Shown: positions 1-64,000, counted from the stretch's first letter. The stretch is DNA of 64,000 nucleotides from Octopus bimaculoides (GCF_001194135.2 NC_068995.1:36576460-36640459); one strand, 5' to 3'. Notes: a model not told the origin generated them from the sequence alone. Numbers and translations: made by a program.

Positions 1-310
1 ATACGGGTGACTAGGCTATAGCCAACACTGCCAGATATTTTGAGCATCTCTGCAGTGATTCCTGATGGGCCGGGGGCTTTCCCGGTCTTCATACTCTTAA
101 TTGCTTTATCTACCCTGGTACTATCAACTCGGATAGCTGGTCCCTCTATTGGGTCGACATACGGCAGGCTCTCTTTCTCCCATTCATTCTCTTTATTAAG
201 CAATCTATCGTAGTGGCATCTCCAGACCTCTTTCTTTGCATCCTCATTTAATGCAAGCGTACCATCATCCATGCGAACACATTTCTCTCCTACAACATCA
301 CTATTCTCTC
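1..310 (-). mobile_element. LINE (RTE-like) ORF2 fragment, region just upstream of/entering RT
   Basis: Minus strand reads ...KKEVWRCHYDRLLNKENEWEKESLPYVDPIEGPAIRVDSTRVDKAIKSMKTGKAPGPSGITAEMLK..., containing the KAPGPSGI motif. Confidence 0.8.
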
Positions 311-1712
311 TCCTACACTGTCTTGCAACACGAAATACCTCGACTAACAATAATTTTTATTACATAGGAACAAGGCCAGGCATACTAGCCTTAATTAATC
401 TTTCAAACATAGGCACATAACTTGAAATTAAGAGGAGTTAGTCAACATCATCAACCCCAATATTGTCTGGCAGTTCATTTTCCTAAACCTGAAAGGTAAA
501 AGGCAAAATTGACCTTGGTGGGATCTGAACTCAAAACACACAGAGCCAGAACAAATACTGCAAGGTATTTTGTCCACTGCATTAATGAGTTTGTTTATCC
601 ACTCTCCTTACTAGCCATAATAAATAGCAACACTTACAAGTTCAAAGAAACAGCACTAATAAACTTAGCTACAGGAAAATACCCATGATGAAAATGTAAA
701 ATCGTTATCTTTATTCTTGTGTTACTACAGTGCTTTCTAACAATAACCTTAAAATAGTTGTCATGCAGCAGTGTCATTGAAAAGGTTAGCTAATTAGTCA
801 CAGCAGAACTAGTTAAAGACAACAAAAGAATAATATAATGGAAAATACACAACTGGCACAAGGCCAGAAATATGTAGAGACAGTCAACTGAATTGATGCC
901 AGTACATGCAAACATGAATGTCATTTTATTGATCCAAGGAAGATGAAAGGCAATGTCAGTTCCAGCAGTATTTAAACACAAAGTAGTTAAATATTAAAAG
1001 ATGTTCAGCCTGGTGTGTTAGTATTTCTGCTACTTCACTGCCTTCAGCGAAATTTATTGTAAACAAAGGCAATGGAAACAATAAGTTACACCTGTTTACA
1101 GTGCAGTAATTTACTTAATGTTCCACTCCAATAATGAAGTAAATATTATTACATCTACTTCAACATGGTTGAGGAAAAAAAAGTAGAGCAATGTACTAGG
1201 CTTCTCATAGCATAAAAGGCCCTTAGCAAACTTTCAAACTCCATCTTTAACAATAACATTCAACATTGTAAATCTACAACTAATAAACAACCAATAAAAC
1301 AATATTTGTAAAATTCATTCTTCCTAATTTATTTTCAAATGATTTATATGTAAAGAACTTTTAGATGTTGATTTTTTTTAACTTAGAAGGTTTTACTAAT
1401 TACATAACATGAAATTAATATTTGTTTTCCGATTATAAATTTGAATATCTGCAAATGAATCGCTACAACTTGTAATTTTACAGCTAGACTTACTAACATC
1501 ATCATCCTCCTTTAATGTCCGTTTTCCAATGCTGGCATGGGTTGGACAGTTTGACCAGAGTTGGAAAGCAGGGAAGCTGCAATAGGTTCCAGTCTGATTT
1601 TGCCTCATTTCTATAGCTGCACACCCTTCCTAACGCCAACCACCTTACAGTGTGTGTTGGATGCTTTTGATGTGGCACCAGTTGAAATCACTTTTGACTG
1701 CTACCTAAGATG

Positions 1713-1759
<47 letters not shown>

Positions 1760-2697
1760 AAGTGGCATCAGTACCAGCCCAAATATCTGGACCTAATGTT
1801 AGTTTTTAAAGGGTTAGCAACTAATTAAAGTTGAAGAATTTTCTGTTATTGGGTGGGGGCACCCCTTGTCATTTGTATGCAGTTTTGGCAAATGTTTTAT
1901 AAATGAAGCTGTCGGAAAAAACTATCAAAAATTGTGAAGCTTCATCATCGTCATTTAACATCCGTTTTTCATACTGGCATGGCCTGGACGGTTTGACAGG
2001 ATCTGGTGAGTTGCAAAGTTACATTGAGCTCCAATGTCAGATATGGCAAAATTTCTGTGATTGGATGCCCATCCTGACACCAACCACTCTACAGTGTGTG
2101 CTAAGTGCTTTTTATGGTATCACTGGTATTAGTGAGGTAACCAAGTAACTTGCAAGACAGAAAAAGAACAGGAAGAAGAGAAAAGGAGGAGAAAGACAAA
2201 AAAGCCTTTGCCTTTAAGTATCAACTTTGAGAGATTTAATAGTGCTTTGGCCCTATATAGGAAGATCATCATACTCCAGGAAAAAACATTTTTGAGGTCT
2301 CTCTTCATAAAGGCAATGAGGTGTTTACAGTGGATGTTCTGGCACCTTTGTGCTGAGGTTAAGAAGGTGTGATAACTGATATCAGCTGCACAGAAGTGTG
2401 TGGTGGTGTTACAAGAGTTAATAAGAAGGTAATTGAAGTATGAAAGGGAAAATGTGTGTGAAACATAACCAAAACATTGTAAGTCAAAGGAACAGGCTGG
2501 AAAGTACAGTTCCAATGCAAACGAAACAAATGTAACTCTTACATAAGCAACACAGCTAGAAGGTTCTTAACATGGTTAACATAAGCAAGATGCTTTCATC
2601 CAAGTTCTCTATAGTGTAAGATCACTAGTGTGCGGCATAAAAGATGAAATCTCTTGTAGATTTGGTACAACAGAAGTTTTACTTGTGGTCAATGAAA

Positions 2698-2728
<31 letters not shown>

Positions 2729-5514
2729 GAGGGAGAGAGAGAGAGAGACAAGATGTTGAAGTGCTTATTTATGAACCTTGGTCATTATCCTGTACCTTCT
2801 ATATTAATGGTTTTGAACCTACGCAATAAACAAAGTTCTAAAATGCATTAAACCAATGTTCTCATTTGTTTGACTGACTATCAAGATATATAAAAACGAG
2901 ATCTACACCTTAAAAGATCCCATTAGTAGAAGTAATCAATTCCAGTAATTAATATTGAACTGACCACGGTGAAGGTGAAACACTCCCCTATTTAATTTGA
3001 CAGGCCACAACATCTGGAAAACTATTTGCTCAATCTCCTAGAACCAGCAGCCTGATTTCCCTCAAACCACCCAATCTTGAAAATATAAGGATACATTGAC
3101 TGGATAATGTAGCGTTGGTCATGGCTGGAATGCCTGTCATCATAGAGCTGCTTTATGATCAAGGTGACCTGGGCCTAAACAACAGCAGCAATTCAATGAT
3201 TTCTTATCATGGTACAAATCCACCAATTTCTTGACTCAGTATTGACTGACAGTATTCTCTTTTATCAATTCAATAAGAATAAAAGATAAAATCAGCTGTG
3301 TTAGGATTTGAACTCAAAACAAACACATCTAAATACTTAAAAGAATTCAATGCAAAACCAATTTGTTAAGATGAAAAGTTGTGATTCCTTCATATAATTG
3401 GTGCTAATTATATCTTTAGTGAAGCAATGAAAATCAATGTCAATTCAGATATTAATGCAGATATGAACTTACAGTTATTTTCAAGATAATAGAGTTGATA
3501 ACTTAAATCTAGTCCAGCTCTAATTCTGCACTATTAATCCCACTCTGATAACTTTAATAGGTGCAAGAGGAATTATATAAGAAGTACAGAGCATAAAGCT
3601 GATTCATTCAATTGCAGTATTTAGATGATACATGAGATATCAGGAGGCAAAGTTTGTCCATATTATAACTAATGCAGTTGGTTACTCAGTTTGGCTATCT
3701 GTAAGTGAGGGAAACCAGGTGTTGGGCCAGAGTGATTACAATAGAGTGAGCCTGTTAAACACACCCAAGGATCAGATGACATGTTATACCTAGAACAGTT
3801 TCCCCCAACTTTTCTTTGCACCACAGACTGGTTTCATGCAAGACAATTTACCACACTGAGCGATCATGCTCATAACAACAAAGTGCATAATATATAATTT
3901 AATTATTACATATGTAATACATATATAGTACATATATAATACATATACAATGCTTGAAAAAAAATCAACCTTGTCTTCCACCAACATTACCATGCAGTCA
4001 ATGCCACTGACACTTCTATGCAAGAATTAGTCTACATAAACATCAACAGCATAACCATAAAGGAAGTGTTCAGTAAAGAAGAAACTAAATTCTTGGATAT
4101 GAGATAAAGCTAACACTGATGATAATGCAAAACCATTCTGCAGACTACAACAGTCTATAAAATAGACAATGAAGTTTAAAATTTATTCTTTATGTGGTCC
4201 AGTACCAAATGATCCATGGCCCATTACTGGCTGGCTTGTGACCCGGTGGTTGGGTACCCCTGGCATAGAGAATATAAACAAGGGTTTTAAAGTTGTCCTG
4301 ACAACAATGATTATAATGATTATTATTTTAAATTGGGTTTATGTCCCAAATATAAAGTGAAATGTGGTGACACTCAAGACAAACAAAATCATTGTAATTG
4401 TGTATCTTTAAAGTAGAGTCAGCTTGATCAACACTAGTATATTACTGGTATCTGTTTACTTTTAATACTTTTCAGATAAATAAACAGAAGCACAACTAAA
4501 TTTGATCACAAAATTCAGAGTATAATCAGATCAACCTTAATCCTTTTACGGTAGAAATCACTTATATCCACTCAAAGTTTCATTACTCTTAAATGCAGAA
4601 AGCAGTTTTACATACCAGTCTATTTTTGGTTGAGGAATGTCATGCAATGATTCTCTGTTGGGATATTCTGATACTATTTTATTTGTTTCAGGCATTTGAC
4701 TGTGGCCATGTTGGAGCAGAGCCTTGAAGGATTTTTGTCAAACAAATCGACTCCAGGACTTTCTTTTTTAAAGCTTAGTACTTATTCTATCAGTGTCATT
4801 TGCCAAACCACTAAATTACAGGGACATAAACACACCAACACCAGTAGTTGTCAAGTGGTAATGGAGTAACAAATACAGACACACACACACAGATATATAT
4901 ATATATATATGACAGGCTTTTTTCAGTTTCCATCTACCAAATCCACTCACAGGGTTTTGGTTGGCCTGAGCTACAGTAGAAGACACTTGCCTGAAGTGTC
5001 ACGCAGTGGGACTGAATCCAGAACCATGTGGTTGGGAAGTAAGCTTCTTATCACATAGCCACACCCATGCCCATGTCAAGTTTATTGAGGCATGGTATGT
5101 GCTAGTCATTATAAATACTGTCAGTCAGTGTCAGTGAGTGAAGACAATATGAAGTAGATGGTCATAGATAGTCATGGTCTTATTTGTCTAACTATACAGC
5201 TATACTGGAGTGGGCATTATAACAGTCTGACAGAGGATTACAACAATTTTTTTGGTAGATATTTAACATTGTTACTGAAATGACCGTGAAAAGGAATTTT
5301 GCAATTAAAGGGTTATGAACAGAGCTCTAAATGTAAGAGAAATTAACCTTAAATGTAAATATATGCACAGTTTTTGTAAAGTAGCCATGCTGACATGATG
5401 GTTTGACAGGAGCTGGCCAGCAGGAGAGCTTCCCAGGCTCCAAATGTCTGTTTTGGCATGGTCTCTATGGTTGGATGGCCTTCCTAATGTCAACCACTTT
5501 AAAGAGTGTTCTGA

Positions 5515-5775
5515 GTACTTTTTACATGGCACTGATGCTTCTACATGGCATCGGCACAGGTGCCTCCACGTGGCACTGGCACAGGTGCCCTTATGCGGCA
5601 CTGGCACAAGTGTCCATGCGTGGAACTGGCACGAGTGCTCCTATGTGGCACTGGCATGAGTACTTTTACATGACACTGGCATGAGTGTTCACACATGGCA
5701 CTAGCACTAGTATTCACACATGGCATTGGCATGAGTGCTCTGTGGAACTGATATGAGTGCTTTTACCTGGCACCA
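5515..5775. repeat. Expanded degenerate ~20-bp minisatellite (TGGCACTGGCAC.AGTG...) inside a family B SINE
   Basis: About a dozen visible TGGCAC-containing units. Shorter versions at ~15960-16025 and ~58150-58235. Confidence 0.75.
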
Positions 5776-6279
5776 GTACAATCGTTATCATCATCATCAT
5801 CATCATCATTTAAACATGCACTTTTCCATGCTCACATGGATTGGACAAAATTTGTTGAGGCAAATCTTTCTATGGCTGGGTGCCTGTCCTGTTGCCAACC
5901 TCCACCTGTTTCCAAGTAAAGTAATATTTCCACACAACCAGACATGATTTTGCAGAAGATTGGAAAGTGACACTTGCATACAACTATCACAAAATGATAA
6001 CAATCAGTATAGGCACAAGGCTTGAAATTTTGGTAGGAAGGGAGTAGTTGACTGCGTCAACCCCAATGCTCAACTGTTATTTTATCAATCCCAAAAGAAT
6101 GAAAGGCAAAGTTGATCTCAGCAGCATTTGAACTCAACATGTAAAGACAGACAAAATGCTGCTAAGCATTTTGCTCAGCATGTTAATGATTCTGCTAGCT
6201 CACTAATAATGATAAAAATAACAAAAAATAGGACAAAATTTCTTTTACAAAATAAATAAAAAACAAAAAGATGACTAAC

Positions 6280-6394
6280 TGTAATTTTTTCTCCTAAGTT
6301 GCTGGAATATTCCGCTGCTTGAAAAAGATACTCCTTAACATCTTTGAAAGGATCCACAGAAGGTGATTGAGTAACTGGGATTTTGTATTGCGAT
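6280..6394 (-). CDS. OSBPL11: OSBPL10/11-like exon 8 (SQYKIPVTQSPSVDPFKDVKEYLFQAAEYSSNLGEKIT), start of helical/coiled region
   Basis: Acceptor tttctttcatttcag, donor ACA/GTTAGT, phase 2/0. Resembles the post-linker helix of ORP10/11. No convincing next exon found in 1-6279. Confidence 0.8.
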
Positions 6395-7329
6395 CTGAAA
6401 TGAAAGAAACCAATTTAGTTTGGTATAAATGACCAGTTTTTTGTTTTTTTTAATAAATAAATGTATTTTTACATCCAGGATGCAAGGATGGTATCTACAG
6501 CTTAAGATTTATCACAAAATATTACTATCTTTTATATTAAATTTTGATAGAAATCATATAAAATATTACTATATTTTATATTAAAGTCTGATTGAAATTA
6601 TATTTAAAAATATCTTTTTTTTTCATTTCAGTGTTTCGTTCTTGACATCAGTTCTTGGGAAACAAAAACACTAAGGAATGAGAATTTCAAATCCTTACTG
6701 AATATGCTTTCTATCATTAACTACTCACTGAGAGTAGAGTTTATTATTTACAAATTTAGGTAGAGTTACATATCTCACCTAGGATAAAATATTAGGTTGT
6801 CAGACAAATCAGTTTCTTTCCAATATTTGATTTAACACAAAAAAGATATTTCTATCCTAGTATCATATGGTGATATGTAGCTCTATTCTTACTCTACTAT
6901 TGGTTTTGATATCTGAATCAATTTTACATCTTTCCAGGCATATGGCAATATTGTGACAAATTGCCAAATGGGGGAAAAAAAAATTTCAGTGCTCCAGCAT
7001 GACCACAGCCCAATGACTAAAACTAGTAAAGAAAAACAACCAGCTTTTCTTCATTTTCAATCCAAGTTCCAAGGCTGTCAAAGTAACTTGAAACGTTTGT
7101 GCTGAATACGAAAGTGCTGTTACTGAAAGAACTGCACAGAGGTGATTTTCACGCTTCAAGAAAAAGAAATTTGGCTTCACGGACTCTCTACATTTCAGCC
7201 AACTTAAGTTCATTAAAGATTGACTGAATGAGCTTATCCATGATATCTGAGCTAATCCACTAAGGGATTGGCCAAACAGATAGGATGCTCTCATGATATT
7301 GCTGCCAGTTTTCTCCTTCAACACTATGC

Positions 7330-7560
7330 TATTCATGGACGTAAACAGAAATTTCTTTACTGCACCATAACTGGCGATGAAAAATGTTGTTTTACATCAG
7401 AATGAAGCAGAGGACAAAATGGCTGAGTCCTGAGAAGCAAAGCCAGAGCTGCATCTACACAAGACATTGCTCTGTGCTTGATGGGACTGGGAAGAGCTAA
7501 TCCACTAAGAAATATTTGAAAACAACCACACAGCCAATGCAGAGTACATGTTGATGATCC
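7330..7560 (+). mobile_element. Degenerate mariner transposase fragment
   Basis: Similar to 30420-30660 (HGxKQxFLY..TGDEK...WLSP...WDWE), with many indels. Confidence 0.6.
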
Positions 7561-8149
7561 AACTCAAATCTTGAAGACCAATTTTACACTTCTTTATCTT
7601 ACCATAACATGACTCAAGCCAGTTTGAAATTATCAATACACTGAATGAAATATTAACTCTTTGGAATTTAAATCATTCATTTTCAGCCTAATATTCTACC
7701 CTTTTTATGTTCAAACAGACCAGGTCTGACCTCACACATCTATCCTACAAACTTATTCAAAATAAACAACCACATCATTGAAATCTTGAAGCTACAAGAT
7801 AATATATGATTAATTCAAAACAATGTGAATAAAAAGACATTACATTCGACAGAATGCTAAAGGTTTAAGTTAGATTGACATTCCTTAAGCAAAGTAATAT
7901 ATTCTTGCAGATTAAGACACAGGGAAAACTTTCCCCAGTTAAATAGCAATTTCAGTAAGGTTCTTAATTAAAAAGTTAAAAAAAACATTAAACATCTTTT
8001 TTTGAGAAAGAAAAAAAAAAAAACCGAATTTTCTTTAGAATGGCCATAAATTTATATTCTATGAGGTCTTTTGTTGTTATCTCTAGACAATGCCCTTAAT
8101 TCTACTTGTTATAATTTACTTAAATAATAGACTTTTCTGCATGAAGTTA

Positions 8150-9365
8150 CCTGAAAAATAACAAGAGAAGACCGGCTACATACAAAACGAGATTGCCTGT
8201 ATACACTACAGATGCAGTGACAGCACCAGCCAGGTCACAGAGGTTGTAAAGTTCCTCAAGATACTTGAAATCAACAGATACCCAGCATCCATCACAAACA
8301 TGCTACATGGACACAAGCCAAAAAAATGTGGCAAGAGGAATCTCTCTAGGACCTGCTTCCTGAGGATTACTCACTTTTAATGAGAAGATCACCTCTGCCA
8401 TCCATAAGGCCACTCACAGGTAAAGCCTCAACATCCTATCAGCCCATTTGGGACTGTCCTTATGTAGACACCTGTCAACAAGGAGGTCACGCGTAGAACA
8501 GCAGCCCTGCACACTAGTAAACTGTCCTATCCAAAACACAAACAAGTGTTGCGAATATACATTGTGTACCAGATACAGTATTCCAAATACAGTGACTATT
8601 ACATCTGTAGTATGGTCTGACCATTCCACATATGACTAAAGGAACATCTTACTACAAATGCATCTTCCTTCCACAAACATTTAATCAAAAGCAGCAACAT
8701 CACTAGAGAGACAGATTGGCCACAGAGAGGAATACAGGAAATCTCCATATCAAGGAATCCTTACTGATTCACTGACTTAACCTGAAAATTTATAGTCGAT
8801 TGGAGTTGGGCCTGTGGCACCTATAAATATATTACAAACTGACCCCTACATCACTGCAACCACAACTAGCATCTTCACCTCTATGACGGTAATCAGCACT
8901 GTTGCCTATCGGCACCTTATTTGTCACTACCACAGCTTCCACTGCAATGAGAAATGTTGTTGTTGACAGCTACTACCTTGTCAATGACTATTACAAGAAC
9001 ATGCACCACCAATGCCATCACCAACTATACCAATGTAGACACCATCACTGACTACTATCACAACATTTACTGTTATTACAACCACCAACTACTACCACAG
9101 CACTCACCACCATCAACAACTGCCTTCACCACCACCACTGTCCCCAGTGTGACCTCTATGGCATGGCACCACTGTCCTCAGTGTGACCTTTAGGACACAG
9201 CACCATTAACACCATCAATTGAGAAGCTACTACTACTAGCACAAGCACAAGACTAAAACAAGGTCACTGCCCATCCAGCTATCCAAGACGACATGATCTA
9301 CATAGACACACTTTTCTTTGACTGTATCCCTCTGAAGATAGACCTTTGCACCCGAAATACAAAAG
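8150..9365 (+). mobile_element. Old Penelope-like element 3' part (GIY-YIG remnant, low-complexity ACC-rich tail)
   Basis: Degenerate RT-C/GIY-YIG-like peptide (..CPIQNTNKCCEYTLCTRYSIP..SVVWSDHSTY..) and a CTGAAGA...GAAA end motif at 9332-9357. Confidence 0.5.
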
Positions 9366-9772
9366 TTTTAAAAAAAATCTGCATAGTTAGAAGCTTTCTT
9401 CATTTTTCATTTATTATTCTAGAAGAGAAGACATTAATACTTCAGAAACATAAGTAATACACTGACCCCATGAAGCCTTGAAGACAAGCAGAAGATTTAA
9501 TGTGCTAGTTATGGTTTAGACAATCTTCAGATTTGGATTTTGCATGAATTAGAACATTTTGTAATGGAATGCCTTCTTCCTCCAAGCACCTACAGCCAAA
9601 TGACTGAGTTAAGTGAAATAATGTACCTTTACATTACACTGACTGAGTTTACATTTACACTGACTGAGTTAAGTGAAATAATGTACCTTACCTACATAAA
9701 CAGCACAAAGTTTACTGCCCATATAAAAATCATAAAGCAGTAATGAAGCTCTTCATAAATATACATACTTAC

Positions 9773-9930
9773 CTCATTGTTACAATGGTGGGTAAAGACT
9801 CCGTTGAATTGGCAAGTCGTCTGTTGTTAGCATTTAGATCACTTGGTGGCTTTCTTGATGAAGCAGAGCAATCGCTGTTTGAAGCAGACAAAACTCCATC
9901 TGTATGTCTTGTTGGAACCGGCGGAGGGTT
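9773..9930 (-). CDS. OSBPL11: OSBPL10/11-like exon 7, Ser/Pro-rich linker (NPPPVPTRHT...SLPTIVTM+AG)
   Basis: Acceptor ctgtcattcttcacag, donor GAG/GTAAGT, phase 0/2, open frame. Position matches the low-complexity linker that follows the PH domain. Confidence 0.85.
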
Positions 9931-10571
9931 CTGTGAAGAATGACAGCAAAGGCATCCACATAACATACATGAATAAGTAAATTAACACTGATCCAAGAAC
10001 AATGACACTTATTTTAGGGGACAGAATTGTTTTATAGCACTGAACTACAGGTGACAACAATGGCTTCCTTTATAAATTTCCCAGCATTCATAGCTTAAGA
10101 TAAACAAATTCAGAAATCTGATCGAGTAACATGCTTTACATCATTCCATACAGCGTTGATTATAAGCACTTTAAATAAAATATTAAGTCAATAATAATAC
10201 TAAGACAAATTATTCTACAAACTCACATCTAAACATATTCATCAAAGCATAAACAATTCATTCATGTACACACACACAGGGAAGCATTATTTGAGAAAAA
10301 GAGATTAACATAAGGATACTTTCAGTCGGATTAGTGTAATCTGAGATTAGTAAAAAAGAGAAAAACAAAAAAAAACTGAAATGCACTGATTTAAACAGTC
10401 AATCAAAAGAATGAAGAAAACTAAACTTCAGGACAATAATTCAAAAACTAATCAGAAGAATCCAAAAATATTAGAAGTCAACCCTGCACTAGTTTCTATC
10501 ATTCTTGATCAACTCAAAATTATGACATTATTTACATTTGACGAATAATTGTCCTCATCTTGTTTGTTGTT

Positions 10572-10620
10572 AACACGTTTCGGCTGATATACCCTCCAGC
10601 CTTCATCAGGTGTCTTGGGG
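10572..10620 (-). ncRNA. Hammerhead-ribozyme core of the Penelope pLTR, probably defective
   Basis: Minus-strand RNA GACAC-CUGAUGA-A-GGCUG-(10-nt loop)-CAGCC-GAAA-CGUGUU. Both core boxes and a perfect 5-bp stem II are present; the stem III/cleavage triplet appears 3 nt short. Confidence 0.6.
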
Positions 10621-10622
10621 AA

Positions 10623-10650
<28 letters not shown>

Positions 10651-10653
<3 letters not shown>

Positions 10654-10717
10654 TCACTGCCCGGAATTGAACTCGGAATTTTGGGGTTAGTAGCCCGTGC
10701 TCTTAACCACTACGTCA
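10651..10717 (-). repeat. tRNA-derived segment (Pol III A/B-box-like) inside the Penelope 3' region
   Basis: Minus strand TGACGTAGTGGTTAAGAGCACGGGCTACTAACCCC...GAGTTCAATTCC, followed by (AAT)n. Confidence 0.6.
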
Positions 10718-12121
10718 AAAGGCCGTGGGCAATTATGGAGTTAATTTTAGGGCTTATAAATCTCATATTCTCCTATCCTTCCTTAATACCGGTTCCCATA
10801 CGCTATTCATATCTGCACTCAGTCTGCTTAGGAGGTTGTTGTGTCCTAGCATATGTGCTGCTTCTTTTAGTTTTCGTATTTTCTAGTGGTGTTCTCTGTC
10901 TATTATTTTAACTTCATCCCACAGGGGGAGGTGGTCTCCATTTTTCCATACATGATCAGCTATACCCGATTTATCAATATCTCCCTGTGTCACAGCTTTG
11001 CGATGTTCCTCTACCCTTATTTTGAGGAGGCGACATGTTTTGCCTTTGTATAACCTACCATAGCTGCATGGGATGGAGTACACGCAGTGTTTGGTCATAT
11101 TCTCTTCTATTGGCGGTTTTACTTGAAGGAGATATTTGCAAAGTGTTGTATTACTCTTGAATATTGTCCTGATGTCATATGGGCCGCATATCTTTTGTAT
11201 CTTTTCGGAGAGGCCTTTCACTTAGGGTAGACAGACTGTGGACAGTTTATTGGCCTCATCCTCTCTCTTCTTCATAATTGGAGTGGATAGCATACTTTTG
11301 GGGTAGTTGTTGCTTAACGGATCGTTATTGAGCTTGATCATTTCTTTGTGATGTGTATCACAATCGCTACTTATATTCTTTGCGTGATGTTTTAGGCACT
11401 GAGCAATCCCTCTCTTTACACTGTATGGATGGTGGGAGTTGAAGTTGAGGTATCATCCAGTGAAGGTCGGCTTGCGGTATACAGATGTCCTGAATCCATA
11501 CTTGGTGCGTGTTATTAATACGTCCAGGAATGCTAGCTGATTGTCTTTTTCCTTTTCCATTGTGAACTGTATGGATGGCTTTACTGAGTTCACATGATCT
11601 AACAGCACTTGGACATCTTCCTGGTGGGACCAGAGTCTAAAGGTGTCATTAACATATCACAGCCATAGGGTTGGTTTCAGTGGTGTTAATCCTAAAGCCA
11701 AATTCTCAAAGTATTCCATGTATATATTGGCTCTTCTTGTCAATATATATTAGTGTCCATACTGAAGTAGGTAGTTTCTACACAGAAGGTCAACATTTCC
11801 ATCAAGTTTTTTATTGGTATATATCAAGTTTCTTACTGGTATATGTCTAATGTAAATAATGTACATTATTCCTCATCTCTTAAATATAGAACTGTAATAT
11901 CAAAATTATTAGTAGTAACAAAAGTACTTAGATGAACTGTATTGTATTTACAAATTGTTTCTGGATTAACAGAGTTTGATAACTTGTTGACTTCCTGTTA
12001 ACCATGATTTACATTGATTGCCTTTCAAGATAAATCACCAACACACACAGACACATATAAATATATACACTGATTGTTATCAACTGACTGACTAATAGAA
12101 CATTTGTCTTCATAACAGAGA

Positions 12122-12180
<59 letters not shown>

Positions 12181-14486
12181 NNNNNNNNNNNNNNNNNNNN
12201 NNNNNNNNNNNNNNNNNNNNNNNNNNNNNNNNNNNNNNNNNNNNNNNNNNNNNNNNNNNNNNNNNNNNNNNNNNNNNNNNNNNNNNNNNNNNNNNNNNNN
12301 NNNNNNNNNNNNNNNNNNNNNNNNNNNNNNNNNNNNNNNNNNNNNNNNNNNNNNNNNNNNNNNNNNNNNNNNNNNNNNNATTGACCCTTTAAACATTATT
12401 CTCTGCATGTAAAGGAATTCAACACTTTAGTTGACATTTGTTTTGAAGGAACATTTTTCTATATACTACTTCAAGGTCAAGAAAAAAAGAATTTGCTGAT
12501 TAATCTCTTTATTATCAGATCAAAATTAACTGAATGTCATGGAAGATACATCTAATAAAAACAAAAAAAAAAAATGCTTCAATGTGAATATGAACTTAAA
12601 GCAACAGTAGACTTGAGCAAATATCAAAAGGGAAATTCAAGTTTCCCTCCTGCACTAATTGGATGGATATAAATGGAACAATGTTGTTATTGCTTAGGTA
12701 GATGTAATCAGATCTTCTCAAATAGATCTTCCCAACTACATGGTTTGGGGTTCAGTCTCACAATATAACACCTTGGACAAGTGTCTTCTACTATAGCCTC
12801 AGCCAAACAAATTCTTGTAAGTGGATTTGATAGACAGAAACTGAAAGAAGCCTGTTGTGTGTGTGCGTGTGTGTGTGTGTGTGTGTCCCCTCCATCACCA
12901 CTTGACAACCACTGTAGGTTTGTTTACATCCCATAACTTAGCAGCTGGAAAAAGGGACAAACAGAATCAGTACCAAGCTTAAAAAACTCTTCAAGGCAGT
13001 GCCCCAGCATGACCGCAGTCTAATGACATTTTTGCTGTAACTTCATCTTACCATTAGACAGGCTTGGTTAGTTCTGATGGAATAGTCTCTGGAGTGACAG
13101 TAGTCATTTGAACTCATTGAAAATACAAAACAAGTTACAGCAAATGTATCAGCTTGCTTGGTTAGTATTGCAAAATGCTCTTAAGGAAGTTCTATAATTC
13201 TTGTCAACATTTTCTTTTTCATTTATCTTTGAAACACCAACAGGTGAGCAGTGTGAGAAAAGCCATTTAGCAATATGACATTGGCTCTCCATGAACACAC
13301 ATGACTGTACAAATTTATAAAGCCTCCCCAGCTAGTACGAAGGAAAAGGTGAATGTAAAAACAAAATCAATTTACTGTACTTTTTTATAGTAACAGCTAT
13401 TGATTTGTTTTATACCAGACCATATGTATACAGACCTGTATATAATTTAGGTTTAATGCAGTGTATGTGTACGTGCAAATAGTAAATATTAGAATTCCTT
13501 TTATACAATGGTTGTAGGAGAATACTAGCCTGCTGAGCACAAGCAGAATTTCAAACATCATTATAAAACTTCCTCCTGTAACCCTCAATATGACATCACT
13601 CAATTTGCCACTGTATACCTGGATCATTAATGTACTGCTTCAAATTTTCAGTTGAATGAATTTTTCACTGTAAACAAATATATGTGCCAAAATTATTCAG
13701 TTTAGATTTGTCAGATTCACTTCCTACTCATAATATATATTATGATCAAATGGATGGTACATAATATTATGCAAGCTTGGCCTACCAGGAATCCTACACC
13801 CTAAATCACACCCCCATTATGAAAAAAAATAAAAGATGTTGAATAATGTGGCTTTGGGTTCACTGGGCCTTACACAAAATTAATGGCCACAAGTGGAATG
13901 CCATTGATCAAAAGGCTTCTGAAGAAGCTGACAAGGAATTAAATAACAGAAAGACACTAAACAAAAGATACTAACTTGAATGGTCCTAGTTGAACAAATC
14001 AATTCCAGCACTTATCTTTTAATATTGGTACTTAGTGTATCAGGTTCTTTTGCCAACTGCTAAGCTATGGGGACACAAACAAACTGACACCACTTGTCAG
14101 GCAGTGGAAGGAGAGACAGACACAGAATAAATGTGTGTGTGAGTGTGTGTATTTAAAAAATTTAATAAAAACACAACAGACGGAAAATTTTACAAAAACA
14201 AACAGAAAATTCATGGCTAATTCCTCATCAGTCAACATCCAAAAGATTGTTATAATTTCACGCCTTTAACACTGATATATGTATATACACACAAAATTTT
14301 CCATCTACCTAACTCACTCACAAGGCATTGGTCAGCCCAGGGATATAATAGAAAACTCTTGCCTGAGGTGCAGTGCAGTGGGACTGAACCTGAAATCACA
14401 CAGCCATGCCTAAACCTAAGTTTCTTAAAGAATTTATACAGCAGACAACTTTGTGACAAGATGTCTGATAGCATCTTTCTACTTAC

Positions 14487-14566
14487 CTGTGCCAAGTTTG
14501 CTGTGTGATATTCCGCTGTCGCTCGTAACTTATCGACCCAGTGTTGTCGTTCACGGGCATCAATAG
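14487..14566 (-). CDS. OSBPL11: OSBPL10/11-like exon 6, PH C-terminal helix (AIDARERQHWVDKLRATAEYHTANLAQ)
   Basis: Acceptor tcaaaag after a T-rich tract, donor CAG/GTAAGT, phase 1/0. Carries the conserved ERQHWV tryptophan of the PH domain. Confidence 0.95.
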
Positions 14567-15246
14567 CTTTTGATAGAGAGAGAAAAAAAAAAATAAATAA
14601 AGGTAAGTGAATAACATACATCACCAAATACTTAAAACCAAACATATTCAAATAAAAGTCATTTCAGACAATACCAAAGCAATCAGAATAAAATAATCTC
14701 TTTGCTGTTATAATTCTTTATCTTCATCTGTATTATAACATGCACCCTGGTGTGCAACAAGTTCTGAATAGAATCAAGGATTAATTCAATACTCTGTTGG
14801 AACAACAATTTCACTAGTAATTCTAATGTTGTTTGAGAATGCAGTGAACAAGATAAAAATTCATTTCTTTTCACTTAAATTGTATTTATTCATATATGAT
14901 GTGCATTCATGAATAATGCATAAAACCTAATTTTGTGCAATGAGATACTGAGAAAGGAAAATTTCTTGTGCACAATGTGCATTGACTTTTTGATACTTCT
15001 TTATTATTCTACCACGTTTCAAAATTTCAAATTTAAACAAAAAATGATTGCAGAAAAAATGTGTGACACTAGTGAGAGAATAAAAAAATGTACAATAAAA
15101 ATTGCTATCCATTGCTATTAGGAAAGGCACAACAACACTGTTTCCATTTCAATCCTACTGCATGACACATTGGGCAAGTGTCATTTACTATCTTGCTAAG
15201 CCAACAAATTCTCTGCAGGTGGATTTAACAGATGGAAACTGTATTA

Positions 15247-15286
<40 letters not shown>

Positions 15287-16367
15287 CATATGTGTGTTGA
15301 TATCTTATTTGTCACCTTCTGAGTGAGGTGGTGCCGATGATATTATTCCTTGTTGACATTATGACCAGTTGCTATGCACTTTTGAACACCTGTGGAATGT
15401 GAAACTTTCTTGATTGAAAAACAGTTAGTAGAAGGAAATGCATCATTATCATTACTTAGCAGCTGCTTTTCCATGCTTGTATGGGTCAGAGAGAATTTGT
15501 TGAGGCAGATTTTCAATGGTTGGATGCTCCTCCTGTTGCCACCCCTCATCTGTTTTCAGCCAAGGTAATACTTTCCCATGAAAATATTCATCATGGTCTG
15601 GAAACACACACACACACACACGTGTATGTATGTATACACACACAAGTTTTTTTCCAGTTTCTCTCAACCAAATCCTGGGGTTATAGTAAAAGACACTAGT
15701 CAAAGGTTCAACAGTGAGATTGAACCTAAGACCATATGATTTGGGAAGTAAATTTATTAACCACAAAGTTATGCCTGTGTCTATAAAATCCAACCTCAAA
15801 ATCAATTCCTATCCAAGCCAAGCTGCCATGAAAAGAACAGAACACCAGTCCATCGCAGGGTAAACCCATTTTGGCTGGGAGGGATGGAGCAATGTGAAGT
15901 GAAGAATTTTGCTCAACGACATAACATATTGCTGGTCTGGGAATTGAAAAAACCAAGGTGCCATGTAAAAAGCATTGATGTGGGTACTAGTGCCACGTAA
16001 AAAGCACTGGTGCTGGTACCATGTAAAAAACACCCAACACACACTGTGAAGTGGTTGGTATTAAGAAGGGTCTCCAGCCGTAGAAACCAAGCCAAAACAG
16101 ACTATGGAGTCTGGTGTGGCCCTGGCCTTGCTAGTTCCTGTCATGCCTTCCAACCCATGCCAGCATGGAAAGCAGACATTAAATGTTGATGATGATGTGC
16201 TTGAAAATTTGAATACAACATTCTAAGCATTAGACTAGATGTCTTCGGGTTACAGAAATACACTAGAGACATACAAAAAAACAGACATTTCATCTTGGTT
16301 TGCAAACTAGTATGTCTAGAGCAAGAGGAGCCATCTCTTAATGTAAAGAACTTTTTCATGTACTCAC

Positions 16368-16449
16368 CTTTTAGTCGATACAATTCACCATTTGCTGCAT
16401 GTACAATGAAAGTTTGTGAATCTTCATCTGATGGGCTTATAACAGCGCC
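16368..16449 (-). CDS. OSBPL11: OSBPL10/11-like exon 5 (GAVISPSDEDSQTFIVHAANGELYRLK+G)
   Basis: Acceptor attccag, donor AAG/GTGAGT, phase 0/1. GAVISPSDEDS matches OSBPL11 as I recall it. Confidence 0.95.
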
Positions 16450-16818
16450 CTGGAATAATTTTGAACAACAATATTAGATTATTTGAAAATATGTGGAAGG
16501 GAAAGACTCAGGAATATGTGGAATAAGTTGTTTTTTTATATTAAAATAGATCAAGCAGAAAAAATATCAATCAAAATATAATTAACTGTTGAAAATTAAC
16601 ATGCTAAAATGTGAATGCCTTGTTGAATACATTAATTACATTGTAACAGGCATAATTGTGTGGTTAAAAAGTTTACTTTGCAACTATGTAATTCTTCCAA
16701 ACTCACTATATGTGGCACCTTAAGCGAATAAATCTCTTTGAAGTCTCAGGTTGACCAATGCTTTGAAATTTGGTAGATGAAAACTGTACAGAGGTCTGTC
16801 ATATATATATATACACAC

Positions 16819-16859
<41 letters not shown>

Positions 16860-16892
16860 CACACACATATATATATACATATACATATATAA

Positions 16893-16923
<31 letters not shown>

Positions 16924-17290
16924 AGTGTATTACTTCCTCTTCGTGTGATTGGCTGACAGTGATGCTTATGTTTAGCAGTGGTTGATTCGACTTGCTAAGA
17001 TGTGGAATAAAGTACCTTACTCTAAACAAAGCAAGGATTAGTATAGGAAGGGCATCTGGCCATAGAATACTGCTTCAAGAAGTCTCATCCAATCTATGCT
17101 GGCATAGAAAAAGTGGACTTAAAAACAATGACAACAATGATTGTAAATTAAGAAACAAAATTTGGAATTTCCTATTTCAAAATGATGAGAAGAAATAAAC
17201 ACTGACTTAACAAGCAAGAGAAATTATTTTGTTTTTAAAGAAAAAGAGTAAATTATTTCCTAAAAATAATATTACTAAAAACTTATTTAA

Positions 17291-17509
17291 CCCATTGGCA
17301 TTCAAACTGGCCATAGCCGGCCTAAATATTCTACTTGCTTTGTGCTCCAACTGACCAAATCAAACCTCTCACGACTATCCTGCAGTGTCATTCTAAAAGT
17401 AAACAATCACATCCTTGAAATCTGAAGGCTATGAGATGATGCATGATTAATTCAAAACAATTGGATGAATAAGCATTATATGCGATGGAGTAATCTGAAT
17501 GCTAAAGGG
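17291..17509. mobile_element. piggyBac-type MITE (TTAA-CCC...GGG-TTAA); related copies at ~7680-7866, 34588-34790, ~42043-42362
   Basis: TTAA on both sides, short TIRs, internal sequence shared among the listed copies. Confidence 0.7.
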
Positions 17510-17538
17510 TTAAGTAACAGTCAATATCATCAACTTAC

Positions 17539-17586
17539 TGCAAGATGCAGGGCCCCTCTTGGTCTTTGTTTCTTGTGTTCCTCTTT
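17539..17586 (-). CDS. OSBPL11: OSBPL10/11-like exon 4 (KEEHKKQRPRGALHLA)
   Basis: Acceptor atttaatttcag, donor GCA/GTAAGT, 48 nt, phase 0/0. Matches the ORP10/11 PH segment (QKPRGxLxLA). Confidence 0.92.
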
Positions 17587-19258
17587 CTGAAATTAAATAG
17601 ATTTGAAAAATTGGTTATTCTTGAAAATTTACCTTTCAGAAAGCTTTTGCTAAGAGTATGAGAATGTGTAGTGTGACTTAGCATTTCACTAAAAACAGAT
17701 GCGGTCTAATCAAGGCACTCCAGTACACTGAGTTTTAATCTTTTTGACTTCATGTTGGATTGGAGACCAAATATATTACGGGTGCAATTCGCATGGAAAG
17801 TTCTAATGTAGCTGTGTTTCTCCTCTACTGCGAAACACCATTTTTCTGCCCTCAATATCACTGCCTGCTTACTTGAGGGTTTTGCTTGGCAAGTTACTTG
17901 GCAACCTCACTGCTGCCACATGAAAAGCACCCGGTACACTCTCTAAAGTGGTTGGCATTAGGAAGGGCATCTAGCTGTAGAAACCAGGCCAAAGTAGACA
18001 GACGAGCTTGGCGCAATATTCTGACACTTGCCAGCTTCCAGCCAACCCATGCCAAACAAGAAAAACATATCAAATGATGGTGATGATGTTTAAAATTATG
18101 AAATTAAAAAAAAAAAAGTGCAGCAATGTAAAGAGACAGATATGGTTGTACAGTTAAGATGTTCACTTTGCAACCATGTACTTTCAGGTTCAGTCACACA
18201 GCACATCACCTTGGGCAAGTGCCTTCTTCTATGGTCCTGAGCCAACCAGTAACTTGTGAGTGAACTTGGTAGAATGGAAACTGTAAGCACATAATACATG
18301 CACATATGACAGAGTATAAATGATTTAAGAAGCATCAGGTGTAGTGTGCAAAAGAGAAGACAACATGTGATGTGTATGTGCGGATGAGGATAGCTGCACA
18401 CAAAAGTGTCAATCTTTAATTGTGGAGGGAACCTGTGGAAAGGGTAGACCTAGGAAAAAATGGGACAAAGAGTTCTGGCGATTTGCTGTGTATTGAGAAT
18501 TCATGTCAAGCTAAGTAAAATCATGGCCTTCCATACATACAAGCATGTCATTTACAGCCATGCACCCTCCCCACACCCTAAGTGTCATGTTCCACAGCCT
18601 CATTATTGAAATTAGGTAGCATAACTGTGTGAAAGTTCACTGGATGGACTGCATCAATAATATGAAGGTCCAGTCTTGTCACAAAGTATCACTGATTCTA
18701 TGAGACAATTACTTTGAGATTAAAAATAAATGTCCTTGGAATAGTGAGGCATTTACACTAAATGAGTGGCTTAGTCATTAGGAGTATTTAGCTCTTGATT
18801 GTAAAGTTGTGAGTTTGATTCCTTGTCGTGCATTGTGTCTTTGAGTAAGACACTTTATTTTTCATTGTTCCAATCCACTCAGTTGGCAAAAATGAGTTGT
18901 ACTTGTAATTCAAAGGGGCAGCCTTATCACATTCAATCTCCCTGAGAACTATGTTAAGCGTATGCATGTCTGTAGAGTGCTCAGCTAATTTCACGAACAG
19001 GCTGTTCCACAGACTGAATCAACTAGAACACTTGTCATCATAATTGACAGAGCCAGGCAAATTCTATTCATCAAATAACCAAACATTTGTCAAAACTGAT
19101 ACAAACCGTTCACACCTAATCAATACATACTAGTATGAAAAAAAGTACATTTAAATGATGACACTACATCTGTAAATATCTGGGCCAAAAATTCTTAAAA
19201 ATATACAAAGTAAAAATTCTGATATTGTTGAAGAAAGGAAAAATAGAAAAAAACTCAC

Positions 19259-19364
19259 CTCAAAATATTCCAGGTAACCAGACTCTGGATCAAGTGAAAA
19301 CCATCGGAACTGCCATCCTTTCATCACATTAGTATATTTATTCAATTGGCCTTCCATTGGTTGT
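19259..19364 (-). CDS. OSBPL11: OSBPL10/11-like exon 3, start of PH domain ([35 protein letters not shown])
   Basis: Acceptor tctctcctttccag and donor GAG/GTGAGT. The KYTNxxKGWQxRWFxL motif is typical of ORP9/10/11 PH domains. Confidence 0.95.
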
Positions 19365-20310
19365 CTGGAAAGGAGAGAGAAAAGAAAGAATACTTAGTAA
19401 TTTGCTGAAACTAATATACAGAAAAAAACTATCACAGTATATTTGTATCATTTATTTTTGTTTTTTAATGGCTTACAAAGACAGAGAGGCTAATACAAGA
19501 ATACAAGGAAGATGAGATATAAACGCTACCACATACATTTATTCAAACTTTCTGTCTTTAATAAGTTCTGGAGGTGATTTTCACCATCCCTTAGCAATAT
19601 TTACAAAAAGATGTTTCAAGTAAACCATAAAAGAATAAAAAGACCTAGTAGCATTCATATACATGTCCACAACTGCTTTATAAGGGGGTTAAAAAAAACC
19701 CTCAAAAGTATATAAACAACTTCAAAGTCATTTTCAAAATCAGTTTCATGTGAGAATCACTCCAGGTGGAACTGGAACTTTTGACTAATACATTCCTTGC
19801 TGAAATTTCTACCAATAATACATTGGTATTAAATTAGTTATTTCTTTCAATTTCATATACATAAATCCAGATGCATTTCATCCTCAGTAACATCCATAGC
19901 AAATGTTGTCTCTGGACAAATACTGAGCAAATTGCCTTTCAACAATGTATTTACATTAAGATATAAAGATGGCTATAAACTTAAACTTCCCTCTGTATCA
20001 ATGCTTCACACACACAAAAGTATTTTTCATTTGTTTAATATAAAGAAACCAGTGATGAACCATTTATGATAAAGAGACATCAAAGGTGGCTGAGAGAAGC
20101 AGAGTTTTGATTAAATACATTAGTCCAAACCTAATTTCAAATCATAACCAAGGTGCAAGTGTAGCTGTGTGATAAGAAGTTTGCTTCCTAACCACATGGT
20201 TCCAGGTTCAGATCTACTGTGTGGCACCTTGGGCAAATGTCTTCTACTATAACACAGGGCTGACCAAAGCTTTGTGAGAGGACTTTGTAGATGGAAACTG
20301 AAAGAAAACT

Positions 20311-20347
<37 letters not shown>

Positions 20348-23300
20348 ACATGATTGGATGTCTTTGTGCTTGTCCTTACCACCAATGCCACTTGACAACT
20401 CATGATTTGTTTATGTCCCTACAAAAGAGACCAACAGAATAAGTACCAGATTCAAAACAAATAAGTACTGGGGTCAATTTCTTCAATTTAAGTCCTTCAA
20501 TGTGGTGCCCCAGCATTGCCACAATACAGTGACATAAACAAGTAAAAGATAAAAAAAAAAATCTTTAGTTCTCTCAATATCAATAAAATACAGTGATATT
20601 TCTAGGTTTGATTTGTCTTACTGTTCACTCTTCTTCATAAAATGGCTTGGTGTTCAGAGAAAGGCGATAATAAAAATAACAAATAAAATGAAACTGCATT
20701 AGAATGCTTTGCTTAAAAAAAATAATAGGCTGACCCTATAATAACTGAAGAAAACATAAAATATTAAACTGCATCCTTTGCTTTGAGATAAGCCATTGAA
20801 AGTAACAACAAAATATTCATTTTAGTTGATTACAGTGCATATCACAAAATGTTAGTTTTACAAGAGAATCATTGACTTTGTAACTTAATGCTTTCATAGG
20901 TCAAAAAGAGAAAGTTTTCTCAGAACAGTTTTATCCATGATGCCCATATTCTAAAAGACAGAATAGTAACAATAAAAACAATCGATATGATTGTTCCACT
21001 GAAACCAATTTCAAAGACAACTATGGCATCTTTCCAAACTACTCCATCTGTTCAGGCGTCAGCTATTTTACTTCATAAGCCAATAACAAACAAGATAGGA
21101 AAAAATTACTTCTCTCGTTATTAATAATTTACTTAATAAAACAAAAACAAAAAGTATAAAAAACAAAACTGATTTTTGCACATAAAAAAAGCTTCTTTGA
21201 GACTAAATTCCTTTATAACAAGAGAAACAACAAATTAAATGTTTATCTAGCCTCGATTGTCCATAAAATATTGAGGGAAAAACTATTTAATCATGTTGGC
21301 ATAGATTAAATGGTCTATTTAATCTATAACCAATATCACAGTTTCAACTATCTTAAGTTACTATGACCACATTTCCTGGCATTATTTACAACACAAAAAA
21401 AAATTGCTGAAGATAAGAGTGAGAGAGAAAAATGTTATAAGGATGGAGAAATAGAAAGACTAATAAGAATAGAAGCTGTAAACAATGAAAATATGGAAAG
21501 AGAGAGACAGACAATGTTGCAAGGAAATAAAAGAAAAGGGATACAAATGTAATACATTAAAAAAAAAAAAACATATAACAGTGAATAAGAATTAGTTTCC
21601 TGGTTAGCATGCAGTTGAAATTTTCAGTAATAAAAAGAACCATAAAACCACATTTTGATAAAAAAATATATTAATATTGGAATTTATATGAATCCTCTAA
21701 ACAGTGCAGAGTTTAATAACTAGTTTCTTTTAGTAAAAGTTGCATGCTCATAACTAATAGTAAGCAGCTTTATTATAGTATAGATGCCAGTAGCCAATTG
21801 TATTTCTAGCACTACTAAGTTCATAATCCTTAATTTCAACATGTTTACAAAACAAGACAACTTTTGCATCATTTCATTGCTATGTGTAAAGTGATTAACT
21901 GTCTGTAACAATATGTTCCATGAAGATAAAGTAACTAAAATTACATCAGTAAAAGCTAGCTATTTGCTAAGGAAGCAATGTAATCCTAAGTAATCATTAA
22001 ATATTGCTTTCCAGTCAATCATGCGTGCACATGCATGTGCGTGCACACTCTAACACACACACACAACTTATCAGCTTGTCAGACTATCTAGCACCGATTC
22101 TTTCATCTTTGGCCTAATGTCTATCTTACTTGAACTTTGCTGTGGTAAGTCTTTGGTTTATCTTTTCCAATATACATTTCCCTATTAAGATCTTGTTCTA
22201 AACAGTCTACATAAACCTATCAGCACAGTTCTAATCCGCTCAATGCCACTAAAATTTAAATATTCAATATTCAATCTTAGCAGCTTATCTAACTGATTGT
22301 TTTGTCTCTACTTTTTGATCAACATTCCTACTGTATTTAAACACCTAAAGAACAGTTCTTCCATGATTTCCTTTTACCATTTTGCTACTGTATTTCTATT
22401 GAAACACACAGCCTCTGTCTCAATTGGTTTTAAAAATAACAACAAATGTAGTGAAGTAATTTTGTTGTCATTAAGTTGGTGCTTGGCACACAAAGTGAAA
22501 TTTTAAAACAGAAAGTTTGTCTTATAGAACCAGTGGCATTCTCAGATGGTTTGGTTTCAGAAGGGTTTAACTGCTTTTTTCTCATATAAATATAAGCACC
22601 AACTCTTTGGAGCAAAGCATCTATTCAGAAAAAAAATTTCCAGCATATATATCCAATAGGTGCAGATGTGGTCTTGTGGCAAGAAGCTTGCTTCTCAACC
22701 ACATGGTTTTAGATTCAGTCCCACTGTGTGGCACTTTGGACAAGTGTCTTCTATCATAGCCATGGGACAACAAAAGCCTTGTGAGTGGATTTGGCAGATG
22801 GAAACTGAAAGAAGCCCATCATTATACATATATATATAACCCATGCCAGCATGGAAAACGGACGTTAAAGGATGATGATGATGATGATGATGATGATTAG
22901 TCAATTTGAGGATGTAATTTCCTCTTTAGGGATAGAGATCAGCTGGTGTTATCAATGAAATATTGAGAGAATTTTCACAATATATAGGGATAAAGTCAAA
23001 TTTACAGTTATATTTATATAAGAAAATAAAGAAAAAATATATAGTAGATACTTATTTTATTTGTATCACAATGAAAACAGCAAATCATTTAATACAAATA
23101 AAATTAAAAGAAACATAAATTAACAGAAAAAAGCATAAAAAGTGCCTTTACATTTCAATCTGGTCATTAGGTGAACAGAGTTTCAGATCTGCAGGATTTA
23201 AACCATGCTAAGAATTCTAGATGTAAAAAACCCCACAGGATAACCAGACATCATGAGGGCTACCTTGTACAAAAAGCTAATGCTTACATATTTTTTCAAA

Positions 23301-24777
23301 GTAATTCAAATTGGTGGTAAAAAACATACTGAATAACATAGATAAGGACTGCATATTCATATATCCAAGTTGTGATAAATTTCTCTCTATAATCAAATGT
23401 AGAATTAGTATCTTAATATTTTATTTAACATACATACCCTCCACCATATATTGATCTTAACCAGTAAAGATACAAATCTCTTTTTGAGTGAACAATTCTA
23501 AATTCCTACTTTAGTATACAATATTGCCTAATTTTTCTTAACCATAACTTTAAAATATTATAACCAATCTTTATTTTTTATATTTTATATCCTAAATAAC
23601 TTATGGCTTTTCTAGTTTCAATCTATTTAATATACCTCTATTTTATTCCCATTTCGTTATTTTTTCCCCTAGATAAAATTTATTCCTCTCTGTATTTTTT
23701 TCTACCTCTCACACTTCTCTTCAATTCATTCTATTAACATTTTCGCAATACCTTACCCTAATTACATAACTTCTCTCACAATCCCTAACCGTCTATATCC
23801 TTTTTGATTGATTACATAATGTCCCCCAATACCTATAACCGTCAATTTTTCTAATCCCTCATAGTCTTTTAGCATGATTTGATTAGCTAATACCTCCCCT
23901 ACTATGCCTTTGATGTCACATCTTTTCTAACAACTTAATGTTTACATTACTTGGATATATAAATATGCAGTCCTCAGCATGGCTGCAGTCAAATGACTGA
24001 AACAAGTAAAAGAATAAAATACACGATTGAGGTAGTATTTAATTAAAATAGCTAACTATGTAGCATACTTAATGTATACACACTTCGATAGACCAATTAC
24101 GGCAATATTTGCAATAAATACCAGTGGGAGGTGAAAAATTGCCCAGCAACCATCTGTTCTTATTGAACACTGCAGGACCAAATTTTCGTCTCCCTTATTG
24201 TGTTTTCAACAGAGCAAGTCCATAAGAAATGGACTTGTCTCAGGCAAAGTTGATTTGATGGAGGGAGGAGCTAATGCACAAGCACAAACATTTGATCACT
24301 ACAAATAAATCATCTGTGCCTGTTGTTCAGCAACAATTTGCAGAACTGAAGGTGCATGGTTCTGGTTAGAGCATCAAGTGTACTTCTCTGGACGACATAT
24401 TGTATACTTTTTAGCCAGGAACTTCATTTTACCATGCACCAATCTACGTAGTTGAAAATGAGTACCTGTTAATAGCTGGTGCAGCTCTTACCTTCTCTCC
24501 AGCTGTTGTATCCTCAAATACTCCACTGGGTTAAGTGTCAGAGGACTGAGAGGGTGTCAATGTCTAATCACAACAATATAGGGATCTAAACCAATTAGTG
24601 AATGCATGGGACTTTTTTGTGTGTATGCATGCATGCACATACTTCAGATAAAGACACTACATAGTTCACAGCTTCCCACAACCAAATTAAAAAGATTAGA
24701 ATTTCACTTTGATTCTAAAAAATACTCCAGCTCTGATCAGTTAACCTTCTAACACACACACACACAAATATATATAT

Positions 24778-24951
24778 ATCATCATCATCATCGTTTAACG
24801 TCCGCTTTCCATGCTAGTATGGGTTGGACGATTTGACTGAGGACAGGTGAAACCAGTTGGCTACACCAGGCTCCAATCTGATTTGACAGAGTTTCTACAG
24901 CTGGATGCCCTTCCTAACGCCAACCACTCAGAGAGTTTAGTGGGTGCTTTT

Positions 24952-24955
<4 letters not shown>
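24778..24955 (-). mobile_element. SINE family B ending in (GAT)n (representative). Others near 1495, 1945, 5395, 5790, 15450, 15960, 17860, 22840, 27330, 28100, 39890, 46960, 55262, 58015
   Basis: Recurrent CCAACCCATGCCAGCATGGAAAA.GGACGTTAAA.GATGATGAT motif. Confidence 0.75.
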
Positions 24956-25034
<79 letters not shown>

Positions 25035-28000
25035 CACACACATATATACACACACACTACACCAGAATACTACTCAGATAGTGACATTTTAGAGCATGTC
25101 AAGTTTTTAAATGCTGTGAACTTGACAAAGATGAAGCCAACTGTCATGGATCTGTTTCCATTACCATTTCCATTACTTCACAACTGATCAGTCCTGCCTT
25201 CTTCCAACTCCCAATAGCATATAAGTTAAATAACTACCATATTAACCCTAACTCTAACTTGTTTAAAGACATCATGGATATTACAGTTCTACCTGAGAGT
25301 AATTCTTATTCTGTTTCCTTTACTAACTTTGTCATGCCACTGAAAACCTGACATTATAGTTTTAATAGTATGACATTCATGACAACCATCTTAAATTAGA
25401 GGAATTAAGTATATGCAAATGAGAGAAAAATATCAGGATATTAATGCCAAAATACAAACAAGATATTAAGAGAGTGGTGGCCAGCTAATTTTAGTATGTT
25501 GATTGAAAAACAAAAGAGAGAAATTAGCAATCACATAACTATAATTGAGTTTGTGAGTGTTAAATTTAATGTAAAGAAACTAAAACATTGCAAAGAAGCT
25601 ACAAAAAAATATTAAAATTGAATGCTGCAACTATTGACCTTGGAAAGCATTTATCAAAATTCCTTGAGCAATATTTGCTGAGAGAAGGAGAATTTATGAA
25701 TACATGAATAGTCTGGCAGAAAAAAATTACAAAATGGAAAGTTAAATTAAAAAATAAAGCCATAGGCTTTTAAGAGGGAGACATATGTGACCTACTTTGA
25801 ATTATTAAAATGATACCAGATTAGCTATATCTACAGTCAAAATTCTAATTCATGACCTAGTCTCCAATATGAAATTAGAGAACAGCAAAATTAATAGAGC
25901 ACAGGTTTCCAAAGATCTCTCTGTTCTGTCCAAATGGTATGGATATTGCTCAATAGAATAATATATGCTGGGTGGAACTATACCATCAATTTAAAGAGAA
26001 AACTACACAAAAAAATATATATATATATTTATATATGTCCAGAGTTGAGATAAATTAATTCAGTTAAATAACATACAATCTAACAAATAAAATAACACAC
26101 AACTAAAATATATAGGTGAAGGTGTGGCTGTGTGGTAAGAAGCTTGCTTCCTAACCACATGGTTCCGGATTCAGTCCCCCTGTGTGGCACCTTGGGTAGG
26201 TATCTTCTACTACAGCCTTGGGCTGACCAAAGCCTTTGGATTTGGTAGACGGAAACTGAAAGAAGCCTATCATGTGTGTGTGTGTGTGTGTGTGTCTTTG
26301 TCCTCCACCAATGCTTGACAACTGGTGTTGGTGTGTTTACATCCCTATAACCTAACAGTTCCGCAAGAGAGATTAATAGAATAAGTACCAGGCTTTAAAA
26401 ATTAAAGCACTTGGGTCTATTCATTCAACTAAAAAAAAAAAAATTCAAGGCCATGCTCCAGTATGACCACAGTCTACTGACCACACAGCCACACCTTCAC
26501 CTAATATGCTATAAATTGCAAACCTATCCAATTCATATCAGCACATTACAAACAGTTGTTAGATATAATGCTAATAATGATGTATAGCTAAATATCATTT
26601 GTAAACACCCAATGGGGAACAATGATGGGTTTCCAGTGGAGTAACCAAATGGAATGGAATATTACTCAAAACAAACTTGGCCAAAGCACAGTCCTCATAG
26701 CCAAGTTCTTCCCAGTAGTTTCAAATCTGAAGTCAATTTAAGCCAAAGTTATACTGCTACTTCAACTCCAGCTGTAGTACAAAACTTCTACTAGAGCAAC
26801 CTTAACAACAGAGCAACAGCAATCTCTCAGTTCAGATGACTATGGTAAAATCTTCTGAGGTCTAAAGTAGTTCTGAAAACACCTATAATATACAACAGGT
26901 AGTCAGCTGAAAGATTAGGTGCATCCCACAAAACTTGTTCCAGTTATGTTTTCACCAAGCTAGACATCGATACTGCATGCACTGGTTAACTGTATGGTGA
27001 CATAGTGTGACAATTAAGGTATGTTTTATTCTTTCCATAATCCAGTCTATTTTTGTGTGTCTGCAGATTCTGGTTGTTGATAGCTATAGTAGAAAGATGT
27101 AATGTAATGAAGACTCAATCCGAGTGACGACAACTTCTGTCCCTCATCACAAAATTAGAACTTCCATCACAAACTTATGCAAGGTCACCCATGAGATGTC
27201 TTCACTACCATCTCTCTTTTCCAACTGGAGTAAACATGTACCTCCTGTACAGCAAGGTACCCGTTTCTGTCCCTCTATCATACTTTAACCTCTCGTTACC
27301 TCACATAAAGCCATCTTCTTCAATACTGTACCCCACCCAGTTGAGGAATCTTGTCTTGCGAGTTTCTTAGTGACCTCACTGGTGCCACTGCCATGTAGAA
27401 AAACACCCAGTACATTCTGTAAAAGGGTTGGTGTTAGGAAACCATGCCGAAGCATGGAGCTTGGCAGAATCCTTTGACTTGTAAGATGCTGTCAAACCAA
27501 CCAACCCAAACCAGCATGACACACAGACGTTAAATGATGATGTAAGAGCCACTAACTCATCACAGACTATTTAACTCTTGTAATACACTGTCTTATTAAA
27601 TATCTTCAGTGATAATTATTTCCCTAGGTTTTATAACTAAAATGGATTTTGTAATTAACAATTTTCTCGCTATTTTAATGAAAGAAAAGACATAGGTCTC
27701 ATTGTGATAATGCTAATGTAGAAATAATTTGAAGCAGTTGTATTCAAATTTTACCCATGTTTTTTGAATCTCAAAAAGGCTTTGGCTCAACCTCAACAAT
27801 GTTGAAATTATTCTGTAACTACTGTCAAAAAGTGTCACAAAACTAAAATACCAAGCCTTCCTTTTGTAACACTGCATTACTGTAACATTTATCTTAGCAG
27901 CTACTCCAAGTGCTAAATTTAGAGAAGCCCAACTCTAAAATTAACTACACTAGCAATGAAACACACAAAAAAAAAGTCTATTGTAAACAAGTCAAGTAAA

Positions 28001-28580
28001 AGATTTCCATTTCTATTGTGAAAGGTTTTATTTATTTATTTATTTACCTATCTCATCCTCCCCTTTCTGAAGAGGATTGGCACAGAGTTCTTTCCGAAGA
28101 GCTCTGCGCCAGTGCCACATAAAAAGCACCTATGCAGGCACTATGTAATAAGCACCCAGCACACGCTGTAAAGTGGTTAGCGTGAGGAAGGGCAACCAGC
28201 CATAGCAACCATGCCAAATTAGATAGAACCTGGTGCAATTCTACTGCTTGCCAGTTCTGGCCAAACTGTCCAACCCATGTGAGCATGGAAAACGGACGTT
28301 AAATGACGATATCACTGATTTATTACATTTCTTTTGGTGCGAATAACAAGAGAATGTTATTTGGCTTTTTCAATAATGGTTACATCCTTTGCCAATATAC
28401 ATTGGCAAAAACATACACACACACACAGTTTCTGGTGATCAGTTTCCAATCACAAGATAATGGTCAGCCTTAAGGCATGGTAGAAGACAATTCACAAGGT
28501 ATTGCACAGTTGACCTCAACGAAAACTACATAGTTGTAATGCTAACTTCCTAACTACACAGCCTTGTCTTCCTGACAAAG

Positions 28581-28622
<42 letters not shown>

Positions 28623-29840
28623 ATTAGATCAACAGTTGGAGGAAAAAGTGGATGCATTCTCCTGTAGAAATTTTTGGAAAATAAATTTATTAAAATGTCA
28701 AATTTCTCTTTAATAAGAAAAATACTGAATAAAGGAAAAAAAATTAGAAAAAGTCAGCTCTAGAATTCATGCTTCTTTGCTCACAACAGTACTACTTAGC
28801 TATTGATTTAAAAAAAAAACTTGGCTGTATTTGAGACAGGAATATAGATTCAATTAATATATTAATATCAATAATACTGTATAATGAAAGGTCAAAAATC
28901 AACATCAAGCAATCATCTATTTAATATAGGTTTTTATGTATGCACAATGTAGTCAGACCAGTTTGTCAAATTCCCAGTCACTTCAAGTTTGAAAACCAAG
29001 TTTCCTATTAATTTTACATTCTATAACTGACAGACTTCACCATTGAACTTTGCAAAATATTGTGTGTTAGCTTATATTTTCTAGCATACAAGTCAAATTT
29101 CTCAGACAAAAATTTTACAGCCAGAAAAAAAAGTAGGTTGATTAATACATCAAGACAGCTGTGGAGGACCACAAATTTCATGTGAAATGCAGCAGGATTT
29201 GGAAAGATAGTGATGATGTTTGAATGCTTACACTACACATTTATACTATATACTACATTGACTAGAATGCAAAAAAATACAGTATACAGAATGTAACAGT
29301 GAAATTTCCTTAGCATTTTAAAAGATGAATATTCTTTTCAGATGTCATCTAAGATACTATCATATCCAATTAATAAATTTTTCGGCATTGTACAGGCAGT
29401 TCATACTCATTTAAGATTAATTATGTCAATTTAATAATATCTATATCAAGAGTTTATTTGAAATGTTCTATAAACTTTTCTATATATTCATATATATTTA
29501 TACATAGATGTCAAAATGATGAAGACAATTATGTAACTAATATCATACAGCAGTCATTCACATAGTGAAACACAATTTCATAGATCAATGTTTAAGATAC
29601 ATATCCAATTGCAAAATAAATATTGATGAATATGGTTACAGGTTCAGTTTTCAGTCCCACTAAGTGGTATTTTGGGCAAGTGTCTTCTACCATAACACTA
29701 GCCCAACCAAAGCCTACTGAGTGAATTTGGTGGACAGAGACTGAAAGAAGCCCATCAGATATGTGTGTGTGTGTGCACACACATAATAGCTAATGCCTCC
29801 TTATCTTGACATCACATTATATTGGGCTGGAAACATTTTA

Positions 29841-31094
29841 TTGGGTTGGCCACTAAGTTCCCGCATTTTTTTAAATTTTGGAATTTATTGCGTCTTTAAA
29901 TTTTGGAATCTATTTTTTTCGAGAATTCTATTTTTGAATCATTTTGGAATCTATTTTGCTTTTTTTCTAGTTAATTTTAGTTAATTTTTGTTTATTTTCA
30001 GATCATTAAAATGGAATGACAAGTTAAGAAAAACAAGCATTTTCGACACCTTTTTGCTTTTAATCAAGGTTCTAAGACTGCAAAAGCTGCTCGCGACATT
30101 TGTGCTGTGTATGGGGAGGGTGCCACAGCTCGTGATTGGTATGCCAAGTTCAAAAATGGAAATTTTGACCTCAAAGGCGCACCTCATTCTGGCTGTCTAG
30201 TTGAGTTTGATGAAGAGCGATAAAACCAACTTTTGCATGAAGATTCTCGTCAAATAACAAGGAAACTGGCAGAGAAAATGGAATGCTCCCACACTGCTAT
30301 ACAGAAGCATCTTCACTCGATGGGAAAGATTCAGAAGTATGGAGCATGGGTTCTGCATGCTTTAAGTGACAACAACAAAAATCAACAAGCCATAATCTCC
30401 GCTGGTTTGCTTGCTCATCACCGCTCAACTCATGGACAAAAGCAACAATTTCTTTACCGAATTGTTACTGGCGACCAAAAATGGTGCCTGTACATCAATA
30501 TGAAGCAGCGTAAGGAATAGCTAAGCCCCAGTAAACAAGCAACACCGCACATGAAACAAGATCTTCATCCACGTAAAACGATGTTGTGAGTATAGTGGGA
30601 CTGGGAAGGGATTTATCCATTACAAATTGCTTGAACGGAACCAAACAGTCAATGCAGTACTTTATGGAATGACTCAACATGGCTATTCCAGAGAAAAGAC
30701 CTAATCAGCAGCATGGAGTTCTGCTGCTGCACGACAATGCCCACCCTCATATCGCTAATATGACCAAGGAAGCCATTTAAATGCATGGCTGGGAAGTGCT
30801 GCCACACCTGCCGTACTCTCCTGATTTGGCACCAACGGATTTCCACCTCTTTCAAATGCTATGCGTGGAATTTCGTTCAATACTGATGCAGAATTGAGAG
30901 TTTGGTTGGATCAATTTTTCGAGTCGAAATCAGGTGATTTCTACCAATGAGGTATAGAAACTCTTGTTGAACATTGGGAAGAAGTTGTAAACAACTAGGG
31001 TGAATATATTATTGATTAATTAGTTTTTTTTTTTATTAAACCTTTAAAAAAATTTAAATTTTTAAAAATGGTGAGAACTTAATTGCCAACCCAA
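29841..31094 (+). mobile_element. Full-length, inactivated mariner (DD34D) transposon
   Basis: TIRs ttgggttggccactaagttc / gaacttaattgccaacccaa with flanking TA. Peptides IVTGDQKW, HDNAHPH and YSPDLAPTD with 34 residues between the last two Asp. Stops and frameshifts present. Confidence 0.92.
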
Positions 31095-31201
31095 TAGTTG
31101 TAAATGAATGTCACCGTCATACAGCAGTGTCCTCCACTGTCAACTTACCATGTAAAATATGTCTGGCCATGGGGAAATATTACCTTACTTGGAAACATGT
31201 A

Positions 31202-32068
31202 CAAAGGGGTACCCAAAAGTAACCAGAAACATTCTATGTGTGATAAGCCTGTTGTAGTTCAGGTTTCTGTCATTAGAAGCCACTTGATGTGATCCTCAGT
31301 CATCAGTCTGCAAACTGGAAGTGTCAGGTGAAGTCATACTACCACATGATGATCTTTGTTTTGCAGTGCTTCTTCCCTGTTCATCGATTTTTGCGATGGC
31401 TGAAAGGAAGGAACAGCATGCTTCTGCAAAATTTTGGTGAAAACAGTGGCTCAAACAGCTTACAAGGATGCCGCCATGAGCAAAACACAAGTTTACAAAT
31501 GGTTTCCATGCTTTAGGAATGGTCACTTGAAGACTAACCTCATTCAGGACAACCATCAACCTCCTGCATGAAAACATGAAAATTCATGAACTGATCTTGG
31601 AGGACCATTATCGAACAATTGATGAACTTGTTGATATAACTGGTGTGTCCTGGAGCTCCTGCCAACAAATTTTGAGTGAGGAATTGTGAATGAAAAGAGT
31701 TGCAGTAAAACTTGTGCCTTGCTTGCTCACAGAAGATCAAAAACAGTCGCAACTGAATGCATGTCGTGAACTGAAAGAACAGTTGGAAGTTGATCCAGAC
31801 CTTTTTTTGAAGATCATCACTGGTGATAAAAGCTGGTGCTATGGAATTTGCAGATGTGGAAGAGATGAGTGAGGAAAAAAAACAATGGAAGTGTTAAAAG
31901 CATCACTTCGCAAGAGTTCCAGCACTGCTTCGAATAGTGGAAAATGTGCCTGGACCAATGCATTGCTTCAAATGGAGAGTACTTTGAAGGTGATAAAAGT
32001 GTAAACATGTAAAACTGAGTGAATAAAATAACAGTGGAAAATTCGGGTTTCTTTTGGGTACCCCCTTG
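31202..32068 (+). mobile_element. Internally deleted mariner inserted into a SINE
   Basis: TIRs caaaggggtacccaaaag / cttttgggtacccccttg with TA duplication. Peptides MKRVAVKLVPCLLTEDQK and IITGDKSWCY. Confidence 0.88.
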
Positions 32069-33252
32069 TAGTAAAGGTTGGCAGGAGAAAGGATAGCTGG
32101 CCATAGAAAATATGCCTCAACAAATTCTGTCCAACCTGTGCAAACATGGAAAAGTGGACATGATGATGATATATGGATCTATCATGGCTTCAATCACAAG
32201 GTCTCAGGTTTGCTCCTACTGAATAATATCTAGGGCAAGTCTCTTTTACAATAGCCTTGGCTAACCCAAGCACTTTGAAAGGGAGTGAATCAATGGAGAT
32301 TGTGTGAAAGCTCAGTGAATGGATTGCACTTGTAATTTCAAAGGTTCAACTCTGTCATACATTCTGTTACACTGATTCTGTTGAGAATTATCTTGTGCTT
32401 ATGGAATACTTACCTGCTTACATGCTAATTCAGTGAGTAATTATCCTAGTTGATCAAACAAATGAAGACTGATACATGTGTCAATGGAATACACAGCCAT
32501 TTACATGCTAATTCAATGAGCAGGTATTTCAGTTGATCAAATAACTGGATACTCATTGCCAAAAGTCAGGGTCCATTACTTATGCATACAAATATAAGGT
32601 GTCGAAACTGTGAGATTCCTTAGTGAGAAAACTGATGAGAGTCAAATTTCCTTTTGTTCTTTGTCCATTTTCCATTTCTTTATGCATGTCTGTCAGTGTG
32701 TGTATGTGTACTTTATTTTATAGCTAGACAGAAAATATTCTTTGTAAATGCTGTTAGCAAGTGGCTCAATAAAAATGAAGAGACAGATCCAGAGTAATCA
32801 TATGTACAGTAATTTTTTTCTTTCTACTTACTAGGCCTGGAAAAAGGGGTATTGCCCATGACCGTTACAGGCCCAAAGAAAGATGATGAGATTGATGTCA
32901 TTAATGTTCCATTTTGCAAGTTGATTGACGTAAGCAAGATTTCAGAAGGATTGATGTAAGCAAGATTTCAGAAGCTCAATGTTTGCAGAATGAAGGGTGG
33001 GTATTGTGGTTAGTGTAGGACCTGAAGTGTTGAAGACAACAAGGGTAATGAGAGGAGGGGGAGACAAGTAAATTGGGAGTGGATGGGTAGAGAAAACACA
33101 AGACTAGACAAACCTGTAGAACAGGAGTGATTATACTAGAGACAAAAGACAGCACACCTGTGACCAGAGATTGAAATGTATTTGCGATTTTATACCTATA
33201 AAGAGACACATGAAAGTGAAATCAAACCACACACACACATATATATAAAATA

Positions 33253-33484
33253 GTGTACATTTAACCACAAGAGAAAACTACCTTCAACAGGCAGTTTTTG
33301 CATGCTAGAAGTAGTCAAAAACAAGCAAAACCACATTTAAGAGCAATCTTCAAAAGGAAGTTTTGATTTTTCATTCCTTTTGAAGATTGCTCTTACATGT
33401 GGTCTTGATCATTTTTGACTACTACTTCTAGCATGCAAAAAACTGCCTGTTGAAGGTAGTTTTCTCTTGTGTTTAAATGTACAC
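33253..33484. repeat. Foldback (palindromic) element: ~107/111-bp inverted arms, ~14-nt loop
   Basis: 33253-33359 is near-identical to the reverse complement of 33374-33484, with a few substitutions and small indels. Confidence 0.9.
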
Positions 33485-33757
33485 NNNNNNNNNNNNNNNN
33501 NNNNNNNNNNNNNNNNNNNNNNNNNNNNNNNNNNNNNNNNNNNNNNNNNNNNNNNNNNNNNNNNNNNNNNNNNNNNNNNNNNNNNNNNNNNNNNNNNNNN
33601 NNNNNNNNNNNNNNNNNNNNNNNNNNNNNNNNNNNNNNNNNNNNNNNNNNNNNNNNNNNNNNNNNNNNNNNNNNNNNNNNNNNNNNNNNNNNNNNNNNNN
33701 NNNNNNNNNNNNNNNNNNNNNNNNNNNNNNNNNNNNNNNNNNNNNNNNNNNNNAGAA

Positions 33758-33806
<49 letters not shown>

Positions 33807-34060
33807 CCCCTTTTGAGACCAATAAAATAAACACTAGTTGAGCACTAGGGCTAATGTAAGCAACTAACTCCATCCAATTAAAATTGCTGGCTTTGTGCCA
33901 GAATTTGAAATCATTATTATAATTTCAAACGCTGCCAAGGTCAACTTTGCCTTTCAATCTTTCAGAATCAATGAAATAAGTACCAACTGAGCACAGGGAT
34001 TGATGTAATCAACTAAATTCATTCAGAATATTTCAATTAAGGTCTTAAAGAACCTTTATA

Positions 34061-34543
34061 TGACAGGGTGCTGAAAAGTTCCTGGCTTTAAGAGTATTGT
34101 GAAAGGTCTGGTTGGAGGCCCAATCTCTCAAGTTCTTTTACAGGGTTTAGAAAAATTGAAGGAACACTGCAATAAGTGTGTGAATCTGAGAGGGGAATAA
34201 AAAGATAAAGAGCAAAGACCCCTTTTGGTCATGAATGACCATGGAATTGCACTTAGAAAGTTCCTCCGAGGCTCAAGTACGGGCAAAGTTGTTTCCAGAA
34301 GACCAGCAGTTGTCCATGCATATCAACCTCCCCTCTCCACACCACCTATGTTATCCAAGGGAAAGGTAAAGGCCAATACAGTGTAGCACCAGCAACATCG
34401 CAACTCATTTCTACAGCTGAGTGAACTGGAGCAACGTGAAATACAGTGTGTTGCTCAAGAAAACAACAGATAGCCCAGTTCGGGAATTGAACTTACTACG
34501 TTGGTCTTTTATCCAAAGCCAGGAACTTTTCAGCACCCCTTCA
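34061..34543. mobile_element. Mariner-derived MITE with an internal SINE-like insertion
   Basis: TIR core gggtgctgaaaagttcctggcttt / aaagccaggaacttttcagcaccc with flanking TA. Unrelated SINE-like sequence at ~34205-34500. Confidence 0.75.
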
Positions 34544-36273
34544 TATTTAATCTCCAGTTCAAAATATCCATGTGTTGTGTGATTTAACCCTTTAGTGTTC
34601 AGATTACTTCGTTAAATGTAGTGCTTATTTGTTCACGTTGTTTTGAATCAATCATGTATTATCTCAGCTTTGAGATATTTTGATGATGTGATTGTTTATT
34701 TTTAAACGTAAGAGGCCAGGTCTGGCTGGTTTGAACATAAAAAGTGGAAGAATATTTGGGCCAGATACAGTTGGTTTAAATACTAAAGGATTAACACTAG
34801 GCATTTAGTTGTATTAGTACTAAGAAATCTAAGTTTGTAAATTTATTGATTTATCCAATCATGTAATGTTGTGTAGCTATGAAGCTTTATGAGCTTAACA
34901 TTTGTTGAAATTTGAATTCACAATGGCTTAGTGGATAAGCTATTAGTTTCTTCAGTAATATTCTTAATATTTCAATACATATTGCCATTGGATGTTGTGT
35001 TGTATCCTTAGGTAACACACTTACCTGATTTGATCTGTGTTCATATGGACTCAATATGAATATAAAAACAACATAGTTGTAAGCATTGATCAATTTGAAA
35101 ACTAATGAGCAATTAAATAGCTTGATGTTTAGATTGTTTTTTTTGACAGCTGCCTAGTGTAGCTGTAATGTTTGTTATCATGTTGAACAGTCTAAATATA
35201 TCCCTGGGTGTAATGATAATGAGGTGATAATATCAAGAATGAAATGTAGAAATCTTATGTTATGGGAAGACTAAACACACTGATTTGGTTGTGTATTGGC
35301 TTATTGGTTGAAGAAGTAACAGTTTTGTCTACGCTCACTGACATTGTTGTCTCTCTAGTAAAATGAATGCTAAAGAGTTTATATTAACCCATGCCAAAAT
35401 GAGACAAAAGAATTTTTAAAAAGCTGTGAGGGAATTTGTTTCTCTCTTAATTTTCAAGCTACATTAAGTGAGTTGTGACCCTAAACATTTAGGAATAAAG
35501 ACTAAATCTTAACACTTTCAACACTAGGCTACCCCAAACCTCTCTCTCTGGAGTCTGTTCAAATTTAAATGAAAATCTTTGACTGAAATCTCTATTACAT
35601 TTCAGATATTAGATTTCAGCAAGTAAATTTGTTCCTCATTGAGTCTAAAGCCTAGTTATTCACAAACCTCTTGTAATTCTTGATTAATTTTAAAATTAAA
35701 ACATAAGGCATTATATTCACATCAGAAAATATGGTCACAAAAGGTCAAGCTATCCAACACCTTTTAAAGTGGAATAAATGGCTAAACCTATTTAGTTCAG
35801 TCTTGTATTTATTACCTTATTTCTTTCCTTTTTTTTTTTTTTTCTTAACTGTAACTAATAAGTTATTTGCAATAAAGCCACTCTTTGAAATTTTGATAGA
35901 AAACAAAACCTGCCAAGTGCAAACTGCCAAGACTTAATGCTCCCGAAGGGAAATGCTACAGAATTGTAGTAGACAACCTAAATGATCTGTTACCATTCAA
36001 TTTGACATTTGGCACTGAACAAACCATCGATTGCTGCCAAATTTTCAGTTTGATAGCTGTGAGGTAGCTAGAGTATGTACTGAGCCCTATAGTTTGCTGG
36101 TATCCTTCCTCAAACCTATACAGGCTTATACAGTGCTGCCCTATAAAAACACCACTTGGGGTAGACTGTGTTCCCCTTGACCCCTCCCTCATTACCTCTC
36201 CCATCCTGTTATGCTACAGCTAGACAGTGAACATAGCATATATTTGTAAAAATATGTGGCATTTTAAAAATTA

Positions 36274-37555
36274 TGAGGTGGCATCAAAATTTCCCAAACT
36301 GTTTCTGTGGTGCGACAACAGATGGCTGTACATGGTAGCATGCAAGCAGTGACCTTCGTGACGCAGTGTATTGACATCACTGGATCTATTTTGCAAGTTG
36401 TGAAATTTGTTTTTGTGATCATGGGTATGCTGTAGTCTGCAATTTCATCATAGACAGGAAGTTGGAACAAAGAGCCAACATGAAATTTTGTGTTAAACTC
36501 GGGAAGTCTGCTACAGAGACATTGAGCATGCTTTGGCAAGCTTACGGCAACAAGGCAATTGGTTGGATGCAATGTTTTTAATGGCACAGGCACTTCAAAA
36601 GTAGAGGAACATCCCTGGAAGATGACAAACAGTCTGGAAGCCCTGCCATGAATGTCTCCCCTGGAAAGGTGGAGAAAATTCATCAGCTTGTGCATGAGGA
36701 TTGTCTGAGGACAACGAATGACATTACTGACGTTGTTGGTCTGTTGTATGGGTCCATGCAAGCTATCCTAACATCTAAATTGAACATGCAGCATGTCTCT
36801 GCCAAGTTTGTCCACTGCCTGCTGACCAGAGCAGAAAGATCATCATGTCAAAGTCTGTCAAGATCTTTGTCAGTGTGCCACTGATGACCCATCTTTCATG
36901 TCAAAGATCATCACTGGTCTGGTGATGAGAGTTGAGTCTACAGGTACAACCCTGAGATGAAGCAGCAGACGTCACAATGGAAGATGAAAGAGGCCTTCAT
37001 CTACATGACCGAAGAAGAGCCTAATCATCATTTCTTTCGATATCGACAGTATTGCATATCAAGGATTTGTCCCCCAGAATCAGACCATCAATCTAGAGTT
37101 CTACTGTGAGGCTTTGAAGCATTGGAGAGAGGATATTCGGCAAAAACGACCGGATCTGTGGAGCACAAAGAATTGGATTCTTCACGACAACAATGCACCC
37201 AGTCACCGAGCTCTCCTCACCTGTGAGTTTTTTGCCAAAAACAACATTGTATCACTTCCACACTCGCCCTATTCACCAGCTTTAGTACCTGTGGACTTCT
37301 ATCTCTTCCCGAAGATGAAAATGTAGTTCAAAGGTTGCCATTTTAACACTGTTGTCAAGATCCAGAGCAAATCACAGAAGGTCCTCAACTTGCTTACAGA
37401 AAACGACTTCTAGGCTGAATTCCAAAAGTAGCAGGAATGTAGGACTGGTATATTGCTGCACAAGGTGACTATTTCGAAGATGATATAAAAGCTTGGGTGA
37501 ATAAGTTAGTTTTTATTAAACATAACTAGTCCAGGAACCTTTTGATACCACCTTG
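36274..37555 (+). mobile_element. Full-length, inactivated mariner transposon
   Basis: Diverged TIRs gaggtggcatcaaaa / ttttgataccacct with flanking TA. Peptides EQRANMKFCVKLGKSATET, VSAKFVHCLL, ILHDNNAPSH and PHSPYSPALVPVDFYLFPKMK. Confidence 0.9.
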
Positions 37556-37783
37556 TATAATGACAAATTGACCTGAAGTGAAGCAGGAAGAGACTAGTGC
37601 CTTGCATAATGCCTTGCCCAGAGTTGACCCAGTAATTCAATACATATTCATGGTCAAGGAAATGAGTCTGTAACAAATAAAAGCCACGATGTAAAGAAAT
37701 ACCAGCCATTACTGCTGACATCACAATAAGTTCTCTTGATATCCTTTCACTAAAGCAAGTAATAAAGAACCAATTATAATTAC

Positions 37784-37815
37784 CGTCGGTTTCGTTCTTC
37801 TACAGTTTCAAACTC
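37784..37815 (-). CDS. OSBPL11: OSBPL10/11-like gene, exon 2, 32-nt microexon (EFETVEERNR+CG)
   Basis: Very strong acceptor (long poly-T then GCAG) and donor CG/GTAATT. Phase 0 in and phase 2 out, exactly bridging exon 1 and exon 3. The peptide continues the SHD1 helix pattern (..RAKExExxEE..). Confidence 0.8.
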
Positions 37816-38684
37816 CTGCAAAAAAAAAAAAAAAAAAGATTTCATTTAGAATGGTCCATAAATAAAATCCCACATTTAAGCCTCCAGAGTATTCTTGTTT
37901 ACGTGGAAGTATCAAACCAAATTTTATTCTATTGGTTATGTAAAACTTTAAGAATATATATGAAGCCAATAGATGCTGAAAGTAATTCAATATGAGAACA
38001 AAAATTAAGCAGGAAAAAAAACTTAAAACAAACCGAATTCTAGAGGCAATTATTGTTACTAGTTTTACAAATAAACAGACAGACTACATCTATGCAAAAA
38101 TATAAACAACCTATCAATGTACAAGTAATCTAAACTATATCTAATGTATGACAACATTAAAAAACAGCTATATTCAAATATACAATTCAAAAACATCAGT
38201 TGATAAAAGTTATTCTTTCCATTAAGAAGTATGGAAGACAACTCTGTACATAGTTTGCTTTCGCTGAAGTTTTTCGATCTAAGTGCTGCTTCACTCAATC
38301 ATCAAAAGTATTCAAGATCTAACTGCTGAGGCTTACAAATAAGGCATACAAAGCATAGCTGCTCATCACTTTAATGTTATCTTCATAATACTTTAAACAG
38401 GTGTCTTCATCCTATGACATTTCATTGATGAGACATTTTAATGCACAATTAACAATTCTATTTTTTACCTGTTCCTGTCACTGGAACCAAATTCATTCAT
38501 TGGGCTTTGATCGGCCTGGGGCTATAGTAGAAGACACTTGCCTAAAAAGCCATATGCAGTAGGACTGAATCCAAAACCATGCGTCTGCAAAGTGAACCAC
38601 TAATTTCTGATATATTTTCACTCGTTCATTACAGTCAATGTCCAGTTTCTATCTTTAATTGAAATTGGACATTTCTATCTTTAA

Positions 38685-38880
38685 TTAAGGCAGTGAGCTG
38701 GCAGAATCATTAGCATGCCAGATGAAATGCTTAGCTGTATTTCATCCCTCTTCATGTCCTAAGTTTAAATTCCACCAAAGTCAATTTGGCCCTTCATCCC
38801 TTTGAGATTAATAAAATAAGTACCAGTTGAGTACTGAAGGTCAAAATTGTTGGTCTTGTACAAAAACTTGAAATCAATTT
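38685..38880 (+). mobile_element. SINE family C (representative). Others near 410, 880, 6010, 33890, 48870
   Basis: Recurrent GAGCTGGCAGAATC.TTAGCA....AAATGCTTAG...GTCAA.TTTGCCTTTCATCC motif. Confidence 0.7.
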
Positions 38881-40052
38881 CCATCTTTAATTAGTATTTA
38901 CCTTCATATTTGTTTCAAACTTAAATTAATTAACAACATACATTAAACAGACCATAATCATATTGTTCTTGACCATTACTAGAAATACATCAAAAAAGAA
39001 ATCCTTTGTTATCGACAAAGCAGTTTGGTGAACTTCGTACACTTGCTATTACACTGGTTTCAAACATTTACATCAAGTGCTATACTTTCAATTTATCTCA
39101 TGGTGTTGATGTAGTGGATGGGGACTCTACACAACATGACAATTTTTCATAGAGATTTACTTTGCATATTGTTGAAGACCTTCTTTAAGTCAAAGTTGAC
39201 CAAATACAGCTTTTCAAACTCATGATTCAATGTTGCCAAACATGACAATTTGTTCACTGCACAACCTTCCATTTCTGAATCCCACCTGTTCCTGTCATAG
39301 ATTTTCATTAACCTCCTTCTTTAGGCAGGTAAAGGAGGTCACTGCAGAACAGTTTGTAAGAAACAGACAGCAGATTTATTCCGTAATTATTGCAATTGCT
39401 TAGAGCGCCTTTCTTAAGCATTGCTGCTAGCATTATTATCCCTGGTTTCAATAACTTCTTCTTTGTGCGCACACACACACATACAAACACACACGTTTGT
39501 CTTTGTGTTATAACAAAAACGATCTAACATTAAAATGGAAACCTATTCAAAGCTTTTTAGTAAAGTACATGTTTATTATGCTTTTATAACAAAATGGATG
39601 TCAATGACTTCAATGTTTTAGCCTACTTGCTTTTATCAGACTGTAGCCAACAGGCCAAAATTTCAAAATCACTAACACCCCTTTTCTTGAAAAGCTTAAT
39701 AAATATATAAATACAGAAAATAAAAGAATACTTGAATGCAGAACAGCTTTGAAGACAGGTTAGAAAATCAGGTAAATATCCTTTAGAAGACGGAAAATCA
39801 AACCTTATACCTCTTAAATTCCAGTTGAACACTCTGAACCATTAAGGTAAGAGACCAGCCCATATAAGTTTGTTTACAAGTTCTCATATATATATATGGT
39901 CCATTCTGCTGGGTGGTTGGTGTTAGAAAGGGCATCCAACCATGAAAACCTTGCCAAAACAGACACAGAGGTCTGGTGCAGTCTTCTGCTTGGCCAGCTC
40001 CAGTCAAACCATCCAACCCATGCCAACTTGGAAGGTAGATGTTAAACGATGA

Positions 40053-40087
<35 letters not shown>

Positions 40088-40588
40088 AATACACACATAC
40101 GTTTCATTAACGAACTTCAGAAAATAGTGAGATCATTTCTATAATTAACAACCCATCATTAAACAAGTTCTTAAAATAGAAACTGAAGCTTTTTTTTTTA
40201 TATGCATCTTTTTTTTTACTGCCCAACAAACAGAACAGATTTTCACATTCTGTGATTTAAAGGAATAAAACCATCTTGGCATTAATGCTGCATAATGTCT
40301 TTGTTTGAATTTCTACTTTTACTTGAAGATAGGGCAAGTTATCTATAATACTAATCCTCTACCTATTCACCTTCACCTTTCTACCTTTCGTCAGTTTTCT
40401 TTTTAAACCAATACAAATGAAATACTTAGGTGTAATTCAAATAATTATGATCAAATTAGAAGAGACCAGTTTCAGTGTTAATTTTTAGTAGTAGATAATT
40501 AGTTGCTGTCATACTGTTTTGCTTTATCCGAATAGAAAGAGAATATGGGCTGACACTGAGTTGTATTTTTACTTGATATACTTCCTCT

Positions 40589-40975
40589 GTGGAGGCACAA
40601 TGGCCCACTGGTTAGGGCAGCGCACTTGCGGTCATAGGATTGCGGTTTCAATTCCCAGACCGGGCGTTGTGAGTGTTTATTGTACGAAAACACCTAAAGC
40701 TCCACGAGACTCCGGCAGGGGATGGTGGCGAACCCTACTATACTCTTTCACCACAACTTTCTCTCACTCTTACTTCCTGTTTCTGTTGTACCTGTAATTC
40801 AAAGGGTCAGCCTTGTCACACTGTGTCACGCTGAATATCCCCGAGAACTATGTTAAGGGTACACGTATCTGTGGAGTGCTCAGCCATTTGCACGTTAATT
40901 TCACGAGCAGGCTGTTCCGTTGATCGGATCAACTGGAACCCTCGACGTCGTAAGCGACGGAGTGCCAACAACAAT
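40589..40975 (+). mobile_element. Young tRNA-headed SINE with conserved central/3' core (Nin-domain-like); near-identical inverted copy at 62238-62633; older relatives at ~18760-19040, ~32180-32560, ~45320-45445
   Basis: tRNA-like head (TGGCCCA..GGTTAGGG...GTTTCAATTCC). Long identity between the two copies. The family name is from memory. Confidence 0.75.
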
Positions 40976-43162
40976 ACTTCCTCTAATCAAAAGCTAAGAC
41001 AACTCATCAAAACATTGGGAAACAACCAAAAATAAAATTCAAAAGAAATTTAAACTTGAATTTTTTTTTAAATGTAAAAATATTCTCATGGATTTTGGAA
41101 TTTACATTAACACTTTTACTATATTTCTGTTGAAATACACAGCTTGGTTTCTACAAATCTTGAAATTGAAAATAAAGAATTTATTAAAATAGCTTGATAA
41201 GCTGATGCTTGCAACAAATTAGCCTGAAATTCTAATGGAAAATTTTAATTAAGAGAATATCGAAACAGGGAGTTTGCATCATAGAATCAGGGCAGATTCA
41301 GGTAGGTCAGTACCAAAATTGTTAATAATTATCATTTCTAATTTCTTTTTGCGTTATGCTGACTTCTTCCATTATGTCTACTTCTTAATTTTTTTCATTA
41401 GTTAATTAATTACATTAACTCTCAGCACACAACCTAGGAACAAACACTCGTTATCAATTATCTATCAATGTCAATAAAGAGAATTCAGCTTTAAAAATCA
41501 AGTTTTGTCTTTTAATAATGAAACTTTTTTTATAATTCTTCACTAAAATTCCAAGATACAACCAATCAAAGTGCAATGCTTGTATAGCTTATGCAATAAA
41601 ACTAGACTCAGAAATCTACTAATTGTAACACTATACCTTAAATATAGTAGCTACTTACAAGAGAAAACCTTTAAGGTGTATAAATGTTTAATACACCTTA
41701 ACTTTGAACCATATATTAATCACTATAAGAAACTATAGATAAATAATTCTTTCAAAATTTCTGACAAATACTACATAACAAATAACTGTACCTGTACTAA
41801 AGTGGTCAGATTTAAACTAAAATTTCATGTGATTTCAGTTGGTCAGCAACACCAACATAATATACCAATATATAAAGTTATAGATATTTTCCCAAACTCC
41901 TCCAAAATCTTGATAAGCCTAAAATTTAACTAGTTTTCTAATCATTAAAAGCTGAAAGAATTAAATATGAATTTAGCCTTTGTTGAACACAAGTTCTGTT
42001 TATGATTAGTAAAGCTGGTATAAAAAGAAAAGCTATAACACAGTAGCATTTAAACCGGCCATATCTGGCCTAATTATTCTACCTGTTTATGTTCTAACTG
42101 GCCAGAACCAGCCTTTCACACCTATCCTACAATGTCCTTTTTAAAATCACATCATCGAAATCTTGGACAGCCATATCTGGTCTAATTATTCTACCTGTTT
42201 ATGTTCTAACTGGCCAGAACCAGCCTTTCACACCTATCCTACAATGTCATTTTTAAAATCACACCATCGAAATTTTGGAGCTACAAGTTAAAGCAGGATA
42301 AATTCAAAACAATGCCAATAAATAAGCATTACATTTGATAAAGTAATGTGAATGCTAAATTAACCAACACAAGAAACTATCTTTATTCATTAAAGTAATC
42401 ACTCAGTGCATAAAAGGTCTAATAAGAGTAAGAAATATAATAAAAGAAAAGAAAAATTTAAATTAATCAAGGAATGAAAGTACAAATAGTTAATTACAGT
42501 AAGCCAGAAGCAGTTTTTCAATGACATTCAAATAACACTCCAACTACTTTTACCATGTACATGTGTGTATCTATCTGTCTATAAATAAATTACACACACG
42601 CATTTCTATAGTAGATAAAACTTGATGGCCTTTACAGTAGAGTTTTTTTATCAATTCCCTTCTACCAACAAAATTATATCCTGACAACTGTTCTATTTAC
42701 TATAAATATATCCTGTGGTTATTTCAGCATTTTAGAGAACAGCCAATTTACCATCCATTATTACTTAACAAAAGCAATTCAGTTAAACATGAAAACATAA
42801 ACATATAGAAAAGCTAACATCTGCCACAAAGTGTATGTAAATGAACATATTTTAATAGAATGAAACAAAATTGGAAATGATCTGCAAACATCAGTAAATA
42901 ATGTTAAAGAGACATGGCTTTAGGTGAAGGTGTAGCAAGATGCTTGTTTCCCAACCATGTGGTCTTGGGTTCAGTCCCACTATGTGGCACCTTGGGCAAG
43001 TGTCTCTCACTATAGCTCAGAACCAGCCACAACCTTGTTAGTGGATTTGAAAGAAGCCCATTGTATGAGTTTCTCTCATCATAATCATTTAATGTCTGTT
43101 TTCCATGCTGGCATGGGTTGGACATATATAATTATCTCTCTCTCTCTCTCTCTCTCTTTATA

Positions 43163-43196
<34 letters not shown>

Positions 43197-43630
43197 NNNN
43201 NNNNNNNNNNNNNNNNNNNNNNNNNNNNNNNNNNNNNNNNNNNNNNNNNNNNNNNNNNNNNNNNNNNNNNNNNNNNNNNNNNNNNNNNNNNNNNNNNNNN
43301 NNNNNNNNNNNNNNNNNNNNNNNNNNNNNNNNNNNNNNNNNNNNNNNNNNNNNNNNNNNNNNNNNNNNNNNNNNNNNNNNNNNNNNNNNNNNNNNNNNNN
43401 NNNNNNNNNNNNNNNNNNNNNNNNNNNNNNNNNNNNNNNNNNNNNNNNNNNNNNNNNNNNNNNNNNNNNNNNNNNNNNNNNNNNNNNNNNNNNNNNNNNN
43501 NNNNNNNNNNNNNNNNNNNNNNNNNNNNNNNNNNNNNNNNNNNNNNNNNNNNNNNNNNNNNNNNNNNNNNNNNNNNNNNNNNNNNNNNNNNNNNNNNNNN
43601 NNNNNNNNNNNNNNNNNNNNNNNNNNNNNN

Positions 43631-43674
<44 letters not shown>

Positions 43675-45599
43675 GTGTGCATTTTGTTTTTACACTGCTT
43701 GACAACTGGTGTTGGTTTGTTTACATTGCTATAACTTAGCAGTTCAGCAAGAAGAGACTGATAGGAATAAGTACCAAGCTTATAAGTACTGGGATTGATT
43801 TGTTCAACAAAACCCATCAAGGCAGAGCTCCAGCTTGGCCACAGTCAAAAGACTGAATCAAGTGAAAGGAGACTAACAATCAACCAAAGTCTTTAAGAAA
43901 CAAACAGCTATTGGAGATCTATTTAAAATCTGTGAGAGAGAGAAAAATAGATAAATGAATGAATCAGCGTCCAAGAGTTGTTTACAAGAGACTCTTCCTT
44001 ACTATTAAGAGACAAAATCTTAATGGAAAAAGAGCAGAGTAAAAAAAAAAAAATTAATTAGCATCATACATTTTTCAAGTATTGATTGAAGCTATTTGCT
44101 TATTACATTCAATTAGTTTCCATGTCACTTCACTATGATTGGTACCTAAAGTGCAACTACTCATCTTCAATAAAACTCAATATATGCATCTTTATAGAAA
44201 ATGCATGATAGTTGTAGGAGAAGCTGTGTGGCTGAAAAGTTTGCTTCCCAACTATATGGTCTAGGGTTCAGTTCCTCTATGCAGCACCCTTAGGCAAGTA
44301 TCAGCCACTATAGCCCCAGGCCAACCACAGCCTTGTGAGTGGATTTGGTAGATAGAAACCCATTGTGTGTGTGTGTTTGTGTGCATGGGCATCAGTGTTT
44401 GTTCCCTACCACCCCTAAACAACCTGTTTTGGTTTGTTTACATCACTCATAACTTTGGAGTTTGGCAAAAGAAACTGGTAAGTACAAGGTTTAAAAAAAA
44501 AAGGACTGGGGTTCATTTGTTTGATTATTGCCTTCAAGGCAGTGCCCCAGCATGGCCACAACCCAATAACTAAAACAATTAGAAGATAAAAGAACTTGAA
44601 AGTAAAATGGCCCCTAAGATTAGGTTTGTGGGACCATCTGTTTATGTTGTTTAGCCCTGCACCCCCACCAAATCAACCCTGAGTGAATTATTATCAAAAG
44701 CATTCCAGCCAGGATCAGCTTTTCTGCCCTCATCCACCATTATCCAAAGTGCCTTTTTTAAGATGGTGGGGATTAATTTGTGGAAGATGTAACTGCTATT
44801 TGTAGTGGGTTGAGTAACAACATAGTAATTTCTTTAACACAGAAGCAAAATGTAGTTAATTTGAAGATAAGCTTGAAAAATGCATAATAATGTATCGAAC
44901 ATACTGTTGTTGTTGTTGGTATTATCAATAATATTAATATGATTTTTGTTTTTGTACAAACCTGTTGTGTGCATCACACTTACTTCAAAGAAGTGGCAAA
45001 GCGAAAGAGAGAAGGACAGAGAGGAAGTGAGAGTGAGAGAGTGAAAGAGACAGTGAGTAGTGATGGTGTTCGTTTTATGTTTTTAAATGTTTCAGAGAGG
45101 ACGGAAGAGTGAGAGAGAGAGAAAGAGAGTGGAAGAGACAGTGAGATATGTATGCACATTGTTAAATCAAAAGCAGGAGAGAAGAGTGACACAGAGGAAG
45201 TGAAAGAGAGAAAGTGAGAGAGAGAGAGTAGATACATAAATCCAAAGAAAAGTTCATAGATAGATACATAGACACAGCAAATATTGGCTGTCAATTTCAC
45301 TTTTCATTACCACACAAGGATAAAATTAACTCACAAATGGCTGAGTACTCCACAGACATGCATAACATTAACGTAGCTCTCCGGGAGATTCAGCCTCACA
45401 CAGAATATGACAAGGCTGGCCTCTTTGAATTACAGCTACAACTCCAAACATATACATATATATGAATGTATTTGTGTGTGTGCATAGTTTAGGTTAGTTA
45501 AAACATGTTTGAAATAATAAGTGTCGCGTGGTGGAAATAAACGTAATAACCAAATTTTCATTCATAAATCCATTCATTATTTTGTGCTTTTGCATTTCA

Positions 45600-46320
45600 A
45601 TTTGTACATTTGTTCCCAGAAATTTTCAACAACTGCACACCAGAAGAAATGGAAAAACGAGTAATTTTATCTCCTAAAAATTCTGACAGTCTTGCAATAA
45701 ATGAAAAAGTTCTTAATATTATACCAGAGGCACTTAAAATGTACTTAAGCACAGTTTCAGTGTCCTGCAATAATTAAGAGGAGGTTCAGAACTTCCTATT
45801 TGAATTCATAAACTCACTCACTCCATCCAGTATGCCTCCTCATCGCCTCAACTTAAAAGTAGGGGCTATTATAATGTTGCTAAGAAATCTTTCAATCAGT
45901 CAAGGATTAGGTAATGGAACTCACATGAAAGTGCAAAGACTTCATGAACATTGTGTAGAGGTATCACTGGTAACAGGCCCCAACAAAGGTCGTGCAGTTC
46001 TAATTCCCAGAATTAAACTTAGGAGACACAGGAAGCTCAAGTGATGCAAATATTCCATTCACACTAAACAGACTTCAGTTTCCACTTCGACTTGCATATT
46101 CAATGACAATTAATAAGGCTCAAGGGCAAACATTTGAAAAAGTTGGAATACATTTACCTCAAGTGGTATTTTCTCATGGCCAATTATATGTCACATTTTC
46201 AAGAGCACGAGCTATGAACAATATCAAATTAAGAGCTAACACTCAAATGGGATAACAGACAAGGCCAAAAACGTGATGTGAAATACACACAAAATATTGT
46301 CTACCATGAAGTACTGAGGA
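45600..46320 (+). mobile_element. Helitron RepHel C-terminal PIF1-like helicase fragment
   Basis: Peptides RVILSPKN, MPPHRLNLKVGAIIMLLRNL...GNGT, RLQFPLRLAYSMTINKAQGQT, VFSHGQLYVTFSR and terminal NIVYHEVL. Stops and frameshift present. Confidence 0.9.
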
Positions 46321-47830
46321 AGACCACCTCACCAGCTAGCATCACTACCACACCATCATTACACATTCACATTACATCTTTAAGATTGGGGAACCAGTTA
46401 GGGACTCACTGGATCTCTCTCGGCATATCAGCAAGCCACAAAACCGCACCAGCCAGCATCACCACTATAACTCCTTCTCTGCCTCTGTTTCCTTGCCAAC
46501 ACATAACTATTTATCACATTCTCTCTTCTATTAGATAGGCAGTTCTCAACCATTTTTTACCAAAGGATCCCTTTGACTCCTATTTTGCTTAGGTCGACCC
46601 CCATAGCTATTCAATGTTTAAAAAGATCTTATATTTTTATAATTAAATATTAGGACTTTGTATAAAAATTGTGCAAATGTTTTGTGTAATAAGGATGTGT
46701 AACCAATTTATTGCACATAAACTTTACTGTCTGAAGCGCAATTTTTTCATAGCACCTGAAAAATTACCATGGACCCCCAATTTATTACATTGCATCTGTG
46801 GACCCACAGGGTCCCTATGGACCCCTGTATTACATCCTCCCTTTCCATTCTATTTATTGGCTCATCTACCACACCCATATTCATCTATTCACCCTTTCAG
46901 TCATGCTTGCTTTGAATGGAGATAGGGGAAGCCTTGAGTAGAAAGGACTTCATTCTTGTAGGTGAACAAGGCAATCTTACTAGTGCTGGAGCCATAATGA
47001 AATGCACTATGTACACTACAAAGTGCTTTAAGGAAGGGTATCCAGCCATCAAAACCCTGCCAAATGAAAGGTACCAGAATGAAATGGTCCTCCAACCTTT
47101 AAAAGGCAGTAACTCTGAATAGGGGTTGATTTGGACTGTGACAATCCATCCAACAAATGCCAGTACGGAAAGCAGACAAAATAATGAAAGAATAATGAAA
47201 TAAAGAGAAATCAGCCTACTAAAAGTTGTAAATAATCTCTAAAGTATGACACAAACCTTACACAATCTCACTGGCAAAATGCCTGATTTTACAAAAATTT
47301 CAAATGTATAGACATAAACATAGAATACTTTATTTTGTTAAACTTGGAAAGTAAGATAATTAAAACAATATAGTTAATGGTAAAGTGGGCACCAGCATAC
47401 TGAATGTAGTAAGCCAAAGAACCTTAATTAGATAAATAGATTAATTAATATAGTTAATGTTTGACTTGAATTGTTACAACTTCATGCTTGACAAGGAAAC
47501 ATAAGCAGGTAAGGAGTTGAGGTTAGAAAAGAAAGTGTTTAAAGGTGATTAGAGAGACAGTGTGAGTATTTAATTAGAGGCTACCTCTAATTAAATAGGC
47601 TTCTCCCAGATGTCACATGAAGTATATTTAATCAGGGGTGGCATTAAATGAGAAAAGCAAGTTCAAACAAGGAGCATGGCCTTTGGAGTAGTTTATAAAA
47701 ACAGTACTATGAGTTTTTTTTTTTTCAATGCAATGTAATATTGGGGTAGAGTATTTTTAAGGTAAATACTTTTAAAGAAAGGGCTATGCACTAAGTGAGG
47801 AAAGGAACTTATGCAGGAGGTAATGCTTAA

Positions 47831-48051
47831 CCCTTTCGTTACTGTATTTATTTTGAGATGCTCTGTGTTTCTTTCAATTACTTTAAATGTAACAAAGAAT
47901 TTAGTAAAATAACTTAGTTATCATTCAGCTAGTGTTAGGAATATAAATTATGACTAAGGTTTAGTGGAAGATTTTAATTAAAAACTTATGAAAACAAGAC
48001 ATTTGTACTACAGAGCCAGAGCCGGTTTCAGCAGGGTTGGTAACGAAAGGG
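47831..48051. mobile_element. piggyBac-type MITE
   Basis: Perfect 12-bp TIR CCCTTTCGTTAC / GTAACGAAAGGG, with TTAA on both sides. Confidence 0.85.
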
Positions 48052-49461
48052 TTAAAGCTGAGGTTTCCAAATATTGTATTGCTTGACTTAGCAAACAGAT
48101 ACAATTAGATGGTGTATTGGTGAATAATGGTTTTAAATATATTATGTACATAAATAGGAGTTTACATTAAGACTGATCCTTCCTGTGTCTCCTAAAATGC
48201 AACTTCGAAAGAGAGCATAGTATATTGGCCAGACACACTTCAGTGGTTATTTTTTGTAGATTTTAACTAATTACAAAAGTATATTTGGGGTTGTTTATGA
48301 TTACATGCATTAGCTTTGAGATGCTGAAAGTGAGTTTGAGAGATTGATAGTTAACAAAATAAAAGACATTAGTTAGTTTGGGAGATGGAACACACTGTTG
48401 TGAACTTCCATAGGTTGGGGTACATTCCAAACAAACAAAATATTGAAGAATTAGAGGCAATAAAATGTAGCTCAAAAGTGGTCTGGAAAACTTCCAGAAC
48501 TAACCACTTTGTTGATTTGAAGTACCTGGAAGAATTTTTACACCTGATGACTGTCAAGCAGAATACTTGATTCTTTCTTTTCATTTGTATAACCAATAGG
48601 AATAAGTATCTGATCTTAATAGGGCTGATTAACTTCATTGGACATCTCAAAATATATAACAGTGAGGAAACAAAGAACTTTATCACACTAGTGCCTGACA
48701 TGACACAAATATTTACTTTCATTACCATTTATAATGATGTAACTACCGACCAAGTGACTAAACTGTTTCACCTAGTCTTTTAGTCCTGCCTCTGTTATTT
48801 TGTAGAAAGTAGAATTTTCTTCACTTGGTTGTTTCACTCACTAATTCAGCCACTTAGTCATAATAGTGGCTTCAAATTTTGATACAAGGCCAGCAATTTG
48901 GGGAGAGGGAATAAGTTGATTATCAACTCCAGTGCTCCACTGGTACTTATTTTATTGACCATGAATGGATGAAAGGCAAAGTTGACCTCAGTGGAATTTC
49001 AACTCAGAGCATATAGATGGATGAAATGCCGCTAAGCATTTTGCCTGGCATGCTAACGATTCTGGCAGCTTGCCGACTTTCACTTAGTCATAACATTACT
49101 ACACAAGTGTACTATATTGATCTTTTGTTCAGCTAAAAACACTTTCATGCTTTTAATTTTTCTATGTCAACTCGAATCCACTTTCCATTCATAAAATGTT
49201 TTAACCACACAGGGTTAAGTAATCATATAAAAAACACAAAAAAACATATACAACCCACTTTTAGTTTCCCCAATTCTGTCAAGCAGTTATTACGTTAAAG
49301 CTATTTTAATATAATGATGTGATAAACTTGGTTTATCATATGTATAAGCCCATTAAGATTTGAACTCTGCACTGCAAACTTCCAGCCTACTAATGTCAAC
49401 ACCTCCCCATATCAATTTAGAGCTAGGCAGATTGAGTCAGTAAATACTAAATACATTAGAG

Positions 49462-49687
49462 CAGCATTTCTCAACCAGAACCTTAGGGTTCCACAAAAGG
49501 TTCCTAGGGGTTCCACGTGAAAGAGTGAGATAAGCTAATGCTAATTTCATGATCATAATATTACTATACATGCACAACATATTGGTTATTGTAATATAGA
49601 CATCATCCTATCTAACATATTATGTTATCAAAAAATATAACCGACATATATATATANNNNNNNNNNATGTTATCAAAAAATATAACC

Positions 49688-49733
<46 letters not shown>

Positions 49734-49865
49734 ATATTTACCACATGAACTACGATGAAAAATAATTGAGAAAGATATAGTATATAGTTTTTTTGTGCAG
49801 GGTTTCTTTGAGACATGCAATTTATTTTAAGTGTTATGCAAGGGTAAAAAGGTTGAGAAACACTG
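49462..49865. mobile_element. hAT-type MITE
   Basis: TIRs cagcatttctcaacc / ggttgagaaacactg, exact 8-bp TSD CATTAGAG. Confidence 0.85.
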
Positions 49866-52800
49866 CATTAGAGGGAGAATTCAAGCACTGATATTTTAGG
49901 CAATAGAGTACCATGTTAACTTATCTAGCTACAGTTACTTTCATAAAGTATCCCATTCATGTATGATGCAAGTGTCATTAAGATGCCCAGTAAAGTTTGT
50001 TAAATGTAAACAGGTATATCCTCTATACAAACAGAAATGTTTTAAATCATTCATCAAATCAGAGCCTCTGCGCTTAATATGAACTACCTTTAGAGTTAAT
50101 TAGGTCAGGTAATTAACATAACTGATCTACTAATTCTGTTAATCCTTTGTAAATGCACAAACAATCAGAGATTGATTTCCAATCCTTTAGAATACTATAA
50201 AAATGGTTTGACAACATAGTGCATGACTGCTTAAACTAGTATGATAGAGTTGTACTATGAATGTACTTATTAAATGTTAATTATTAACAAAACTGATTTA
50301 TATTCTCTATCTTCCCCTAAATACAAGTACAGCATACATTTGTTGTTGCAATTAACTAGCAAATAATACTGAATAATACTGAATCCCCTCAAAATTATAT
50401 TTATCTATACCGATATAATCTACATTTATTTATAATTATATAAATATTCATATCTATGCAAATTTATACATATTACTGTTTCATTTCATAATTGCAAAAA
50501 AAAAAAAAAATAATAATTTGCTAAATGTCCATTGAACATATAGTAAGCATTTGTTTTACCTTGCTTGCATAAGTTGAACACCTGTGNNNNNNNNNNNNNN
50601 NNNNNNNNNNNNNNNNNNNNNNNNNNNNNNNNNNNNNNNNNNNNNNNNNNNNNNNNNNNNNNNNNNNNNAAAAAAAAAAAAAAAAAAAAAAATTTTTAAT
50701 ATAAAAAACAGAAGGTCACATTATATTCAGGATTACACTGTACTCAAGTAAACAAATAAATATGCTAAGTACAAAACTAATTTAGAAATATGCTTTATGA
50801 ATGAATACTCTTTAACAGCACTGGTTTATTGAACCACCATACATGTAGTTCTGTTGAACAATAGTTTTGTTACTGAATACCTATTGTAAAATTATTTTTG
50901 AAATATTTTAGAGCATAGGCACAGGTGTTGCTGTGTGGAAAGAAGTTTGCTTCCCAACCACACAGTTCAGGATTCAGTCCCACTGTGTGGCACCTTGGGC
51001 AAGTATCTTCTGCTATAGCCTCAGGCTGACCAAAGCCTTTTGAGTGGATTTGGTAGATAGAAACTGAAAGAAGTCGTGTGTGTGCCTTTGTACCTGTGTT
51101 TGTCTCCCACCACCACCACCACCACCGCTTGGCAACCAGTGCTGGTGTGTTTGTCACCGTAACTTTGTGGTTTGGCAAAAGAGACCGATAGAATAAGTAC
51201 TAGACTTTAAAAAAAAAGCACAGGAGTCGATTCATTTGATTAAAAATTCTTCAAGGTGCTGCCCCAGCATGACCGACTGAAACAAGTAACAGATACAAGA
51301 TTGAAGTTCCTTATACGAAATAAATTTCCTAGAAATTCTTTGTACTATTTATTTTGATTTGTACATAATTTTAGCCAATCAGTTTCCAGTTCATTCAATC
51401 TGTTCCTAATTGTCATGTTGCAAGTTCAATTCTTAACGGGGCCTCTAAATCTTTAGAGATAACGGGGAAGAGATTGTTGATTGAACCAGTTCAAAGACTA
51501 CAAAAAAGAAATTACTGAATGGCTAAAAGTCCTTCTCAGTTCAACAACTGACAGCTGTAATTAATATGTAAATAAATTGAATATAGCATTCACTTAGTCA
51601 CAATCTACAAAAAGAAAAAAGTATTCTCAAGAATTAATGACTCATTTCTTAGATCAGTCATCTAAAGTTGAAGCATTCAAAAATAATCAGCAATAACTTC
51701 CTTTATGGGTAATCATATTACACACAGATTACAGTGAAATATTTCACGCTACGTTTATTGCAGTTATTTAATTTAACATCAATAATCCATGTTCACTACA
51801 AATCAACACTGACAGTTTCATTAAAGAATTAGTAAGTAGTGATATTAGAAAGTATAGATGTTAATTAAACTCAACTGCTTACCACTAAACAATATACTAA
51901 AAACGCCTAGCGGCACAAAAACTAGGGTAATGAAGTTTCCCTTTAATTTCAATCGTTAAATAAGTGTAAAAACAAAAGTATATTTTGATTATCAAATAAC
52001 TAATCCTCTGGATTTTATCAAATTTAATTGTTAATAAGAAAAGTTTTGTGGTAATCTGTAGATAATGAAATATGCGAGAGAAAGAAAAGTGATGTGTTTT
52101 ATAATGAATGAATGGATTTACTAAAGCTGAGAGACTAGACAGTCTGTTGTGCTATTCAGTGCCAGTTTCCGTCTAAACTGAATAAATAAACACTATTAGT
52201 CAAAACCAATGAAAGCGTCTATGTGGTAGCTCGACTGCTAGAAACAGCAGCAACATTATCTCAGATCATACACTAACGTCTTTATAAAAAAAAAGATGCA
52301 AATGCACTATATTACGAGATGGTCACGGACAGAACGTCTTTGATAATCGGTTTGCACGATCAGCAGTAAGAGCTACAATAACATTAATACACAGGAAAAA
52401 AAAATAGAGAAAGAAATGTGTGTGAGAGTAGATCGTAGCAGAAGACTAATATGAAAGAGAAGAGTACCAAGTGGAGCGCATCGATATAAGTAGACTAAGA
52501 ATTATATCGCAAGTTGTGTAGTGCAAATAAACAACGAAAATATGCATGAGAAAAAAAGCGATAAAAAAAATATTTTCACGACCAATAACCGAAGTAGTAG
52601 TAGTGTGGTGATAGAAATTATGATGATTTCATAGGGCTATAACTTCCAATAGGATACCATGAAGTAAACATCTGACTTCTCAATACATAAATTAGCTACG
52701 GTACTAAAATTTATCTTCAAACAAAAACTAAGTTGCGAATAAATGTGACAGTTCAAAATGTAAAGCAGAAAATAAACGAGAACTTAGAAGTATTGGACAA

Positions 52801-53358
52801 TTGGTAAAAAGTTAGTGGAATAATGAAACATTGTAAAATTTATGTTTGCACTCGTAATCACGCCACTTTTTAATGTGTTGACAGCAACTTGCTGTCTGCG
52901 AGAGACATCGAGGTGGAGGAGGGGCACAACATTCCATGGAGAATAACAAACAGTTGGAGATATCATCACCAAAGATTTGATTTACGCATTTAGCTTTCAA
53001 AGAATTCTATCAAGCAATTTATACATTATAAATTACTCGTTTCGTAAGTACTGGACAAAAGGAGTGTGTATTAATAATGAGTGCCACAGAATGATCATAG
53101 CTACCAGCAATCAACTAATATGAATGGGTCGAAAAAAAAAGCAAAACAAAAGATAATACCAAAAATAATAACATTATCAATGTTTATAAATAAAATAAAA
53201 ACAAGTGATATTAAATAGACCGTAAAAAGAATCTTACACTGAACGGGAAAAATTCATACGAGAGAGAAAGAAAATTACAGTACGGTATTATTTACCCTTT
53301 GATAAGAAATAATTTATACTAATCGAATAAGATAATGATATTCTTCGGTTTAACTTAC

Positions 53359-53463
53359 CTTGGCTCGCTGTACAACTGCCATTACCTGAAGCTTTTCAGC
53401 TTCCGTAAGCGCCGAAAGATCAGGTAATGCATAAGGTAAATTGTTTTTGTCTACAGCTGCCAT
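53359..53463 (-). CDS. OSBPL11: OSBPL10/11-like gene, coding exon 1 (MAAVDKNNLPYALPDLSALTEAEKLQVMAVVQRAK), RabBD/SHD1-like helix
   Basis: ATG in AAAATGGCAGC context, 35 codons, strong donor AAG/GTAAGT (phase 0). Lies in a CpG-retaining promoter-like region. PDLSxLTExE...VMAVVxRxK resembles the RIM/Piccolo/Slp N-terminal helix. In-frame upstream ATGs at 53475 and 53508 are alternative starts. Linkage to the PH exons is inferred from phases. Confidence 0.8.
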
Positions 53464-53640
53464 TTTCGCTTCCATTCTGACAACTTCCGCTGCAGAGCAA
53501 ATCCTCATGTGAATATACAGGGGGACGTAACTCTCATCACTAACACCACCAACCACATTCGCTACTTCAGAACAAATAATCACGTGACCTAGCTGACTAA
53601 ATTGACAAGACTAAAATTTAATTTGAAGAATGTCGTGTAT
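53464..53640 (-). promoter_or_regulatory. Putative promoter/5'UTR of the ORP gene with palindromic E-box (ATCACGTGAC, 53579-53588)
   Basis: CG dinucleotides are visibly frequent at ~52-54.4 kb but rare in the introns. E-box lies ~120 nt upstream of the ATG. Confidence 0.55.
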
Positions 53641-54062
53641 ATCTATCTTTCGTTTTTAATTCATTTCAGTCTTTGCACTATAGCCACGCTGAGGCATTGC
53701 TTTCCAAAATTTAGTCTAATAAATCGATTCCAATAGTTATACCATCGGCTTCTTTTGCCGAACCGTGAGGCTACGGGGACGTAAACAAACCAGCACCGGA
53801 TGTCAAACGGTGGAGGAAACAAACTGATACACACACATGGATACGTGTGTGTATGTGCGTGTGTGTGTACTTTTTTGTTTTTATCAAAGCAGCGAAAGCT
53901 TTAATAAAAAGGCATGTTACTCTATCTTCGGTATTATTCCCCCTCCTCTGTGTGTGTGTAAATATACGTGCGTGTGTGCGTGTAAATATGTGTATGCGTG
54001 TGTATGTGTATACATACACATATATGTGTATACTTACACATGTGTGTGTGTATACATACACA

Positions 54063-54234
54063 AGGCGCAGGAGTGGCCGTGTTGTAAGTAGCTTGCTTAC
54101 CAACCACATGGTTCCAGGTTCAGTCCCACTGTGTGGCACCTTGGACAAGCGTCTTCTACTACTGACCCAGGCCAACCAAAGCGTTGTGAGTAGATTTGGT
54201 AGACAGAAACGGAAAGAAGCCCATCGTGTGTGTA

Positions 54235-54270
<36 letters not shown>

Positions 54271-54271
54271 C

Positions 54272-54302
<31 letters not shown>

Positions 54303-54740
54303 TAGCAGCACTAATAATAATGAAGAAATAAAGATTTTTTTTTCCAAAATTCAGACGACTTTTCTTCTCAATATTCAATTTCCGTACATCACACCTAACA
54401 CTCCGTACTTGTTTATATGTGTGTTTCATATATATATATATATNNNNNNNNNNNNNNNNNNNNNNNNNNNNNNNNNNNNNNNNNNNNNNNNNNNNNNNNN
54501 NNNNNNNNNNNNNNNNNNNNNNNNNNNNNNNNNNNNNNNNNNNTGTTTGTCTCCCCACTATCGCTTGACAACCGATGTTGGTGTGTTTACGTCCCCATAA
54601 CCTAGCGGGTCAGCAAAAGATCCTGATAGACTAAGCATTAGGCTTACAAAGAATAAGTTCTGGGGTTGATTTGTTCAACTAAAGATGGTGCTCCAGCATG
54701 GCCACAGTCAAATGAGTGAAACAAATAAAAATAAAAGAAT
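54063..54740 (+). mobile_element. Abundant tRNA-derived SINE family A (representative). Other + copies near 12715, 15130, 16645, 18140, 20152, 22658, 26114, 42923, 44215, 50917, 58395; - copies near 4910, 14295, 15640, 28420, 29630, 38500, 53660, 55125
   Basis: Recurrent GCTGTGTGGTAAGAAGCTTGCTTCCCAACCACATGGTTC..GGTTCAGTCCCACTG..TGGCACCTTGGGCAAGTGTCTTCTAC, then a microsatellite and a shared tail. Confidence 0.8.
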
Positions 54741-55469
54741 AAATGTGTATACACACACACATATATATATAATTTGAATAGGGATTAAGAATCCATGCAA
54801 ATCAAAGATAGGTAAAAAATAAAATAAAAGCGGTAACAGTACAGAAGTATGCTTAAAGATATTTTTCCATTTTTTCCCCTTTAATCAGACAGGATAAGTA
54901 TTTTTATATTTGTTACATTTAGTGACTTTTATAAAATATTACAGGTCTCAATGTGTATACCCATCTTATAAGATATTAAAAATTCAAAGGATCAGAAAAA
55001 ATATATATAAGGAAATACAACTGGAAATCAAAATAGTTTGTTCTTATATTCTGTGCTTAATTAAGAATACTTATCCTATCCAAATAAAGGAGGAAAAAGT
55101 AAAGAAAAGAAACACACAACAGGTTTTTTCAGTTTCTAACAAATCCACTCACAAGGCTTTGGTCAGACTGGTCATTTAGAAGATATTTGCTCAACATAAT
55201 GGGACTCAACCCAAAGAACATATTAGTTGGGAAGCAAATTTCTTAACTGCACAAATTTCTTAACTCTGCCAAATCAGACTGGAGCCTTAACTCTGCCAAA
55301 TCAGACTGGAGCCTGGTGTTGCCATCCGGTTTCACCAGTCCTCAGTCAAATCGTCCAACCCATGCTAGCATGGAAAGCGGACGTTAAACGATGATGATGA
55401 TGATGATGACAGCCACACCTGCACCTATGTATAAATATAATACTTTTCAATACCATACAAATGTTTTTC

Positions 55470-56291
55470 GTCTTTTTTAACCCTTTGGATAAGGAAAGGT
55501 CAATTTGTCCAAAAAAGCAAAAGAAAATCACTACATAAGATCTAAAAGGCTCTTAAACAAACTAAAAAATCCAGCAGAAGAAGATTTGATTTGGTTTTTC
55601 TCAAACGAGAAAACTTCAACCAAGATCAAAAAGTTAACAGAAGAAATGACAGATGTTTATGTGCAGACCCTTCTGAAGTTCCAAGTGTTATGCATACAAA
55701 ATTTCCTGCAACTGTCATGGTTTTAGCAATGAAGGACATGTGATGCCTGCTTACTTCTTTCCACAAGATTTTAGAGTTAACTCTGCCACCTACACTGAGG
55801 TCCTGGAAATAACTGTTAAGCCCTGGATAGACAGTGTATGCAATGAAAGGCCATGTGTTTTGGTAAGACTCTGCACTAACGCACATGGCTCTAATAACAC
55901 AGGAATGGATGGCTGAAAATTTTTATGATCACATAACCCCTAACATTTGGCCTTCTAATTCCCCAGGTCTCAATCCATTGGACTATTACATGTGGAATGT
56001 TGTTGAGAGAGAAGTCAATGAACATGCCCACAACACCAAAGATTTTATGAAAGCTGCCATAGTCAAAGTAATATCCAGAATGAACCAGGACCACTTGATT
56101 CGAGCATGTAGATGATTTAGATCTCATATAGAAGCAGTTATTGAAGCTGAAGGTGGCTTTATTGAATAACATTATAGAAAAGAAGGTTTATTTTTATCTT
56201 CATAGCACCTTTTGATAAATAAGGTTATCTGTTATTGTATATGTTTTTTTATAAACATAAATCCGTCCTCAAATATCTTACACACCCTCTA
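55470..56291 (+). mobile_element. 5'-truncated DD37D (maT-type) Tc1/mariner transposon
   Basis: Peptides WFFSNEK, HTKFPATVMV, DSALTH...WPSNSPGLNPLDY with 37 residues between the last two Asp, ending EAEGGFIE*. Right-end TIR-like sequence followed by TA. Confidence 0.88.
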
Positions 56292-56406
56292 TATTCTGAT
56301 GAAAAATTGAATGAACTAATACAATCTTCTCCGTCATTCAACTTTTACGCTGACAGATTGGTCCTGTCGCCTCCTAAGGGTTAACTTATTCTTATGTCTA
56401 CTATAG

Positions 56407-56634
56407 CAGTGTTTCTTGGTGAAGGAAGGTTTTGAAAATTGAAAACAGGTGAACGGGAGCAGACAGATTGCCATGTAAAATTTGAATGGTTATAAACATT
56501 TAAAACTTGTCCAACATCATAGTGAAGAAAGAGGAAATATATAGACACAAACTCTATTTTTGTCTTCTTAATCAGAAAAGTTCACCTTTTTTTGTGTTGT
56601 TGGAGACTGGTATTATTAAGTTTGAGAACCACTA
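56407..56634. mobile_element. hAT-type MITE
   Basis: Ends cagtgtttct / agaaccacta, exact 8-bp TSD TACTATAG. Confidence 0.7.
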
Positions 56635-57943
56635 TACTATAGCATCTCACACACAGAATGAGATATTTTGAACTGGAAAGGTTACCAATATTCATGTAAG
56701 TTATTCTAGAAAAACATAGCAAACTTATAAAGCATCAAGTCTTTCTCACACATTCTAGAGTTGATTACCAACCAGTGTCATAAAGTTAAAGAGAATCAAC
56801 CTAATTCATAATCCAAAGTTCCAAAAATATTAAAACTTACTTATTTGAGAGTATTTTACAGGAATGTCATTGTTGACTGAGCTTTAAAAAAATGGTCTGT
56901 AAGTTCAATTCCTATCCATTATACCTATACAATTTCCTTAACAAAATAGACAGATTTATGAATTGTAATAATTACTGAATGCCTATATAATGTAACTAGA
57001 GCTTTAAATTTTAAAAGCACAGTTTAAATTCATCACAATTTCAAGCCAACATGAATAATTGAAAAGAACTAAGGAAATACTGATTATAAAAATAGCAATA
57101 TGAAAATATTAATGCAACATTCAACAGTATTATAAACAGATTCACATAAAAAGAATGGTTTCATTCTTCAAGAAAATATTGTCCATTCCTTTACAATTAT
57201 GCCAACACAAATACCAATATAGTTTAGCTGTCCTGTGCATTTCCTTAAGTAATTTCACAAACGCTAAACCACAGCACACAATTATTTTTCATAATGAGCT
57301 AATCATAAGTAAATGAGAAAGAAAAAGTATATTTCATAAAATAATAAATCATCAAAATTTTGCATCTCACACTGGCAAGAGGAAAAGAAAAAAAAAAAAC
57401 TCGAGTTTAAGAATGATTACAATTTTAGTTAAATATAACCAGAAAACAACTATTAGACAAAGTTCACCCTTCATGCTGTTGTAGGGACAAATTATAATTT
57501 GTATTCGAACACATCTACAAAATAGCATCTGTACAACATGACCCTAAGAAACAAAAAAATAACCTCAGGAATTTAATACAGTAATGAAATAGCAGTTAAT
57601 GGAANNNNNNNNNNNNNNNNNNNNNNNNNNNNNNNNNNNNNNNNNNNNNNNNNNNNNNNNNNNNNNNNNNNNNNNNNNNNNNNNNNNNNNNNNNNNNNNN
57701 NNNNNNNNNNNNNNNNNNNNNNNNNNNNNNNNNNNNNNNNNNNNNNNNNNNNNNNNNNNNNNNNNNNNNNNNNNNNNNNNNNNNNNNNNNNNNNNNNNNN
57801 NNNNNNNNNNNNNNNNNNNNNNNNNNNNNNNNNNNNNNNNNNNNNNNNNNNNNNNNNNNNNNNNNNNNNNNNNNNNNNNNNNNNNNNNNNNNNNNNNNNN
57901 NNNNNNNNNNNNNNNNNNNNNNNNNNNNNNNNNNNNNNNNNNN

Positions 57944-58015
<72 letters not shown>

Positions 58016-59416
58016 ATCATCAACATCACTTAATGTCCATTTTCCATGCTGGCATGGGTTGGACCAGTTACCTATTTTGTCATGGTTTCTATGACTGAAT
58101 GCCCTTCCTAATGCCGACTACTTTACAGAGTTCACTGGGTGCTTTTTATATGGCACTAGCATAAGTGCTATTACATGGCATGGACATGAGAGCTTTTTAC
58201 ATAATGCCAGCACACATGCTTTTTACATGGCACCAGCATAGAGCTCTTGCAAACCAATCCTCTTCAGCAGGAGGAGCAGCAATTTTGCTACGGAGGATGG
58301 GTCAGCAGAATTGTTAATGCTGATTAATAGCAAGATTATATATATCACATGACTTACAGTAATTACAAGACATAAAATATTTACAAAATATTCATGGCAC
58401 CTTGGGTAAGTGTCTTCTACTGTAACCTGGGCCCAACCAATGCCTTGTGAGTGAATTTGGTAAATGGAAGCTGTGTGGAAGCGCAAACTGAGTGTGACTG
58501 GACTCAGATTCTTAATTGGACATGCTTGTGTTGCTAATAACAGGAACACAGCTTTCCATTTTCTCTTAATAACTTTGATTAATATGCAGAGAACAAGTAA
58601 AAATTTAACCCAGCATAGTAATTTCAAACAATGAAAACCCCTTCTATGCCCCTACACAAGTATAAATAGTAATAAACAGCATTCAGTTATTTATAGAAAT
58701 AGTCACTTAACTATTACAGTCTTTACTATACACTTTTATATTCAAACTAATAGCTACATCCCGGCTGTGATAGTTACAACATTTTGGTTGTTGTCCCTTC
58801 CATTCTTCTTCAAGGGCTGTTAAGCATTCAGTAATGTCCTTGGATTTTTTTTCTATCCAAATACTTTATTAAATCCACAGGAGTAGATTGTTCTCATTCT
58901 CTGCTGTCCATATCAGGAATATTCTTGGATTAATTATTAATTCTCTGACTTGTAATGCTGCTTTCTCATTCCACTTGAACCAGAATAGGTGTGGCTCTGT
59001 GATTAAGTTTGCTTCCCAACCATGTGAACATTATGCCAATATAAGAGTGAATCTTTTGCAAGTCTGATGAAATGCCACTCGAATGAAGGAAAAAAACCCC
59101 ACAAATATTACGCAACTTTCCACATGAAATATTTATGTATAATGGTATTAAAAAAGGAGTGGTACCAAAATAATTGTAACCGATGATTAAAAATGAGCTA
59201 AACTCTTTCTTCATCATCTATTTTGGATTACATATTAATCTTCATAAGACCCACACATTGAATTTAATAGTAATGTGCCTGGATTCTCTACAACAGTGGA
59301 ACTTCAATCTTCCTCAAAATTCTAATTTGAGAATGTAGATAGTCAGAAGCTTAAAATAAGTGCTACATTGGAAATACTCCAGTTTTATACACTTTCAGGA
59401 CCCTTTTACACATACA

Positions 59417-59423
59417 GAGAGAA

Positions 59424-59472
<49 letters not shown>

Positions 59473-59477
59473 AAGAA

Positions 59478-59556
<79 letters not shown>

Positions 59557-59566
59557 AAGAGAGAAA
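59417..59566. repeat. Long compound (GA)n/(GAAA) polypurine microsatellite
   Basis: Seen directly. Many other (TA)n, (CA)n, (GA)n and (CAT)n tracts occur, several at gap edges. Confidence 0.95.
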
Positions 59567-60059
59567 CTGAATGAACTACAAGCTAAACTCACACCCACCA
59601 AGTAACTACAACACATATTCATTCCCTGTAAGATAGTTAGGCAATAGAAATTAGGAGTTTTAATCATACTGCTCATGTTTATAATTATAGATTTACTGTT
59701 GTTTCTTAATTAAAGACCTCTTCATGTGGTCCCCATATCTATGCTAGGCCTACTAAGGTTATCAAAGCTCAGCATATGTGCTGATTCTTTCATTCAGGAA
59801 TCTAATGCTGTAACACAGTTACTAATTAATGTGTCAACAATATGTACAAATACTGAGTACAAATGAAGTCCAAACATTGAGGGAGCTTTTACTTAAACAA
59901 GACAAGCTAATGTAGTAGCATTCAAAGAAATTCTTACTAGATTTCTTTCATTTATTTAATCTTCCACCATTATTCTCCATCTAGTTTTCTGACTTTGCTA
60001 CAAACCTTGAAGTTTTCACATAAGGCTTGCCTTATCCAACCAAATTCTTGTTCATAAGA

Positions 60060-61173
60060 CTTCCAGATATTGCATTTCTATCCACTGAGATGCAGTCTAC
60101 GAACGTTTATCTGTGGTTAGGATGGATCTTCTAACAACAGCCTGTCCTACTCTTTCAGTCACCATTCCTGTTTTCCTAGAATCAAGCATGCTGTGCTTCA
60201 GGTTTACTATTGTTTGATATTCTTCTGCAATGGCCTGTAGGGTTAAGTGTTGATGTGCTTGCTCCATTTTTGAGAGAAACCTTGCCTGAGTTTCTCTATC
60301 TTCAGTTGCCATAAGGCCTTGTATGAAGATAGGGGATTTAAACATACCCTGAGTAAGTTCCTGAAGTTTAAGTGTATTTTTTGTTAAGTACCAACATTCC
60401 ATTCGAGTGTTAAATAACTAAATTTTGTCACAAAAGATCTGTGAGAGTAATTCAATAGTTTCTTGGAAACACATCTATCAACTTTTTGGGTGATATAAAG
60501 CTACAGTAGCATTCATGCTCAACCAGAGCTACTTTGCCTTGCTTTCTCCTCATCCAATCATGACTTACAATCTTTGTTAAAAATTTCCTTGTACCTTCTA
60601 TAGTACACAGGAAATGTAATACCCTCCTCCTTATATTTGAATTCAGAAACCGAGTTTACCACGCCATTTGGCGTAGACAAACTTACTGAATATTTGGACT
60701 TCCTTGATTGTAACTCAGTTGACTGTTGTTGTTGTTATAATATTTGCTTCTGCAACTCATCTACTTGTTCCTGTTGCTTCTCTTGAAGCTGTATTACTGC
60801 ATCTAACAGGTTCTCCATAATTTAACAATTTGTACGATGCACAAATTGTCAAATAACCTATGCGAGCTTTGAAAAATCCTCGTCGCCAGATGTTATATAC
60901 TTATGCCTCCAATATCATAGTATGGTTGATATTGCCAATGATAGATAAAGAATACATTGTAACAATGTTATAACAATGCAAAATAGAAACAGTGGCAGTA
61001 ACAAACATGTAATGAACCAGCAATCAATATTTCCAACATACTAACTCGAACTGTAAACTGTACCTGGACTTTGAAGACCAAACTATGAACTGCCAATTAT
61101 GTCAGACTGCTACTATTTATATGTAGTGGTCCCATCTATTCTTGTCAGAGGGTGTCGTCTTCTAACCACAACA
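60060..61173 (-). mobile_element. Gypsy-type LTR retrotransposon remnant: LTR (60891-61173), PBS (60876-60888), degenerate gag
   Basis: Putative LTR TGTTGTG...TAACA, then PBS TGGCGACGAGGAT. Gag-like peptide FKSPIFIQGL..ETQARFLSKMEQ..LTLQAIAEEYQTIVNLKH. No pol seen. Confidence 0.75.
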
Positions 61174-61289
61174 AAAGCTATATATATTCTTCTGAGAAAT
61201 TGAATGAGCTAATACAATTTCCTTTGTCATTAGACTTCTCTGCTGATACATCAGCCCTGTCAATCTCCTAAGGGTTAATTCAGGTATCT

Positions 61290-61620
61290 CTACCTCTTCT
61301 TCTTAATCCTTTTTGCCCCTTGTTGAGCATAGGGCCTCAACAGTTATTTTCCACTTTTTGCGGTCATTGGCGTGTTTCTTGGCTGCTTCCCATGTCAGGC
61401 CCGTGGTCCTGAGCTCGTCCAAAATGCTCTGCTTCCATGTCTGCTTTGGGTGTCCTCGCAGGTTCCAGTCAAGTGGTGGTTGTGTCACATTTGAGGGTTC
61501 TTTCTGCAGTCTGTGTCCGATCCATCTCCATTTCCTTCGTCTAATCTGAACATGTATGGGTTCCTGATTGGCCCTTTCCCACAGATCGGTGTTTGGCACT
61601 CTGCCGCTACTTCTAGGGTC
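61290..61620 (-). mobile_element. RTE-clade LINE 3' end
   Basis: IRRRKWRWIGHRLQK...DWNLRGHPKQTWKQSILDEL..LTWEAAK..ALCSTRGKKD*, followed by a short (AAG)n tail. Confidence 0.85.
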
Positions 61621-62237
61621 TTGAAAATACAAAAGTGCCAAAGGCAATTAAAATAACAACCTCTAAGCTTCCATAAGAACAAAACACTAGGATGTCATAA
61701 AAGAAAGTTAGAAGAAGTTAAAATATTGAACTAGTGAAGTCCATTCAGGATGAATTTAGAGCAAAAAGGAATGTAGGAAAAGAAAAATATCCTGGACATA
61801 TACAGAAAAGAAAATAATTTTAAATGTGGAAAAAATTCTGAATTTGTTTACTCCCCATTGCCAAAGGCAGTAAAATAACTCCATGATTAATCTCCTTCCT
61901 TTGTTTTTAACATCTTTTGCCAATTTTAATATGACCCATACAGAGCGGCACCAATTACTTCCGTCAAAATATTTCAAAGCGTATCTAATTGGTGCAATGA
62001 AGAACAAGGTCTTAAATTGTGACCAAATATAAGTCATTAACAAAGGAAGTAGATCATCCATGAAGTTATCTTGCTGCCTTCAAATGTATTCTTTCTGTTC
62101 TATCACAACAGCAATGACTTTTACAACTCTCAACTAACAAGTCACATACCATTTCGATTGAAGCTCATCCAACGTGCCATTCTTTCCACCATTCTCCACA
62201 CCGGTGTCCAGAGACAACTACTGATACTTAATTCAGC

Positions 62238-62633
62238 TGTTGTTGGCACTCCGTCGCTTCCGACGGTCAAGGGTTCCAGTTGATCCGATCAACGGAACAG
62301 CCTGCTCGTGAAATTAACGTGCAAGTGGCTGAGCACTCCACACACACACACACACGTGTACCCTTAACATAGTTCTCGGGGATATTCAGCGTGACACAGA
62401 GTGTGACAAAGCTGACCCTTTGAATTACAGGCACAACAGAAACAGGAAGAAAGAGTGAGAGAAAGTTGTGGTGGAAGAGTACAGCAGGGTTCGCCACCAT
62501 CCCCTGCCGGAGCCTCGTGGTGCTTTAGGTGTTTTCACTCAATAAACACTCACAACGCCCGGTCTGGGAATCGAAACTGCGATCCTATGACCACAAGTCC
62601 GCTGCCCTAACCACTGGGCCATTGCGCCTCCAC
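62238..62633 (-). mobile_element. Second young copy of the same tRNA-headed SINE
   Basis: Reverse complement of 40589-40975, with a short (CA)n expansion. Confidence 0.8.
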
Positions 62634-63259
62634 ACTTAAGTCAGCATATATAATGTTAAAAATTTGATAACCTTCAAAATCAAAACCTTATAATTAAATC
62701 AAGGGTACATACAACATACATGATTTTTCCTGCCAGCTGTATCTCAGAAAAATGTGAAAGATTATATTAAAGTAGAATTTATTATTTATATCCATTGCAT
62801 TCATGCAAGAAACACCACTGCCTGAATTTCACCATCCAGGCACTGCACTAATTACTTTCTCTAATCCTTCTCAAGAAGATGAACTTTCTGTTATTCCTCT
62901 TCTACTGACCTATTTCCTCATAAATGTTGATTTACAGACATTCAAACTTAATGACATCACTCTTACAGGTCTCAAAGGGATTGCAAATGTATAACTGAAT
63001 CATAATAATATGAATATTATGATAATATGAAGGGTTTCATTACACATAGTTTATGTTAGTTATACTCTGTTTTGGGAACTTTTTAAAATGGCATTTAAAA
63101 AAGTTCTGACAAAATCATAAATGGCCAGTTCCAATTACATACCGAAATATTTGGTTAGACTTTAAAAGGAAGAGCAAGCATGGAAAAGTGGACATTAAAA
63201 TAATGATGGTGATGTAGTTTACATATTCTTAAAATGTTAACTGGTAGTTACAAAGTAGT

Positions 63260-63351
63260 TTAGTTTTAGAAATCTATCCATATGACATGAAGTCAATCAA
63301 AGAGACTTAGTTTTAGAAATCTATCTGTATGACATGAAATCAATCAAAGAG
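63260..63351. repeat. 47-bp direct tandem duplication
   Basis: ttagttttagaaatctatc..tatgacatgaa.tcaatcaaagaga occurs twice. Confidence 0.85.
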
Positions 63352-64000
63352 AAAACAAAACAGAAATTAAATTAAATAGAATCAGAATTCTGTAGAACGA
63401 TAGAGTGAGGAATATATTCCTACTACAGTTGTTACAAGGTCACATGACAGTGAATAGCAAGGAATTCCATGTCATTATACATTGAACAACAGATACATTC
63501 ACATTTTACAGATGGAACGTAAACAATAGATTATTTAAAGGTACATGACAAAAGAGCATAATAACAGTCATAATAGTTATCTCAAAATATCATGAATAAA
63601 TGTAATTACAAATTCTTTTACATAGAAAATACAAACAGTGACAAGATCAGATGAGAGAAACTAAAATGAAATATCGCCAGTCGCAGGACTTAGATAACAT
63701 GTACTTTATATATAATCATATATTTAATGTAGTTTAATGTGTCCTAAACTTTGATGACAAGACCAGATTGGCCAACACTCCTACCTTAAAACTTTCAGCA
63801 TGATATTCCAGGGAGGGTAATTTTTAATTTGAATACTCAGCCTCTACTGAAATGAATTTAAGCACCACTTGAGAATGATAATATCTCATGCTAGGAAACA
63901 TTAACACCGACCAGCTAGCTTTTTCCTCTTAAACAAGAAGTGAGTTAGACAGTTCTGCAAATTCAGACATTTCCAAATGTTTTTTAATAAAGTATTTTGT

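What the first reader, a model, noticed from the sequence alone, without database searches (positions are those of the whole stretch)
19259..53463. Rab-effector (RIM/Piccolo/Slp-type SHD1) helix spliced in frame onto an ORP10/11 lipid-transfer protein
Seen: exon 1 (53359-53463, phase 0 out), microexon 37784-37815 (0 in, 2 out) and PH exon 19259-19364 (phase 2 in) give [68 protein letters not shown]. All six splice sites are canonical, and I found no other promoter-like CpG-rich region between them. Established: PDLSxLTEEEx(3)IxxVxxRxxE begins the RabBD of RIM, Slp/Slac2, rabphilin and Piccolo, and in RIM1 this helix carries Rab3 binding. Vertebrate OSBPL10/11 have only a low-complexity N-terminus before the PH domain. 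Inference: this ORP may be recruited directly by a Rab3/8/10/27-type GTPase to secretory or synaptic vesicle membranes, coupling lipid exchange to vesicle traffic. It has no zinc finger or SGxWF (SHD2) part, so it would be a minimal Rab-binding module. I cannot tell whether this is already annotated in molluscs.
Basis: partly seen in the sequence, partly recalled or inferred. Interest (0 to 1): 0.85.

Follow-up and report, generated by a model that had tools for sequence, protein, structure and literature searches.

The report
Rab-effector-like helix on ORP11 orthologue
The start of this mollusc-type ORP10/11 lipid-transfer gene encodes a short helix, conserved from sponges to hemichordates but absent from the two fish ORP11 models I could read, that matches the Rab-GTPase-binding helix of rabphilin and Slp proteins, which suggests an overlooked and still untested way of steering lipid exchange to Rab-marked membranes.

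Summary
Three minus-strand exons (53359-53463, 37784-37815, 19259-19364) have canonical AG/GT sites. They join in frame to three further PH-domain exons and give a 151-aa N-terminus. All assembly gaps lie in introns beside microsatellites. This is not a species-specific fusion. The same helix-PH-ORD order occurs in 'ORP11-like' proteins of gastropods, chelicerates, a hemichordate, flatworms, a nematode, cnidarians and sponges, and the intron after '...QRAK' is also seen in sponge-like contigs. So it is ancestral and already present in RefSeq models such as Pomacea XP_025086490.1. Several species also have helix-less isoforms, and two fish ORP11 models lack the helix.

The Rab-effector resemblance is real. 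A profile of 24 ORP helices finds rabphilin-3A first in the PDB (E 0.013), then Slp2a and melanophilin. Nine of 24 helices hit the first 27 positions of Pfam FYVE_2. hhalign against verified rabphilin and Slp2a SHD1 gives 95.8% probability (P 7.5e-9). Reversed-sequence controls are empty. There is no zinc finger and no SHD2. Rab binding remains an inference, and I found no paper making this link. A side find: unnamed proteins with 9-12 tandem copies of the same helix.

The parts
53464..54100 (-). Putative promoter and 5'UTR of the helix-containing isoform. It holds a block conserved with a related species that includes a CACGTG motif, and an in-frame upstream ATG at 53475 (MEAK-).
   Evidence: CpG o/e is about 1.0-1.2 against a window mean of 0.26, and the stretch is non-repetitive up to about 54050. 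Blocks conserved with L001 are shown. Promoter function is inferred.
53359..53463 (-). Exon 1 CDS (35 aa): MAAVDKNNLPYALPDLSALTEAEKLQVMAVVQRAK. It encodes the N-cap and first half of the SHD1-like helix.
   Evidence: Sequence and splice site. tblastn to Pomacea residues 1-35, E 3.8e-8. 97% identity to a related species against 73-78% in the flanks. The exon end after RAK is also seen in sponge-like contigs.
37816..53358 (-). Intron 1 (15.5 kb). It contains gaps 43197-43630, 49657-49666 and 50587-50669, and a CpG-rich repeat copy at about 40588-40973.
37784..37815 (-). Microexon (32 nt, phase 0 in, 2 out): EFETVEERNR(R). It encodes the second half of the helix.
   Evidence: Sequence. Unique best of 715 candidates. 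Helix-less isoforms of Limulus, Ixodes and Ptychodera begin at or beside the equivalent EF[ED] segment.
19365..37783 (-). Intron 2 (18.4 kb). It contains gap 33485-33753.
19259..19364 (-). Exon 3: (R)[35 protein letters not shown], the first strands of the PH domain.
   Evidence: The same acceptor position appears in other species' read-through ORFs P0002 and P0003.
17539..17586 (-). Exon 4: KEEHKKQRPRGALHLA (PH domain).
16368..16449 (-). Exon 5: GAVISPSDEDSQTFIVHAANGELYRLK (PH domain).
14487..14566 (-). Exon 6: AIDARERQHWVDKLRATAEYHTANLAQ (C-terminal helix of the PH domain).
   Evidence: AF2 predicts a helix at residues 128-150.
6280..6394 (-). Probable later exon in the linker/coil region (...PFKDVKEYLFQAAEYSSNLGEKIT). 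This assignment is weak.
   Evidence: tblastn to Pomacea residues 214-238 gives only E 0.15; AG/GT flanks are present. The ORD exons lie beyond the window start.

Best explanation
Shown: the window holds the 5' third of the single ORP10/11-type (PS/PI4P-exchanger class) lipid-transfer gene of a mollusc-like genome. Its first two coding exons encode residues 1-46. The AlphaFold2 model puts a single helix at residues 21-45, ending three residues before the ORP11-type PH domain. This helix is the ancestral N-terminus of metazoan ORP10/11 orthologues. It matches, in register, the first helix (SHD1) of the Rab-binding domains of rabphilin-3A and Slp2a: L-[TS]-x-x-E-[KR]-x-x-[LIV]-x-x-V-[ML]-x-[RK]-A-x-E-F-x-x-x-E. 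The invariant and near-invariant residues E23, V27, V30, A34, F37 and E41 lie on one face of the helix.

Inferred: that face docks onto the switch/interswitch surface of a GTP-bound exocytic-branch Rab (the Rab3/8/10/27 group). The helix and the adjacent phosphoinositide-binding PH domain would then act as a two-signal detector (Rab-GTP plus PI4P) that places the ORD on Rab-marked post-Golgi or secretory membranes.

Also inferred: other species have helix-less isoforms that use a different first exon, so promoter choice would switch this targeting on or off. The two fish ORP11 models I could read lack the module. From memory, human ORP10/11 lack it too.
For: Gene model and frame.

PH identity: phmmer against human ORP11 PH (2D9X) gives 9.1e-37. 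Foldseek's top hit is 2D9X at E 2.6e-13 with rmsd 1.1 A.

Conserved architecture: single-stretch alignments cover helix plus PH in full-length PH + Oxysterol_BP proteins. These come from Pomacea, Bulinus, Stegodyphus, Limulus/Tachypleus, Ixodes, Ptychodera, Macrostomum, Trichuris, Hydractinia, Exaiptasia, Oscarella and Halichondria. One is an Oscarella pearsei transcript assembly, and two are unnamed contigs barely longer than their ORFs, so probably transcripts.

AF2: helix at residues 21-45 with pLDDT about 85; PH domain pLDDT above 95.

One-sided conservation: E23 24/24, V30 24/24, A34 23/24, L/I/V27 24/24, all within +/-40 degrees on a helical wheel.

Similarity to SHD1:
- The ORP-helix profile against 177,635 PDB sequences puts rabphilin-3A 1ZBD_B first (E 0.013). 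Slp2a-Rab27A fusions follow at E 0.28-0.7 and melanophilin 2ZET_C at E 1.9.
- Nine of 24 helices hit Pfam FYVE_2 positions 1-27, best E 2.2e-4.
- hhalign of the ORP helices against tool- or paper-verified rabphilin and Slp2a SHD1 gives 95.8% probability, P 7.5e-9, over 29 columns without gaps.
- Reversed-sequence controls: no Pfam family is hit by more than one member, the best PDB E is 0.78, and hhalign gives 1.3%.

Literature:
- A 28-residue Slp2a SHD1 fused to Rab27A was crystallised, leaving the pocket that normally takes the effector's SHD2 WF motif free (PMC8864489).
- The SHD1 helix contacts Rab switch 2, and a choanoflagellate SPIRE protein with a FYVE_2 domain pulls down with GTP-locked Rab8 (PMC11231147).

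The motif also occurs on its own, 9-12 times, inside low-complexity linkers of unnamed proteins. That fits a portable module that binds a partner in trans.
Against: - No binding data or complex model could be produced here.
- The FYVE_2 scores (13-20 bits) are below Pfam's gathering score of 27.2. The same helices also touch unrelated models (ComX, DUF7167, DUF3826) at E 1e-3 to 0.04, so the motif carries little information. Part of it (L-[ST]-x-x-E) is a generic helix N-cap.
- The zinc finger and the SHD2 WF/SGAWFF element are absent. For Rab27A, mutating the Rab residue that contacts the SHD2 WF motif strongly inhibits effector binding, so that element matters for some Rab-effector pairs.
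- The AF2 model places the helix three residues from the PH domain. I could not inspect whether its conserved face packs on the PH domain.
- There is no transcript evidence for this species.
- The ORD of this gene lies outside the window.
Confidence: 0.5

Rival explanations
1. The helix is a conserved trans-acting docking motif, but its partner is not a Rab. It could be another small GTPase or an unrelated adaptor. The likeness to SHD1 would then reflect shared ancestry with a changed partner, or convergence of N-capped amphipathic helices.
For: One-sided conservation and the stand-alone tandem copies call for a partner but do not identify it. SHD2 and the zinc finger are missing. Short-helix Pfam matches are promiscuous.
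Against: The profile-profile match to verified SHD1 is gap-free over 29 columns at P 7.5e-9, and the reversed controls are clean. The profile's PDB hit list (21 sequences at E up to 10) contains three different Rab-binding-domain proteins, including the top hit.
Confidence: 0.25
2. The helix acts within the protein. It would pack on or gate the PH domain (autoinhibition), or mediate dimerisation, as the N-terminal helical domain does in SKAP-Hom (1U5E).
For: The AF2 model leaves only a three-residue linker between helix and PH domain. Helix pLDDT is about 85 and pTM 0.73. SKAP-Hom helix+PH appears among the structural neighbours at rank 23. Helix-less isoforms exist, as expected for a regulatory add-on.
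Against: The same motif occurs many times without any PH domain in P0024 and P0058. In human ORP9/ORP11, dimerisation maps to the coils between PH and ORD, not to the N-terminus (PMC11302984). I could not read the model coordinates, so packing is untested.
Confidence: 0.17
3. Gene-model artefact. Exons 1-2 would belong to another transcript or be unused here, and the ORP transcript would start elsewhere.
For: There is no RNA evidence from this species. Helix-less isoforms exist in other species.
Against: The composite is colinear with 12 or more orthologues, including transcript-derived ones. The exon boundaries are conserved. Exon 1 is under purifying selection. The microexon is a unique candidate. 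No other gene-like ORF lies in the interval.
Confidence: 0.04
4. The helix is a membrane-binding amphipathic helix that assists the PH domain directly on lipid.
For: It sits immediately before a lipid-binding PH domain and is amphipathic.
Against: By my count from the sequence, residues 19-46 carry six acidic and six basic side chains (net charge 0). The hydrophobic stripe is narrow and contains an invariant Glu and an invariant small Ala. That fits a protein interface better than insertion into an anionic membrane.
Confidence: 0.04

Closest known systems
SHD1 / first helix of the Rab-binding domain (Pfam FYVE_2, PF02318) of rabphilin-3A, Noc2, RIM, Slp and Slac2 proteins
   Same: N-terminal position and a helix of about 25-34 residues. 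The register L-[TS]-x-x-E-x-x-x-[ILV]-x-x-V-[MLI]-x-R-[AD] matches, followed by an acidic continuation. hhalign gives 95.8% and rabphilin is the top PDB hit.
   Different: There is no zinc finger and no SHD2 (SGAWFF/WF). The helix is followed directly by a PH domain, and the host is a lipid-transfer protein rather than a C2, PDZ or myosin-binding effector. It scores below the Pfam gathering score.
Zinc-finger-less Rab-binding domains of JFC1/Slp1 and Slp2-a
   Same: They show that the zinc finger is dispensable. [quoted passage not shown] A 28-residue Slp2a SHD1 was fused to Rab27A and crystallised in PDB 7OPP (PMC8864489).
   Different: Slp1 and Slp2-a still carry SHD2 directly after SHD1. 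The ORP helix has nothing equivalent.
ORP1L-Rab7
   Same: An ORP is recruited to a Rab-marked organelle by an N-terminal module placed before its PH domain. The papers are cited in PMC10243569; the details are established knowledge.
   Different: The module is an ankyrin-repeat domain, unrelated in fold and sequence. The subfamily is ORP1/2, not ORP10/11.
Human ORP11 / ORP10 (OSBPL11 / OSBPL10)
   Same: The PH domain is 55% identical to human ORP11 PH. Orthologues carry Oxysterol_BP domains. The architecture is PH-coils-ORD without FFAT, and the human ORP9-ORP11 dimer exchanges PS for PI4P at ER-Golgi contacts (PMC11302984).
   Different: In the two fish models read, the ORP11 N-terminus is short or low-complexity (...WQYSD.ME...GYLMKYTN) with no SHD1-like helix. 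From memory, the human N-termini are similar.
SPIRE-box of SPIRE actin nucleators
   Same: It is another SHD1-type helix outside the classical effectors, and the host protein binds Rab8 even in choanoflagellates (PMC11231147). This shows the module is older than animals.
   Different: In SPIRE the helix is still part of a complete FYVE_2 domain with its zinc finger.

Membership tests
OSBP-related proteins (ORP), ORP10/11 clade | ORP-type PH domain closest to ORP10/11 | tested here: met
   Pfam PH E 1.5e-11. phmmer against human ORP11 PH 2D9X gives 9.1e-37. Foldseek's top hit is 2D9X at 55% identity.
OSBP-related proteins (ORP), ORP10/11 clade | OSBP-related lipid-binding domain (Oxysterol_BP, EQVSHHPP signature) | not testable with these tools
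   The ORD exons lie beyond the window start. The colinear orthologues P0008, P0191, P0023 and P0097 have Oxysterol_BP at E 1e-66 to 1e-70.
OSBP-related proteins (ORP), ORP10/11 clade | Coil region between PH and ORD (the ORP9 dimerisation site) | tested here: inconclusive
   One candidate exon (6280-6394) matches Pomacea residues 214-238 at only E 0.15.
Rab-binding domain, Pfam FYVE_2 (PF02318) | Score at or above the Pfam gathering score for the domain | tested here: not met
   12.9-14.3 bits against a cut-off of 27.2. Only model positions 1-27 or 1-38 of 118 are matched.
Rab-binding domain, Pfam FYVE_2 (PF02318) | SHD1 helix (first helix, the Rab switch-contacting element) | tested here: met
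   hhalign against verified rabphilin and Slp2a gives 95.8%, P 7.5e-9. Rabphilin is the top PDB hit. Nine of 24 helices hit the start of FYVE_2. Reversed controls are negative.
Rab-binding domain, Pfam FYVE_2 (PF02318) | Zinc finger (eight Cys) | tested here: not met
   There is no cysteine in residues 1-48. The PH domain starts at residue 49.
Rab-binding domain, Pfam FYVE_2 (PF02318) | SHD2 element (SGAWFF / WF motif) | tested here: not met
   Nothing lies between the helix and the PH domain. The KGWQFRWF at residues 61-68 spans the loop and second strand (E63-71) of the PH fold. It is shared with CERT and FAPP PH domains that lack the helix.
Rab-binding domain, Pfam FYVE_2 (PF02318) | GTP-dependent binding to a Rab | not testable with these tools
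   It needs pull-downs or a multimer prediction. The structure tool takes one chain only and accepts no outside sequences.

The most novel reading that the evidence does not exclude
A zinc-finger-less, SHD2-less SHD1 helix is an ancient, portable Rab-GTP-binding motif. On this reading the ancestral animal ORP10/11 used it together with its PH domain to read Rab plus PI4P. That would tie PS/PI4P exchange directly to exocytic carriers. Alternative first exons would regulate it, and vertebrates would have lost it. The same motif, repeated 9-12 times or more in unnamed giant proteins (P0024, P0058), would make a multivalent scaffold for Rab-marked vesicles.
Probability: 0.3. Interest if true: 0.8.

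Novelty: new variant of a known kind. Interest (0 to 1): 0.6.

Why it matters
ORP10 and ORP11 are studied almost only in mammals. There they have no known Rab input and reach membranes through their PH domain and through ORP9 (PMC11302984). If the ancestral protein carries a working one-helix Rab-binding module, three things follow.
- Rab control of non-vesicular lipid exchange would be older and more widespread than the ORP1L-Rab7 case.
- The minimal requirement for a Rab-binding domain would shrink to one helix of about 25 residues placed next to a lipid-binding domain.
- Alternative first exons would give a simple switch for where PS/PI4P exchange takes place.

All of this can be tested directly with a 150-residue fragment and point mutants. 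If it is wrong, what remains is a strongly conserved, unannotated, one-sided helix in a major lipid-transfer family whose partner is still unknown.

Tried and rejected
- A single-sequence PDB search with the helix found nothing. Only the family profile did.
- The word-indexed protein database returned mostly exon-sized fragments and no full-length eukaryotic ORPs. The full-length orthologues came from the exhaustive representative search.
- I considered KGWQFRWF as a hidden SHD2. I rejected it because it is part of the PH fold (the loop and second strand in the AF2 model) and is shared with helix-less PH domains.
- I considered the CpG-rich patch at 40.6-41.0 kb as an internal promoter. I rejected it because it is a repeat copy, 91% identical to 62238-62634.
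- The in-frame ATG further upstream (MRIC...) is unlikely to be a start. A 2-bp indel in the related species breaks that frame, whereas MAA... is the start shared with Pomacea and other gastropod-like contigs.
- The Pfam hits of the tandem-helix proteins to ComX and DUF7167 are additive repeat artefacts.
- Pfam found nothing for the retroelement-looking intronic ORFs.
- Literature searches pairing SHD1 or rabphilin with oxysterol-binding, ORP10 or ORP11 found no paper making the connection. The OSBP evolution paper does not mention the helix in the passages I searched.
- I could not identify the species. I could not read model coordinates to see whether the helix packs on the PH domain. A helix-Rab complex prediction was not possible with the single-chain tool.
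That figure is a lead only. The 95.8% figure uses only sequences verified by a tool or a paper.
Full report
**1. The observation**

I read the three proposed exons on the minus strand. They are as described.
- Exon 1: ATG at 53463 to the GTAAGT donor after 53359.
- Microexon: 32 nt, 37784-37815, behind a T19-GCAG acceptor, with a GTAATT donor.
- PH exon: 19259-19364.

Joined, they give [81 protein letters not shown].

Using the Pomacea orthologue as a guide, I found three more PH exons: 17539-17586, 16368-16449 and 14487-14566. All have AG/GT sites. The six exons form an open 453-nt reading frame of 151 residues. A weak candidate for a later exon lies at 6280-6394. The lipid-binding domain must lie beyond the window start.

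**2. The assembly gaps**

All four gaps flagged by the program lie inside introns 1 and 2. Each abuts a microsatellite or homopolymer, and none is within 2.7 kb of an exon. The reading frame does not cross any gap.

The composite is colinear with Pomacea XP_025086490.1 over residues 1-82: one aligned stretch, 69% identity, E 1.7e-25, and a one-residue length difference. No coding exon is hidden in a gap.

**3. More than chance**

- Among 715 AG...GT segments of compatible phase in the 34-kb interval, the proposed microexon scores best against the homologous peptide (24 against 17 for the next).
- Contigs from a related species (L001-L003, about 80% identical overall) are 97% identical across exon 1 but 73-78% in the flanking promoter and intron.
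- The window is strongly CpG-depleted (mean o/e 0.26). Exon 1 sits in the only non-repetitive stretch with o/e near 1.1 (about 52.1-54.1 kb).
- No other gene-like ORF lies between the exons.
- No transcript from this species could be found, so the splice junctions rest on homology.

**4. What the gene is**

The PH domain matches the solved human ORP11 PH domain (2D9X) at 9.1e-37 by sequence. It is also the top structural hit for the AlphaFold2 model: E 2.6e-13, rmsd 1.1 A, 55% identity.

The exhaustive search of 1.84 billion representatives with the composite returned many proteins that align as one stretch across both helix and PH domain. The named ones are all 'oxysterol-binding protein-related protein 11(-like)' or generic names:
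- Molluscs: Pomacea canaliculata, Bulinus truncatus.
- Chelicerates: Stegodyphus, Limulus, Tachypleus, Ixodes, Euroglyphus.
- Hemichordate: Ptychodera flava.
- Flatworms: Macrostomum; Schistosoma and Paragonimus carry a truncated helix.
- Nematode: Trichuris muris.
- Cnidarians: Hydractinia, Exaiptasia.
- Sponges: Oscarella, Halichondria.

The full-length proteins have PH plus Oxysterol_BP domains. One is an Oscarella pearsei transcript assembly. Two others are unnamed contigs barely longer than their ORFs, so they are probably transcripts.

Exon-sized ORFs from many genomes end exactly after '...QRAK' and read into the intron. These include a large group sharing the MHSGD start of the sponge Halichondria. 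Helix-less isoforms in Limulus, Ixodes and Ptychodera begin at or beside the equivalent EF[ED] microexon segment, and Pomacea X5 and X6 start at the PH exon.

The helix is therefore the ancestral N-terminus of animal ORP10/11 orthologues. It is carried on an alternative first exon, and it is already present, though unremarked, in annotated mollusc proteins.

Two fish ORP11 models have a short N-terminus (...WQYSD.ME...GYLMKYTN) without it. From memory, human ORP10 and ORP11 are similar.

**5. The helix**

AlphaFold2 (24-sequence alignment, mean pLDDT 88.7) gives one helix at residues 21-45 with pLDDT about 85. A three-residue linker follows, and then the PH domain.

Across 24 orthologues, the conservation is as follows:
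- E23 and V30 are invariant.
- A34 is 23/24.
- Position 27 is always L, I or V.
- Position 31 is always M, L, V or I.
- Position 33 is R or K in 23/24.
- F37 and E41 are strongly conserved.

E23, V27, V30, A34, F37 and E41 lie within +/-40 degrees on a helical wheel. This is a single conserved face, as expected for a protein-binding surface.

**6. Is it an SHD1 helix?**

- The single sequence scores weakly against Pfam FYVE_2 (E 0.05-0.12, model positions 1-27 or 1-38, below the gathering score).
- A profile of 24 ORP helices with the PH domain removed, searched against all PDB sequences, puts rabphilin-3A (1ZBD chain B) first at E 0.013, aligned to the start of its Rab-binding domain. Slp2a-Rab27A fusion chains follow at E 0.28-0.7 and melanophilin (2ZET_C) at E 1.9.
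- Nine of the 24 helices individually hit the start of FYVE_2 (best E 2.2e-4). No other family is hit by more than three.
- With the 24 sequences reversed, no Pfam family is hit by more than one member and the best PDB E-value is 0.78.
- hhalign of the ORP profile against only the two SHD1 sequences verified here gives 95.8% probability and P 7.5e-9 over 29 ungapped columns. The two are rabphilin and Slp2a residues 5-32 from PMC8864489. The reversed control gives 1.3%.
I treat that figure as a lead only.

I conclude that the helix is an SHD1-type helix. It is not a complete FYVE_2 domain. Residues 1-48 contain no cysteine, and there is no SHD2. The KGWQFRWF motif belongs to the PH fold.

**7. 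How it most likely works**

The literature supports Rab binding by an SHD1 helix with little help from other elements.
- Insertion scanning of JFC1/Slp1 mapped Rab8A binding to SHD1, while insertions in SHD2 and the C2 domains largely retained it. The same paper describes the 34-residue rabphilin helix as directly involved in Rab3A binding (PMC2018616).
- A 28-residue Slp2a SHD1 fused to Rab27A was crystallised, leaving the pocket that normally takes the SHD2 WF motif free (PMC8864489).
- The SHD1 helix of melanophilin makes a major contact with switch 2 of Rab27B. A choanoflagellate SPIRE protein with a FYVE_2 domain pulls down with GTP-locked Rab8 (PMC11231147).

My best reading is that the ORP helix docks on a GTP-bound exocytic-branch Rab. 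Together with the adjacent PH domain it would give two-signal targeting of PS/PI4P exchange. PMC11302984 describes that exchange activity for the human ORP9-ORP11 dimer. Promoter or first-exon choice would then turn the targeting on or off.

The gene structure, the conservation and the SHD1 likeness are shown. Rab binding, the identity of the Rab and the two-signal model are inferred.

**8. Rivals**

- A different trans partner. The likeness to SHD1 does not name the ligand.
- An intramolecular or dimerisation role. The linker is only three residues, and SKAP-Hom provides a helix+PH precedent.
- A gene-model artefact.
- A membrane-inserting helix.

The occurrence of the same motif 9-12 times without any PH domain (see section 10) argues against a purely PH-packing role. 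The balanced charge and the invariant Glu and Ala argue against membrane insertion.

**9. Novelty**

Protein models carrying the helix already exist in RefSeq, so the sequence itself is not new. I found no paper linking ORP10/11 to SHD1, rabphilin or a Rab-binding domain. The OSBP evolution paper does not mention an N-terminal helix in the passages I searched.

Pfam does not annotate the helix in the full-length proteins. Only Oscarella lobularis shows FYVE_2, at E 0.0013 and below the cut-off.

I class this as a new variant of a known kind: a minimal SHD1 module in a new host architecture. ORP1L-Rab7, which uses ankyrin repeats, is the functional precedent.

**10. Side observation**

The composite query also pulled out two unnamed proteins, P0024 (798 aa) and P0058 (973 aa). 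They are built from 9-12 copies of [DE]LDLSGL[ST]EEE[KR]xxILSVMxKA[ED] separated by low-complexity linkers. On contig L004 a second long open frame downstream of P0024 carries four more copies. I did not identify the organism or the full protein.

Noticed in passing
L004:1437-3833 and L004:5428-8833 (Logan SRR13325274); proteins P0024 and P0058: These are unnamed proteins made of 9-12 tandem copies of the same ~25-aa helix motif ([DE]LDLSGL[ST]EEE[KR]xxILSVMxKA[ED]) in low-complexity linkers. A second open frame on the same contig has four more copies. No real Pfam domain was found. The ComX and DUF7167 hits are repeat artefacts, and FYVE_2 positions 1-24 score E 5.6e-4 for P0058. If the motif binds Rab-GTP, this could be a multivalent scaffold.
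   Followed up: partly
orthologues P0159/P0160 (Pomacea X5/X6), P0163 (Limulus X2), P0186 (Ixodes X2), P0038 (Ptychodera X2): RefSeq isoforms replace the helix exon with another first exon that joins at the microexon or at the PH exon. The helix is therefore an alternative 5' module in at least three phyla. Whether this window has such an alternative first exon is unknown.
   Followed up: partly
window 53475 and about 53520-53620 (minus strand): An in-frame ATG lies four codons upstream (MEAK-MAAV...) in good Kozak context. There is also a promoter-proximal block conserved with the related species that includes a CACGTG motif. A further upstream in-frame ATG (MRIC...) is not frame-conserved in the related species.
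   Followed up: partly
window 40588-40973 and 62238-62634: This is a pair of 91%-identical, oppositely oriented, CpG-rich repeat copies. More diverged copies lie at about 45323-45442 and 18896-19052. They are the only CpG-rich patches besides the exon-1 island.
   Followed up: partly
window, many sites, e.g. 54050-54200, 50917-51054, 22646-22794, 20143-20278, 26114-26236, 12728-12829, 4936-5065: A short interspersed repeat of about 130-150 bp, 75-81% identical between copies, occurs 15 or more times in the introns and upstream region. It translates as ...HLPKVPHSGTEPGTMWLGSKLL.... Microsatellites ((TA)n, (GA)n, (TG)n) flank every assembly gap.
   Followed up: no
window 10886-11656 (minus) and 3-356 (minus): These intronic ORFs look to me like retroelement fragments. 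One is a GIY-YIG-like segment (...CVYSIPCSYGRLYKGKTCRLLKIRVEEH...), and there are RT-like pieces. Pfam gave no hit at E <= 0.01, so this is unverified.
   Followed up: partly
P0226, P0227 and vertebrate read-through ORFs P0235 etc.: Vertebrate ORP11 genes appear to have an intron inside the PH motif (...GWQY|RFFVLNN), where this gene has one continuous exon (19259-19364). The PH exon structure therefore differs between vertebrates and this lineage.
   Followed up: no
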